From contig CM097884.1 of the NCBI GenBank assembly GCA_044892505.1, positions 91,264,001 to 91,328,000 on the forward strand: a stretch of DNA of 64,000 bases, given 5' to 3'. The position numbers were made by a program, and so were the translations under genes. Under the pieces are notes generated by a model, which was not told where the DNA came from, did not search any database, and worked only from the letters and a program-made list of their open reading frames with translations. Below are positions 1 through 64,000 of the stretch, in pieces; the first letter of the stretch is position 1, and every line of letters starts with the position of its first letter. Origin of the DNA: Schmidtea nova. Its lineage: Eukaryota.

Positions 1-3000
1 CCACATCATTATGTGAAGAAAGTGACAATCAAATTTGAAGTGACGAAAGTTGTTAAAGTGAAATTGGTTGTGAAAGGCTGTGTTGACAAAGTACCGACGC
101 CGCCAACATTGCGTCCAACAACTAAATCTACTCCAACTAGACCAGGAGCTACAACAACTACAACTAGACGAACAACGACTCTGAAACCATGTGCCGTGAA
201 ACTCGTCATCAAAGATAAGCAATTGACAGGAATTACAGTGACACCAAAGATTTCCAAGAGTGATGTTAAAAAGTTGAGACCTGATTGGAAACATCCAAAA
301 CAAGGTGTTGAGTTCAAACGTGGAAAACACACAATTGTTGTCAAGATCGTCAAAGGCACTCACCAAAAGAAACCAAACAGAATCACAGCAGCCGGTTTGA
401 AAGTAGTCAATGTCAATCCAGGCGACAAATTGAGCAAATACTTCAAGTCAGTTACAATTGTAATTACGAAACAAAAGTTCACAAGAGGTGGCAAACGAAA
501 GACTGTCAAGAAAACGATTAAAGTCCCATTGAAAACAATTGTTGACGATTTGAGAAATGTGTTGAGAAAACCACATCATTATGTGAAGAAAGTGACATTC
601 AAATTTGAAGTGACGAAAGTTGTTAAAGTGAAATTGGTTGTGAAAGGCTGTGTTGACAAAGTACCGACGCCACCAACATTGCGTCCAACAACTAAATCTA
701 CTCCAACTAGACCAGGAGCTACAACAACTACAACTAGACGAACAACGACTCTGAAACCATGTGCCGTGAAACTCGTCATCAAAGATAAGCAATTGACAGG
801 AATTACAGTGACACCAAAGATTTCCAAGAGTGATGTTAAAAAGTTGAGACCTGATTGGAAACATCCAAAACAAGGTGTTGAGTTCAAACGTGGAAAACAC
901 ACAATTGTTGTCAAGATCGTCAAAGGCACTCACCAAAAGAAACCAAACAGAATCACAGCAGCCGGTTTGAAAGTAGTCAATGTCAATCCAGGCGACAAAT
1001 TGAGCAAATACTTCAAGTCAGTTACAATTGTAATTACGAAACAAAAGTTCACAAGAGGTGGCAAACGAAAGACTGTCAAGAAAACGATTAAAGTCCCATT
1101 GAAAACAATTTTTGACGATTTGAGAAATGTGTTGAGAAAACCACATCATTATGTGAAGAAAGTGACATTCAAATTTGAAGTGACGAAAGTTGTTAAAGTG
1201 AAATTGGTTGTGAAAGGCTGTGTTGACAAAGTACCGACGCCGCCAACATTGCGTCCAACAACTAAATCTACTCCAACTAGACCAGGAGCTACAACAACTA
1301 CAACTAGACGAACAACGACTCTGAAACCATGTGCCGTGAAACTCGTCATCAAAGATAAGCAATTGACAGGAATTACAGTGACACCAAAGATTTCCAAGAG
1401 TGATGTTAAAAAGTTGAGACCTGATTGGAAACATCCAAAACAAGGTGTTGAGTTCAAACGTGGAAAACACACAATTGTTGTCAAGATCGTCAAAGGCACT
1501 CACCAAAAGAAACCAAACAGAATCACAGCAGCCGGTTTGAAAGTAGTCAATGTCAATCCAGGCGACAAATTGAGCAAATACTTCAAGTCAGTTACAATTG
1601 TAATTACGAAACAAAAGTTCACAAGAGGTGGCAAACGAAAGACTGTCAAGAAAACGATTAAAGTCCCATTGAAAACAATTTTTGACGATTTGAAAAACGT
1701 TTTGAGAAAACCACATCATTATGTGAAGAAAGTGACAATCAAATTTGAAGTGACGAAAGTTGTTAAAGTGAAATTGGTTGTGAAAGGCTGTGTTGACAAA
1801 GTACCGACGCCGCCAACATTGCGTCCAACAACTAAATCTACTCCAACTAGACCAGGAGCTACAACAACTACAACTAGACGAACAACGACTCTGAAACCAT
1901 GTGCCGTGAAACTCGTCATCAAAGATAAGCAATTGACAGGAATTACAGTGACACCAAAGATTTCCAAGAGTGATGTTAAAAAGTTGAGACCTGATTGGAA
2001 ACATCCAAAACAAGGTGTTGAGTTCAAACGTGGAAAACACACAATTGTTGTCAAGATCGTCAAAGGCACTCACCAAAAGAAACCAAACAGAATCACAGCA
2101 GCCGGTTTGAAAGTAGTCAATGTCAATCCAGGCGACAAATTGAGCAAATACTTCAAGTCAGTTACAATTGTAATTACGAAACAAAAGTTCACAAGAGGTG
2201 GCAAACGAAAGACTGTCAAGAAAACGATTAAAGTCCCATTGAAAACAATTGTTGACGATTTGAGAAATGTGTTGAGAAAACCACATCATTATGTGAAGAA
2301 AGTGACATTCAAATTTGAAGTGACGAAAGTTGTTAAAGTGAAATTGGTTGTGAAAGGCTGTGTTGACAAAGTACCGACGCCACCAACATTGCGTCCAACA
2401 ACTAAATCTACTCCAACTAGACCAGGAGCTACAACAACTACAACTAGACGAACAACGACTCTGAAACCATGTGCCGTGAAACTCGTCATCAAAGATAAGC
2501 AATTGACAGGAATTACAGTGACACCAAAGATTTCCAAGAGTGATGTTAAAAAGTTGAGACCTGATTGGAAACATCCAAAACAAGGTGTTGAGTTCAAACG
2601 TGGAAAACACACAATTGTTGTCAAGATCGTCAAAGGCACTCACCAAAAGAAACCAAACAGAATCACAGCAGCCGGTTTGAAAGTAGTCAATGTCAATCCA
2701 GGCGACAAATTGAGCAAATACTTCAAGTCAGTTACAATTGTAATTACGAAACAAAAGTTCACAAGAGGTGGCAAACGAAAGACTGTCAAGAAAACGATTA
2801 AAGTCCCATTGAAAACAATTTTTGACGATTTGAAAAACGTTTTGAGAAAACCACATCATTATGTGAAGAAAGTGACAATCAAATTTGAAGTGACGAAAGT
2901 TGTTAAAGTGAAATTGGTTGTGAAAGGCTGTGTTGACAAAGTACCGACGCCGCCAACATTGCGTCCAACAACTAAATCTACTCCAACTAGACCAGGAGCT

Positions 3001-6000
3001 ACAACAACTACAACTAGACGAACAACGACTCTGAAACCATGTGCCGTGAAACTCGTCATCAAAGATAAGCAATTGACAGGAATTACAGTGACACCAAAGA
3101 TTTCCAAGAGTGATGTTAAAAAGTTGAGACCTGATTGGAAACATCCAAAACAAGGTGTTGAGTTCAAACGTGGAAAACACACAATTGTTGTCAAGATCGT
3201 CAAAGGCACTCACCAAAAGAAACCAAACAGAATCACAGCAGCCGGTTTGAAAGTAGTCAATGTCAATCCAGGCGACAAATTGAGCAAATACTTCAAGTCA
3301 GTTACAATTGTAATTACGAAACAAAAGTTCACAAGAGGTGGCAAACGAAAGACTGTCAAGAAAACGATTAAAGTCCCATTGAAAACAATTGTTGACGATT
3401 TGAGAAATGTGTTGAGAAAACCACATCATTATGTGAAGAAAGTGACATTCAAATTTGAAGTGACGAAAGTTGTTAAAGTGAAATTGGTTGTGAAAGGCTG
3501 TGTTGACAAAGTACCGACGCCGCCAACATTGCGTCCAACAACTAAATCTACTCCAACTAGACCAGGAGCTACAACAACTACAACTAGACGAACAACGACT
3601 CTGAAACCATGTGCCGTGAAACTCGTCATCAAAGATAAGCAATTGACAGGAATTACAGTGACACCAAAGATTTCCAAGAGTGATGTTAAAAAGTTGAGAC
3701 CTGATTGGAAACATCCAAAACAAGGTGTTGAGTTCAAACGTGGAAAACACACAATTGTTGTCAAGATCGTCAAAGGCACTCACCAAAAGAAACCAAACAG
3801 AATCACAGCAGCCGGTTTGAAAGTAGTCAATGTCAATCCAGGCGACAAATTGAGCAAATACTTCAAGTCAGTTACAATTGTAATTACGAAACAAAAGTTC
3901 ACAAGAGGTGGCAAACGAAAGACTGTCAAGAAAACGATTAAAGTCCCATTGAAAACAATTTTTGACGATTTGAAAAACGTTTTGAGAAAACCACATCATT
4001 ATGTGAAGAAAGTGACAATCAAATTTGAAGTGACGAAAGTTGTTAAAGTGAAATTGGTTGTGAAAGGCTGTGTTGACAAAGTACCGACGCCGCCAACATT
4101 GCGTCCAACAACTAAATCTACTCCAACTAGACCAGGAGCTACAACAACTACAACTAGACGAACAACGACTCTGAAACCATGTGCCGTGAAACTCGTCATC
4201 AAAGATAAGCAATTGACAGGAATTACAGTGACACCAAAGATTTCCAAGAGTGATGTTAAAAAGTTGAGACCTGATTGGAAACATCCAAAACAAGGTGTTG
4301 AGTTCAAACGTGGAAAACACACAATTGTTGTCAAGATCGTCAAAGGCACTCACCAAAAGAAACCAAACAGAATCACAGCAGCCGGTTTGAAAGTAGTCAA
4401 TGTCAATCCAGGCGACAAATTGAGCAAATACTTCAAGTCAGTTACAATTGTAATTACGAAACAAAAGTTCACAAGAGGTGGCAAACGAAAGACTGTCAAG
4501 AAAACGATTAAAGTCCCATTGAAAACAATTTTTGACGATTTGAAAAACGTTTTGAGAAAACCACATCATTATGTGAAGAAAGTGACAATCAAATTTGAAG
4601 TGACGAAAGTTGTTAAAGTGAAATTGGTTGTGAAAGGCTGTGTTGACAAAGTACCGACGCCGCCAACATTGCGTCCAACAACTAAATCTACTCCAACTAG
4701 ACCAGGAGCTACAACAACTACAACTAGACGAACAACGACTCTGATACCATGTGCCGTGAAACTCGTCATCAAAGATAAGCAATTGACAGGAATTACAGTG
4801 ACACCAAAGATTTCCAAGAGTGATGTTAAAAAGTTGAGACCTGATTGGAAACATCCAAAACAAGGTGTTGAGTTCAAACGTGGAAAACACACAATTGTTG
4901 TCAAGATCGTCAAAGGCACTCACCAAAAGAAACCAAACAGAATCACAGCAGCCGGTTTGAAAGTAGTCAATGTCAATCCAGGCGACAAATTGAGCAAATA
5001 CTTCAAGTCAGTTACAATTGTAATTACGAAACAAAAGTTCACAAGAGGTGGCAAACGAAAGACTGTCAAGAAAACGATTAAAGTCCCATTGAAAACAATT
5101 TTTGACGATTTGAGAAATGTGTTGAGAAAACCACATCATTATGTGAAGAAAGTGACATTCAAATTTGAAGTGACGAAAGTTGTTAAAGTGAAATTGGTTG
5201 TGAAAGGCTGTGTTGACAAAGTACCGACGCCACCAACATTGCGTCCAACAACTAAATCTACTCCAACTAGACCAGGAGCTACAACAACTACAACTAGACG
5301 AACAACGACTCTGAAACCATGTGCCGTGAAACTCGTCATCAAAGATAAGCAATTGACAGGAATTACAGTGACACCAAAGATTTCCAAGAGTGATGTTAAA
5401 AAGTTGAGACCTGATTGGAAACATCCAAAACAAGGTGTTGAGTTCAAACGTGGAAAACACACAATTGTTGTCAAGATCGTCAAAGGCACTCACCAAAAGA
5501 AACCAAACAGAATCACAGCAGCCGGTTTGAAAGTAGTCAATGTCAATCCAGGCGACAAATTGAGCAAATACTTCAAGTCAGTTACAATTGTAATTACGAA
5601 ACAAAAGTTCACAAGAGGTGGCAAACGAAAGACTGTCAAGAAAACGATTAAAGTCCCATTGAAAACAATTTTTGACGATTTGAAAAACGTTTTGAGAAAA
5701 CCACATCATTATGTGAAGAAAGTGACAATCAAATTTGAAGTGACGAAAGTTGTTAAAGTGAAATTGGTTGTGAAAGGCTGTGTTGACAAAGTACCGACGC
5801 CGCCAACATTGCGTCCAACAACTAAATCTACTCCAACTAGACCAGGAGCTACAACAACTACAACTAGACGAACAACGACTCTGAAACCATGTGCCGTGAA
5901 ACTCGTCATCAAAGATAAGCAATTGACAGGAATTACAGTGACACCAAAGATTTCCAAGAGTGATGTTAAAAAGTTGAGACCTGATTGGAAACATCCAAAA

Positions 6001-9000
6001 CAAGGTGTTGAGTTCAAACGTGGAAAACACACAATTGTTGTCAAGATCGTCAAAGGCACTCACCAAAAGAAACCAAACAGAATCACAGCAGCCGGTTTGA
6101 AAGTAGTCAATGTCAATCCAGGCGACAAATTGAGCAAATACTTCAAGTCAGTTACAATTGTAATTACGAAACAAAAGTTCACAAGAGGTGGCAAACGAAA
6201 GACTGTCAAGAAAACGATTAAAGTCCCATTGAAAACAATTTTTGACGATTTGAAAAATGTTTTGAGAAAACCACATCATTATGTGAAGAAAGTGACAATC
6301 AAATTTGAAGTGACGAAAGTTGTTAAAGTGAAATTGGTTGTGAAAGGCTGTGTTGACAAAGTACCGACGCCGCCAACATTGCGTCCAACAACTAAATCTA
6401 CTCCAACTAGACCAGGAGCTACAACAACTACAACTAGACGAACAACGACTCTGAAACCATGTGCCGTGAAACTCGTCATCAAAGATAAGCAATTGACAGG
6501 AATTACAGTGACACCAAAGATTTCCAAGAGTGATGTTAAAAAGTTGAGACCTGATTGGAAACATCCAAAACAAGGTGTTGAGTTCAAACGTGGAAAACAC
6601 ACAATTGTTGTCAAGATCGTCAAAGGCACTCACCAAAAGAAACCAAACAGAATCACAGCAGCCGGTTTGAAAGTAGTCAATGTCAATCCAGGCGACAAAT
6701 TGAGCAAATACTTCAAGTCAGTTACAATTGTAATTACGAAACAAAAGTTCACAAGAGGTGGCAAACGAAAGACTGTCAAGAAAACGATTAAAGTCCCATT
6801 GAAAACAATTTTTGACGATTTGAAAAATGTTTTGAGAAAACCACATCATTATGTGAAGAAAGTGACAATCAAATTTGAAGTGACGAAAGTTGTTAAAGTG
6901 AAATTGGTTGTGAAAGGCTGTGTTGACAAAGTACCGACGCCGCCAACATTGCGTCCAACAACTAAATCTACTCCAACTAGACCAGGAGCTACAACAACTA
7001 CAACTAGACGAACAACGACTCTGAAACCATGTGCCGTGAAACTCGTCATCAAAGATAAGCAATTGACAGGAATTACAGTGACACCAAAGATTTCCAAGAG
7101 TGATGTTAAAAAGTTGAGACCTGATTGGAAACATCCAAAACAAGGTGTTGAGTTCAAACGTGGAAAACACACAATTGTTGTCAAGATCGTCAAAGGCACT
7201 CACCAAAAGAAACCAAACAGAATCACAGCAGCCGGTTTGAAAGTAGTCAATGTCAATCCAGGCGACAAATTGAGCAAATACTTCAAGTCAGTTACAATTG
7301 TAATTACGAAACAAAAGTTCACAAGAGGTGGCAAACGAAAGACTGTCAAGAAAACGATTAAAGTCCCATTGAAAACAATTGTTGACGATTTGAGAAATGT
7401 GTTGAGAAAACCACATCATTATGTGAAGAAAGTGACATTCAAATTTGAAGTGACGAAAGTTGTTAAAGTGAAATTGGTTGTGAAAGGCTGTGTTGACAAA
7501 GTACCGACGCCGCCAACATTGCGTCCAACAACTAAATCTACTCCAACTAGACCAGGAGCTACAACAACTACAACTAGACGAACAACGACTCTGAAACCAT
7601 GTGCCGTGAAACTCGTCATCAAAGATAAGCAATTGACAGGAATTACAGTGACACCAAAGATTTCCAAGAGTGATGTTAAAAAGTTGAGACCTGATTGGAA
7701 ACATCCAAAACAAGGTGTTGAGTTCAAACGTGGAAAACACACAATTGTTGTCAAGATCGTCAAAGGCACTCACCAAAAGAAACCAAACAGAATCACAGCA
7801 GCCGGTTTGAAAGTAGTCAATGTCAATCCAGGCGACAAATTGAGCAAATACTTCAAGTCAGTTACAATTGTAATTACGAAACAAAAGTTCACAAGAGGTG
7901 GCAAACGAAAGACTGTCAAGAAAACGATTAAAGTCCCATTGAAAACAATTTTTGACGATTTGAAAAACGTTTTGAGAAAACCACATCATTATGTGAAGAA
8001 AGTGACAATCAAATTTGAAGTGACGAAAGTTGTTAAAGTGAAATTGGTTGTGAAAGGCTGTGTTGACAAAGTACCGACGCCGCCAACATTGCGTCCAACA
8101 ACTAAATCTACTCCAACTAGACCAGGAGCTACAACAACTACAACTAGACGAACAACGACTCTGAAACCATGTGCCGTGAAACTCGTCATCAAAGATAAGC
8201 AATTGACAGGAATTACAGTGACACCAAAGATTTCCAAGAGTGATGTTAAAAAGTTGAGACCTGATTGGAAACATCCAAAACAAGGTGTTGAGTTCAAACG
8301 TGGAAAACACACAATTGTTGTCAAGATCGTCAAAGGCACTCACCAAAAGAAACCAAACAGAATCACAGCAGCCGGTTTGAAAGTAGTCAATGTCAATCCA
8401 GGCGACAAATTGAGCAAATACTTCAAGTCAGTTACAATTGTAATTACGAAACAAAAGTTCACAAGAGGTGGCAAACGAAAGACTGTCAAGAAAACGATTA
8501 AAGTCCCATTGAAAACAATTGTTGACGATTTGAGAAATGTGTTGAGAAAACCACATCATTATGTGAAGAAAGTGACATTCAAATTTGAAGTGACGAAAGT
8601 TGTTAAAGTGAAATTGGTTGTGAAAGGCTGTGTTGACAAAGTACCGACGCCACCAACATTGCGTCCAACAACTAAATCTACTCCAACTAGACCAGGAGCT
8701 ACAACAACTACAACTAGACGAACAACGACTCTGAAACCATGTGCCGTGAAACTCGTCATCAAAGATAAGCAATTGACAGGAATTACAGTGACACCAAAGA
8801 TTTCCAAGAGTGATGTTAAAAAGTTGAGACCTGATTGGAAACATCCAAAACAAGGTGTTGAGTTCAAACGTGGAAAACACACAATTGTTGTCAAGATCGT
8901 CAAAGGCACTCACCAAAAGAAACCAAACAGAATCACAGCAGCCGGTTTGAAAGTAGTCAATGTCAATCCAGGCGACAAATTGAGCAAATACTTCAAGTCA

Positions 9001-12000
9001 GTTACAATTGTAATTACGAAACAAAAGTTCACAAGAGGTGGCAAACGAAAGACTGTCAAGAAAACGATTAAAGTCCCATTGAAAACAATTTTTGACGATT
9101 TGAAAAACGTTTTGAGAAAACCACATCATTATGTGAAGAAAGTGACAATCAAATTTGAAGTGACGAAAGTTGTTAAAGTGAAATTGGTTGTGAAAGGCTG
9201 TGTTGACAAAGTACCGACGCCGCCAACATTGCGTCCAACAACTAAATCTACTCCAACTAGACCAGGAGCTACAACAACTACAACTAGACGAACAACGACT
9301 CTGAAACCATGTGCCGTGAAACTCGTCATCAAAGATAAGCAATTGACAGGAATTACAGTGACACCAAAGATTTCCAAGAGTGATGTTAAAAAGTTGAGAC
9401 CTGATTGGAAACATCCAAAACAAGGTGTTGAGTTCAAACGTGGAAAACACACAATTGTTGTCAAGATCGTCAAAGGCACTCACCAAAAGAAACCAAACAG
9501 AATCACAGCAGCCGGTTTGAAAGTAGTCAATGTCAATCCAGGCGACAAATTGAGCAAATACTTCAAGTCAGTTACAATTGTAATTACGAAACAAAAGTTC
9601 ACAAGAGGTGGCAAACGAAAGACTGTCAAGAAAACGATTAAAGTCCCATTGAAAACAATTTTTGACGATTTGAAAAACGTTTTGAGAAAACCACATCATT
9701 ATGTGAAGAAAGTGACAATCAAATTTGAAGTGACGAAAGTTGTTAAAGTGAAATTGGTTGTGAAAGGCTGTGTTGACAAAGTACCGACGCCGCCAACATT
9801 GCGTCCAACAACTAAATCTACTCCAACTAGACCAGGAGCTACAACAACTACAACTAGACGAACAACGACTCTGAAACCATGTGCCGTGAAACTCGTCATC
9901 AAAGATAAGCAATTGACAGGAATTACAGTGACACCAAAGATTTCCAAGAGTGATGTTAAAAAGTTGAGACCTGATTGGAAACATCCAAAACAAGGTGTTG
10001 AGTTCAAACGTGGAAAACACACAATTGTTGTCAAGATCGTCAAAGGCACTCACCAAAAGAAACCAAACAGAATCACAGCAGCCGGTTTGAAAGTAGTCAA
10101 TGTCAATCCAGGCGACAAATTGAGCAAATACTTCAAGTCAGTTACAATTGTAATTACGAAACAAAAGTTCACAAGAGGTGGCAAACGAAAGACTGTCAAG
10201 AAAACGATTAAAGTCCCATTGAAAACAATTGTTGACGATTTGAGAAATGTGTTGAGAAAACCACATCATTATGTGAAGAAAGTGACATTCAAATTTGAAG
10301 TGACGAAAGTTGTTAAAGTGAAATTGGTTGTGAAAGGCTGTGTTGACAAAGTACCGACGCCACCAACATTGCGTCCAACAACTAAATCTACTCCAACTAG
10401 ACCAGGAGCTACAACAACTACAACTAGACGAACAACGACTCTGAAACCATGTGCCGTGAAACTCGTCATCAAAGATAAGCAATTGACAGGAATTACAGTG
10501 ACACCAAAGATTTCCAAGAGTGATGTTAAAAAGTTGAGACCTGATTGGAAACATCCAAAACAAGGTGTTGAGTTCAAACGTGGAAAACACACAATTGTTG
10601 TCAAGATCGTCAAAGGCACTCACCAAAAGAAACCAAACAGAATCACAGCAGCCGGTTTGAAAGTAGTCAATGTCAATCCAGGCGACAAATTGAGCAAATA
10701 CTTCAAGTCAGTTACAATTGTAATTACGAAACAAAAGTTCACAAGAGGTGGCAAACGAAAGACTGTCAAGAAAACGATTAAAGTCCCATTGAAAACAATT
10801 TTTGACGATTTGAAAAACGTTTTGAGAAAACCACATCATTATGTGAAGAAAGTGACAATCAAATTTGAAGTGACGAAAGTTGTTAAAGTGAAATTGGTTG
10901 TGAAAGGCTGTGTTGACAAAGTACCGACGCCGCCAACATTGCGTCCAACAACTAAATCTACTCCAACTAGACCAGGAGCTACAACAACTACAACTAGACG
11001 AACAACGACTCTGAAACCATGTGCCGTGAAACTCGTCATCAAAGATAAGCAATTGACAGGAATTACAGTGACACCAAAGATTTCCAAGAGTGATGTTAAA
11101 AAGTTGAGACCTGATTGGAAACATCCAAAACAAGGTGTTGAGTTCAAACGTGGAAAACACACAATTGTTGTCAAGATCGTCAAAGGCACTCACCAAAAGA
11201 AACCAAACAGAATCACAGCAGCCGGTTTGAAAGTAGTCAATGTCAATCCAGGCGACAAATTGAGCAAATACTTCAAGTCAGTTACAATTGTAATTACGAA
11301 ACAAAAGTTCACAAGAGGTGGCAAACGAAAGACTGTCAAGAAAACGATTAAAGTCCCATTGAAAACAATTTTTGACGATTTGAAAAACGTTTTGAGAAAA
11401 CCACATCATTATGTGAAGAAAGTGACAATCAAATTTGAAGTGACGAAAGTTGTTAAAGTGAAATTGGTTGTGAAAGGCTGTGTTGACAAAGTACCGACGC
11501 CGCCAACATTGCGTCCAACAACTAAATCTACTCCAACTAGACCAGGAGCTACAACAACTACAACTAGACGAACAACGACTCTGAAACCATGTGCCGTGAA
11601 ACTCGTCATCAAAGATAAGCAATTGACAGGAATTACAGTGACACCAAAGATTTCCAAGAGTGATGTTAAAAAGTTGAGACCTGATTGGAAACATCCAAAA
11701 CAAGGTGTTGAGTTCAAACGTGGAAAACACACAATTGTTGTCAAGATCGTCAAAGGCACTCACCAAAAGAAACCAAACAGAATCACAGCAGCCGGTTTGA
11801 AAGTAGTCAATGTCAATCCAGGCGACAAATTGAGCAAATACTTCAAGTCAGTTACAATTGTAATTACGAAACAAAAGTTCACAAGAGGTGGCAAACGAAA
11901 GACTGTCAAGAAAACGATTAAAGTCCCATTGAAAACAATTGTTGACGATTTGAGAAATGTGTTGAGAAAACCACATCATTATGTGAAGAAAGTGACATTC

Positions 12001-15000
12001 AAATTTGAAGTGACGAAAGTTGTTAAAGTGAAATTGGTTGTGAAAGGCTGTGTTGACAAAGTACCGACGCCACCAACATTGCGTCCAACAACTAAATCTA
12101 CTCCAACTAGACCAGGAGCTACAACAACTACAACTAGACGAACAACGACTCTGAAACCATGTGCCGTGAAACTCGTCATCAAAGATAAGCAATTGACAGG
12201 AATTACAGTGACACCAAAGATTTCCAAGAGTGATGTTAAAAAGTTGAGACCTGATTGGAAACATCCAAAACAAGGTGTTGAGTTCAAACGTGGAAAACAC
12301 ACAATTGTTGTCAAGATCGTCAAAGGCACTCACCAAAAGAAACCAAACAGAATCACAGCAGCCGGTTTGAAAGTAGTCAATGTCAATCCAGGCGACAAAT
12401 TGAGCAAATACTTCAAGTCAGTTACAATTGTAATTACGAAACAAAAGTTCACAAGAGGTGGCAAACGAAAGACTGTCAAGAAAACGATTAAAGTCCCATT
12501 GAAAACAATTGTTGACGATTTGAGAAATGTGTTGAGAAAACCACATCATTATGTGAAGAAAGTGACATTCAAATTTGAAGTGACGAAAGTTGTTAAAGTG
12601 AAATTGGTTGTGAAAGGCTGTGTTGACAAAGTACCGACGCCACCAACATTGCGTCCAACAACTAAATCTACTCCAACTAGACCAGGAGCTACAACAACTA
12701 CAACTAGACGAACAACGACTCTGAAACCATGTGCCGTGAAACTCGTCATCAAAGATAAGCAATTGACAGGAATTACAGTGACACCAAAGATTTCCAAGAG
12801 TGATGTTAAAAAGTTGAGACCTGATTGGAAACATCCAAAACAAGGTGTTGAGTTCAAACGTGGAAAACACACAATTGTTGTCAAGATCGTCAAAGGCACT
12901 CACCAAAAGAAACCAAACAGAATCACAGCAGCCGGTTTGAAAGTAGTCAATGTCAATCCAGGCGACAAATTGAGCAAATACTTCAAGTCAGTTACAATTG
13001 TAATTACGAAACAAAAGTTCACAAGAGGTGGCAAACGAAAGACTGTCAAGAAAACGATTAAAGTCCCATTGAAAACAATTTTTGACGATTTGAAAAACGT
13101 TTTGAGAAAACCACATCATTATGTGAAGAAAGTGACAATCAAATTTGAAGTGACGAAAGTTGTTAAAGTGAAATTGGTTGTGAAAGGCTGTGTTGACAAA
13201 GTACCGACGCCGCCAACATTGCGTCCAACAACTAAATCTACTCCAACTAGACCAGGAGCTACAACAACTACAACTAGACGAACAACGACTCTGAAACCAT
13301 GTGCCGTGAAACTCGTCATCAAAGATAAGCAATTGACAGGAATTACAGTGACACCAAAGATTTCCAAGAGTGATGTTAAAAAGTTGAGACCTGATTGGAA
13401 ACATCCAAAACAAGGTGTTGAGTTCAAACGTGGAAAACACACAATTGTTGTCAAGATCGTCAAAGGCACTCACCAAAAGAAACCAAACAGAATCACAGCA
13501 GCCGGTTTGAAAGTAGTCAATGTCAATCCAGGCGACAAATTGAGCAAATACTTCAAGTCAGTTACAATTGTAATTACGAAACAAAAGTTCACAAGAGGTG
13601 GCAAACGAAAGACTGTCAAGAAAACGATTAAAGTCCCATTGAAAACAATTGTTGACGATTTGAGAAATGTGTTGAGAAAACCACATCATTATGTGAAGAA
13701 AGTGACATTCAAATTTGAAGTGACGAAAGTTGTTAAAGTGAAATTGGTTGTGAAAGGCTGTGTTGACAAAGTACCGACGCCACCAACATTGCGTCCAACA
13801 ACTAAATCTACTCCAACTAGACCAGGAGCTACAACAACTACAACTAGACGAACAACGACTCTGAAACCATGTGCCGTGAAACTCGTCATCAAAGATAAGC
13901 AATTGACAGGAATTACAGTGACACCAAAGATTTCCAAGAGTGATGTTAAAAAGTTGAGACCTGATTGGAAACATCCAAAACAAGGTGTTGAGTTCAAACG
14001 TGGAAAACACACAATTGTTGTCAAGATCGTCAAAGGCACTCACCAAAAGAAACCAAACAGAATCACAGCAGCCGGTTTGAAAGTAGTCAATGTCAATCCA
14101 GGCGACAAATTGAGCAAATACTTCAAGTCAGTTACAATTGTAATTACGAAACAAAAGTTCACAAGAGGTGGCAAACGAAAGACTGTCAAGAAAACGATTA
14201 AAGTCCCATTGAAAACAATTGTTGACGATTTGAGAAATGTGTTGAGAAAACCACATCATTATGTGAAGAAAGTGACATTCAAATTTGAAGTGACGAAAGT
14301 TGTTAAAGTGAAATTGGTTGTGAAAGGCTGTGTTGACAAAGTACCGACGCCACCAACATTGCGTCCAACAACTAAATCTACTCCAACTAGACCAGGAGCT
14401 ACAACAACTACAACTAGACGAACAACGACTCTGAAACCATGTGCCGTGAAACTCGTCATCAAAGATAAGCAATTGACAGGAATTACAGTGACACCAAAGA
14501 TTTCCAAGAGTGATGTTAAAAAGTTGAGACCTGATTGGAAACATCCAAAACAAGGTGTTGAGTTCAAACGTGGAAAACACACAATTGTTGTCAAGATCGT
14601 CAAAGGCACTCACCAAAAGAAACCAAACAGAATCACAGCAGCCGGTTTGAAAGTAGTCAATGTCAATCCAGGCGACAAATTGAGCAAATACTTCAAGTCA
14701 GTTACAATTGTAATTACGAAACAAAAGTTCACAAGAGGTGGCAAACGAAAGACTGTCAAGAAAACGATTAAAGTCCCATTGAAAACAATTTTTGACGATT
14801 TGAAAAACGTTTTGAGAAAACCACATCATTATGTGAAGAAAGTGACAATCAAATTTGAAGTGACGAAAGTTGTTAAAGTGAAATTGGTTGTGAAAGGCTG
14901 TGTTGACAAAGTACCGACGCCGCCAACATTGCGTCCAACAACTAAATCTACTCCAACTAGACCAGGAGCTACAACAACTACAACTAGACGAACAACGACT

Positions 15001-18000
15001 CTGAAACCATGTGCCGTGAAACTCGTCATCAAAGATAAGCAATTGACAGGAATTACAGTGACACCAAAGATTTCCAAGAGTGATGTTAAAAAGTTGAGAC
15101 CTGATTGGAAACATCCAAAACAAGGTGTTGAGTTCAAACGTGGAAAACACACAATTGTTGTCAAGATCGTCAAAGGCACTCACCAAAAGAAACCAAACAG
15201 AATCACAGCAGCCGGTTTGAAAGTAGTCAATGTCAATCCAGGCGACAAATTGAGCAAATACTTCAAGTCAGTTACAATTGTAATTACGAAACAAAAGTTC
15301 ACAAGAGGTGGCAAACGAAAGACTGTCAAGAAAACGATTAAAGTCCCATTGAAAACAATTTTTGACGATTTGAAAAACGTTTTGAGAAAACCACATCATT
15401 ATGTGAAGAAAGTGACAATCAAATTTGAAGTGACGAAAGTTGTTAAAGTGAAATTGGTTGTGAAAGGCTGTGTTGACAAAGTACCGACGCCGCCAACATT
15501 GCGTCCAACAACTAAATCTACTCCAACTAGACCAGGAGCTACAACAACTACAACTAGACGAACAACGACTCTGAAACCATGTGCCGTGAAACTCGTCATC
15601 AAAGATAAGCAATTGACAGGAATTACAGTGACACCAAAGATTTCCAAGAGTGATGTTAAAAAGTTGAGACCTGATTGGAAACATCCAAAACAAGGTGTTG
15701 AGTTCAAACGTGGAAAACACACAATTGTTGTCAAGATCGTCAAAGGCACTCACCAAAAGAAACCAAACAGAATCACAGCAGCCGGTTTGAAAGTAGTCAA
15801 TGTCAATCCAGGCGACAAATTGAGCAAATACTTCAAGTCAGTTACAATTGTAATTACGAAACAAAAGTTCACAAGAGGTGGCAAACGAAAGACTGTCAAG
15901 AAAACGATTAAAGTCCCATTGAAAACAATTGTTGACGATTTGAGAAATGTGTTGAGAAAACCACATCATTATGTGAAGAAAGTGACATTCAAATTTGAAG
16001 TGACGAAAGTTGTTAAAGTGAAATTGGTTGTGAAAGGCTGTGTTGACAAAGTACCGACGCCACCAACATTGCGTCCAACAACTAAATCTACTCCAACTAG
16101 ACCAGGAGCTACAACAACTACAACTAGACGAACAACGACTCTGAAACCATGTGCCGTGAAACTCGTCATCAAAGATAAGCAATTGACAGGAATTACAGTG
16201 ACACCAAAGATTTCCAAGAGTGATGTTAAAAAGTTGAGACCTGATTGGAAACATCCAAAACAAGGTGTTGAGTTCAAACGTGGAAAACACACAATTGTTG
16301 TCAAGATCGTCAAAGGCACTCACCAAAAGAAACCAAACAGAATCACAGCAGCCGGTTTGAAAGTAGTCAATGTCAATCCAGGCGACAAATTGAGCAAATA
16401 CTTCAAGTCAGTTACAATTGTAATTACGAAACAAAAGTTCACAAGAGGTGGCAAACGAAAGACTGTCAAGAAAACGATTAAAGTCCCATTGAAAACAATT
16501 GTTGACGATTTGAAAAACGTTTTGAGAAAACCACATCATTATGTGAAGAAAGTGACAATCAAATTTGAAGTGACGAAAGTTGTTAAAGTGAAATTGGTTG
16601 TGAAAGGCTGTGTTGACAAAGTACCGACGCCACCAACATTGCGTCCAACAACTAAATCTACTCCAACTAGACCAGGAGCTACAACAACTACAACTAGACG
16701 AACAACGACTCTGAAACCATGTGCCGTGAAACTCGTCATCAAAGATAAGCAATTGACAGGAATTACAGTGACACCAAAGATTTCCAAGAGTGATGTTAAA
16801 AAGTTGAGACCTGATTGGAAACATCCAAAACAAGGTGTTGAGTTCAAACGTGGAAAACACACAATTGTTGTCAAGATCGTCAAAGGCACTCACCAAAAGA
16901 AACCAAACAGAATCACAGCAGCCGGTTTGAAAGTAGTCAATGTCAATCCAGGCGACAAATTGAGCAAATACTTCAAGTCAGTTACAATTGTAATTACGAA
17001 ACAAAAGTTCACAAGAGGTGGCAAACGAAAGACTGTCAAGAAAACGATTAAAGTCCCATTGAAAACAATTGTTGACGATTTGAAAAACGTTTTGAGAAAA
17101 CCACATCATTATGTGAAGAAAGTGACAATCAAATTTGAAGTGACGAAAGTTGTTAAAGTGAAATTGGTTGTGAAAGGCTGTGTTGACAAAGTACCGACGC
17201 CGCCAACATTGCGTCCAACAACTAAATCTACTCCAACTAGACCAGGAGCTACAACAACTACAACTAGACGAACAACGACTCTGAAACCATGTGCCGTGAA
17301 ACTCGTCATCAAAGATAAGCAATTGACAGGAATTACAGTGACACCAAAGATTTCCAAGAGTGATGTTAAAAAGTTGAGACCTGATTGGAAACATCCAAAA
17401 CAAGGTGTTGAGTTCAAACGTGGAAAACACACAATTGTTGTCAAGATCGTCAAAGGCACTCACCAAAAGAAACCAAACAGAATCACAGCAGCCGGTTTGA
17501 AAGTAGTCAATGTCAATCCAGGCGACAAATTGAGCAAATACTTCAAGTCAGTTACAATTGTAATTACGAAACAAAAGTTCACAAGAGGTGGCAAACGAAA
17601 GACTGTCAAGAAAACGATTAAAGTCCCATTGAAAACAATTGTTGACGATTTGAAAAACGTTTTGAGAAAACCACATCATTATGTGAAGAAAGTGACAATC
17701 AAATTTGAAGTGACGAAAGTTGTTAAAGTGAAATTGGTTGTGAAAGGCTGTGTTGACAAAGTACCGACGCCACCAACATTGCGTCCAACAACTAAATCTA
17801 CTCCAACTAGACCAGGAGCTACAACAACTACAACTAGACGAACAACGACTCTGAAACCATGTGCCGTGAAACTCGTCATCAAAGATAAGCAATTGACAGG
17901 AATTACAGTGACACCAAAGATTTCCAAGAGTGATGTTAAAAAGTTGAGACCTGATTGGAAACATCCAAAACAAGGTGTTGAGTTCAAACGTGGAAAACAC

Positions 18001-21000
18001 ACAATTGTTGTCAAGATCGTCAAAGGCACTCACCAAAAGAAACCAAACAGAATCACAGCAGCCGGTTTGAAAGTAGTCAATGTCAATCCAGGCGACAAAT
18101 TGAGCAAATACTTCAAGTCAGTTACAATTGTAATTACGAAACAAAAGTTCACAAGAGGTGGCAAACGAAAGACTGTCAAGAAAACGATTAAAGTCCCATT
18201 GAAAACAATTGTTGACGATTTGAGAAATGTGTTGAGAAAACCACATCATTATGTGAAGAAAGTGACAATCAAATTTGAAGTGACGAAAGTTGTTAAAGTG
18301 AAATTGGTTGTGAAAGGCTGTGTTGACAAAGTACCGACGCCACCAACATTGCGTCCAACAACTAAATCTACTCCAACTAGACCAGGAGCTACAACAACTA
18401 CAACTAGACGAACAACGACTCTGAAACCATGTGCCGTGAAACTCGTCATCAAAGATAAGCAATTGACAGGAATTACAGTGACACCAAAGATTTCCAAGAG
18501 TGATGTTAAAAAGTTGAGACCTGATTGGAAACATCCAAAACAAGGTGTTGAGTTCAAACGTGGAAAACACACAATTGTTGTCAAGATCGTCAAAGGCACT
18601 CACCAAAAGAAACCAAACAGAATCACAGCAGCCGGTTTGAAAGTAGTCAATGTCAATCCAGGCGACAAATTGAGCAAATACTTCAAGTCAGTTACAATTG
18701 TAATTACGAAACAAAAGTTCACAAGAGGTGGCAAACGAAAGACTGTCAAGAAAACGATTAAAGTCCCATTGAAAACAATTGTTGACGATTTGAGAAATGT
18801 GTTGAGAAAACCACATCATTATGTGAAGAAAGTGACAATCAAATTTGAAGTGACGAAAGTTGTTAAAGTGAAATTGGTTGTGAAAGGCTGTGTTGACAAA
18901 GTACCGACGCCGCCAACATTGCGTCCAACAACTAAATCTACTCCAACTAGACCAGGAGCTACAACAACTACAACTAGACGAACAACGACTCTGAAACCAT
19001 GTGCCGTGAAACTCGTCATCAAAGATAAGCAATTGACAGGAATTACAGTGACACCAAAGATTTCCAAGAGTGATGTTAAAAAGTTGAGACCTGATTGGAA
19101 ACATCCAAAACAAGGTGTTGAGTTCAAACGTGGAAAACACACAATTGTTGTCAAGATCGTCAAAGGCACTCACCAAAAGAAACCAAACAGAATCACAGCA
19201 GCCGGTTTGAAAGTAGTCAATGTCAATCCAGGCGACAAATTGAGCAAATACTTCAAGTCAGTTACAATTGTAATTACGAAACAAAAGTTCACAAGAGGTG
19301 GCAAACGAAAGACTGTCAAGAAAACGATTAAAGTCCCATTGAAAACAATTGTTGACGATTTGAAAAACGTTTTGAGAAAACCACATCATTATGTGAAGAA
19401 AGTGACAATCAAATTTGAAGTGACGAAAGTTGTTAAAGTGAAATTGGTTGTGAAAGGCTGTGTTGACAAAGTACCGACGCCACCAACATTGCGTCCAACA
19501 ACTAAATCTACTCCAACTAGACCAGGAGCTACAACAACTACAACTAGACGAACAACGACTCTGAAACCATGTGCCGTGAAACTCGTCATCAAAGATAAGC
19601 AATTGACAGGAATTACAGTGACACCAAAGATTTCCAAGAGTGATGTTAAAAAGTTGAGACCTGATTGGAAACATCCAAAACAAGGTGTTGAGTTCAAACG
19701 TGGAAAACACACAATTGTTGTCAAGATCGTCAAAGGCACTCACCAAAAGAAACCAAACAGAATCACAGCAGCCGGTTTGAAAGTAGTCAATGTCAATCCA
19801 GGCGACAAATTGAGCAAATACTTCAAGTCAGTTACAATTGTAATTACGAAACAAAAGTTCACAAGAGGTGGCAAACGAAAGACTGTCAAGAAAACGATTA
19901 AAGTCCCATTGAAAACAATTGTTGACGATTTGAGAAATGTGTTGAGAAAACCACATCATTATGTGAAGAAAGTGACATTCAAATTTGAAGTGACGAAAGT
20001 TGTTAAAGTGAAATTGGTTGTGAAAGGCTGTGTTGACAAAGTACCGACGCCACCAACATTGCGTCCAACAACTAAATCTACTCCAACTAGACCAGGAGCT
20101 ACAACAACTACAACTAGACGAACAACGACTCTGAAACCATGTGCCGTGAAACTCGTCATCAAAGATAAGCAATTGACAGGAATTACAGTGACACCAAAGA
20201 TTTCCAAGAGTGATGTTAAAAAGTTGAGACCTGATTGGAAACATCCAAAACAAGGTGTTGAGTTCAAACGTGGAAAACACACAATTGTTGTCAAGATCGT
20301 CAAAGGCACTCACCAAAAGAAACCAAACAGAATCACAGCAGCCGGTTTGAAAGTAGTCAATGTCAATCCAGGCGACAAATTGAGCAAATACTTCAAGTCA
20401 GTTACAATTGTAATTACGAAACAAAAGTTCACAAGAGGTGGCAAACGAAAGACTGTCAAGAAAACGATTAAAGTCCCATTGAAAACAATTGTTGACGATT
20501 TGAAAAACGTTTTGAGAAAACCACATCATTATGTGAAGAAAGTGACAATCAAATTTGAAGTGACGAAAGTTGTTAAAGTGAAATTGGTTGTGAAAGGCTG
20601 TGTTGACAAAGTACCGACGCCACCAACATTGCGTCCAACAACTAAATCTACTCCAACTAGACCAGGAGCTACAACAACTACAACTAGACGAACAACGACT
20701 CTGAAACCATGTGCCGTGAAACTCGTCATCAAAGATAAGCAATTGACAGGAATTACAGTGACACCAAAGATTTCCAAGAGTGATGTTAAAAAGTTGAGAC
20801 CTGATTGGAAACATCCAAAACAAGGTGTTGAGTTCAAACGTGGAAAACACACAATTGTTGTCAAGATCGTCAAAGGCACTCACCAAAAGAAACCAAACAG
20901 AATCACAGCAGCCGGTTTGAAAGTAGTCAATGTCAATCCAGGCGACAAATTGAGCAAATACTTCAAGTCAGTTACAATTGTAATTACGAAACAAAAGTTC

Positions 21001-24000
21001 ACAAGAGGTGGCAAACGAAAGACTGTCAAGAAAACGATTAAAGTCCCATTGAAAACAATTGTTGACGATTTGAAAAACGTTTTGAGAAAACCACATCATT
21101 ATGTGAAGAAAGTGACAATCAAATTTGAAGTGACGAAAGTTGTTAAAGTGAAATTGGTTGTGAAAGGCTGTGTTGACAAAGTACCGACGCCACCAACATT
21201 GCGTCCAACAACTAAATCTACTCCAACTAGACCAGGAGCTACAACAACTACAACTAGACGAACAACGACTCTGAAACCATGTGCCGTGAAACTCGTCATC
21301 AAAGATAAGCAATTGACAGGAATTACAGTGACACCAAAGATTTCCAAGAGTGATGTTAAAAAGTTGAGACCTGATTGGAAACATCCAAAACAAGGTGTTG
21401 AGTTCAAACGTGGAAAACACACAATTGTTGTCAAGATCGTCAAAGGCACTCACCAAAAGAAACCAAACAGAATCACAGCAGCCGGTTTGAAAGTAGTCAA
21501 TGTCAATCCAGGCGACAAATTGAGCAAATACTTCAAGTCAGTTACAATTGTAATTACGAAACAAAAGTTCACAAGAGGTGGCAAACGAAAGACTGTCAAG
21601 AAAACGATTAAAGTCCCATTGAAAACAATTGTTGACGATTTGAAAAACGTTTTGAGAAAACCACATCATTATGTGAAGAAAGTGACAATCAAATTTGAAG
21701 TGACGAAAGTTGTTAAAGTGAAATTGGTTGTGAAAGGCTGTGTTGACAAAGTACCGACGCCACCAACATTGCGTCCAACAACTAAATCTACTCCAACTAG
21801 ACCAGGAGCTACAACAACTACAACTAGACGAACAACGACTCTGAAACCATGTGCCGTGAAACTCGTCATCAAAGATAAGCAATTGACAGGAATTACAGTG
21901 ACACCAAAGATTTCCAAGAGTGATGTTAAAAAGTTGAGACCTGATTGGAAACATCCAAAACAAGGTGTTGAGTTCAAACGTGGAAAACACACAATTGTTG
22001 TCAAGATCGTCAAAGGCACTCACCAAAAGAAACCAAACAGAATCACAGCAGCCGGTTTGAAAGTAGTCAATGTCAATCCAGGCGACAAATTGAGCAAATA
22101 CTTCAAGTCAGTTACAATTGTAATTACGAAACAAAAGTTCACAAGAGGTGGCAAACGAAAGACTGTCAAGAAAACGATTAAAGTCCCATTGAAAACAATT
22201 GTTGACGATTTGAAAAACGTTTTGAGAAAACCACATCATTATGTGAAGAAAGTGACAATCAAATTTGAAGTGACGAAAGTTGTTAAAGTGAAATTGGTTG
22301 TGAAAGGCTGTGTTGACAAAGTACCGACGCCACCAACATTGCGTCCAACAACTAAATCTACTCCAACTAGACCAGGAGCTACAACAACTACAACTAGACG
22401 AACAACGACTCTGAAACCATGTGCCGTGAAACTCGTCATCAAAGATAAGCAATTGACAGGAATTACAGTGACACCAAAGATTTCCAAGAGTGATGTTAAA
22501 AAGTTGAGACCTGATTGGAAACATCCAAAACAAGGTGTTGAGTTCAAACGTGGAAAACACACAATTGTTGTCAAGATCGTCAAAGGCACTCACCAAAAGA
22601 AACCAAACAGAATCACAGCAGCCGGTTTGAAAGTAGTCAATGTCAATCCAGGCGACAAATTGAGCAAATACTTCAAGTCAGTTACAATTGTAATTACGAA
22701 ACAAAAGTTCACAAGAGGTGGCAAACGAAAGACTGTCAAGAAAACGATTAAAGTCCCATTGAAAACAATTGTTGACGATTTGAAAAACGTTTTGAGAAAA
22801 CCACATCATTATGTGAAGAAAGTGACAATCAAATTTGAAGTGACGAAAGTTGTTAAAGTGAAATTGGTTGTGAAAGGCTGTGTTGACAAAGTACCGACGC
22901 CACCAACATTGCGTCCAACAACTAAATCTACTCCAACTAGACCAGGAGCTACAACAACTACAACTAGACGAACAACGACTCTGAAACCATGTGCCGTGAA
23001 ACTCGTCATCAAAGATAAGCAATTGACAGGAATTACAGTGACACCAAAGATTTCCAAGAGTGATGTTAAAAAGTTGAGACCTGATTGGAAACATCCAAAA
23101 CAAGGTGTTGAGTTCAAACGTGGAAAACACACAATTGTTGTCAAGATCGTCAAAGGCACTCACCAAAAGAAACCAAACAGAATCACAGCAGCCGGTTTGA
23201 AAGTAGTCAATGTCAATCCAGGCGACAAATTGAGCAAATACTTCAAGTCAGTTACAATTGTAATTACGAAACAAAAGTTCACAAGAGGTGGCAAACGAAA
23301 GACTGTCAAGAAAACGATTAAAGTCCCATTGAAAACAATTGTTGACGATTTGAAAAACGTTTTGAGAAAACCACATCATTATGTGAAGAAAGTGACAATC
23401 AAATTTGAAGTGACGAAAGTTGTTAAAGTGAAATTGGTTGTGAAAGGCTGTGTTGACAAAGTACCGACGCCACCAACATTGCGTCCAACAACTAAATCTA
23501 CTCCAACTAGACCAGGAGCTACAACAACTACAACTAGACGAACAACGACTCTGAAACCATGTGCCGTGAAACTCGTCATCAAAGATAAGCAATTGACAGG
23601 AATTACAGTGACACCAAAGATTTCCAAGAGTGATGTTAAAAAGTTGAGACCTGATTGGAAACATCCAAAACAAGGTGTTGAGTTCAAACGTGGAAAACAC
23701 ACAATTGTTGTCAAGATCGTCAAAGGCACTCACCAAAAGAAACCAAACAGAATCACAGCAGCCGGTTTGAAAGTAGTCAATGTCAATCCAGGCGACAAAT
23801 TGAGCAAATACTTCAAGTCAGTTACAATTGTAATTACGAAACAAAAGTTCACAAGAGGTGGCAAACGAAAGACTGTCAAGAAAACGATTAAAGTCCCATT
23901 GAAAACAATTGTTGACGATTTGAAAAACGTTTTGAGAAAACCACATCATTATGTGAAGAAAGTGACAATCAAATTTGAAGTGACGAAAGTTGTTAAAGTG

Positions 24001-27000
24001 AAATTGGTTGTGAAAGGCTGTGTGGACAAAGTACCGACGCCACCAACATTGCGTCCAACAACTAAATCTACTCCAACTAGACCAGGAGCTACAACAACTA
24101 CAACTAGACGAACAACGACTCTGAAACCATGTGCCGTGAAACTCGTCATCAAAGATAAGCAATTGACAGGAATTACAGTGACACCAAAGATTTCCAAGAG
24201 TGATGTTAAAAAGTTGAGACCTGATTGGAAACATCCAAAACAAGGTGTTGAGTTCAAACGTGGAAAACACACAATTGTTGTCAAGATCGTCAAAGGCACT
24301 CACCAAAAGAAACCAAACAGAATCACAGCAGCCGGTTTGAAAGTAGTCAATGTCAATCCAGGCGACAAATTGAGCAAATACTTCAAGTCAGTTACAATTG
24401 TAATTACGAAACAAAAGTTCACAAGAGGTGGCAAACGAAAGACTGTCAAGAAAACGATTAAAGTCCCATTGAAAACAATTGTTGACGATTTGAAAAACGT
24501 TTTGAGAAAACCACATCATTATGTGAAGAAAGTGACAATCAAATTTGAAGTGACGAAAGTTGTTAAAGTGAAATTGGTTGTGAAAGGCTGTGTTGACAAA
24601 GTACCGACGCCACCAACATTGCGTCCAACAACTAAATCTACTCCAACTAGACCAGGAGCTACAACAACTACAACTAGACGAACAACGACTCTGAAACCAT
24701 GTGCCGTGAAACTCGTCATCAAAGATAAGCAATTGACAGGAATTACAGTGACACCAAAGATTTCCAAGAGTGATGTTAAAAAGTTGAGACCTGATTGGAA
24801 ACATCCAAAACAAGGTGTTGAGTTCAAACGTGGAAAACACACAATTGTTGTCAAGATCGTCAAAGGCACTCACCAAAAGAAACCAAACAGAATCACAGCA
24901 GCCGGTTTGAAAGTAGTCAATGTCAATCCAGGCGACAAATTGAGCAAATACTTCAAGTCAGTTACAATTGTAATTACGAAACAAAAGTTCACAAGAGGTG
25001 GCAAACGAAAGACTGTCAAGAAAACGATTAAAGTCCCATTGAAAACAATTGTTGACGATTTGAAAAACGTTTTGAGAAAACCACATCATTATGTGAAGAA
25101 AGTGACAATCAAATTTGAAGTGACGAAAGTTGTTAAAGTGAAATTGGTTGTGAAAGGCTGTGTTGACAAAGTACCGACGCCACCAACATTGCGTCCAACA
25201 ACTAAATCTACTCCAACTAGACCAGGAGCTACAACAACTACAACTAGACGAACAACGACTCTGAAACCATGTGCCGTGAAACTCGTCATCAAAGATAAGC
25301 AATTGACAGGAATTACAGTGACACCAAAGATTTCCAAGAGTGATGTTAAAAAGTTGAGACCTGATTGGAAACATCCAAAACAAGGTGTTGAGTTCAAACG
25401 TGGAAAACACACAATTGTTGTCAAGATCGTCAAAGGCACTCACCAAAAGAAACCAAACAGAATCACAGCAGCCGGTTTGAAAGTAGTCAATGTCAATCCA
25501 GGCGACAAATTGAGCAAATACTTCAAGTCAGTTACAATTGTAATTACGAAACAAAAGTTCACAAGAGGTGGCAAACGAAAGACTGTCAAGAAAACGATTA
25601 AAGTCCCATTGAAAACAATTGTTGACGATTTGAAAAACGTTTTGAGAAAACCACATCATTATGTGAAGAAAGTGACAATCAAATTTGAAGTGACGAAAGT
25701 TGTTAAAGTGAAATTGGTTGTGAAAGGCTGTGTTGACAAAGTACCGACGCCACCAACATTGCGTCCAACAACTAAATCTACTCCAACTAGACCAGGAGCT
25801 ACAACAACTACAACTAGACGAACAACGACTCTGAAACCATGTGCCGTGAAACTCGTCATCAAAGATAAGCAATTGACAGGAATTACAGTGACACCAAAGA
25901 TTTCCAAGAGTGATGTTAAAAAGTTGAGACCTGATTGGAAACATCCAAAACAAGGTGTTGAGTTCAAACGTGGAAAACACACAATTGTTGTCAAGATCGT
26001 CAAAGGCACTCACCAAAAGAAACCAAACAGAATCACAGCAGCCGGTTTGAAAGTAGTCAATGTCAATCCAGGCGACAAATTGAGCAAATACTTCAAGTCA
26101 GTTACAATTGTAATTACGAAACAAAAGTTCACAAGAGGTGGCAAACGAAAGACTGTCAAGAAAACGATTAAAGTCCCATTGAAAACAATTGTTGACGATT
26201 TGAAAAATGTTTTGAGAAAACCACATCATTATGTGAAGAAAGTGACAATCAAATTTGAAGTGACGAAAGTTGTTAAAGTGAAATTGGTTGTGAAAGGCTG
26301 TGTTGACAAAGTACCGACGCCACCAACATTGCGTCCAACAACTAAATCTACTCCAACTAGACCAGGAGCTACAACAACTACAACTAGACGAACAACGACT
26401 CTGAAACCATGTGCCGTGAAACTCGTCATCAAAGATAAGCAATTGACAGGAATTACAGTGACACCAAAGATTTCCAAGAGTGATGTTAAAAAGTTGAGAC
26501 CTGATTGGAAACATCCAAAACAAGGTGTTGAGTTCAAACGTGGAAAACACACAATTGTTGTCAAGATCGTCAAAGGCACTCACCAAAAGAAACCAAACAG
26601 AATCACAGCAGCCGGTTTGAAAGTAGTCAATGTCAATCCAGGCGACAAATTGAGCAAATACTTCAAGTCAGTTACAATTGTAATTACGAAACAAAAGTTC
26701 ACAAGAGGTGGCAAACGAAAGACTGTCAAGAAAACGATTAAAGTCCCATTGAAAACAATTGTTGACGATTTGAAAAACGTTTTGAGAAAACCACATCATT
26801 ATGTGAAGAAAGTGACAATCAAATTTGAAGTGACGAAAGTTGTTAAAGTGAAATTGGTTGTGAAAGGCTGTGTTGACAAAGTACCGACGCCACCAACATT
26901 GCGTCCAACAACTAAATCTACTCCAACTAGACCAGGAGCTACAACAACTACAACTAGACGAACAACGACTCTGAAACCATGTGCCGTGAAACTCGTCATC

Positions 27001-30000
27001 AAAGATAAGCAATTGACAGGAATTACAGTGACACCAAAGATTTCCAAGAGTGATGTTAAAAAGTTGAGACCTGATTGGAAACATCCAAAACAAGGTGTTG
27101 AGTTCAAACGTGGAAAACACACAATTGTTGTCAAGATCGTCAAAGGCACTCACCAAAAGAAACCAAACAGAATCACAGCAGCCGGTTTGAAAGTAGTCAA
27201 TGTCAATCCAGGCGACAAATTGAGCAAATACTTCAAGTCAGTTACAATTGTAATTACGAAACAAAAGTTCACAAGAGGTGGCAAACGAAAGACTGTCAAG
27301 AAAACGATTAAAGTCCCATTGAAAACAATTGTTGACGATTTGAAAAACGTTTTGAGAAAACCACATCATTATGTGAAGAAAGTGACAATCAAATTTGAAG
27401 TGACGAAAGTTGTTAAAGTGAAATTGGTTGTGAAAGGCTGTGTGGACAAAGTACCGACGCCACCAACATTGCGTCCAACAACTAAATCTACTCCAACTAG
27501 ACCAGGAGCTACAACAACTACAACTAGACGAACAACGACTCTGAAACCATGTGCCGTGAAACTCGTCATCAAAGATAAGCAATTGACAGGAATTACAGTG
27601 ACACCAAAGATTTCCAAGAGTGATGTTAAAAAGTTGAGACCTGATTGGAAACATCCAAAACAAGGTGTTGAGTTCAAACGTGGAAAACACACAATTGTTG
27701 TCAAGATCGTCAAAGGCACTCACCAAAAGAAACCAAACAGAATCACAGCAGCCGGTTTGAAAGTAGTCAATGTCAATCCAGGCGACAAATTGAGCAAATA
27801 CTTCAAGTCAGTTACAATTGTAATTACGAAACAAAAGTTCACAAGAGGTGGCAAACGAAAGACTGTCAAGAAAACGATTAAAGTCCCATTGAAAACAATT
27901 GTTGACGATTTGAAAAACGTTTTGAGAAAACCACATCATTATGTGAAGAAAGTGACAATCAAATTTGAAGTGACGAAAGTTGTTAAAGTGAAATTGGTTG
28001 TGAAAGGCTGTGTTGACAAAGTACCGACGCCACCAACATTGCGTCCAACAACTAAATCTACTCCAACTAGACCAGGAGCTACAACAACTACAACTAGACG
28101 AACAACGACTCTGAAACCATGTGCCGTGAAACTCGTCATCAAAGATAAGCAATTGACAGGAATTACAGTGACACCAAAGATTTCCAAGAGTGATGTTAAA
28201 AAGTTGAGACCTGATTGGAAACATCCAAAACAAGGTGTTGAGTTCAAACGTGGAAAACACACAATTGTTGTCAAGATCGTCAAAGGCACTCACCAAAAGA
28301 AACCAAACAGAATCACAGCAGCCGGTTTGAAAGTAGTCAATGTCAATCCAGGCGACAAATTGAGCAAATACTTCAAGTCAGTTACAATTGTAATTACGAA
28401 ACAAAAGTTCACAAGAGGTGGCAAACGAAAGACTGTCAAGAAAACGATTAAAGTCCCATTGAAAACAATTGTTGACGATTTGAAAAACGTTTTGAGAAAA
28501 CCACATCATTATGTGAAGAAAGTGACAATCAAATTTGAAGTGACGAAAGTTGTTAAAGTGAAATTGGTTGTGAAAGGCTGTGTTGACAAAGTACCGACGC
28601 CACCAACATTGCGTCCAACAACTAAATCTACTCCAACTAGACCAGGAGCTACAACAACTACAACTAGACGAACAACGACTCTGAAACCATGTGCCGTGAA
28701 ACTCGTCATCAAAGATAAGCAATTGACAGGAATTACAGTGACACCAAAGATTTCCAAGAGTGATGTTAAAAAGTTGAGACCTGATTGGAAACATCCAAAA
28801 CAAGGTGTTGAGTTCAAACGTGGAAAACACACAATTGTTGTCAAGATCGTCAAAGGCACTCACCAAAAGAAACCAAACAGAATCACAGCAGCCGGTTTGA
28901 AAGTAGTCAATGTCAATCCAGGCGACAAATTGAGCAAATACTTCAAGTCAGTTACAATTGTAATTACGAAACAAAAGTTCACAAGAGGTGGCAAACGAAA
29001 GACTGTCAAGAAAACGATTAAAGTCCCATTGAAAACAATTGTTGACGATTTGAAAAACGTTTTGAGAAAACCACATCATTATGTGAAGAAAGTGACAATC
29101 AAATTTGAAGTGACGAAAGTTGTTAAAGTGAAATTGGTTTTGAAAGGCTGTGTTGACAAAGTACCGACGCCACCAACATTGCGTCCAACAACTAAATCTA
29201 CTCCAACTAGACCAGGAGCTACAACAACTACAACTAGACGAACAACGACTCTGAAACGATGTGCCGTGAAACTCGTCATCAAAGATAAGCAATTGACAGG
29301 AATTACAGTGACACCAAAGATTTCCAAGAGTGATGTTAAAAAGTTGAGACCTGATTGGAAACATCCAAAACAAGGTGTTGAGTTCAAACGTGGAAAACAC
29401 ACAATTGTTGTCAAGATCGTCAAAGGCACTCACCAAAAGAAACCAAACAGAATCACAGCAGCCGGTTTGAAAGTAGTCAATGTCAATCCAGGCGACAAAT
29501 TGAGCAAATACTTCAAGTCAGTTACAATTGTAATTACGAAACAAAAGTTCACAAGAGGTGGCAAACGAAAGACTGTCAAGAAAACGATTAAAGTCCCATT
29601 GAAAACAATTGTTGACGATTTGAAAAACGTTTTGAGAAAACCACATCATTATGTGAAGAAAGTGACAATCAAATTTGAAGTGACGAAAGTTGTTAAAGTG
29701 AAATTGGTTGTGAAAGGCTGTGTTGACAAAGTACCGACGCCACCAACATTGCGTCCAACAACTAAATCTACTCCAACTAGACCAGGAGCTACAACAACTA
29801 CAACTAGACGAACAACGACTCTGAAACCATGTGCCGTGAAACTCGTCATCAAAGATAAGCAATTGACAGGAATTACAGTGACACCAAAGATTTCCAAGAG
29901 TGATGTTAAAAAGTTGAGACCTGATTGGAAACATCCAAAACAAGGTGTTGAGTTCAAACGTGGAAAACACACAATTGTTGTCAAGATCGTCAAAGGCACT

Positions 30001-33000
30001 CACCAAAAGAAACCAAACAGAATCACAGCAGCCGGTTTGAAAGTAGTCAATGTCAATCCAGGCGACAAATTGAGCAAATACTTCAAGTCAGTTACAATTG
30101 TAATTACGAAACAAAAGTTCACAAGAGGTGGCAAACGAAAGACTGTCAAGAAAACGATTAAAGTCCCATTGAAAACAATTGTTGACGATTTGAAAAACGT
30201 TTTGAGAAAACCACATCATTATGTGAAGAAAGTGACAATCAAATTTGAAGTGACGAAAGTTGTTAAAGTGAAATTGGTTGTGAAAGGCTGTGTTGACAAA
30301 GTACCGACGCCACCAACATTGCGTCCAACAACTAAATCTACTCCAACTAGACCAGGAGCTACAACAACTACAACTAGACGAACAACGACTCTGAAACCAT
30401 GTGCCGTGAAACTCGTCATCAAAGATAAGCAATTGACAGGAATTACAGTGACACCAAAGATTTCCAAGAGTGATGTTAAAAAGTTGAGACCTGATTGGAA
30501 ACATCCAAAACAAGGTGTTGAGTTCAAACGTGGAAAACACACAATTGTTGTCAAGATCGTCAAAGGCACTCACCAAAAGAAACCAAACAGAATCACAGCA
30601 GCCGGTTTGAAAGTAGTCAATGTCAATCCAGGCGACAAATTGAGCAAATACTTCAAGTCAGTTACAATTGTAATTACGAAACAAAAGTTCACAAGAGGTG
30701 GCAAACGAAAGACTGTCAAGAAAACGATTAAAGTCCCATTGAAAACAATTGTTGACGATTTGAAAAATGTTTTGAGAAAACCACATCATTATGTGAAGAA
30801 AGTGACAATCAAATTTGAAGTGACGAAAGTTGTTAAAGTGAAATTGGTTGTGAAAGGCTGTGTTGACAAAGTACCGACGCCACCAACATTGCGTCCAACA
30901 ACTAAATCTACTCCAACTAGACCAGGAGCTACAACAACTACAACTAGACGAACAACGACTCTGAAACCATGTGCCGTGAAACTCGTCATCAAAGATAAGC
31001 AATTGACAGGAATTACAGTGACACCAAAGATTTCCAAGAGTGATGTTAAAAAGTTGAGACCTGATTGGAAACATCCAAAACAAGGTGTTGAGTTCAAACG
31101 TGGAAAACACACAATTGTTGTCAAGATCGTCAAAGGCACTCACCAAAAGAAACCAAACAGAATCACAGCAGCCGGTTTGAAAGTAGTCAATGTCAATCCA
31201 GGCGACAAATTGAGCAAATACTTCAAGTCAGTTACAATTGTAATTACGAAACAAAAGTTCACAAGAGGTGGCAAACGAAAGACTGTCAAGAAAACGATTA
31301 AAGTCCCATTGAAAACAATTGTTGACGATTTGAAAAACGTTTTGAGAAAACCACATCATTATGTGAAGAAAGTGACAATCAAATTTGAAGTGACGAAAGT
31401 TGTTAAAGTGAAATTGGTTGTGAAAGGCTGTGTTGACAAAGTACCGACGCCACCAACATTGCGTCCAACAACTAAATCTACTCCAACTAGACCAGGAGCT
31501 ACAACAACTACAACTAGACGAACAACGACTCTGAAACCATGTGCCGTGAAACTCGTCATCAAAGATAAGCAATTGACAGGAATTACAGTGACACCAAAGA
31601 TTTCCAAGAGTGATGTTAAAAAGTTGAGACCTGATTGGAAACATCCAAAACAAGGTGTTGAGTTCAAACGTGGAAAACACACAATTGTTGTCAAGATCGT
31701 CAAAGGCACTCACCAAAAGAAACCAAACAGAATCACAGCAGCCGGTTTGAAAGTAGTCAATGTCAATCCAGGCGACAAATTGAGCAAATACTTCAAGTCA
31801 GTTACAATTGTAATTACGAAACAAAAGTTCACAAGAGGTGGCAAACGAAAGACTGTCAAGAAAACGATTAAAGTCCCATTGAAAACAATTGTTGACGATT
31901 TGAAAAACGTTTTGAGAAAACCACATCATTATGTGAAGAAAGTGACAATCAAATTTGAAGTGACGAAAGTTGTTAAAGTGAAATTGGTTGTGAAAGGCTG
32001 TGTGGACAAAGTACCGACGCCACCAACATTGCGTCCAACAACTAAATCTACTCCAACTAGACCAGGAGCTACAACAACTACAACTAGACGAACAACGACT
32101 CTGAAACCATGTGCCGTGAAACTCGTCATCAAAGATAAGCAATTGACAGGAATTACAGTGACACCAAAGATTTCCAAGAGTGATGTTAAAAAGTTGAGAC
32201 CTGATTGGAAACATCCAAAACAAGGTGTTGAGTTCAAACGTGGAAAACACACAATTGTTGTCAAGATCGTCAAAGGCACTCACCAAAAGAAACCAAACAG
32301 AATCACAGCAGCCGGTTTGAAAGTAGTCAATGTCAATCCAGGCGACAAATTGAGCAAATACTTCAAGTCAGTTACAATTGTAATTACGAAACAAAAGTTC
32401 ACAAGAGGTGGCAAACGAAAGACTGTCAAGAAAACGATTAAAGTCCCATTGAAAACAATTGTTGACGATTTGAAAAACGTTTTGAGAAAACCACATCATT
32501 ATGTGAAGAAAGTGACAATCAAATTTGAAGTGACGAAAGTTGTTAAAGTGAAATTGGTTGTGAAAGGCTGTGTTGACAAAGTACCGACGCCACCAACATT
32601 GCGTCCAACAACTAAATCTACTCCAACTAGACCAGGAGCTACAACAACTACAACTAGACGAACAACGACTCTGAAACCATGTGCCGTGAAACTCGTCATC
32701 AAAGATAAGCAATTGACAGGAATTACAGTGACACCAAAGATTTCCAAGAGTGATGTTAAAAAGTTGAGACCTGATTGGAAACATCCAAAACAAGGTGTTG
32801 AGTTCAAACGTGGAAAACACACAATTGTTGTCAAGATCGTCAAAGGCACTCACCAAAAGAAACCAAACAGAATCACAGCAGCCGGTTTGAAAGTAGTCAA
32901 TGTCAATCCAGGCGACAAATTGAGCAAATACTTCAAGTCAGTTACAATTGTAATTACGAAACAAAAGTTCACAAGAGGTGGCAAACGAAAGACTGTCAAG

Positions 33001-36000
33001 AAAACGATTAAAGTCCCATTGAAAACAATTGTTGACGATTTGAAAAACGTTTTGAGAAAACCACATCATTATGTGAAGAAAGTGACAATCAAATTTGAAG
33101 TGACGAAAGTTGTTAAAGTGAAATTGGTTGTGAAAGGCTGTGTTGACAAAGTACCGACGCCACCAACATTGCGTCCAACAACTAAATCTACTCCAACTAG
33201 ACCAGGAGCTACAACAACTACAACTAGACGAACAACGACTCTGAAACCATGTGCCGTGAAACTCGTCATCAAAGATAAGCAATTGACAGGAATTACAGTG
33301 ACACCAAAGATTTCCAAGAGTGATGTTAAAAAGTTGAGACCTGATTGGAAACATCCAAAACAAGGTGTTGAGTTCAAACGTGGAAAACACACAATTGTTG
33401 TCAAGATCGTCAAAGGCACTCACCAAAAGAAACCAAACAGAATCACAGCAGCCGGTTTGAAAGTAGTCAATGTCAATCCAGGCGACAAATTGAGCAAATA
33501 CTTCAAGTCAGTTACAATTGTAATTACGAAACAAAAGTTCACAAGAGGTGGCAAACGAAAGACTGTCAAGAAAACGATTAAAGTCCCATTGAAAACAATT
33601 GTTGACGATTTGAAAAACGTTTTGAGAAAACCACATCATTATGTGAAGAAAGTGACAATCAAATTTGAAGTGACGAAAGTTGTTAAAGTGAAATTGGTTT
33701 TGAAAGGCTGTGTTGACAAAGTACCGACGCCACCAACATTGCGTCCAACAACTAAATCTACTCCAACTAGACCAGGAGCTACAACAACTACAACTAGACG
33801 AACAACGACTCTGAAACCATGTGCCGTGAAACTCGTCATCAAAGATAAGCAATTGACAGGAATTACAGTGACACCAAAGATTTCCAAGAGTGATGTTAAA
33901 AAGTTGAGACCTGATTGGAAACATCCAAAACAAGGTGTTGAGTTCAAACGTGGAAAACACGCAATTGTTGTCAAGATCGTCAAAGGCACTCACCAAAAGA
34001 AACCAAACAGAATCACAGCAGCCGGTTTGAAAGTAGTCAATGTCAATCCAGGCGACAAATTGAGCAAATACTTCAAGTCAGTTACAATTGTAATTACGAA
34101 ACAAAAGTTCACAAGAGGTGGCAAACGAAAGACTGTCAAGAAAACGATTAAAGTCCCATTGAAAACAATTGTTGACGATTTGAAAAACGTTTTGAGAAAA
34201 CCACATCATTATGTGAAGAAAGTGACAATCAAATTTGAAGTGACGAAAGTTGTTAAAGTGAAATTGGTTGTGAAAGGCTGTGTTGACAAAGTACCGACGC
34301 CACCAACATTGCGTCCAACAACTAAATCTACTCCAACTAGACCAGGAGCTACAACAACTACAACTAGACGAACAACGACTCTGAAACCATGTGCCGTGAA
34401 ACTCGTCATCAAAGATAAGCAATTGACAGGAATTACAGTGACACCAAAGATTTCCAAGAGTGATGTTAAAAAGTTGAGACCTGATTGGAAACATCCAAAA
34501 CAAGGTGTTGAGTTCAAACGTGGAAAACACACAATTGTTGTCAAGATCGTCAAAGGCACTCACCAAAAGAAACCAAACAGAATCACAGCAGCCGGTTTGA
34601 AAGTAGTCAATGTCAATCCAGGCGACAAATTGAGCAAATACTTCAAGTCAGTTACAATTGTAATTACGAAACAAAAGTTCACAAGAGGTGGCAAACGAAA
34701 GACTGTCAAGAAAACGATTAAAGTCCCATTGAAAACAATTGTTGACGATTTGAAAAACGTTTTGAGAAAACCACATCATTATGTGAAGAAAGTGACAATC
34801 AAATTTGAAGTGACGAAAGTTGTTAAAGTGAAATTGGTTGTGAAAGGCTGTGTTGACAAAGTACCGACGCCACCAACATTGCGTCCAACAACTAAATCTA
34901 CTCCAACTAGACCAGGAGCTACAACAACTACAACTAGACGAACAACGACTCTGAAACCATGTGCCGTGAAACTCGTCATCAAAGATAAGCAATTGACAGG
35001 AATTACAGTGACACCAAAGATTTCCAAGAGTGATGTTAAAAAGTTGAGACCTGATTGGAAACATCCAAAACAAGGTGTTGAGTTCAAACGTGGAAAACAC
35101 ACAATTGTTGTCAAGATCGTCAAAGGCACTCACCAAAAGAAACCAAACAGAATCACAGCAGCCGGTTTGAAAGTAGTCAATGTCAATCCAGGCGACAAAT
35201 TGAGCAAATACTTCAAGTCAGTTACAATTGTAATTACGAAACAAAAGTTCACAAGAGGTGGCAAACGAAAGACTGTCAAGAAAACGATTAAAGTCCCATT
35301 GAAAACAATTGTTGACGATTTGAAAAACGTTTTGAGAAAACCACATCATTATGTGAAGAAAGTGACAATCAAATTTGAAGTGACGAAAGTTGTTAAAGTG
35401 AAATTGGTTGTGAAAGGCTGTGTTGACAAAGTACCGACGCCACCAACATTGCGTCCAACAACTAAATCTACTCCAACTAGACCAGGAGCTACAACAACTA
35501 CAACTAGACGAACAACGACTCTGAAACCATGTGCCGTGAAACTCGTCATCAAAGATAAGCAATTGACAGGAATTACAGTGACACCAAAGATTTCCAAGAG
35601 TGATGTTAAAAAGTTGAGACCTGATTGGAAACATCCAAAACAAGGTGTTGAGTTCAAACGTGGAAAACACACAATTGTTGTCAAGATCGTCAAAGGCACT
35701 CACCAAAAGAAACCAAACAGAATCACAGCAGCCGGTTTGAAAGTAGTCAATGTCAATCCAGGCGACAAATTGAGCAAATACTTCAAGTCAGTTACAATTG
35801 TAATTACGAAACAAAAGTTCACAAGAGGTGGCAAACGAAAGACTGTCAAGAAAACGATTAAAGTCCCATTGAAAACAATTGTTGACGATTTGAAAAACGT
35901 TTTGAGAAAACCACATCATTATGTGAAGAAAGTGACAATCAAATTTGAAGTGACGAAAGTTGTTAAAGTGAAATTGGTTGTGAAAGGCTGTGTTGACAAA

Positions 36001-39000
36001 GTACCGACGCCACCAACATTGCGTCCAACAACTAAATCTACTCCAACTAGACCAGGAGCTACAACAACTACAACTAGACGAACAACGACTCTGAAACCAT
36101 GTGCCGTGAAACTCGTCATCAAAGATAAGCAATTGACAGGAATTACAGTGACACCAAAGATTTCCAAGAGTGATGTTAAAAAGTTGAGACCTGATTGGAA
36201 ACATCCAAAACAAGGTGTTGAGTTCAAACGTGGAAAACACACAATTGTTGTCAAGATCGTCAAAGGCACTCACCAAAAGAAACCAAACAGAATCACAGCA
36301 GCCGGTTTGAAAGTAGTCAATGTCAATCCAGGTGACAAATTGAGCAAATACTTCAAGTCAGTTACAATTGTAATTACGAAACAAAAGTTCACAAGAGGTG
36401 GCAAACGAAAGACTGTCAAGAAAACGATTAAAGTCCCATTGAAAACAATTGTTGACGATTTGAAAAACGTTTTGAGAAAACCACATCATTATGTGAAGAA
36501 AGTGACAATCAAATTTGAAGTGACGAAAGTTGTTAAAGTGAAATTGGTTGTGAAAGGCTGTGTTGACAAAGTACCGACGCCACCAACATTGCGTCCAACA
36601 ACTAAATCTACTCCAACTAGACCAGGAGCTACAACAACTACAACTAGACGAACAACGACTCTGAAACCATGTGCCGTGAAACTCGTCATCAAAGATAAGC
36701 AATTGACAGGAATTACAGTGACACCAAAGATTTCCAAGAGTGATGTTAAAAAGTTGAGACCTGATTGGAAACATCCAAAACAAGGTGTTGAGTTCAAACG
36801 TGGAAAACACACAATTGTTGTCAAGATCGTCAAAGGCACTCACCAAAAGAAACCAAACAGAATCACAGCAGCCGGTTTGAAAGTAGTCAATGTCAATCCA
36901 GGTGACAAATTGAGCAAATACTTCAAGTCAGTTACAATTGTAATTACGAAACAAAAGTTCACAAGAGGTGGCAAACGAAAGACTGTCAAGAAAACGATTA
37001 AAGTCCCATTGAAAACAATTGTTGACGATTTGAAAAACGTTTTGAGAAAACCACATCATTATGTGAAGAAAGTGACAATCAAATTTGAAGTGACGAAAGT
37101 TGTTAAAGTGAAATTGGTTGTGAAAGGCTGTGTTGACAAAGTACCGACGCCACCAACATTGCGTCCAACAACTAAATCTACTCCAACTAGACCAGGAGCT
37201 ACAACAACTACAACTAGACGAACAACGACTCTGAAACCATGTGCCGTGAAACTCGTCATCAAAGATAAGCAATTGACAGGAATTACAGTGACACCAAAGA
37301 TTTCCAAGAGTGATGTTAAAAAGTTGAGACCTGATTGGAAACATCCAAAACAAGGTGTTGAGTTCAAACGTGGAAAACACACAATTGTTGTCAAGATCGT
37401 CAAAGGCACTCACCAAAAGAAACCAAACAGAATCACAGCAGCCGGTTTGAAAGTAGTCAATGTCAATCCAGGTGACAAATTGAGCAAATACTTCAAGTCA
37501 GTTACAATTGTAATTACGAAACAAAAGTTCACAAGAGGTGGCAAACGAAAGACTGTCAAGAAAACGATTAAAGTCCCATTGAAAACAATTGTTGACGATT
37601 TGAAAAACGTTTTGAGAAAACCACATCATTATGTGAAGAAAGTGACAATCAAATTTGAAGTGACGAAAGTTGTTAAAGTGAAATTGGTTGTGAAAGGCTG
37701 TGTTGACAAAGTACCGACGCCACCAACATTGCGTCCAACAACTAAATCTACTCCAACTAGACCAGGAGCTACAACAACTACAACTAGACGAACAACGACT
37801 CTGAAACCATGTGCCGTGAAACTCGTCATCAAAGATAAGCAATTGACAGGAATTACAGTGACACCAAAGATTTCCAAGAGTGATGTTAAAAAGTTGAGAC
37901 CTGATTGGAAACATCCAAAACAAGGTGTTGAGTTCAAACGTGGAAAACACACAATTGTTGTCAAGATCGTCAAAGGCACTCACCAAAAGAAACCAAACAG
38001 AATCACAGCAGCCGGTTTGAAAGTAGTCAATGTCAATCCAGGCGACAAATTGAGCAAATACTTCAAGTCAGTTACAATTGTAATTACGAAACAAAAGTTC
38101 ACAAGAGGTGGCAAACGAAAGACTGTCAAGAAAACGATTAAAGTCCCATTGAAAACAATTGTTGACGATTTGAAAAACGTTTTGAGAAAACCACATCATT
38201 ATGTGAAGAAAGTGACAATCAAATTTGAAGTGACGAAAGTTGTTAAAGTGAAATTGGTTGTGAAAGGCTGTGTTGACAAAGTACCGACGCCACCAACATT
38301 GCGTCCAACAACTAAATCTACTCCAACTAGACCAGGAGCTACAACAACTACAACTAGACGAACAACGACTCTGAAACCATGTGCCGTGAAACTCGTCATC
38401 AAAGATAAGCAATTGACAGGAATTACAGTGACACCAAAGATTTCCAAGAGTGATGTTAAAAAGTTGAGACCTGATTGGAAACATCCAAAACAAGGTGTTG
38501 AGTTCAAACGTGGAAAACACACAATTGTTGTCAAGATCGTCAAAGGCACTCACCAAAAGAAACCAAACAGAATCACAGCAGCCGGTTTGAAAGTAGTCAA
38601 TGTCAATCCAGGCGACAAATTGAGCAAATACTTCAAGTCAGTTACAATTGTAATTACGAAACAAAAGTTCACAAGAGGTGGCAAACGAAAGACTGTCAAG
38701 AAAACGATTAAAGTCCCATTGAAAACAATTGTTGACGATTTGAAAAACGTTTTGAGAAAACCACATCATTATGTGAAGAAAGTGACAATCAAATTTGAAG
38801 TGACGAAAGTTGTTAAAGTGAAATTGGTTGTGAAAGGCTGTGTTGACAAAGTACCGACGCCACCAACATTGCGTCCAACAACTAAATCTACTCCAACTAG
38901 ACCAGGAGCTACAACAACTCCAACTAGACGAACAACGACTCTGAAACCATGTGCCGTGAAACTCGTCATCAAAGATAAGCAATTGACAGGAATTACAGTG

Positions 39001-42000
39001 ACACCAAAGATTTCCAAGAGTGATGTTAAAAAGTTGAGACCTGATTGGAAACATCCAAAACAAGGTGTTGAGTTCAAACGTGGAAAACACACAATTGTTG
39101 TCAAGATCGTCAAAGGCACTCACCAAAAGAAACCAAACAGAATCACAGCAGCCGGTTTGAAAGTAGTCAATGTCAATCCAGGTGACAAATTGAGCAAATA
39201 CTTCAAGTCAGTTACAATTGTAATTACGAAACAAAAGTTCACAAGAGGTGGCAAACGAAAGACTGTCAAGAAAACGATTAAAGTCCCATTGAAAACAATT
39301 GTTGACGATTTGAAAAACGTTTTGAGAAAACCACATCATTATGTGAAGAAAGTGACAATCAAATTTGAAGTGACGAAAGTTGTTAAAGTGAAATTGGTTG
39401 CGAAAGGCTGTGTTGACAAAGTACCGACGCCACCAACATTGCGTCCAACAACTAAATCTACTCCAACTAGACCAGGAGCTACAACAACTACAACTAGACG
39501 AACAACGACTCTGAAACCATGTGCCGTGAAACTCGTCATCAAAGATAAGCAATTGACAGGAATTACAGTGACACCAAAGATTTCCAAGAGTGATGTTAAA
39601 AAGTTGAGACCTGATTGGAAACATCCAAAACAAGGTGTTGAGTTCAAACGTGGAAAACACACAATTGTTGTCAAGATCGTCAAAGGCACTCACCAAAAGA
39701 AACCAAACAGAATCACAGCAGCCGGTTTGAAAGTAGTCAATGTCAATCCAGGCGACAAATTGAGCAAATACTTCAAGTCAGTTACAATTGTAATTACGAA
39801 ACAAAAGTTCACAAGAGGTGGCAAACGAAAGACTGTCAAGAAAACGATTAAAGTCCCATTGAAAACAATTGTTGACGATTTGAAAAACGTTTTGAGAAAA
39901 CCACATCATTATGTGAAGAAAGTGACAATCAAATTTGAAGTGACGAAAGTTGTTAAAGTGAAATTGGTTGTGAAAGGCTGTGTTGACAAAGTACCGACGC
40001 CACCAACATTGCGTCCAACAACTAAATCTACTCCAACTAGACCAGGAGCTACAACAACTACAACTAGACGAACAACGACTCTGAAACCATGTGCCGTGAA
40101 ACTCGTCATCAAAGATAAGCAATTGACAGGAATTACAGTGACACCAAAGATTTCCAAGAGTGATGTTAAAAAGTTGAGACCTGATTGGAAACATCCAAAA
40201 CAAGGTGTTGAGTTCAAACGTGGAAAACACACAATTGTTGTCAAGATCGTCAAAGGCACTCACCAAAAGAAACCAAACAGAATCACAGCAGCCGGTTTGA
40301 AAGTAGTCAATGTCAATCCAGGCGACAAATTGAGCAAATACTTCAAGTCAGTTACAATTGTAATTACGAAACAAAAGTTCACAAGAGGTGGCAAACGAAA
40401 GACTGTCAAGAAAACGATTAAAGTCCCATTGAAAACAATTGTTGACGATTTGAAAAACGTTTTGAGAAAACCACATCATTATGTGAAGAAAGTGACAATC
40501 AAATTTGAAGTGACGAAAGTTGTTAAAGTGAAATTGGTTGTGAAAGGCTGTGTTGACAAAGTACCGACGCCACCAACATTGCGTCCAACAACTAAATCTA
40601 CTCCAACTAGACCAGGAGCTACAACAACTACAACTAGACGAACAACGACTCTGAAACCATGTGCCGTGAAACTCGTCATCAAAGATAAGCAATTGACAGG
40701 AATTACAGTGACACCAAAGATTTCCAAGAGTGATGTTAAAAAGTTGAGACCTGATTGGAAACATCCAAAACAAGGTGTTGAGTTCAAACGTGGAAAACAC
40801 ACAATTGTTGTCAAGATCGTCAAAGGCACTCACCAAAAGAAACCAAACAGAATCACAGCAGCCGGTTTGAAAGTAGTCAATGTCAATCCAGGCGACAAAT
40901 TGAGCAAATACTTCAAGTCAGTTACAATTGTAATTACGAAACAAAAGTTCACAAGAGGTGGCAAACGAAAGACTGTCAAGAAAACGATTAAAGTCCCATT
41001 GAAAACAATTGTTGACGATTTGAAAAACGTTTTGAGAAAACCACATCATTATGTGAAGAAAGTGACAATCAAATTTGAAGTGACGAAAGTTGTTAAAGTG
41101 AAATTGGTTGTGAAAGGCTGTGTTGACAAAGTACCGACGCCACCAACATTGCGTCCAACAACTAAATCTACTCCAACTAGACCAGGAGCTACAACAACTA
41201 CAACTAGACGAACAACGACTCTGAAACCATGTGCCGTGAAACTCGTCATCAAAGATAAGCAATTGACAGGAATTACAGTGACACCAAAGATTTCCAAGAG
41301 TGATGTTAAAAAGTTGAGACCTGATTGGAAACATCCAAAACAAGGTGTTGAGTTCAAACGTGGAAAACACACAATTGTTGTCAAGATCGTCAAAGGCACT
41401 CACCAAAAGAAACCAAACAGAATCACAGCAGCCGGTTTGAAAGTAGTCAATGTCAATCCAGGCGACAAATTGAGCAAATACTTCAAGTCAGTTACAATTG
41501 TAATTACGAAACAAAAGTTCACAAGAGGTGGCAAACGAAAGACTGTCAAGAAAACGATTAAAGTCCCATTGAAAACAATTGTTGACGATTTGAAAAACGT
41601 TTTGAGAAAACCACATCATTATGTGAAGAAAGTGACAATCAAATTTGAAGTGACGAAAGTTGTTAAAGTGAAATTGGTTGTGAAAGGCTGTGTTGACAAA
41701 GTACCGACGCCACCAACATTGCGTCCAACAACTAAATCTACTCCAACTAGACCAGGAGCTACAACAACTACAACTAGACGAACAACGACTCTGAAACCAT
41801 GTGCCGTGAAACTCGTCATCAAAGATAAGCAATTGACAGGAATTACAGTGACACCAAAGATTTCCAAGAGTGATGTTAAAAAGTTGAGACCTGATTGGAA
41901 ACATCCAAAACAAGGTGTTGAGTTCAAACGTGGAAAACACACAATTGTTGTCAAGATCGTCAAAGGCACTCACCAAAAGAAACCAAACAGAATCACAGCA

Positions 42001-45000
42001 GCCGGTTTGAAAGTAGTCAATGTCAATCCAGGCGACAAATTGAGCAAATACTTCAAGTCAGTTACAATTGTAATTACGAAACAAAAGTTCACAAGAGGTG
42101 GCAAACGAAAGACTGTCAAGAAAACGATTAAAGTCCCATTGAAAACAATTGTTGACGATTTGAAAAACGTTTTGAGAAAACCACATCATTATGTGAAGAA
42201 AGTGACAATCAAATTTGAAGTGACGAAAGTTGTTAAAGTGAAATTGGTTGTGAAAGGCTGTGTTGACAAAGTACCGACGCCACCAACATTGCGTCCAACA
42301 ACTAAATCTACTCCAACTAGACCAGGAGCTACAACAACTACAACTAGACGAACAACGACTCTGAAACCATGTGCCGTGAAACTCGTCATCAAAGATAAGC
42401 AATTGACAGGAATTACAGTGACACCAAAGATTTCCAAGAGTGATGTTAAAAAGTTGAGACCTGATTGGAAACATCCAAAACAAGGTGTTGAGTTCAAACG
42501 TGGAAAACACACAATTGTTGTCAAGATCGTCAAAGGCACTCACCAAAAGAAACCAAACAGAATCACAGCAGCCGGTTTGAAAGTAGTCAATGTCAATCCA
42601 GGCGACAAATTGAGTAAATACTTCAAGTCAGTTACAATTGTAATTACGAAACAAAAGTTCACAAGAGGTGGCAAACGAAAGACTGTCAAGAAAACGATTA
42701 AAGTCCCATTGAAAACAATTGTTGACGATTTGAAAAACGTTTTGAGAAAACCACATCATTATGTGAAGAAAGTGACAATCAAATTTGAAGTGACGAAAGT
42801 TGTTAAAGTGAAATTGGTTGTGAAAGGCTGTGTTGACAAAGTACCGACGCCACCAACATTGCGTCCAACAACTAAATCTACTCCAACTAGACCAGGAGCT
42901 ACAACAACTACAACTAGACGAACAACGACTCTGAAACCATGTGCCGTGAAACTCGTCATCAAAGATAAGCAATTGACAGGAATTACAGTGACACCAAAGA
43001 TTTCCAAGAGTGATGTTAAAAAGTTGAGACCTGATTGGAAACATCCAAAACAAGGTGTTGAGTTCAAACGTGGAAAACACACAATTGTTGTCAAGATCGT
43101 CAAAGGCACTCACCAAAAGAAACCAAACAGAATCACAGCAGCCGGTTTGAAAGTAGTCAATGTCAATCCAGGCGACAAATTGAGCAAATACTTCAAGTCA
43201 GTTACAATTGTAATTACGAAACAAAAGTTCACAAGAGGTGGCAAACGAAAGACTGTCAAGAAAACGATTAAAGTCCCATTGAAAACAATTGTTGACGATT
43301 TGAAAAACGTTTTGAGAAAACCACATCATTATGTGAAGAAAGTGACAATCAAATTTGAAGTGACGAAAGTTGTTAAAGTGAAATTGGTTGTGAAAGGCTG
43401 TGTTGACAAAGTACCGACGCCACCAACATTGCGTCCAACAACTAAATCTACTCCAACTAGATCAGGAGCTACAACAACTACAACTAGACGAACAACGACT
43501 CTGAAACCATGTGCCGTGAAACTCGTCATCAAAGATAAGCAATTGACAGGAATTACAGTGACACCAAAGATTTCCAAGAGTGATGTTAAAAAGTTGAGAC
43601 CTGATTGGAAACATCCAAAACAAGGTGTTGAGTTCAAACGTGGAAAACACACAATTGTTGTCAAGATCGTCAAAGGCACTCACCAAAAGAAACCAAACAG
43701 AATCACAGCAGCCGGTTTGAAAGTAGTCAATGTCAATCCAGGCGACAAATTGAGCAAATACTTCAAGTCAGTTACAATTGTAATTACGAAACAAAAGTTC
43801 ACAAGAGGTGGCAAACGAAAGACTGTCAAGAAAACGATTAAAGTCCCATTGAAAACAATTGTTGACGATTTGAAAAACGTTTTGAGAAAACCACATCATT
43901 ATGTGAAGAAAGTGACAATCAAATTTGAAGTGACGAAAGTTGTTAAAGTGAAATTGGTTGTGAAAGGCTGTGTTGACAAAGTACCGACGCCACCAACATT
44001 GCGTCCAACAACTAAATCTACTCCAACTAGACCAGGAGCTACAACAACTACAACTAGACGAACAACGACTCTGAAACCATGTGCCGTGAAACTCGTCATC
44101 AAAGATAAGCAATTGACAGGAATTACAGTGACACCAAAGATTTCCAAGAGTGATGTTAAAAAGTTGAGACCTGATTGGAAACATCCAAAACAAGGTGTTG
44201 AGTTCAAACGTGGAAAACACACAATTGTTGTCAAGATCGTCAAAGGCACTCACCAAAAGAAACCAAACAGAATCACAGCAGCCGGTTTGAAAGTAGTCAA
44301 TGTCAATCCAGGCGACAAATTGAGCAAATACTTCAAGTCAGTTACAATTGTAATTACGAAACAAAAGTTCACAAGAGGTGGCAAACGAAAGACTGTCAAG
44401 AAAACGATTAAAGTCCCATTGAAAACAATTGTTGACGATTTGAAAAACGTTTTGAGAAAACCACATCATTATGTGAAGAAAGTGACAATCAAATTTGAAG
44501 TGACGAAAGTTGTTAAAGTGAAATTGGTTGTGAAAGGCTGTGTTGACAAAGTACCGACGCCACCAACATTGCGTCCAACAACTAAATCTACTCCAACTAG
44601 ACCAGGAGCTACAACAACTACAACTAGACGAACAACGACTCTGAAACCATGTGCCGTGAAACTCGTCATCAAAGATAAGCAATTGACAGGAATTACAGTG
44701 ACACCAAAGATTTCCAAGAGTGTTGTTAAAAAGTTGAGACCTGATTGGAAACATCCAAAACAAGGTGTTGAGTTCAAACGTGGAAAACACACAATTGTTG
44801 TCAAGATCGTCAAAGGCACTCACCAAAAGAAACCAAACAGAATCACAGCAGCCGGTTTGAAAGTAGTCAATGTCAATCCAGGCGACAAATTGAGCAAATA
44901 CTTCAAGTCAGTTACAATTGTAATTACGAAACAAAAGTTCACAAGAGGTGGCAAACGAAAGACTGTCAAGAAAACGATTAAAGTCCCATTGAAAACAATT

Positions 45001-48000
45001 GTTGACGATTTGAAAAACGTTTTGAGAAAACCACATCATTATGTGAAGAAAGTGACAATCAAATTTGAAGTGACGAAAGTTGTTAAAGTGAAATTGGTTG
45101 TGAAAGGCTGTGTTGACAAAGTACCGACGCCACCAACATTGCGTCCAACAACTAAATCTACTCCAACTAGACCAGGAGCTACAACAACTACAACTAGACG
45201 AACAACGACTCTGAAACCATGTGCCGTGAAACTCGTCATCAAAGATAAGCAATTGACAGGAATTACAGTGACACCAAAGATTTCCAAGAGTGATGTTAAA
45301 AAGTTGAGACCTGATTGGAAACATCCAAAACAAGGTGTTGAGTTCAAACGTGGAAAACACACAATTGTTGTCAAGATCGTCAAAGGCACTCACCAAAAGA
45401 AACCAAACAGAATCACAGCAGCCGGTTTGAAAGTAGTCAATGTCAATCCAGGCGACAAATTGAGCAAATACTTCAAGTCAGTTACAATTGTAATTACGAA
45501 ACAAAAGTTCACAAGAGGTGGCAAACGAAAGACTGTCAAGAAAACGATTAAAGTCCCATTGAAAACAATTGTTGACGATTTGAAAAACGTTTTGAGAAAA
45601 CCACATCATTATGTGAAGAAAGTGACAATCAAATTTGAAGTGACGAAAGTTGTTAAAGTGAAATTGGTTGTGAAAGGCTGTGTTGACAAAGTACCGACGC
45701 CACCAACATTGCGTCCAACAACTAAATCTACTCCAACTAGACCAGGAGCTACAACAACTACAACTAGACGAACAACGACTCTGAAACCATGTGCCGTGAA
45801 ACTCGTCATCAAAGATAAGCAATTGACAGGAATTACAGTGACACCAAAGATTTCCAAGAGTGTTGTTAAAAAGTTGAGACCTGATTGGAAACATCCAAAA
45901 CAAGGTGTTGAGTTCAAACGTGGAAAACACACAATTGTTGTCAAGATCGTCAAAGGCACTCACCAAAAGAAACCAAACAGAATCACAGCAGCCGGTTTGA
46001 AAGTAGTCAATGTCAATCCAGGCGACAAATTGAGCAAATACTTCAAGTCAGTTACAATTGTAATTACGAAACAAAAGTTCACAAGAGGTGGCAAACGAAA
46101 GACTGTCAAGAAAACGATTAAAGTCCCATTGAAAACAATTGTTGACGATTTGAAAAACGTTTTGAGAAAACCACATCATTATGTGAAGAAAGTGACAATC
46201 AAATTTGAAGTGACGAAAGTTGTTAAAGTGAAATTGGTTGTGAAAGGCTGTGTTGACAAAGTACCGACGCCACCAACATTGCGTCCAACAACTAAATCTA
46301 CTCCAACTAGACCAGGAGCTACAACAACTACAACTAGACGAACAACGACTCTGAAACCATGTGCCGTGAAACTCGTCATCAAAGATAAGCAATTGACAGG
46401 AATTACAGTGACACCAAAGATTTCCAAGAGTGATGTTAAAAAGTTGAGACCTGATTGGAAACATCCAAAACAAGGTGTTGAGTTCAAACGTGGAAAACAC
46501 ACAATTGTTGTCAAGATCGTCAAAGGCACTCACCAAAAGAAACCAAACAGAATCACAGCAGCCGGTTTGAAAGTAGTCAATGTCAATCCAGGCGACAAAT
46601 TGAGCAAATACTTCAAGTCAGTTACAATTGTAATTACGAAACAAAAGTTCACAAGAGGTGGCAAACGAAAGACTGTCAAGAAAACGATTAAAGTCCCATT
46701 GAAAACAATTGTTGACGATTTGAAAAACGTTTTGAGAAAACCGCATCATTATGTGAAGAAAGTGACAATCAAATTTGAAGTGACGAAAGTTGTTAAAGTG
46801 AAATTGGTTGTGAAAGGCTGTGTTGACAAAGTACCGACGCCACCAACATTGCGTCCAACAACTAAATCTACTCCAACTAGACCAGGAGCTACAACAACTA
46901 CAACTAGACGAACAACGACTCTGAAACCATGTGCCGTGAAACTCGTCATCAAAGATAAGCAATTGACAGGAATTACAGTGACACCAAAGATTTCCAAGAG
47001 TGATGTTAAAAAGTTGAGACCTGATTGGAAACATCCAAAACAAGGTGTTGAGTTCAAACGTGGAAAACACACAATTGTTGTCAAGATCGTCAAAGGCACT
47101 CACCAAAAGAAACCAAACAGAATCACAGCAGCCGGTTTGAAAGTAGTCAATGTCAATCCAGGCGACAAATTGAGCAAATACTTCAAGTCAGTTACAATTG
47201 TAATTACGAAACAAAAGTTCACAAGAGGTGGCAAACGAAAGACTGTCAAGAAAACGATTAAAGTCCCATTGAAAACAATTGTTGACGATTTGAAAAACGT
47301 TTTGAGAAAACCGCATCATTATGTGAAGAAAGTGACAATCAAATTTGAAGTGACGAAAGTTGTTAAAGTGAAATTGGTTGTGAAAGGCTGTGTTGACAAA
47401 GTACCGACGCCACCAACATTGCGTCCAACAACTAAATCTACTCCAACTAGACCAGGAGCTACAACAACTACAACTAGACGAACAACGACTCTGAAACCAT
47501 GTGCCGTGAAACTCGTCATCAAAGATAAGCAATTGACAGGAATTACAGTGACACCAAAGATTTCCAAGAGTGATGTTAAAAAGTTGAGACCTGATTGGAA
47601 ACATCCAAAACAAGGTGTTGAGTTCAAACGTGGAAAACACACAATTGTTGTCAAGATCGTCAAAGGCACTCACCAAAAGAAACCAAACAGAATCACAGCA
47701 GCCGGTTTGAAAGTAGTCAATGTCAATCCAGGCGACAAATTGAGCAAATACTTCAAGTCAGTTACAATTGTAATTACGAAACAAAAGTTCACAAGAGGTG
47801 GCAAACGAAAGACTGTCAAGAAAACGATTAAAGTCCCATTGAAAACAATTGTTGACGATTTGAAAAACGTTTTGAGAAAACCACATCATTATGTGAAGAA
47901 AGTGACAATCAAATTTGAAGTGACGAAAGTTGTTAAAGTGAAATTGGTTGTGAAAGGCTGTGTTGACAAAGTACCGACGCCACCAACATTGCGTCCAACA

Positions 48001-48178
48001 ACTAAATCTACTCCAACTAGACCAGGAGCTACAACAACTACAACTAGACGAACAACGACTCTGAAACCATGTGCCGTGAAACTCGTCATCAAAGATAAGC
48101 AATTGACAGGAATTACAGTGACACCAAAGATTTCCAAGAGTGATGTTAAAAAGTTGAGACCTGATTGGAAACATCCAA
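1..48178 (+). repeat. Coding tandem array of 570-bp units (190 aa), 84 full units plus a partial 85th
   Basis: The unit start ccacatcattatgtgaag recurs at 1, 571, 1141 and so on to 47881 (1+570x84; two late units read ccg). Only substitutions were seen, no indels. Identity to the consensus ends at 48178. Confidence 0.98.
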
Positions 48179-51100
48179 GTCAAGGTGTTAGTTTTAATAT
48201 TGGTCAACATAAAATTGAGGTCCTTTTAAACAATTCAATTTCCTCTGTGTCATCAATAGGTTTAATTGCTCCTTTAGTTTCATATTCGTCTCTTACTTCA
48301 TTATATTTTGATTATTTGAGCATATTCATTAATTACCGCACTTCCTCTCATGTTACAACATTAGTTTATCGTTCTCAACCACTTTCTATGTTTTCTGTTT
48401 TGCCTAACGTAGTAAATAGTTCTCTGTTTGATGTGGCTTCAATCACTTATAAATTTTCTGTTGTTCAAGTAATCAAGCTTCGCCTCAATATACAAGGTTG
48501 TCTGAAATATTACATTTCGTCTCCTCCCATTTCTTCTTTATCGTCGTCGTCAGCTACTCCACCAGTATCCTTATCCGCAATCTCCTCTACACCTTTGCCA
48601 TTTACTTTGCCACCTTCTCTGACTCCGTGTCTGGATTCAAATCTTGTTGTCAATGAAAATTTCACCGAATTCAAATTCTCTCCACCTTTAACAAAATGTG
48701 AAGAAAAGAAAATCCGCCATAACTTTACAAATTCTTTGGTTGGCGTGCGTCTCATATGCGGTTCTCACTCTATTACTGTTTTCATTAAGGATCATGAATC
48801 ATTTGTTACAAATAATATTGTTTTCCAAATAGGTATGTTCATTGTCAACAGTTCTACTTCTGATTCCTTTAGTAAATACTTTGAATATTTTGATTTAGTT
48901 ATTAGTCGACATTCCATTTTATCTTTTGATTCTGAGCCTTTGTCACCGCTGACAGTTTTCAGTTTTCCACTTTCTAGCAAAATTGAAAGACTTCCAAGCA
49001 TGATCAACTCTGTTCAACAGAATGTAGAATTCATTCGCTTTGATTTTAAGTTGAAATCGGATGTTGTTATTAAGCTATTAGTTAATGGTTGCGTTAAAAA
49101 ATATCTCTCCTCTACACTTACTACTCTTCCTACCGGTTTTGTACAGGAAGAAACATATAAGTGTGAGAAAACATACAACTTGTTGGATAATTTGTTATTA
49201 TTTAAAATTTCTGCAGACCAGAATAATGATTTGAACTTAAATTCTTTGAGGCATCCTAAAAAAGGTTATTCATTCCAAAGTGGTTTTTATTCTATCAAAT
49301 TTTCCTTGCCCCCTTCTCAAAATATAAATATTGCAGAATTCGGTTTAAGATTATTGGATAAGATCAGCGATAGTTCTGCTAACGATTTCATTGAAATATC
49401 CAACATCTTCGTTGTACGGTTGGTTAGGAGCTTTGGTCGTGTTGTCGGAAGAAAGGTTTCTATACCGACTCCTGATCGCTTGACTGTGAATAATGTTAAT
49501 AAACTTATAAAGACTAGCTTGTCATCAATTAATAAAATAGTTATAAAATTCATTATCAAACGAAATGTCAGAATCAGTGCAACAATGAAAGGCTGCACGA
49601 AAGCCGATGCTAAACTTATCACAACATCCAAACCTTCAATGATTTCTCCATTTACACCTTTCATAAATGAGCAATCTTTCACTTGCCGATACACGTTCAA
49701 TTTACTCAAAAATAATAATTTTAATTTGAAAATTATTCCGAATTTACCTGAAACGAAGTTAGACAAATTGAAATTGGTAAAAAAGTCCAAACAAGCTGGC
49801 GTGGTTTTAGGCAAAGGGTTTTATTCGATTGAATTATCCTTGCCCACCGATGAAAGTCAAAACGTTCTTGAACTCGGTTTAGTTATTTATGATGAAAGCA
49901 ATGGAAGATATACAAACAATTTGATTAAACTTGTGAAAATTGAAGTTGTCCGGTTAACGAGAAGTTTCGGTAAAATGGTTTCAAGAAATATGCCGATATC
50001 TATTCCGGAAAATTTGTCCGTAAGAGATGTTAGAAATGTTTTGTCTAATGGAATTAATAATATTAACAAAATTACATTGAAGTTCTACGTAAAAAGAGAC
50101 TTAAAGATAAGCGTTAATGTTAAAGGTTGTAAAGATTCTGACAAAGATCTCCTTCTATCCACAGTGACTCCAACACCAGTTATCAATGATGAATCGTATC
50201 GATGCTCGGTTGTTAGAAGCCTTCTACAAGATTTAAGAAATATACAATTGAACGTCAAGCCAGCAATTTCATCTGCTGATGCCAACAAATTAAGAGGTTT
50301 ATTTGATTCGTTGACTAGAGGAGCGACTCTGATTAAAGGAGAATACATTTTCGAAATAAATCTTAATCCTGGTCAAACTTTAAATGTCATCGAAATCGGT
50401 CTTTTAATTTTGAATCACAATGAAAACAAACCTGTTTCCAGTGTCATTCAGTCAATCGGTGTTTCTGTGACACGACTTGTTAAATCATTTGGTCGACTCA
50501 AAGAAGTCAATGTACCCCTTAATATTCCAGATGATCTGTCAATAAAAGATTTGAAAAATATTATGACCTCTGCTATTAACAACATCAACAAAGTAATGAT
50601 AAAATTACAACTGAAGAGAAGTATCAAAGCAGAAATTAACTTCAAAGGTTGCTCCAGCTTCGACTCAACAACTACAGCACAAAGTTCGACAGTAACTCCA
50701 TTTATCAATGAAGAATCATATCAATGTGAAAGCATTGTCAATTTGTTGGATTTACAGAAATCAGTAAAATTATCCAAAGTTCCACCGTTGTCTGCAGCTG
50801 ACAATTTACGATTGAGGTTGACAACAATCCGTCCAAATTTAGGAGCGCCTATCATCAAAGGTCAACAGGAAATTTCAATTTCATTCCCAACTGGTGAGAA
50901 AGGAACAATTGTGAAATTTGGTTTGAATATTATTGGTGAAAACAGCAACAGATTTGTGCAAAACTTTATCAAAAATCTCGCAGTTACTGCATATCGAGTT
51001 CGAATGAGTTTTGGTAATATAATCTCGACCCCAATGAAAATTAATTTACCATCAAAATTGACTGTTGGAAAACTGAAAAATATTCTTTCCACTCAAATAG

Positions 51101-51218
51101 CAAATGTTAATAAAATCGTTATTACATTTGAGACTTTGAAAAAGATTCAACTTAACATCATTATGAATGGATGCTTTTCTTCTACAGTCTTGAAAACTAC
51201 AACTTTACCTCCTGTGGG
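1..51218 (+). CDS. Giant 5'-partial coding segment (apparently one exon) of a repetitive extracellular adhesive/mucin-like protein
   Basis: Frame 1 is open from base 1 (cca cat cat tat gtg = PHHYV) to the N gap at 51219, giving 17,072 complete codons. The track's M at 13 is an internal GTG. No signal peptide or start is in the window, and I saw no intron-like interruption. Confidence 0.9.
48070..51174 (+). repeat. Six diverged in-frame copies of the array domain (Cys...GC)
   Basis: Cys-to-Cys spans: 48070-48501 (chimeric), 48628-49092, 49162-49596, 49684-50130, 50203-50652, 50725-51174, i.e. 144-155 aa. Each ends in a hydrophobic strand plus GC (LNIQGC, LLVNGC, ATMKGC, VNVKGC, INFKGC, IIMNGC) and is followed by an S/T/P-rich linker. 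Confidence 0.88.
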
Positions 51219-51885
51219 NNNNNNNNNNNNNNNNNNNNNNNNNNNNNNNNNNNNNNNNNNNNNNNNNNNNNNNNNNNNNNNNNNNNNNNNNNNNNNNNNN
51301 NNNNNNNNNNNNNNNNNNNNNNNNNNNNNNNNNNNNNNNNNNNNNNNNNNNNNNNNNNNNNNNNNNNNNNNNNNNNNNNNNNNNNNNNNNNNNNNNNNNN
51401 NNNNNNNNNNNNNNNNNNNNNNNNNNNNNNNNNNNNNNNNNNNNNNNNNNNNNNNNNNNNNNNNNNNNNNNNNNNNNNNNNNNNNNNNNNNNNNNNNNNN
51501 NNNNNNNNNNNNNNNNNNNNNNNNNNNNNNNNNNNNNNNNNNNNNNNNNNNNNNNNNNNNNNNNNNNNNNNNNNNNNNNNNNNNNNNNNNNNNNNNNNNN
51601 NNNNNNNNNNNNNNNNNNNNNNNNNNNNNNNNNNNNNNNNNNNNNNNNNNNNNNNNNNNNNNNNNNNNNNNNNNNNNNNNNNNNNNNNNNNNNNNNNNNN
51701 NNNNNNNNNNNNNNNNNNNNNNNNNNNNNNNNNNNNNNNNNNNNNNNNNNNNNNNNNNNNNNNNNNNNNNNNNNNNNNNNNNNNNNNNNNNNNNNNNNNN
51801 NNNNNNNNNNNNNNNNNNNNNNNNNNNNNNNNNNNNNNNNNNNNNNNNNNNNNNNNNNNNNNNNNNNNNNNNNNNNNNNNNNNNN
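51219..51885. other. Assembly gap (667 N) inside the giant gene
   Basis: Run of N. Frame continuity across it cannot be verified. Confidence 0.99.
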
Positions 51886-54233
51886 AACAAATACTATTCA
51901 CATGGCCAAATCATCCAAGAAAAATTAGAGTGTGACTCCAAGTAGAAAAATATAATTTTAATTACGTTGAGAGTGTTAATAATTTTTTCGTAGAATTTGT
52001 TCTGATGGTAGAACAATTCCAATTGTTGTTTGTAATAATAAATGGACAAAATGGCAGAAATGTTCCAAATTTTGTGGAGCAGGTGAAACTTCACGACGAC
52101 AATTTTGCATATTGAATCAATTGATGCGAAGCATTGATAAACAAGACCTAATAAAGAAAATTAATGGAAATTGTTTGAATAAAATCGAAGTGAAGCCATG
52201 TTTTGATCAACCTTGTCAAGGTACCGTTTAAAAAAGTATATTGGAGTATAAATTATATTTTAGAATCATGTAAATTAACCGAATGGTCCGATTGGAGTCC
52301 GTGTGACAACACCAGTTGTAAAGACGAATATCAAACCAGAGTTAGACAACTTATTAATGCTAACAAAAACAGCCTTTGTACAAAAGCATTAATGGAATCT
52401 CGAAGATGCATGAAACCACAATGTTTGTTAATTATGGAATTTTTCGTTATAGTTTAATTAACCGAATTAGGTCCATGTGCGGAAAATGCCGTCCTACACG
52501 AGTGCGCCAATATCTTGTGTCCAACGTCATGCAGCCATATGAATCCACGTGTAAGATGCGTCTCCAGCACTAATAACTGTATCAAAGCTTGCGTTTGCAA
52601 ATTGGGTTATCTTTACCAAAATGGAAAATGTGTTCGCAGATCTCAGTGCCTGTGCTTGGCACCTAATTTTAACACGATAATGCTTTCTAAATCATCTTCA
52701 ACTACTGATAGTCAAAAAGCGACAATGGTTCAATTTTTTAATCTGTAATTCTAATTTTATTTTATTTTTATTAGACCTATCCCGGACAAAGCCAAACAAG
52801 CAATTCCGAAAGTCCCGGAGATTCAAATAAATCCAGCTCAACATCGTCATCATCCACGACAACTAAGTTGTCGAATGCTATAATCACAGAACTTTCAAAA
52901 GAAGATCTTGATAAAATAAAACATAATAAGCAATTTACTCCACCGTGGAGACCCGGTTATACAAATCCTCCTCTTTATCAGTAATTCAATTTTGAGAAGT
53001 AATATTAAACATTGATCAATGTAGAGCTAGTCCAGCATGGTATGCGGGCGCAACTCCAGCGGGAGCCACAATAAAATTGCCCGACAATTCAGCTACTGAA
53101 CAGAAGATTGACAATGTGCCAACAGGTTCTAAAGCCACCAATCCCGTAAATTCGCCTGAAACATCGCCGACTATTAAATATTTCGTAACGCAAAAATACG
53201 CCCCGTCAAATTCTAATCAGAACCAAAATCAAAATCAAAATGCTGGCGCGTCTGTAACAACTCAAAAGTCTCAACAGTTGACATCCGATTCACTTTTATC
53301 TGGCTCATCAAGTGAGTTTTATTTTGTAACAATCATCCATAATGGCTTTTAAAATTTTCTAGAAAGTCCAAGTTCACAACCTGGACAAGGGTCTCAATCT
53401 CCTGACTCAGCAGCCAGTGGCTCTCTTCAACCGACCGGCTCTGGTAATTTACAAGGCACAGTTACTAGTTTCCCGGGTTTCAGTTTATCGACAATAGATA
53501 AAAGTCACGTAAACGCAAATTCAACTGTGATCTTAGACTGCCAGTCATGGTTTGATGGTTTTTATTATTATTTTCGATTAAAATTTCAAATTCAGTGTCT
53601 GCACAAATGGGCGATTAGTATGTAATGGGCCCCGGTGTATAAGTGAGTTCTGAAGCGAATTTCTGCGATAAATTATTATTGTAAACCTCTAGTTGGCAAT
53701 AATACTTGGTCCGATTGGTCAGCATGGTCCCCTTGCACCGGTATTTGCGGAACTGGAATTAGAAGAAGATTTAGACAGTGTCAAGGAATCAATTGCAAAG
53801 ATACTTCTACCAGTGAAGCTGGATTTACAAGATTTATGGCGACGAATGATGTCCAAGCTGAAGATAAACAATGCATGATTAAAGAATGTTCTTGCGTGTT
53901 TTCTAAAGAATTAATGAAGGTATGTATAACAATTAAAATGATCCTTGAATAAATAGCGATTATTCATTGAAACAGATCCATATTGGAGAAAGTTCTATCA
54001 AAAAATTTAATATCGACTTATCGGCTTTCTGGATCGAAAAAGACAATGTGAAAGGTTTGTCGCACAGCAAAGAATTAGTGAAATCTGGAGATGTCATCAA
54101 AAGTGGAATAACAATTCAAGCCAAATGCAGTCAATGGTAAATTACATTTATTCTGCTGAAATTATTCTTACATGTCAATATGTTTAGCTCTTGCAAGGAC
54201 GGGCAATTCAAGTGCACAACTGAATGTTCGTAA
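51886..54233 (+). CDS. Spliced C-terminal part of the giant protein: 11 exons, 619 aa plus stop
   Basis: Exons 51886-51941, 51994-52220, 52264-52422, 52471-52727, 52775-52980, 53025-53311, 53363-53549, 53596-53642, 53693-53919, 53976-54136, 54188-54233. All 10 introns are GT-AG and 43-56 nt. Exon lengths sum to 1860 nt in one open frame ending ...CSCKDGQFKCTTECS*. Linkage to the giant exon across the gap is inferred from strand and proximity. Confidence 0.85.
52043..52216 (+). other. Thrombospondin type-1 repeat 1
   Basis: WTKWQKCSKFCGAGETSRRQFC...NCLNKIEVKPCFDQPC fits the WxxWxxCSxxCGxGxxxRxRxC pattern. Confidence 0.88.
52264..52422 (+). other. Thrombospondin type-1 repeat 2 (spondin-like)
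   Basis: CKLTEWSDWSPCDNTSCKDEYQTRVR...CTKALMESRRCMKPQC. Confidence 0.88.
52476..52649 (+). other. TIL (trypsin inhibitor-like cysteine-rich) domain
   Basis: CAENAVLHECANILCPTSCSHMNPRVRCVSSTNNCIKACVCKLGYLYQNGKCVRRSQC has the 10-Cys TIL spacing. Confidence 0.9.
53707..53889 (+). other. Thrombospondin type-1 repeat 3
   Basis: WSDWSAWSPCTGICGTGIRRRFRQCQGINC...EDKQCMIKEC. This frame differs from the one the ORF track reports at 53693. Confidence 0.92.
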
Positions 54234-54271
54234 TTTTAAAACAATAACTTGTGAAATTTGTGTTGATTAAT

Positions 54272-54277
54272 AATAAA
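54272..54277 (+). terminator. Polyadenylation signal AATAAA
   Basis: Lies 38 nt after the stop at 54233, followed by T-rich sequence. Confidence 0.6.
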
Positions 54278-54660
54278 TCTTCTGCTTAAATTGTGATTTT
54301 TTAAATTTTCTTTTCATTGATAAAATTAAAAAAATTATTATATCTTTCGGATATTCTGAGCCGTATTAAAACTGTCGACAATAATTGCAATGAAAAATCG
54401 TAATAAACATCAATCAGTACTATATTTTATGTATTTTTTTATTATTTGATTAAATGAAGTAACTGATTTGTTCCAAGAAATGTCGATGTGAAATTTTAAT
54501 TATGTATTAACCAAAAATAATTTTACAAATTGAAAAGGATAAGATTACACCAGGGTGAATAAATCCAATATCATGCATATTTGTCACTTCAATAAAACAA
54601 AAAATTCAAAAATTGGGGATTTGAGTTTTAATGAAAAATCTTTGAATTTTTTTTTAATAT

Positions 54661-54810
54661 NNNNNNNNNNNNNNNNNNNNNNNNNNNNNNNNNNNNNNNN
54701 NNNNNNNNNNNNNNNNNNNNNNNNNNNNNNNNNNNNNNNNNNNNNNNNNNNNNNNNNNNNNNNNNNNNNNNNNNNNNNNNNNNNNNNNNNNNNNNNNNNN
54801 NNNNNNNNNN
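54661..54810. other. Assembly gap (150 N)
   Basis: Run of N. Confidence 0.99.
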
Positions 54811-54832
54811 TTTCACCTTTGATCTTTTTTTA

Positions 54833-55018
54833 TTATTATTATCAATAATTCTCATAATGACTATAGATCAAAATTTTTTTTTTATAAACAATACCACAAT
54901 ATTTCGGCACAGCCTTTATCAAGTGTGTATTACACACTTGATAAAGGCTGTGCCGAAATATTGTGGTATTGTTTATAAAAAAAAAATTTTGATCTATAGT
55001 CATTATGAGAATTATTGA

Positions 55019-55027
<9 letters not shown>
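54833..55027. repeat. Perfect palindrome with 97-bp arms and a 1-nt spacer
   Basis: Centre is aagtgtgta-t-tacacactt with the spacer at 54930. Arms 54833-54929 and 54931-55027 are exact reverse complements, including the T10/A10 runs. Confidence 0.95.

Positions 55028-55028
<1 letters not shown>

Positions 55029-55082
<54 letters not shown>
55029..55082 (+). repeat. (AAT)18 microsatellite
   Basis: Uninterrupted aat run directly after the palindrome. Confidence 0.97.
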
Positions 55083-55086
<4 letters not shown>

Positions 55087-55190
55087 CTTGACACAAATAA
55101 AAATGCAATAACAAAATAAAAAATTTTTAAAAACTTTTTTAAATAAATTGCTTCTTTCTAAATTAATCCGGGAATACCGACATCAAAATT

Positions 55191-56335
55191 TCATCTTCTC
55201 CATTGTTCAAGCATATTGACTCCTAAATAATGCCCGAATGCAAAACTCTCATTTTTACTCATCCACTGATGCTTATCATCGTTGTTACTTAAAGTTATTT
55301 TAAAATTCTTAAAAGTATAACACTGATGATTTCGCTTTACAATTCGAGTTTGACCCGAAAAAGTTTGGCCATTAGTATAAAAATTAAAAATGATGTTTTA
55401 TCTCAGTTCCTTCCAAAGTAATACCCTTTGCATTATAACTTTCAGATTTCCCCAAAATACTGTAGCTCGTCGTCCTTTAGAAAACCCATTCTTTATATTC
55501 AAATCCCTTACTCTCATCTTAAAAAAGCGATGACCGAGTTAAGATTTCTTGAATATAATGAATGCTCTGGATCGTAATTTAAAGTGTCCAGGAGATTAAA
55601 TATCAGCGCTGTTAAAATCAACTTAATTTAATGGTCAGCGTCACCAGCAAAAATGTCAATTCTACAATTAAAAAGATTCATATGTTTTTTAAATTTAAGA
55701 TATTGGAGTTGGTACATCCTTAGTTTTGATAAATCTAATAATGTTTGAACGATATAACTAGGTCTATCTAAACATGTCAAATCTATATTAAGATGAATTG
55801 CAATCAAATCGTCATCAATTTTGATGCACTTTCTGAAAGATTGTTTTGAGAAATATATAATCATCTTTTCAAATGAATTACACAGCCACAAATTCATCTG
55901 CTTTTTTAGATTCTCGACTTCTTTACCAGATAGGATGTTGTTAAGAAGCTTAAAGAATTTTAATCCAAATCAGTTGATGAATTTATTCTCAAAGAAGTAT
56001 TATTAAAGATATCAGCCTGTTTAAATCTTAAAGCCTTATGTACCTTACTAACCTTAACACCAAGGAAAAGAAAAATTCTTGAGATATCTCCAATGAAGAA
56101 CATTTTTCTTCTGGGTATAACGCATAAACATCAACTTCTGAACTTTAGAACTCGATGGAAACTACTTTTCATGTGCGACTGGAAATTATTCAAAAACCCA
56201 TGTGTGTTTTTAAGAATATTAATGTCAACTTCCAACGTGTAATAACATCGAGGGATTCATGCATTCAAACAAGACAGAAGGAAGATCCTCAAGTACTCAT
56301 CTAAAATCATCAAAGAGAATAGTTTGGCTAGGAAG
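55191..56335 (-). pseudogene. Decayed Polinton/Maverick-type protein-primed DNA polymerase B (C-terminal half)
   Basis: Minus-strand peptides in the expected order, broken by stops and frameshifts: SQTILFDDFR*V, YTLEVDINI, LGVKVSKVHKALRFKQ, FFKLLNNILSGKEVENLKK (motif B), LDRPSYIVQTLLDLSKLRMY, AGDAD (motif C, normally DTDS), DTLNYDPEHSLYS, KDESKG..EWVF*R..SYS, AKGI, NHQCYTF..ITLSNNDDK..FGHY. Confidence 0.85.
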
Positions 56336-56942
56336 ATATAATGTCTTGTAAGTGTGTAACAGGGGTCTGAATATTTATATTAACCCTAAAAAATACCCAA
56401 AATTCACACCAACACATTCTAACTTATTTCCTTGTCGTTCAAAATTTGGATTTATTCATTTGCTGAAATTATTCTGATCGTATTTGACACGTATTGAAAT
56501 AAGTTTAATACTGTTAAAATCTCGGACGAGCGAGGCTATTAATTTATTTTATTATCCGTTTGTGAAAAGTAGGTTGTGGAGAGATGTGTTGTTTAATGGA
56601 TGTTAAGAATATTGTAGAGGAATTGTAGAGCCCGAGAGAGTCTTCCAAATATCGTGTGGAGACACTCGGGGTGTGTGCTTATATAATTGTGTGTGTGTGC
56701 GTGACTATGTTTACAACTAACAACAATAAACTAACGAATTTAAATAATAAACTGTATTTATACAAAAAAGATAAAATTAACACTACTCACCAGCGCCGGT
56801 TCGAGATAATTATACGCCCCAGGCGAAAATTATAAAAAGCGCCCTATTTTAAAAATTAGGTACAAAAATTATGATAAAATAAAAAAGATTAACAAAAAAC
56901 AATCTATTTATTACTTCATTTCATTTTTTACGATTGATTTAC

Positions 56943-56960
56943 ATATATATATATATATAT
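56943..56960 (+). repeat. (AT)9 microsatellite in the transposase 3' region
   Basis: atatatatatatatatat. Confidence 0.9.
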
Positions 56961-56971
56961 AAAAACAGAAT

Positions 56972-57667
56972 TTATAAGAATGATTTTTTCCTGGCTTTCA
57001 TGTCTGCAAATTTTTCTATTGCTGCCTCCAAATTTAGGTTTGCTACAACATTATTTTCAATTGAAATAATGGCCAAATTATTCAACCTATCTTCCGTCAT
57101 AGTAGATCGCAAATAAGTTTTTATTAGTTTTAATTTACTAAAACTTCTTTCACCACTCGCAACACTAACAGGAATTGTTACGAGGATTCGTAAAGCCACC
57201 CACAGATTTGGTACTGTACTTTTCAAATTATTGGAAAAGCTTCGATTATTTTCATCTCTTGGATAAATATGTTGTTGATTACACCTTTCTTCGTTTCCAT
57301 ATAAGTCAGATACAACTATATGGCCAATTTCCGTATGTTTTAAATTTTGTGGCCATAGCCCAATATCATTACAATTTAAAATATTTTCAAATACATAATG
57401 AGTTGAATCACTAGTAACAATTATTTCAGTTCCGTGAGAAGACATTAAATTATCCTCATTGATAATATTACAAGTTTCAGCTTCTGATGAAACATTACCT
57501 ATATCGTCCTCTGAGCTTGAAGATGTTGACTCGAAATGTTGATAATCATCGGCTACTGATTTACTGGATTTAAAATATTTCAATATTTTATCGTGCTTAT
57601 CAGCTTGTTGTTGTCTATTTATTTTTCGTTTCCGATATTCATACCCACTCAATTTTTTTGGTGGCAT
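56972..57667 (-). CDS. Truncated hAT transposase: N-terminus fused in frame to the C-terminal dimerisation domain (231 aa)
   Basis: Basic N-terminus MPPKKLSGYEYRKRK. C-terminus PNLWVALRILVTIPVSVASGERSFSKLKLIKTYLRSTMTEDRLNNLAIISIE is the hAT dimerisation signature. The catalytic core is absent. Confidence 0.88.
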   Translation of the reverse strand: MPPKKLSGYEYRKRKINRQQQADKHDKILKYFKSSKSVADDYQHFESTSSSSEDDIGNVSSEAETCNIINEDNLMSSHGTEIIVTSDSTHYVFENILNCNDIGLWPQNLKHTEIGHIVVSDLYGNEERCNQQHIYPRDENNRSFSNNLKSTVPNLWVALRILVTIPVSVASGERSFSKLKLIKTYLRSTMTEDRLNNLAIISIENNVVANLNLEAAIEKFADMKARKKSFL

Positions 57668-58183
57668 CTTAGCTATTGCATAAATTTATATAAATATATT
57701 TTCCAATATATTTTTAAAAAATGATCTTAATCTTACCTTACCTCTTATATATTTATATTTTTAAAACAGAATAGAAATACAAATTTAATTTGAACAAACT
57801 GCAACAACACTTGAAACAAAAAAATTGTTAAAAAAACTGGTAGCTATAGCTGTTAATTTAACTCGCACATCAGTTTTTGTAATACATATAAAATTTTTTT
57901 ATTTCAATACATATCAGAATTTCTCAGAATTGGAAATTCGTATATTTTGCAAGTACTTTTTTTTTGTTTTTTCTTATTTTCAAATTTTTTTAAAACGGTT
58001 GGTTTCATAGAAAAATTTCAAAATATAAAGTTTTGGAGGCTTATTTTATAATTTTCTTTGATTGTTTATAATAAATTTTGGCGCCCTTTAAAAAGAAGGC
58101 GCCCTAGGCTATGGCCTAGGTCGCCTGGCCCTTGGGCCGGGCCTGCTACTCACTATACTTATGCAAAAGCTTTTCTTGATCTT

Positions 58184-58972
58184 TTAATCTCCATTTCTGA
58201 ATATATTTTCCTTATTCATTTCATCATTTTTCATGTTTTGTAGGAGTACTAAAAGCCAATTCGATTTATTTAATATATATTGAGTATTAATAGATAATAC
58301 AGTTTTTAGTAGACGGGAATCTGGATCAATGATATCGAGAGTTGATCTGTACAAACTCTGTGACTGTCTGTATAGATTGATTTCCTGTGCAGATAAATGA
58401 TGCATTGAAAAAGACTGATTGTGATCCAGAGAATTTATTGATAGCGTTGTGAAGTTAGTCATCTCAGATGGGTCCAAATTGAGGTTCATGAGAGGTCCCT
58501 TGATTGATAAACACATCTCTGTTTGTACAGGTTCTTTTCGCCTTTCGATATTGAAACATTTTCGTAATTTAGAGAACTGACAATTGCTTCTTCTTTGAAT
58601 GTCAAATAAACAATAAAAATTTATGCATTTATGGTGTCGAACACGGCATTTGTTGCTATAAACTTTGCAGTCGGGTTCAGATTTTCGTTTTGACGTTTCG
58701 ATATTGGTATTGTTGTTGTTCAGCAAAAATGAGTAATTGTGTAGATCTTGGATAAAATGTTGTGAATTCTCAATCATGAAAAATCGGTCGATGTAAATTG
58801 AGCTGTTGACTGAAGACATCGAATCGTTTGAAGTTGCTTGCATTTTGTTTGTTTGATCAGCGTGAATATAAAAAAATGTGAATATTAAAACAACGTCCAT
58901 TAATTTTTTGCTCCATTTAATAATTATTATTCCAAATTTGGTTGATTGTTTGTTGATTAGTTTCTTTTTCAA
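58184..58972 (-). pseudogene. Intronless ORF carrying a degenerate nuclear-receptor-like C4 zinc-finger DNA-binding domain
   Basis: 58517-58669 encodes CKVYSNKCRVRHH-KCINFYCLFDIQRRSNCQFSKLRKCFNIERRKEPVQTE, resembling CxVCGDKxxGxHY...C...C.ID...R..CQxCRLxKCF..GMxKEAVQxE. The P-box segment is missing and two Cys are replaced. The track start is a non-ATG codon. Confidence 0.55.
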
Positions 58973-60478
58973 ATAATTTGTCTTTTAATTTCTTTTTAAT
59001 CAATTTTTTTCAAATTCCTATAGTAATTACTAATAGGAATTGATTTTTGAATTAAGTATTTTATAATTATTTATTTTAATTTTCATGGCCAATTTTCCAA
59101 TCAACCAAAGTCGTAAAAATAACAGAAATAATAAAATGGGAGGGGGATCATCCTGTGTCCGAAAGGATGCCCACGACAACACAAGTGTTTGCAATAATTA
59201 TAACATCAATAGAATAATAACAATGATAAAAATGACCATAATAAAAATGAAAATAACGACAAGATATAACTTTTACAAATACTATTTCATTATTTCATGC
59301 AATAGATTAATTTAACGAATCAATGAGATTTGTCTTACTGTTACTATTATTTAATAAGAATCTTTTCAAGATATTGGCTTATGCAATGTTGATTTTCTAA
59401 AATATTTCAACTTTTTAAAACCAGTTTTTTAACTCAATTTATTTTAAATTATTTTTACAAACAAGCTTTTGCTAAGTTTCACCATTTACCACTGTCTCAT
59501 TTAAGTGATTATATGAAGTAGACTTACAATTTTAAAATACGTGGGATTCTTTGAATTTTCAAAATAAAATCAACAAGTTTTAACCCAGTTGAAATTTGTT
59601 CTAAAGAATAAATCTCAATAAAATTTTGTTAAAAAATTACTTTCCTTGTAATAAAAGTCCCACCATCAGCTACATATCACAGTCACCAAAATCTGTAAAG
59701 TAAAATTTATTGGCTTTCCAAAACGCTTGAGATCCTATTGCAAAGTAAATTAATAAAGAAAATAGGAAAGTCTTATTTATTGTGTTATGGTTTTTTTATT
59801 GTTGTATTTGGGTTGTTATTATTCTGGTTAAGATCGGTTTACTGACCTGACTCCTCGTACTCTTTAATTATCGAAATCAATGAACCCAACACAGAACAAT
59901 CTTTTTATTCACGATCAACACAAATTACAATCTTTGTGATGGGACTGTGGATGGGTTTAGAAATTATACGTAGGTAAATTGATAGTTGCTAGGGATTTTC
60001 CGTCCACAGCCCCACATAACTTTATCGTCGACACGCGTATGCCCTTGACTATTCCCTACTAGCCAAGTTGGTACTGCATACGGTGGTAGAAAAATGATGG
60101 GCAGGTGAGCTCCGTTACCAGAACTACTCCCCATTTATCTTCCCTCGGGTCCTTGCTGCCGATAGAAGGTCTTACGCATTTACATTCTACTTATATTCAT
60201 CCCCTTATTCATTTAGGATCTCTATGCTCTTATTATCTAAAAATCACCTTCTCATGACTTTCGTATTTCACTTTCAGTAGTCGGTATTTATCTGGTACTC
60301 AATTGATCTCTCCGCAGGGTCGGTCATTGGTGAAAATTTCAGGAGGAAACTGGATACTTCCACATTTTTCTTATGTTGTTTAATTTACTTAGAAATTTTA
60401 CACGATGAGAGACAATATTAAACCAATAAACACTGTAATTTAAGAAAATATTTTATTTTATATAGTAACATTTACACG

Positions 60479-61066
60479 CTATTCCATAAAATCTAAACTA
60501 ATTTCATGGATCAATTCTAGTTCCGTTAGGGTATTCAATTTATAAATCTGTACATTCATTTGTCTGGCGAACTCCCGACGACGACGGCGTTGCCGCGATC
60601 CCAGTCGGTTCCTTTGTTGTTGTTGACCGACTACGGGTGCGAGAACGGTTGATTTCGGTTGACCACTGTGAGGTGTGGGAGAATCTTCCGTTATAAGATT
60701 TGGAGCCATGATAATCCCGTCTTCCGTTCCACACGCGATGTCCTGGTATGTATTCTGAGTCCATCGCTAAGCGGTAATCGGCCGGATTAATGCGCGCAGT
60801 TCGGAATCTATGTAACTCCTTGTTACTGCATTTAAACAGTTGCACAATTCCCTTTGAACTGCGTCGAGCTCCATCTTCGTCTCCGATAACGCTTCCTGCG
60901 TTCGTTCCATTTTTTGTAATTGAATCTTCATCTGCTCTGGAGAAAACCATCTAGATTTTAGCTCTTCGTTCGAAATCGTGATCCGTTTAATCTGTCACTG
61001 TTGATCCCTCATCTTCCGGTCTTGCATTTGGTTCATAATCCTTTTGATGTGCTCGGTAGAATACAT
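60479..61066 (-). pseudogene. 195-codon frame with two premature stops; coiled-coil N-half and Arg-rich C-terminus
   Basis: ATG at 61066, in-frame TGA at 60997-60995 and TAG at 60769-60767. The frame runs into the track ORF 60479..60709. It encodes MKIQLQKMERTQEALSETKMELDAVQRELC and RLGSRQRRRRREF. Confidence 0.5.
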
Positions 61067-61308
61067 TAGATCTGAATATTGTAATGTTTTATTTCACCCG
61101 TAATTATATCAACGACGGTATTTTATTTAAATAAATAGTATAGTTAACGAATGAGATGTACATCATAAATTCTAATATAATTAATTATTAAGATTCCATA
61201 AAGGGATTTAAGCTAATTCATAGAAGTTTTAATTTATTGTAATTAACTACTGATCTAATGACTAAATTGAACACGCTTTCACAAAAAAACACATTTATTA
61301 GATTAAAA

Positions 61309-61833
61309 TCATTCATCGGCCATCTTTCCCCGATAGGAGAATATGGTCCGGATCTGGAGGTTGGTATTGATATCTTTTGGGGAAGATGTGACTTTCTGCA
61401 AGCATGCTTTCTCGGCCTCTCGGAGAGGTCGAATCGCTACATTGAACACGAGTCCCAACTCTTCGAAGGTTGAGGCCGGAATGTATCCCCAGTAGATGGC
61501 AAAATTCGGGAATCCTTTCTCGTCCAACATTAGGACAAACCACTCGGCATGCCATTTTTCGAATTCCTCATCCGGAACGATGGGCCAGTTGGCACAGCCT
61601 CGGTACCACACGTGATGACGTGGGTGATCCCATACAGTGAAGGGGCATGCCGTTTCCAACTTCCTCCTCCAGGCCCATATTTTTTGGTGGACTTGTTGAA
61701 TAATTTCGAACGGAGCGGGCTTTAACGGACTGGCCCGGACTCGGTTCCGCTTAAGAAATCCATTTTTCCAGCCCCACTGGTTCTCGGTTCTGGCTACTCT
61801 CTTTTTCCCGTGTTGTAACTTCCGATTTCTCAT
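61309..61833 (-). CDS. Unidentified Trp/His-rich protein, paralog A (174 aa)
   Basis: ATG-to-TGA intronless ORF. It is 75% identical (102/136, ungapped) to 63316..63792 with many synonymous differences, and AATAAA follows the stop. Confidence 0.85.
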   Translation of the reverse strand: MRNRKLQHGKKRVARTENQWGWKNGFLKRNRVRASPLKPAPFEIIQQVHQKIWAWRRKLETACPFTVWDHPRHHVWYRGCANWPIVPDEEFEKWHAEWFVLMLDEKGFPNFAIYWGYIPASTFEELGLVFNVAIRPLREAEKACLQKVTSSPKDINTNLQIRTIFSYRGKMADE

Positions 61834-61901
61834 TTTTCTAGATGATCATAAATTTATAAAATTTATAATTTTTAAACAGTGGTTGGTTAAATTTAGCACT
61901 A

Positions 61902-61911
61902 TCTCTCATCG
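61902..61911 (-). promoter_or_regulatory. CGATGAGAGA motif upstream of paralog A
   Basis: 68 nt separate the motif from the ATG at 61833, with TATAAA-like runs in between. Confidence 0.55.
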
Positions 61912-62304
61912 CTCGTTTAAATTTATTGGTCTGTTGGGCCAGCCAAATAGAGGGAAAAGTGAAATAAAAGTATAATAATTAAAACAAAAAAGAGAAAAAA
62001 TAAGGTAAAAAGGGGAATAATAAGTTAAAAGAAAAGAGTAATATAGTTAAAATATAGATAAATTAGGAACAAACTATAAATAAAAATAAACGAATTAAAG
62101 ACATTTCTAAATATTAACTGGCCCAGGAGACATCTAAAAACAAATAAAATACAAATATTAATAATTAAAACAAAATAAAAAGTACTTGTTATTGAATAAT
62201 TGTTTTTGAAACCCAGACCACCGAGAAAGAATCCAATCTAAAAAATAAAAATTAATTAGATCAACAAAATAATAATCAAACCCACCATGAAACTGGCCAA
62301 ACCT

Positions 62305-62349
62305 GATTGGTCGGTCTAGACACGACTGATCAGTATAAATACTGATCAG
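62305..62349 (+). promoter_or_regulatory. Pol II-like promoter: reverse CCAAT box, then TATAAATA inside a 10-bp inverted repeat
   Basis: attgg at 62305-62309. ctgatcagta-taaa-tactgatcag at 62326-62349. Confidence 0.4.
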
Positions 62350-63235
62350 ATTTTTCATAAAATCAGACTAAAAATTAGACTTAGACTTTGTTCAGATTGC
62401 GACTTTGTTAGATTCACATTAGATTGTTAGATTGTTCAGACTGAGATCACCACTAAGTTGAGATTAACAAGACTGATTTTCAATAGACGATCACTGTTTA
62501 TACCGATTTTAACCGAACAAATTTTTGGGATTCAATTTAGGTATTTTTGTTATATTTATGCTTATTATTGATATTGTTGTAATCATATGTTATCACATTA
62601 TAATTTATTGATTGTTTATCTCATTATAATTTGTGAATTATCATGTTTGCATTTAAACTATATATTGATCATATTAATTTTGCGCCGACTGGGAGCTTTA
62701 GGTTCCCAAGGTGTCAGTCCGTGGCGTGGTGCTCGAGAGCTCCACACACGGTAAAATAATGAATAACAAAATATGACTTTTTGTGTAGTTGACAGAATTT
62801 GCACATGGGACACCCAACAAACCCGGGGAATTAATTTTCGATCATATTAGCTACAGAAGGGACGATTTTTCGGATAAAGTCTAACGATGTAGGATAGGAA
62901 AGAATTTTTGACTGTGAGGAGGCACAATTTTTCACCCTCACCACAGCACAGTTTCTAAACAAACACCTAATAAACCTGGGAAAATTATGTCGACCGCATT
63001 TGATACGAAAGGGGCGTTTTCCGAGTAAACTAGGAGATACATGATGTAAGAGAATTTCCGGTTTAAGATACCAATGTTTCGATGTCCACGCAGACAAATC
63101 ACCAATTTTCGACTATATTATTGATCATAAATAGATAAATCTAAGCAGACACGAGAGTAATGTATACCGTAACGAGCAACAGTTTTTCTTGATTTCAGTT
63201 AAGGTCTAAGGGAAAGGCAAATAATAAAGGCATCA

Positions 63236-63245
63236 CGATGAGAGA
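63236..63245 (+). promoter_or_regulatory. CGATGAGAGA motif upstream of paralog B
   Basis: 70 nt separate the motif from the ATG at 63316, with TATAAA in between. Confidence 0.55.
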
Positions 63246-63315
63246 TAACATCTAATATAATTAATCATTGATTTAAATTGTTAACTATTATAAAATTCAT
63301 CATCGTTCTAGTACC

Positions 63316-63792
63316 ATGACCAAACACAGATTCGCCATCAAAAAACGACGAGAACGAGCCCGAATCAGACCATTAAAGCCGGCTCCATTTGAGATTTTGC
63401 AACAAATACATCAAAAAATGTGGGCATGGCGCCGAGAGCTTGAAACAGCATGTCCCTTTACAGTATGGGACCACCCACGGCATCACGTGTGGTACCGAGG
63501 CTGCGCTAGCTGGCCGATCATTCCAGACGAGGAATTCGAATCATGGCACGCCGCCTGGTTCGTCCTGATGTTAGATAAACGGGGATTCCCGAGCTGTGTG
63601 ATTTATTGGGGGTTCATTCCAGCCTCCACATTCAAGGAGTTAGGGTTCACTTTCCATACGGCAATACGACCCCTTCGGGAAGCCGAGAGGACCCGTCTCC
63701 AGCAAGCCTCACCCAACTCCACTGGAATCAGCTCTCATCTACAAATCAGATCGATATTTTCGTACCGAGGGAAAATGACCGAAGATGGATAG
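63316..63792 (+). CDS. Unidentified Trp/His-rich protein, paralog B (158 aa)
   Basis: ATG-to-TAG intronless ORF sharing the block LETACPFTVWDHPRHHVWYRGCA with paralog A. AATAAA lies downstream. Confidence 0.85.
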   Translation: MTKHRFAIKKRRERARIRPLKPAPFEILQQIHQKMWAWRRELETACPFTVWDHPRHHVWYRGCASWPIIPDEEFESWHAAWFVLMLDKRGFPSCVIYWGFIPASTFKELGFTFHTAIRPLREAERTRLQQASPNSTGISSHLQIRSIFSYRGKMTEDG

Positions 63793-64000
63793 TTAAATCG
63801 GTGGCCACCTGTTTTAAATTGAATAAATGTTTTAGAGCAATCTGAGTGTTCCATTTTATTAATAGTGTTGCAATATAGATGAGAAACTTATTAATATCCA
63901 GTGTTGTAGATGTTACAGTCAGTAGGAAATTCTTTCACTAGTACAAAATAGTTAAATAAATATTTTGAGTCTCCAATCATTAAATAGCAAAATATTTTTT

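Follow-up and report, generated by a model that had tools for sequence, protein, structure and literature searches.

A giant gene of Schmidtea nova with a polycationic array of predicted discoidin-like domains and a TSP1/TIL tail: a candidate ap2-type temporary-glue protein

A tandem repeat that encodes protein in an uninterrupted frame crosses the left edge of a 64,000-nt stretch of the Schmidtea nova genome (CM097884.1:91,264,001-91,328,000, forward strand; hereafter the window, in which all coordinates are given). It raises two questions: is the repeating unit a folded domain or a disordered, mucin-like stretch, and what kind of protein would be built from so many copies of it? In the window, 84 full 570-nt units follow one another on the plus strand in a single reading frame, a copy number that is provisional because so uniform an array lies at the resolution limit of accurate long reads. 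Each 190-aa unit consists of a 154-aa block, which begins with Cys and ends with Gly-Cys, and a 36-aa Thr/Pro-rich linker. An earlier note, made from the sequence alone, had described this division into block and linker, with a Cys codon at 190-192, Gly-Cys at 646-651 and two Cys per unit, and its description was borne out: 84 of 84 units carry exactly two Cys, at unit positions 1 and 154. The same note quoted a strand, VTIKFEV, which is the majority form of the array, but in the unit at 190-651 the corresponding sequence is VTFKFEV (I137F).

The units are strongly homogenised. There are 23 nucleotide versions among the 84, 33 units are base-for-base identical, and variable sites across the array number 18 (7 synonymous and 11 nonsynonymous). 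The open frame extends over 17,072 codons in one exon and ends at a masked stretch that begins at 51219. Given this frame, a unit length divisible by three and so few variable sites, the array lies far beyond what chance would produce. Repeats continue upstream of the window, where the 5′ end of the gene must be sought, and the part of the gene within the window encodes at least 17,691 residues. Tandem Repeats Finder did not detect the 570-nt array because the longest period that it allowed was 500. Every unit also contains a minus-strand ORF of 162 aa; these ORFs were set aside as side effects of the repetition. The splice sites are oriented along the plus strand, and every domain match lies there. 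One near-identical run extends over 32 kb, which is longer than usual accurate reads, and the copy number may be wrong.

The homogenised sequence stops abruptly after the first 109 nt of the 85th unit, at 48178, and six diverged copies, in frame with the array, lie between 48070 and 51174 (Table 1). These copies are separated by Ser/Thr/Pro-rich linkers of 23-42 aa. Copies 2-6 share 20-25% identity with the main unit, and identities among the diverged copies range from 17 to 38%, mostly 17-26%; the 48% identity of copy 1 to the main unit is inflated by its identical first 36 residues. The seven variants that the earlier note had counted are the main unit and these six copies, each of which keeps both end Cys. 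Invariant in all seven are C1, G39, G45, G69, P113, G153 and C154, and the number of Cys in each diverged copy is even. Conservation of this kind is what one would expect if long-term selection had acted on a folded extracellular domain with disulfide bonds.

Searches by sequence gave the block no relatives. A Pfam scan of the seven copies returned no match to PF00754 even at E up to 10, and the matches to PDDEXK_10, MJ0548_N, DUF884 and DUF3857 (E 0.04-0.4) were dismissed as noise. A profile of the seven variants, which the earlier note had proposed as a check, came back empty from the PDB sequences at E up to 10, and a word-based homology search with a 1,049-aa diverged stretch found no match. 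An exhaustive profile search of 1.84 billion representatives returned three matches only (E 8e-5 to 6e-4), all of them bacterial Ig/HYR-repeat proteins; they were rejected, their scores being summed from 5-12 short, individually insignificant stretches. Since the Pfam, PDB-profile, word-based and exhaustive searches all ended without a real match, the block is a sequence orphan of known fold, a cryptic new family and not a member of Pfam F5_F8_type_C.

The fold itself comes from structure prediction. Two models, both built on one shallow seven-sequence alignment (the main unit and the six diverged copies), were obtained for the main unit (pLDDT 86.2, pTM 0.83) and for diverged copy 5 (pLDDT 91.2, pTM 0.84), and in both, eight or nine strands and two short helices follow one another in the same order. 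Loop 54-63 has the lowest confidence among the internal segments of the main-unit model. The predicted domain is a distorted jelly-roll beta-sandwich of about 150 residues, as in galactose-binding-domain-like proteins, and such sandwiches make up the best 50 structure matches exclusively. Among these 50 are CBM32 modules, the C-terminal modules of GH29 fucosidases, a bacterial F5/8 type C domain, discoidin I, factor VIII C, DDR1, neuropilin b1/b2 and fucolectins, along with non-lectin examples such as DOC/APC10, IFT25, PITH and netrin LN. Foldseek returned the same fold class (best E 5e-4, TM 0.45-0.54), and a shape search of the ESM-Atlas gave TM 0.58-0.63 against bacterial carbohydrate-binding and F5_F8_type_C clusters; the feature search of the same resource gave scores all below 0.9, which were not usable. 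Because the structure matches, Foldseek and the ESM-Atlas shape search agree, the assignment of the 154-aa block to an independently folding beta-sandwich of the discoidin/CBM32 type is solid for a prediction. The earlier note had suspected a remote discoidin/F5-8C-like fold and had asked for structural searches with one unit and with diverged copies. With models of one unit and one such copy, the fold is supported, with discoidin-type sandwiches and no unrelated fold among the best 50 matches, but membership in PF00754 is not. Its preference for a folded bead over a disordered mucin repeat likewise agrees with the high confidence of both models.

The two Cys fit this fold. Both models align to human neuropilin-1 b1 over chain residues 273/274 to 424, to neuropilin-1 b2 over 429/430-583 and to NRP2 b2 over 432/433-592, and these alignments span model residue 1 or 2 through the last residue. 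The b1 domain of neuropilin-1 has a closing disulfide at the base of its barrel, Cys275-Cys424 (PMC10385628). From these ranges and this known bond, the two invariant Cys of the model are placed on the discoidin disulfide positions or no more than two residues away from them, and an N-to-C disulfide between the first and last residues probably closes the domain.

In composition, the amplified unit is extreme. The main domain contains 42 Lys+Arg against 8 Asp+Glu (net +34, pI 10.6), the linker contributes a further +6, and the whole unit carries about +40, with 20.5% Lys, 14.7% Thr and 14.2% Val. The diverged terminal copies are far less basic (net -1 to +13), and the extreme charge is therefore a property of the amplified unit. 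Much of it should face outward, as hydrophobic and Lys residues alternate along the predicted strands. The 36-aa Thr/Pro linkers are probably O-glycosylated, judging from their composition.

Downstream of the array, public sequencing data show that the gene is transcribed and spliced. The array end is present in four runs of one study, none of which is recorded as RNA; run X4 nevertheless has spliced contigs. Compared with 48400-54300, this run gave a 3,502-nt contig that is collinear with 49466-51218, spans the masked stretch and from there on is missing nine short introns (GT..AG, 43-56 nt), whereas a contig of run X3 retains the same introns, as genomic DNA would. We conclude that run X4 contains RNA and that plus-strand transcription and splicing take place at this locus; the transcript evidence comes from this one run and covers the gene from 49466 onward. 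Between 51218 and 51886 the X4 contig has 13 letters, which together with 2 leftover bases make 15 nt, so that the frame is kept. The exons after the gap join into a 619-codon open frame with a stop ending at 54233 and an AATAAA at 54272; one intron, 52728-52774, was placed by its GT..AG ends and by frame. These exons encode three TSP1 modules, one TIL domain, a low-complexity region and a Cys-rich end of 79 aa that has no Pfam match (Table 1). As far as the gene lies within the window, no vWD, LDLa or cystine-knot modules were found in it. The introns are tiny and the flanks AT-rich, which is compatible with a planarian flatworm.

Table 1. Features of the repeat gene, in window coordinates.
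Feature	Position	Strand	Remarks
Partial unit (last domain strands and linker), cut by the window edge	1-189	+	Frame and sequence match later units
154-aa Cys...Gly-Cys domain, predicted discoidin/CBM32-like beta-sandwich	190-651	+	Net +34, pI 10.6
36-aa basic Thr/Pro-rich linker, candidate for mucin-type O-glycosylation	652-759	+	61% S+T+P, net +6
Homogenised array, 84 full 570-nt units	190-48069	+	18 variable sites
Diverged copy 1 (hybrid)	48070-48501	+	Array-identical for 109 nt, diverged from 48179; 144 aa, 2 Cys
Diverged copy 2	48628-49092	+	155 aa, 4 Cys, acidic to neutral, 3 N-glycosylation sequons
Diverged copy 3	49162-49596	+	145 aa, 2 Cys
Diverged copy 4	49684-50130	+	149 aa, 2 Cys
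Diverged copy 5	50203-50652	+	150 aa, 2 Cys; folded separately, same predicted fold, pLDDT 91.2
Diverged copy 6	50725-51174	+	150 aa, 2 Cys
Masked or gap stretch, 667 N	51219-51885	.	Bridged by one RNA contig
Short exon after the gap	51886-51941	+	GT..AG joint in RNA contig, frame open
Exon, TSP1 module 1 (weak)	51994-52218	+	PF00090 21.1 bits against a cut-off of 21.6; TSP1_CCN E 6e-5
Exon, TSP1 module 2	52262-52422	+	WSDWSPC; PF00090 28.5 bits
Exon, TIL domain	52471-52727	+	PF01826 37.7 bits
Three exons (52775-52980, 53025-53311, 53363-53548)	52775-53548	+	About 220 residues of Ser/Thr/Pro/Gln/Asn-rich low complexity
Two exons (53595-53642, 53693-53917), Cys-rich piece and TSP1 module 3	53595-53917	+	WSDWSAWSPC; PF00090 24.1 bits
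Last two exons (53974-54136, 54188-54233)	53974-54233	+	79-aa Cys-rich end, stop at 54233

What kind of protein combines such a core with such a tail? The components of the duo-gland temporary adhesive have been worked out in three flatworm orders, and planarians possess a duo-gland marginal adhesive organ (PMC8602322). In Macrostomum, Mlig-ap2 is a protein of 14,794 aa with a core of 21 x 255 aa and 25 x 221 aa and with TSP-1 and TIL domains at its C-terminus; RNAi and footprint evidence exists for it, and it contacts the substrate (PMC6410801, PMC8621496). Mile-ap2 of Minona, at least about 5,000 aa long, has a Thr-rich unit in at least 12 copies, an exon of at least 15 kb and, at its C-terminus, three TSP-1 domains and one TIL (PMC6745481). 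Similarly, Tmed-ap2 of Theama (7,228 aa, 22.5% Lys, 11% O-glycosylation motifs) contains repeat cores of 330 aa and 230 aa and ends in three thrombospondin-like domains and one TIL (PMC9229212). The protein described here resembles ap2 in its giant size, in a central core of tandem repeats within a very long exon (ap2 units are 130-330 aa), in its Lys content of about 20%, in Thr-rich stretches suited to O-glycosylation and in a C-terminus with three TSP1 modules and one TIL, module 1 here falling just under the cut-off. It differs in its unit, which is 190 aa long and capped by two Cys, and in its 84 copies as against 12-46 in ap2. We therefore favour, with moderate confidence, an ap2-type temporary-glue protein, in which a polycationic array of discoidin-like beads is joined to a TSP1/TIL tail.

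This link rests on architecture and composition, since the repeat shows no significant sequence similarity to known families, nor to two short fragments of Minona ap2: hhalign of the domain profile against these fragments gave probabilities of 2% and <1%. A likeness to Mile-ap2a seen by eye (NLL, DKLRP and G-x5-G motifs) was dropped, as hhalign gave 2% and a different register, and so was the Cys-led start of Mile-ap2b, for which hhalign was unsupportive. According to the authors of the Minona study, the function of ap2 repeats is unknown and their primary sequence is not conserved between taxa (PMC6745481). Our literature search returned no paper that assigns a fold to ap2 repeats and none that describes a triclad ap2. 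In published models the strongest positive charge belongs to the cohesive ap1/ap3, not to ap2.

As an ap2-type glue, the protein would be expressed in gland cells, secreted and used in adhesion. At least 84 stiff beta-sandwich beads, alternating with 36-aa linkers, would form a polycation in the shape of a flexible string. After exocytosis, many cationic beads could bind negatively charged surfaces and polyanions multivalently, while glycosylated linkers would keep the polymer extended and hydrated, and the Cys-rich TSP1/TIL tail may tie it to cohesive partner proteins.

The same beads on a string could instead belong to a general secreted glycoprotein of mucus, rhabdites, cocoon, shell or matrix, the main rival reading, which we consider rather unlikely. 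Gel-forming and matrix proteins commonly have TSP1/TIL tails and Thr-rich linkers, the Minona paper mentions ap1-like domain architectures among mucus proteins (PMC6745481), and the shared ap2-type architecture could be convergent or common to mucus proteins. However, a giant, Lys-rich core in one exon followed by exactly three TSP1 modules and one TIL is the combination found for ap2 in two flatworm orders, and the tail here carries neither a cystine-knot nor a vWD module.

A second alternative accepts the array and gives the fold a different task: the domain would be a true lectin for Gal/GalNAc-type glycans, possibly the O-glycans of neighbouring linkers, so that the secretion cross-links itself and charge is secondary. 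Most CBM32/discoidin modules are lectins, the nearest solved structures are modules that bind Gal, GalNAc or fucose, one of these structures including the Tn antigen, and ap2 of other flatworms bears Gal-beta1,3-GalNAc, detected by peanut agglutinin. Yet among the seven copies no ligand-binding loop ("spike") residues opposite the termini are conserved, neither aromatic nor polar, and the invariant residues are Gly, Pro and Cys only. The fold also occurs in non-lectins such as DOC, IFT25, PITH and netrin LN. Likeness of fold does not amount to likeness of function, and we judge a sugar-binding role quite unlikely. That the array is a young satellite or an assembly artefact, open by chance, is extremely improbable: the 32-kb near-identical run does exceed usual accurate read lengths and the RNA evidence does begin downstream of the homogenised core, but 570 nt is a multiple of three, the array shares its frame with six old diverged copies, these copies are transcribed and spliced to the TSP1/TIL exons, the unit sequence is predicted with high confidence to fold and the array end was found in four runs.

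If the ap2-type reading is right, several consequences follow. The temporary glue of flatworms serves as a model of reversible wet adhesion, and its ap2 repeats would be recast as a compact, predicted disulfide-capped unit of 154 residues, amenable to expression, structure and binding tests. What would be new, and what we think reasonably likely, is a sequence-cryptic, polycationic variant of the discoidin/CBM32 fold at the heart of a giant secreted protein of the ap2 type. The block is also a clear example of how structure prediction can reveal a domain family that is invisible to sequence search, and the gene may rank among those with the longest coding exons and proteins known. A bolder extension, which we regard as unlikely, is that ap2 repeats in general are cryptic discoidin-type arrays, a principle shared with echinoderm adhesives, and that the domain is a lectin for the Gal-GalNAc O-glycans of neighbouring linkers, making a self-cross-linking glue.

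Several known systems share parts of this design. Giants of the SCO-spondin type and of the gel-forming mucin type combine TSP1, TIL and discoidin-type modules, or place folded Cys domains between Thr/Pro stretches. The core described here differs from them in being one domain type repeated, and the hallmarks of gel-forming mucins, a C-terminal cystine knot and vWD assemblies on either side of a Pro/Thr/Ser core, were not found in the tail. The CBM32 modules of bacterial glycosidases, the best of which is CBM32-6 of Clostridium perfringens GH89 (PDB 4a42), share 13-15% identity with the domain; they are bacterial and have no terminal disulfide, and their sugar-binding loop residues are not conserved in the repeat domain. 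Compared with the animal F5/8 type C domains (neuropilin b1/b2, factor VIII C, DDR1 and discoidin I), the repeat domain has no PF00754 match, no conserved Trp and shorter loops, and is extremely basic. Sea urchin Nectin, with six tandem FA58C domains, and sea star Sfp1 are temporary adhesives built from tandem domains of the discoidin fold, a jelly-roll closed by a disulfide (PMC10057474). The FA58C domains of Nectin are recognisable by sequence, number six and are Ser/Gly/Ala-rich, not polycationic, and they are accompanied neither by Thr/Pro linkers nor by a TSP1/TIL tail. With these differences, the predicted fold would provide a structural link between flatworm adhesives and the discoidin-domain adhesives of sea urchins and sea stars.

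Substructure is evident among the units of the array (window 190-48069). Units 1-35 are a mixture of three or four haplotypes, which carry either V118F, or else K122R together with I137F and linked synonymous changes, whereas a single haplotype occupies nearly all of units 36-84; 33 units are nucleotide-identical. This difference between a mixed first part and a near-uniform remainder suggests that the array grew by successive expansions. Homogenization ends sharply inside window 48070-48200, within the 85th unit (the first of the diverged copies that follow the array). The first 109 nt of this unit are identical to the array, and from 48179 most of the remainder has only 10-37% nucleotide identity to it. 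This point is a boundary of gene conversion or unequal crossing-over, and it falls within a domain. Each repeat unit also contains a TTG-started open reading frame (ORF) on the opposite strand (see table). These ORFs are a by-product of the repeat and were rejected; the splice sites and every domain match are on the plus strand.

The intergenic DNA downstream of the gene is very AT-rich, with a GC content of 22-29% around window 55018-55084, compared to 38-39% in the array, and an (ATA)22 microsatellite occupies that interval. Further downstream, the 231-aa ORF is probably a transposase remnant. The 174-aa and 158-aa ORFs, which lie in inverted orientation and have neither a Pfam match nor an ESM-Atlas lead, may represent an unknown repeated element.

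Open reading frames opposite the array and downstream of the gene
Feature	Window	Strand	Match or relation
162-aa ORF, TTG-started, one per repeat unit	448-48210	minus	
231-aa ORF	56972-57667	minus	hAT-family C-terminal dimerisation domain, E 2e-13
262-aa ORF, Asn/Ser-rich	58184-58972	minus	no Pfam match
174-aa ORF	61309-61833	minus	clear paralogue of 158-aa ORF
158-aa ORF	63316-63792	plus	clear paralogue of 174-aa ORF

In the RNA-bearing sequencing run (X4), contig depth rises from ~60 to 900-1,460 across the last exons and 3′ UTR of the array gene (window 53916-54300). This could reflect 3′ bias in the coverage of a very long message, or else a separate short transcript that is abundant. Contigs from this run stop at window 49466 and 53985 with 44-54 unmatched letters, terminating in GTTTGGG in both cases; these contigs may be chimeric, or their ends may be cDNA 5′ ends carrying letters derived from the library. 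The spliced tail downstream of the array (window 51942-54187) has ten introns, all of them tiny, at 43-56 nt, with GT..AG boundaries, and such introns are a useful signature of gene structure in this genome.

Follow-up and report, generated by a model that had tools for sequence, protein, structure and literature searches.

The closest described counterparts of the locus analysed here are the ap2 adhesive proteins of flatworms. Mlig-ap2 of Macrostomum lignano has 14,794 aa, with 46 repeats of 221-255 aa and TSP1 domains at the C-terminus, and its RNAi resulted in a non-adhesive phenotype (PMC6410801). In Theama mediterranea Tmed-ap2 is 7,228 aa long, contains repeats of 330 and 230 aa and a C-terminus of three TSP1 and one TIL domain, with 22.5% Lys and 11% O-glycosylation sites (PMC9229212). 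The Minona ileanae proteins (Mile-ap2a/b) have at least 12 Thr-rich repeats in an exon of at least 15 kb, and the tail of Mile-ap2b carries one TIL besides three TSP1 domains (PMC6745481, PMC9229212). The ap2 cores are Thr-rich tandem repeats which are not conserved across taxa (PMC9229212, PMC6745481). In sea stars, FA58C and galactose-binding domains and glycan-lectin cross-linking have been proposed for the footprint proteins (PMC9382459).

The window studied here (64,000 nucleotides of Schmidtea nova, contig CM097884.1, positions 91,264,001 to 91,328,000) contains a gene that is real, giant and transcribed, transcription being covered over the 3' 4.3 kb; all features described below are on the forward (+) strand and are numbered from the first base of the window. 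Frame 0 was found to be free of stops over 17,072 codons, from base 1 to an N gap (positions 1-51216), the same count as given by the initial annotation, which had placed the beginning of this run upstream of the window, and no other frame or strand in the window has a stop-free run of 300 codons or more. The window encodes 17,696 residues (about 17,700, or about 1.98 MDa before glycosylation, in line with the earlier estimate of about 2 MDa or more), which is a lower bound, the gene beginning 5' of the window. The observation of a giant open reading frame with a repeat core was thereby confirmed. A domain of about 150 residues is encoded in at least 90 copies by one uninterrupted exon, which starts outside the window and ends at 51217/51218. 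This agrees with the proposal of a repeat core in a single exon of at least 51 kb; the frame is unbroken to 51216, and the RNA is unspliced over the exon's final 1.75 kb. The largest human exons were reportedly around 20 kb. This benchmark is outdated, since a single exon encodes up to 23,080 aa in alleles of MUC12 (PMC13345508).

The core array (1..47880) consists of 84 in-register units with a period of exactly 570 bp (190 aa) and extends beyond the 5' edge of the window. All 84 units were compared and are 98.6-100% identical, with no indel, frameshift or stop over 47,880 bp; pairs of units differ at 2.45 sites per 570 bp on average and at 8 at most, and among the 18 variant sites 7 are synonymous and 11 are conservative non-synonymous. 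The 5' third of the array is heterogeneous and the 3' part homogeneous, units 1-36 show a weak 3-unit periodicity, and an 8-unit duplication starts at 24699 (4,559 identical bases at 8-unit offset). Only one of the six frames of the unit is open. Each unit is laid out as a 154-aa Cys-to-Cys domain, hereafter the bead, followed by a 36-aa Thr/Pro linker, which makes up 19% of the unit length and contains 39% Thr and 19% Pro. The unit as a whole has a pI of 10.9 and a net charge of +40, with 20.5% Lys and 14.7% Thr.

On its 3' side the homogenised array ends inside a domain, in hybrid unit 85 (47881..48501), which is core-like to about 48178 and then diverged (its domain, D85, lies at 48070-48501). 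It is followed by five old, diverged domain copies (48628..51174), namely D86 (48628-49092), D87 (49162-49596), D88 (49684-50130), D89 (50203-50652) and D90 (50725-51174), separated by Ser/Thr/Pro linkers of 23-29 aa, and by the last linker with the 3' end of the giant exon (51175..51218, donor at 51217/51218). The identity among D86-D90 is 17-38%, and they keep the pattern of the core domain, with the invariant first cysteine, three Gly, one Pro and a terminal GC, which points to constraint at the level of the protein. The 84 homogenised beads are supercharged with lysine relative to the old copies (23% Lys and +34 per bead versus 6.5-11% Lys). The stretch 48171-51216 comprises 1,015 unique codons, and the probability that these are open by chance is about 1e-32.

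The N gap (51219..51885) conceals an intron together with the opening 13 (or 14) bases of the exon that follows. RNA evidence was drawn from contigs of the public run X4, while the contigs of X1 and X3 look like DNA, because introns are retained in them. RNA contig 19 of X4 (3,502 nt) covers 49466-51218 unspliced, continues with 13 letters belonging to neither side and then follows the genome from 51886 onward, whereas the X1/X3 contigs run past 51218 into AT-rich sequence with a splice-donor-like start; the gap therefore contains an intron. The frame is kept across it, since the two leftover bases (51217-51218) and the 13 letters give 15, that is five sense codons. The exons after the gap, which had been assigned to the same gene, are joined in frame by this spliced contig to the diverged end of the giant exon. 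RNA support is limited to the tail and the final 1.75 kb of the giant exon; the X4 RNA contigs do not extend to the core array, and their cover is zero at 48400-49384. This interruption fits a 3' bias without proving it. The X4 depth climbs steeply at 53916-54300, as expected of 3'-biased cDNA.

The gene model of the tail gives exactly the 619 aa of spliced, Cys-rich modules that had been reported, plus a stop (54231-54233), and the ten introns downstream of the gap, all GT..AG and 43-56 nt long, are each backed by X4 contigs through listed joints, adjoining pieces (52727/52775) or loose ends (54136/54188). The tail contains, in this order, two TSP1 domains, a TIL domain, a Ser/Thr spacer, a third TSP1 and a vWC-like end, and the TSP1 and TIL assignments made earlier were matched by the domain search. 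The tail starts with an exon piece at 51886..51941, placed by the X4 contigs and the gene model. The first TSP1 (WTKWQKC, 51994..52220) was recognised with a TSP_1 E-value of 6e-4, under the Pfam cut-off, and a TSP1_CCN E-value of 4e-4, the second (WSDWSPC, 52264..52422) with 28.1 bits for TSP_1 against a cut-off of 21.6 and an E-value of 4e-9 for TSP1_spondin. The exon at 52471..52727 carries the TIL domain (37.2 bits against a cut-off of 24.5) and the start of the Ser/Thr-rich spacer, which continues in the exons 52775..52980 (two record letters separate the contig pieces 52471-52727 and 52777-52980) and, rich in Ser, Thr, Asn and Gln, 53025..53311 (X4 contigs, gene model). Over its full 242 aa the spacer contains 19% Ser and 12% Thr and lacks Cys. 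Its end shares an exon with the start of a short Cys module (53363..53549; X4 contigs, gene model), whose pattern CxxCxC(x6)C(x4)C, half of that of vWC, is completed by a micro-exon found by X4 contigs and motif scan (53596..53642). The third TSP1 (WSAWSPC, 23.2 bits for TSP_1 against 21.6) and the start of the terminal Cys module are located at 53693..53919, the body of this vWC-like module at 53976..54136 (X4 contigs, gene model), and the last coding piece, with CxxCxC(x6)C(x3)C and the TAA stop, at 54188..54233, where three X4 contigs support the last intron by loose ends that match at 54136 and 54187. The first AATAAA past the stop (54272..54277) is a candidate poly(A) signal, judged from the letters. 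The designation of vWC modules could not be upheld, as the CxxCxC half-motif is present and the full PROSITE pattern is not. As the initial annotation had stated, there is no membrane anchor: the Kyte-Doolittle mean over 19 residues peaks at 0.86 in the tail and, within the giant exon, at 1.38 in its diverged part. Since the N-terminus, where a signal peptide would be expected and where Mlig-ap2 has vWD, TIL and LDLa domains, falls outside the window, it is the domain types that suggest a protein of secreted type.

By sequence comparison the repeat unit is an orphan: the bead has no significant match among 1.84 billion representatives, a profile search of PDB sequences with it found nothing, and the Pfam family F5_F8_type_C does not match it even at E-values up to 1. 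Two independent AlphaFold models, one of them of D88, were obtained with pLDDT values of 84.0 and 84.9 and pTM values of 0.82 and 0.79, and D88 is modelled as the same jelly roll. In VIA-align both were aligned to CBM32 (Z 11.8 and 10.9), to discoidin I (Z 9.1-9.4) and to neuropilin b1/b2 (Z 8.1-8.8), the D88 model also to factor VIII C1 (Z 8.2); between 41 and 61 chains per model reached Z of at least 8, almost all from one superfamily (discoidin/CBM32-type), and the Foldseek and ESM Atlas searches agree. By predicted structure the bead is a jelly roll beta-sandwich of the discoidin/CBM32 type, so that the repeat unit described earlier as unrecognised has a fold of known type. Discoidin or F5-8 type C domains (PF00754) and bacterial CBM32 have in common with it a beta-sandwich of about 150 residues (Z 8-12, 120-133 aligned residues). 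As in the discoidin family, the termini would be held by a Cys pair: the invariant cysteines are the first and last residues of the bead, a disulfide between them is predicted to close it, and the alignments stop at neuropilin residues 424 and 583 and at factor VIII residue 2169, which we take to be the ends of the canonical discoidin disulfides. Unlike these domains, the bead has no significant sequence match and an extremely lysine-rich surface, and we know of no other case of a discoidin-type domain repeated at least 90 times in one chain. The beads may possibly bind sugars in a lectin-like manner, although sugar binding does not follow from a common fold; as neither F5_F8_type_C nor a PDB sequence matches, this reading is drawn from the predicted fold only.

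Taken with these features, the window probably covers the 3' portion of a gene whose product, resembling beads on a string, is a giant extracellular glycoprotein of the flatworm ap2 type; this product is best read as an ap2-type adhesive, or possibly as a mucus scaffold. The resemblance to ap2 pointed out in the initial annotation agrees with the literature on the end of three TSP1 and TIL, the lysine content and the Thr-rich tandem core (PMC9229212, PMC6745481). Common to them are the giant size, a very long exon carrying near-identical tandem repeats (about 200-330 aa each), the richness of these repeats in Thr, with O-glycosylation either predicted or shown, about 20% lysine (22.5% in Tmed-ap2) and an end of three TSP1 and one TIL (Tmed-ap2, Mile-ap2b) or several TSP1 (Mlig-ap2). 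The present protein differs in having at least 84 repeats in the window versus 12-46, at least 17,696 aa versus a maximum of 14,794 aa, and one unit type of 190 aa versus two; a discoidin/CBM32-like fold is predicted for it, while the ap2 papers call their repeats 'of unknown function'. Because conservation across taxa is reportedly lacking in the published ap2 repeats, membership is suggested here by architecture alone.

It is possible, but on balance unlikely, that the product of the same real gene is a general scaffold of mucus or gliding slime, a mucin-like gel former, instead of a surface glue of adhesive glands. The Thr/Pro linkers, the 242-aa Ser/Thr spacer and the Cys-rich ends with TIL and vWC-like modules are features of mucins as well, which as a rule have their repeats in a single giant exon (PMC13345508), and mucus proteins with an adhesive-like domain architecture are mentioned in the Minona study (PMC6745481). 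Human MUC12 and MUC4 likewise have a giant central in-frame repeat exon, glycosylated Ser/Thr/Pro-rich segments and Cys-rich ends. However, mucin repeats are PTS stretches, whereas here the linker is a minor part of the unit and the rest is a folded, lysine-rich, cationic domain; neither a transmembrane nor an SEA end is present, no CTCK was detected at the C-terminus by domain and motif search, and the combination seen here, a tail with three TSP1 and one TIL and a lysine content of about 20%, matches the signature published for ap2.

We consider it improbable that the gene is real with a wrong assembled array length, inflated or collapsed across the near-identical 570-bp units, or a haplotype-variable one, in which case 17,000 codons would not be the true size. 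The units are almost identical, with variant-free stretches of up to 4,045 bp, two N stretches are close by and the short-read contigs of X1 end at the array edge; against this, the register is perfect throughout, and the variants form ordered blocks and higher-order patterns (the heterogeneous 5' third, the homogeneous 3' part and the 8-unit duplication), as unequal crossing-over would give and a mis-join typically would not. That the gene is an orthologue of SCO-spondin (the Reissner-fibre protein) is very improbable. SCO-spondin has TSP1, TIL and vWC-like modules in common with the tail and also possesses an F5/8 type C domain, but it is not known to contain 84 near-identical, polycationic domains of discoidin-like type in tandem, and the window contains only three TSP1 and, in the Pfam domain search, no CTCK, LDLa or EMI. 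From the likeness to SCO-spondin and gel-forming mucins proposed previously, the shared domain vocabulary stands and nothing beyond it. The idea of a non-coding satellite or dead gene with an accidentally open frame has a negligible probability and is refuted for the 3' part: one open unit would open the whole array, a 190-codon unit being open by chance at about 1e-6, not extreme alone, and the synonymous excess is mild (7 of 18 variants versus 23.5% expected), but the unique codons are open, seven diverged domain copies keep one fold pattern, the transcript is spliced in frame and a single frame of six is open.

Returning to the ap2-type adhesive, a functional analogy, and no more than that, is offered by the sea-star proteins Sfp1, Sfp10 and Sfp11, which serve temporary adhesion with lectin-type domains (galactose-binding, FA58C), vWD/TIL-type modules and glycans, and which differ in belonging to another phylum, being much smaller and lacking an array of near-identical domains. 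We infer an adhesive role along with its mechanism, in which the protein would be secreted, and its polycationic beads would bind negative surfaces and polyanionic glycans by charge, possibly aided by lectin-like sugar binding. The Thr/Pro linkers, probably O-glycosylated, would hold the chain extended and hydrated, while the Cys-rich tail would couple it to partner proteins or to itself. Release could work via a secreted polyanion, as has been proposed for Macrostomum.

The window of 64,000 bases is interrupted by two N stretches, one of 667 N at 51219-51885 and one of 150 N at 54661-54810. On the forward strand frame 0 is free of stops over 17,072 codons from base 1 to the first of these gaps, so that the open frame which the initial annotation saw running in from the 5' edge is confirmed at its full length; no stop-free run of 300 codons or more occurs in the other frames and strands of the window. 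The core array (1-47880), measured by script, consists of 84 units of exactly 570 bp (190 aa) each, all in register and with no indel. Tandem Repeats Finder was silent about it because the period exceeds its 500-bp limit. The units vary at 18 sites, the pairwise difference being 2.45 on average and 8 at most per 570 bp; units 1-36 are heterogeneous with a weak three-unit periodicity, units 37-84 are near-uniform, and a duplicated eight-unit block is recognised by 4,559 identical bases at an eight-unit offset. Seven of the variant sites are synonymous and the remaining 11 are conservative replacements, where 23.5% synonymous would be expected of random changes. A single frame out of six is open in the unit, and a search of the core unit for cryptic introns (GT..AG segments of 38-69 nt with at least 72% A+T) returned none. 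On the minus strand of 1-47880 one reverse frame is closed by just one stop in each unit and another by three; rather than a second gene, these near-open frames probably reflect the excess of A over T in the coding strand (AT skew about +0.30). As a protein-coding tandem array the gene is extreme, one exon measuring at least 51 kb, and since human MUC12 alleles encode up to 23,080 aa in one exon (PMC13345508), such an exon is extreme yet has a precedent.

The array passes into unit 85, which is core-like to about 48178 and diverged beyond. The five domain copies that follow (D86-D90, 48628-51174) are 17-38% identical among themselves and to the core, and they share with it a common layout: a Cys at the start, three invariant Gly, one Pro and a Gly-Cys at the end, with Ser/Thr/Pro linkers of 23-42 residues between the diverged copies. 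These old diverged copies prove that the repeat is a protein domain. The core unit has a pI of 10.9 and a net charge of +40, with 20.5% Lys and 14.7% Thr, and its 36-residue linker contains 39% Thr and 19% Pro; judged from this composition, the Thr/Pro linkers are likely to be O-glycosylated. The Lys content reaches 23.4% in the core domain and 6.5-11.4% in D85-D90 (about 9% in the old copies), the amplified copy being strongly enriched in Lys relative to its older paralogues. The polypeptide encoded in the window amounts to 1.91 MDa from the giant exon and 0.07 MDa from the tail, unglycosylated, and comprises at least 17,696 aa, made up of 84 units of 190 aa, six diverged copies and the tail.

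The unique 3' part of the giant exon was found in four public sequencing runs (X1-X4) of one 2024 study, and their contigs were placed on 48400-54300. The contigs of X1, X2 and X3 look like DNA, since they retain the introns (record 17 of X3 is unbroken over 51965-53705); those of X3 have Nextera adapter ends, and single-copy sequence stands at a depth of about 91 in X1. X4 is RNA, and its record 19 (3,502 nt, depth 62.6) is unbroken over 49466-51218, continues with 13 letters absent from both flanks of the gap, and from 51886 onward follows the assembly across nine listed GT..AG joints. Matching loose ends in three X4 contigs mark the tenth junction, 54136/54188, and adjoining pieces of one X4 contig mark the 52727/52775 junction. 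The two leftover bases at 51217-51218 and the 13 letters add up to 15 bases, that is five sense codons, and 51886 opens a frame-0 codon; therefore the reading frame continues across the gap. Beyond 51218 the contigs of X1 and X3 run on into AT-rich sequence with a donor-like start, thus the gap conceals an intron and the beginning of the exon that follows it, the end of the giant exon being at 51217/51218. The spliced X4 contig is independent evidence of transcription at the 3' end of the gene and of the gene model, and as it crosses the gap in frame, the post-gap exons do belong to the same gene as the giant exon, which had been claimed from the sequence alone.

The X4 contigs do not cover 48400-49384, their depth climbs towards the 3' end, where it reaches 894-1,460, and GGG terminates some of the loose ends; this pattern of cover fits a 3'-biased library. 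Non-matching contig ends were seen at 49466, 50546, 52357 and 53985, none of the four with a splice-site dinucleotide, and at 49466 and 53985 GGG stands directly before the match, like in template-switching cDNA. The positions 49466 and 50546 were considered as acceptors of alternative 5' exons or of trans-splicing and were rejected, since no AG precedes either of them and two loose ends finish in GGG; for these reasons the loose ends are read as template-switch or assembly chimeras. At 49750, a first codon position within the diverged copy D88 (49684-50130), one X4 contig has A in place of the G of the assembly and of the other runs, changing Glu to Lys; it comes from a different sample and could represent an allele, RNA editing or an error.

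When the eleven exon pieces of the 3' end are joined, their 1,860 bases give a tail of 619 residues and a stop at 54231-54233, exactly the length that had been predicted for the spliced Cys-rich part. The introns of the tail are 43-56 nt long with 66-87% A+T, the exons contain 53-68% A+T, and the first AATAAA 3' of the stop is at 54272. According to Pfam matches and motif patterns, the tail is composed of a TSP1 module (E 6e-4, just below the Pfam cut-off), a second TSP1 (28.1 bits) and a TIL (37.2 bits), both above the cut-off, a Cys-free spacer of 242 residues enriched in Ser, Thr, Asn and Gln, a short module with the pattern CxxCxC(x6)C(x4)C, a further TSP1 (23.2 bits, above the cut-off), and a terminal Cys module ending in CxxCxC(x6)C(x3)C; all three TSP1 modules carry WxxWxxC, and the protein ends 17 residues beyond a CxxCxC motif. 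The TSP1 and TIL modules of the initial annotation stand, and its vWC is reduced to the CxxCxC modules, as a pattern scan of the tail did not find the full PROSITE pattern of vWC. No hydrophobic segment of the window polypeptide is long or strong enough for a membrane anchor, in line with the proposed lack of a transmembrane tail.

Several features were recorded further downstream, where Rfam and tRNA scans of 48-64 kb gave nothing. Directly 3' of the 150-N stretch there is a 103-nt inverted repeat (54827-54929 and 54931-55033, 1-nt spacer, 98% complementary), which is a palindrome able to form a hairpin or else an artefact of assembly where a contig ends; a (TAA)n microsatellite follows at about 55022-55090. 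On the minus strand a 231-aa ORF (56972-57667) matches the C-terminal dimerisation domain of the hAT family (Pfam E 2.4e-13); located 2.7 kb past the 3' end of the giant gene, it is what remains of a transposase, or else a domesticated piece of one. A 262-aa ORF at 58184-58972, also on the minus strand, has no Pfam match. Two Trp/His-rich ORFs, one of 174 aa at 61309-61833 on the minus strand and one of 158 aa at 63316-63792 on the plus strand, are paralogues in head-to-head orientation and sit on 436-nt inverted arms that are 72% complementary; they belong to no Pfam family, and an exact-protein look-up gave no database record.

The repeat unit had been described earlier as unrecognised, and with respect to sequence this still holds: at E values up to 1, neither the core unit nor the diverged domains match any Pfam family, F5_F8_type_C (PF00754) included, and a profile of seven copies has no match among PDB sequences at E up to 10. 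Against 1.84 billion representative proteins the same profile retrieved only three bacterial repeat proteins, with marginal matches (E 7e-5 to 6e-4) that were judged spurious. Word-indexed protein searches, the reach of which is limited by query length and shared words, were blank with 922 aa, with 10,000 aa restricted by region (giant proteins) and with 338 aa (short transcript fragments), and the feature search of the ESM Atlas gave no usable match. With respect to fold the earlier description has to be revised, since two models are discoidin/CBM32-like. AlphaFold2 on the seven-copy alignment confidently predicted the core domain with pLDDT 84.0 and pTM 0.82 and D88 with pLDDT 84.9 and pTM 0.79, in identical strand order, and in both predicted models the domain is a jelly-roll beta-sandwich of about 150 residues. 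By exhaustive alignment the top structural match of both is the CBM32 of the C. perfringens GH89 (Z 11.8 and 10.9, rmsd 3.0, 120-122 residues aligned), followed by dozens of CBM32, F5/8 type C, DOC/APC10 and fucolectin domains; discoidin I was matched with Z 9.1-9.4 and neuropilin b1/b2 with Z 8.1-8.8 by both models, and factor VIII C1 with Z 8.2 by the D88 model, the CBM32 and discoidin alignments covering 120-133 residues. Foldseek agrees with this fold (best E 1.8e-3), and the structure matches in the ESM Atlas (TM 0.60-0.63) are carbohydrate-binding and F5/8 type C clusters.

The first and the last Cys of the domain are invariant in all seven copies and, according to the models, may close it by a disulfide. 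The structural alignments span the model end to end and stop at neuropilin-1 424 and 583 and at factor VIII 2169, where the canonical discoidin disulfides have their C-terminal Cys; the repeat is therefore assigned, on predicted structure, a galactose-binding-like fold with a discoidin-type terminal Cys pair. It resembles discoidin, F5_F8_type_C and CBM32 domains in fold and in this Cys pair, but differs from them in having no sequence-profile match, and thus the models present it as a sequence-orphan member of the galactose-binding-like fold.

In flatworms, adhesion protein 2 (ap2) is the part of a rapid and reversible underwater glue that binds to the surface, and a repeat core makes up most of the protein; these repeats have been published as of unknown function and as unconserved between taxa (PMC9229212, PMC6745481). 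Mlig-ap2 of Macrostomum lignano has 14,794 aa: N-terminal vWD, TIL and LDLa precede a core of 21 copies of a 255-aa repeat and 25 copies of a 221-aa repeat, and several TSP1 stand at the C-terminus; it is glycosylated and touches the surface, and its RNAi abolishes adhesion (PMC6410801, PMC9229212). In Mile-ap2 of Minona ileanae there are 12 or more Thr-rich repeats and a tail with three TSP1 and a TIL, and an exon reaches 15 kb or more; the C-termini of Tmed-ap2 (Theama mediterranea) and of Mile-ap2b, the latter filed in GenBank as MK854812, consist likewise of three TSP1 and one TIL (PMC6745481, PMC9229212). The Schmidtea nova gene has the giant core of near-identical tandem repeats, in the form of its 190-aa units beside the roughly 200-330 aa of ap2, the C-terminal TSP1 and TIL modules (three, two of them above the Pfam cut-off, and one), and the Thr-rich repeats with high Lys, for which O-glycosylation is predicted. 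Every architectural feature of ap2 that is visible from the 3' part of a gene is accordingly present, the published ap2 proteins being compared by description. The likeness to ap2 noticed initially thus holds for core, tail modules and composition, and for the glue role as such we retain a moderate confidence.

In the searchable literature ap2 is described only from macrostomids, a proseriate and a polyclad; in the flatworm adhesion papers that we found, neither a triclad or planarian ap2 is described nor a discoidin fold mentioned. What is new here is the fold assigned to the repeat and the contrast in Lys between old and amplified copies, and the gene itself would be a new and unusually large representative of a known kind of protein. 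Our reading is that the product is probably an ap2-type adhesive. A general mucus scaffold is a rather unlikely alternative; the C-terminal CTCK of gel-forming mucins and vWF-like proteins is absent, as Pfam Cys_knot has no match in any exon. It is improbable that the array length is mis-assembled, a reading which overlaps with both the adhesive and the mucus one; the DNA-like contigs come from the same study as X4, possibly that behind the assembly, and are not independent support for the assembly, since all four runs have this one source. Very little is left for a satellite or pseudogene, beside the 1,015 unique codons of the diverged part with a chance of staying open of about 1e-32, or for SCO-spondin, where many TSP1 are interleaved with LDLa and accompanied by EMI, vWD and CTCK, whereas here there are only three TSP1 and Pfam finds no LDLa, EMI or CTCK within the window. 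The initial likening to SCO-spondin and gel-forming mucins goes no further than domain types in common.

As an ap2-type adhesive, the protein would be secreted, its Thr/Pro linkers would be O-glycosylated and extended, and the cationic beads between them would attach to anionic surfaces and glycans through their charge and possibly also as lectins. By its Cys-rich tail the chain would be coupled to partners, and its detachment would be brought about by a polyanion, as the Macrostomum model has it. In sea stars, footprint proteins contain FA58C and galactose-binding domains, and cross-linking between glycans and lectins has been proposed (PMC9382459). It is doubtful, but would be new in kind, that the array continues so far upstream of the window as to give an exon of more than 90 kb, a protein of more than 30,000 residues and a glue of at least 150 polycationic lectin-fold beads alternating with their own O-glycan linkers. 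If this is true, the size would be near or above that of titin, among the largest animal proteins, and the chain could cross-link itself by bead-glycan contacts and grip surfaces by charge, both reversible by a secreted polyanion.

The gene is useful as a benchmark for assembly and annotation, and for how such long mRNAs arise. The predicted fold and the Lys signal together lead to a testable physical model of the adhesive, in which cationic lectin-fold beads would alternate with glycosylated linkers, and the 154-residue domain is small enough to be expressed and assayed for adhesion.

Follow-up and report, generated by a model that had tools for sequence, protein, structure and literature searches.

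What are the two small divergent genes that lie near one end of a 64,000-nt window (the whole stretch of DNA analysed here), and did they arise within the host genome or come with a virus or a mobile element? The genes, designated A and B, encode basic, Trp/His-rich proteins and are paralogues of each other. We favor the reading (probability of about 0.55) that A and B are functional orphan paralogues, transcribed independently and derived from an old inverted duplication, and, with low confidence as to function, that their product would be a small, nuclear, nucleic-acid-binding protein.

Organization of the divergent gene pair

Genes A and B are located on opposite strands within positions 61309-63792, with a distance of 1482 bp from ATG to ATG; features of the locus are listed in Table 1. 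The proteins aligned without gaps in BLASTP, with 105 of 147 residues identical (71%; 87% positives; E = 2e-87). The original prediction, made from the sequence without database searches, described an ungapped core of 136 aa with 75% identity, a figure matched by our trimmed core (100 identical residues out of 134, 75%). At the DNA level the pair makes an inverted repeat of 436 nt with 72% identity. Searches of the window with both proteins (tblastn) produced no further copies.

Table 1. Coordinates of features in and around the gene pair (positions in the window)
Feature	Coordinates	Strand	Description
hAT fragment	56975-57667	-	C-terminal dimerisation region; Pfam match, 3.6 kb from the pair
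Family-less frame	60482-60994	-	Coding-like GC1>GC2 periodicity; one in-frame stop
3' module of A	61269-61308	-	TTTTAA, AATAAATGT, GTGTTC
Gene A	61309-61833	-	Intronless ORF, 174 aa counting the stop; basic indel-rich N-terminal tail (~35 aa), then conserved aromatic-rich core (134 aa)
Promoter-like segment of A	61834-61911	-	Proximal; from CGATGAGAGATA box to ATG; homologous to that of B
Spacer between promoters	61912-63235		AT-rich, 24-38% GC
Promoter-like segment of B	63236-63315	+	Proximal; same CGATGAGAGATA box, TATAAAA upstream of ATG
Gene B	63316-63792	+	Intronless ORF, 158 aa counting the stop; paralogue of A; basic tail (~18 aa) shorter than that of A, then the same core
3' module of B	63793-63851	+	TTTTAA, AATAAATGT, GTGTTC; 19 nt further from the stop than in A

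The block of 23 aa that had been called invariant, LETACPFTVWDHPRHHVWYRGCA, is present in both proteins, starting at residue 59 in A and at residue 42 in B; the DNA that encodes it carries 10 silent differences per 69 nt. Conservation peaks in the first half of the alignment (82%), drops in a Ser/Thr/Pro-rich linker and is followed by a conserved C-terminal LQIR-IFSYRGKM tail. The description of both genes as intronless and richer in GC than their flanks holds as well: the ORFs are intact, and GC content is 50% within them vs 31% between them.

Coding potential and selection

Differences between A and B in the 147 aligned codons are distributed over codon positions 1, 2 and 3 as 31, 19 and 79. 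The Nei-Gojobori method gave pN of 0.159 and pS of 0.767 (pN/pS of ~0.2). The latter value is past the Jukes-Cantor limit, i.e. silent sites are saturated, and the divergence exceeds one substitution per silent site; dN/dS ranged from 0.03 to 0.14 among those bootstrap replicates in which dS was computable.

Codon usage at conserved residues is in line with these estimates. Different codons encode 52 of the 105 identical residues, and 26 of the 42 shared fourfold-degenerate sites differ. Every codon pair named in the original prediction occurs at shared residues: cca/ccg and ttc/ttt (four times each), gac/gat (three times), tgc/tgt (twice), agg/cgc and ctt/ttg (once each). The two alternative frames contain 2-6 stops each, with an identity of merely 37-38%. 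The ORFs that they offer (80 aa in A and 79 aa in B) were rejected as candidate genes, given this level of identity and the stops in the first half.

The claim of a real protein family under purifying selection is thus borne out by the values of pN and pS and by the lack of conservation in the other frames, and formal dN/dS, at most 0.14 where computable, is not near 1. Genes A and B are the result of an ancient duplication, and the purifying selection on them is strong and unambiguous.

Promoter-like segments and 3' modules

Homology between A and B extends upstream of the ORFs for ~78 bp. It begins with CGATGAGAGATA, a 12-mer identical in both copies; a TATAAA sequence within it is situated ~25 nt upstream of the ATG codons, which are aligned. 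The local alignment of the upstream regions has a score of 37, reached in none of 1000 shuffles (mean 18.5, maximum 34). The promoter box may occur a third time, on the forward strand at 60401-60440, but this match is borderline (29-39 of 1000 shuffles reach its score).

The 3' motifs TTTTAA, AATAAATGT and GTGTTC had been reported as shared by the two 3' flanks. All three were found in both and are spaced alike in A and B (9-10 nt and 24-25 nt); taken as an overall alignment, the downstream similarity is weak, with 81 of 1000 shuffles reaching its score. Presumably, AATAAATGT is the poly(A) signal and GTGTTC a GU-rich downstream element. Since the flanks survive although silent sites are saturated, they appear to be under constraint. 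We infer that each gene is a self-contained transcription unit of ~0.7 kb. The two sides of the 1.3-kb spacer are not symmetrical; it contains a diverged tandem of ~153 bp at 62810-63057.

Searches for relatives

The original prediction recognized no family for these proteins, and database searches agree with it: neither Pfam, PHROGs and NCBIfam nor the PDB and HMMER searches revealed a relative. Pfam and PHROGs had no families matching A or B at E up to 1. In NCBIfam there was nothing for A; the one row returned for B was at chance level, with E = 0.14 and 9.6 bits where the cut-off is 1800. Searches of the PDB gave chance-level matches, both with single sequences (E = 0.025, on the basic tail) and with a profile (a Fur-family metal regulator at E = 0.67).

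Larger collections were no richer. A word-index search among 5.8 billion clusters returned no relatives of A or B, a full HMMER profile search among 1.84 billion representatives returned none at E up to 0.001, and exact-sequence look-up showed neither protein on record. In IMG/VR, nothing was found with peptide patterns plus tblastn or with a degenerate pattern of the WDHPRHHVW block; JGI metagenomes and GTDB genomes gave no hits to peptide patterns or to a degenerate DNA pattern of the invariant block. Because short stretches have to match exactly in such pattern scans, they would miss distant relatives. A full-text literature search with four peptide words taken from the invariant region returned no papers.

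The lack of relatives has to be read against the sampling of the host lineage. The 983-aa non-repetitive C-terminal part of a neighboring giant host gene is likewise without relatives, and in the protein collection the genome could be traced only by a 743-bp metagenome contig; the lineage is therefore poorly sampled, and the failure to find relatives of A and B carries less weight than it might seem to. Orphan status may reflect nothing but poor database sampling of the lineage. A narrow distribution is not proven either, because the collections searched do not include unannotated eukaryotic assemblies.

Features of the predicted proteins

Both proteins are strongly basic (pI 9.8-10.1). The N-termini, described as basic in the original prediction, have 11-12 Lys/Arg vs 1-2 Asp/Glu among the first 35 residues, with a net charge of +10; indels distinguish the tails of A and B, which fits a disordered region. 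Neither protein has a hydrophobic leader. Common to both cores are 8 Trp, ~10 Phe, 2 Cys and 5 His, and the invariant block has the residue order Cys-x6-His-x2-His-His-x5-Cys; since only two sequences, 71% identical, are compared, functional residues cannot be picked out by conservation.

Structure prediction from the two-sequence alignment (AlphaFold2) was unusable, with pLDDT of 39 for the full-length protein and 43 for the core only. Both low-confidence models place a long helix immediately before the invariant block, the positions of later helices disagree between the two models, and the core-only model alone has short strands, at FVL and IYW; none of these elements is reliable. The better of the two models had no fold match in the PDB below E = 8 (Foldseek), a comparison made uninformative by the poor quality of the model.

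In the reading that we favor, the product of A and B would be small, soluble and located in the nucleus. A disordered N-terminal tail rich in Lys/Arg may act as a nuclear-localization or nucleic-acid-contacting arm, and DNA or RNA would be bound by a compact alpha+beta core rich in Trp/Phe, which may be stabilized by a metal held in the invariant Cys/His stretch. Judged from composition alone, and with low confidence, the product is a putative nuclear protein of restricted phylogenetic distribution that would bind nucleic acids and may have a metal site formed by Cys/His. A and B may also represent an undescribed fold or domain family, a small basic Trp/His-rich module for binding nucleic acid or metal that is either confined to an under-sampled animal lineage or acquired from an unsampled virus or mobile element and long kept by the host; this reading is possible but less likely than not.

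Comparison with known families and gene arrangements

Taxonomically restricted animal orphan families offer parallels in several respects. Like A and B, they are short, intronless and have no detectable homologue; they are also locally duplicated and situated in gene-poor, AT-rich stretches. Young orphan genes are usually fast-evolving and weakly constrained. Genes A and B, in contrast, are old (saturated silent sites), 71-75% identical, with dN/dS of at most ~0.14, and they keep conserved promoter and 3' modules.

Divergent pairs of the histone type share with A and B the head-to-head orientation, the lack of introns, the basic N-terminal tails, the protein size (100-170 aa) and a GC content above that of surrounding DNA. 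Unlike the partners in histone pairs, A and B are mutual paralogues, have 3' ends with AATAAA signals and possess each its own proximal promoter, with the two promoters 1.3 kb apart. The resemblance is thus confined to layout. A histone fold was rejected, as there was no Pfam histone-fold match.

The CHHC zinc modules (zf-U11-48K) have in common with A and B a short invariant stretch of a basic protein in which Cys, His, His(His) and Cys follow one another over no more than 18 residues. No Pfam zinc-finger family matched at E up to 1, which argues against this and other small zinc fingers; the resemblance is one of residue order only, and membership is not supported by the sequences.

Trp-rich DNA-binding domains (Myb/SANT/MADF), which include accessory proteins of PIF/Harbinger transposons, resemble A and B in being basic and in having many conserved tryptophans. 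These domains have three Trp per repeat at a regular spacing of 18-19 residues. The Trp residues of B (positions 36, 38, 51, 59, 66, 77, 81 and 98) are irregularly spaced, and no Pfam Myb or MADF match was found; this candidate was rejected. The Pfam scan of 51.9-64 kb found no transposase partner near the pair.

A likeness to HUH Rep proteins of small ssDNA elements was prompted by the FT-V-W-D and HH stretch. HUH Rep proteins are characterized by motifs I, II (His-hydrophobic-His) and III (Tyr). No Pfam Rep family matched A or B, and their alignment has His-His-Val instead of His-hydrophobic-His; a Rep identity was rejected as well.

Every test of membership in a known family failed, which does not in itself imply a new mechanism. 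If A and B are truly without relatives, they present an old, constrained, duplicated animal gene, and a better candidate for lineage-specific biology than most orphan ORFs, because most of those are young and weakly constrained. Orphan genes are common, and poor sampling of the host lineage may explain much of the isolation of this pair, because the neighboring giant host gene is equally without relatives. The conserved CGATGAGAGATA promoter box provides a handle for finding co-regulated genes.

Genomic context and origin of the pair

The window is AT-rich eukaryotic DNA (~30% GC). From position 13 to ~48200 it is a single open frame of ~83 near-identical 570-bp units; further downstream come diverged units and then TSP1 and TIL exons at 52.2-52.75 kb, an organization indicative of an animal host. 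In the 51.9-64 kb region, every open frame reaching 45 codons (84 in all, not counting A, B and frames overlapping them) was scanned against Pfam. Matches were limited to TSP1 (three frames), TIL, one hAT fragment and a sub-threshold match to COG4_m. Rfam and tRNA scans gave no match anywhere in the window.

A virus-like or giant mobile element had been proposed as the probable carrier of the pair. This proposal found no support: hallmark genes and terminal repeats were absent from the DNA covered, and viral collections gave no match. We consider it unlikely that A and B belong to a virus-like or large mobile element or were captured from one, in which case the purifying selection would have favored the element or its domesticated copies and not an ancient gene of the host. 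One hint at a foreign origin is GC3, which is 0.59 in A and 0.52 in B, compared with values of 0.29-0.38 for the host exons in this window; still, high GC3 fits a foreign origin and a host gene equally, and GC content between and beyond the two genes returns to host-like 24-31%. Compact, intronless genes with their own TATA boxes and poly(A) signals, and with no relatives among predicted cellular proteins, would fit carriage by an element, but none of the scanned frames (45 codons or longer, 51.9-64 kb) encodes an integrase, polymerase, reverse transcriptase, capsid, ATPase or protease, and IMG/VR and PHROGs had no match. Within 59.5-64 kb (the window ends 208 bp past B), the pair is not flanked by LTRs, TIRs or target-site duplications, and the sole long repeat of this region is the A/B pair itself. 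The DNA adjoining A at 59.8-61.0 kb is GC-richer (40-48%) and holds both the third promoter-box copy and the family-less frame, which counts in favor of an element; the two pieces of this frame, searched apart, had no match in Pfam, NCBIfam or IMG/VR. The hAT remnant 3.6 kb from the pair could be cited on the same side, but it is a separate multicopy element with another copy on an unrelated ENA contig.

It is quite improbable that A and B go back to two separate insertions of a small unit (~0.7 kb, mobile or retro-copied) rather than to duplication in place. Homology does stop ~80 bp upstream and ~55 bp downstream of each ORF, as it would at the borders of an inserted unit; however, such short flank homology is expected because more than one substitution per silent site makes neutral flanks unalignable. 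Likewise, the spacer without symmetry and the third promoter-like fragment would fit insertion, whereas poly(A) tails, target-site duplications and terminal repeats are all absent from the ends of the units, retro-copies would lack their promoter, and two chance insertions 1.5 kb apart are unlikely. Finally, the notion that A and B do not encode proteins, being open by chance or part of an inverted repeat without coding function, which could appeal to the lack of homologues and to the fewer stops expected by chance in GC-richer DNA, is refuted, as far as sequence can show, by the excess of third- over second-position differences (79 to 19), by pN/pS of ~0.2 with saturated pS, by the absence of indels from all 147 codons and by the other frames, which are broken and conserved half as well. 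A role of the inverted repeat as a hairpin or a source of small RNA was also rejected, with arms 72% complementary and genes transcribed outward.

The pair is an old inverted duplication of a complete small gene, a unit of ~0.7 kb made up of promoter, ORF and poly(A) module. Purifying selection has maintained both copies, acting on the protein as well as on the proximal promoter and the 3' signals.

Named relatives of the local hAT element belong to insects, crustaceans, Hydra, a frog and plants. Another copy of the element, with 100% identity, is located on a 743-bp contig of an ENA metagenome.

Host gene and transposon remnant beside the gene pair

The features detected in the window around A and B, the divergently placed orphan genes for Trp/His-rich basic proteins, are collected in the table.

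Features of the window outside the A and B coding regions
Feature	Position	Strand	Basis or remarks
Giant open frame	13-51150, running on into the N run ~51200-51880	+	Tandem units
N runs	~51200-51880 and ~54660-54800		817 N altogether
Exon-like frames with TSP1 and TIL	52194-52745 and neighbouring frames to ~54200	+	Domain matches
hAT-family transposon remnant	56975-57667	-	Pfam C-terminal dimerisation domain, E 2.4e-13
Third promoter-box copy, CACGATGAGAGA	60401-60440	+	Similarity to A and B upstream segments
GC-richer frame, 171 codons	60482-60994	-	GC 44-46%, one in-frame stop
Diverged tandem duplication	62810-63057		Period ~153 bp; score 37 vs shuffle maximum 31

TSP1 domains were found in three exon-like frames, accompanied by TIL; these domains indicate an animal host, and the frames carrying them are probably the 3′ exons of the secreted, mucin-like gene to which the giant open frame belongs. 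That frame consists of ~83 tandemly repeated, near-identical units, each 570 bp long and encoding 190 aa; behind it lie ~five diverged units that share this layout. Every unit is rich in Lys, Val and Thr and contains two Cys residues as well as a Pro/Thr linker. For these units and for the 983-aa diverged part alike, Pfam gave no above-threshold family, and the word-index search of 5.8 billion clusters gave no matching protein. The repeat also yields, as by-products, 162-aa antisense ORFs in every unit.

In the 231-aa ORF of the hAT remnant, the C-terminal dimerisation domain is the sole detectable part; the remainder is unrelated sequence, and the remnant is therefore a truncated copy. Another copy of this hAT sequence, 99.6% identical over 267 bp, was found on a 743-bp ENA metagenome contig (ERZ2271605).

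Sequences flanking and separating A and B

The GC-richer frame to the left of A has a coding-like periodicity (GC1>GC2); its start resembles a coiled coil, and its C-terminal part is rich in Arg. When its pieces were queried separately, no Pfam or NCBIfam family and no IMG/VR relative was detected. An overlapping ORF of 136 aa (60540-60950, minus strand) looks spurious, having GC2>GC1.

At the third copy of the promoter box, the 12-mer that opens the homologous segments upstream of A and B, ~30 nt more resemble those segments; the similarity is borderline, its score being reached by 29-39 of 1000 shuffles. No ORF of the A/B family lies downstream of this copy, which may be left over from a third gene copy that was lost, or may be a shared regulatory site.

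Within the AT-rich spacer between the A and B promoters, the tandem duplication lies where GC is higher (38%). The spacer also contains a palindrome with a perfect 10-bp stem (62326-62349).
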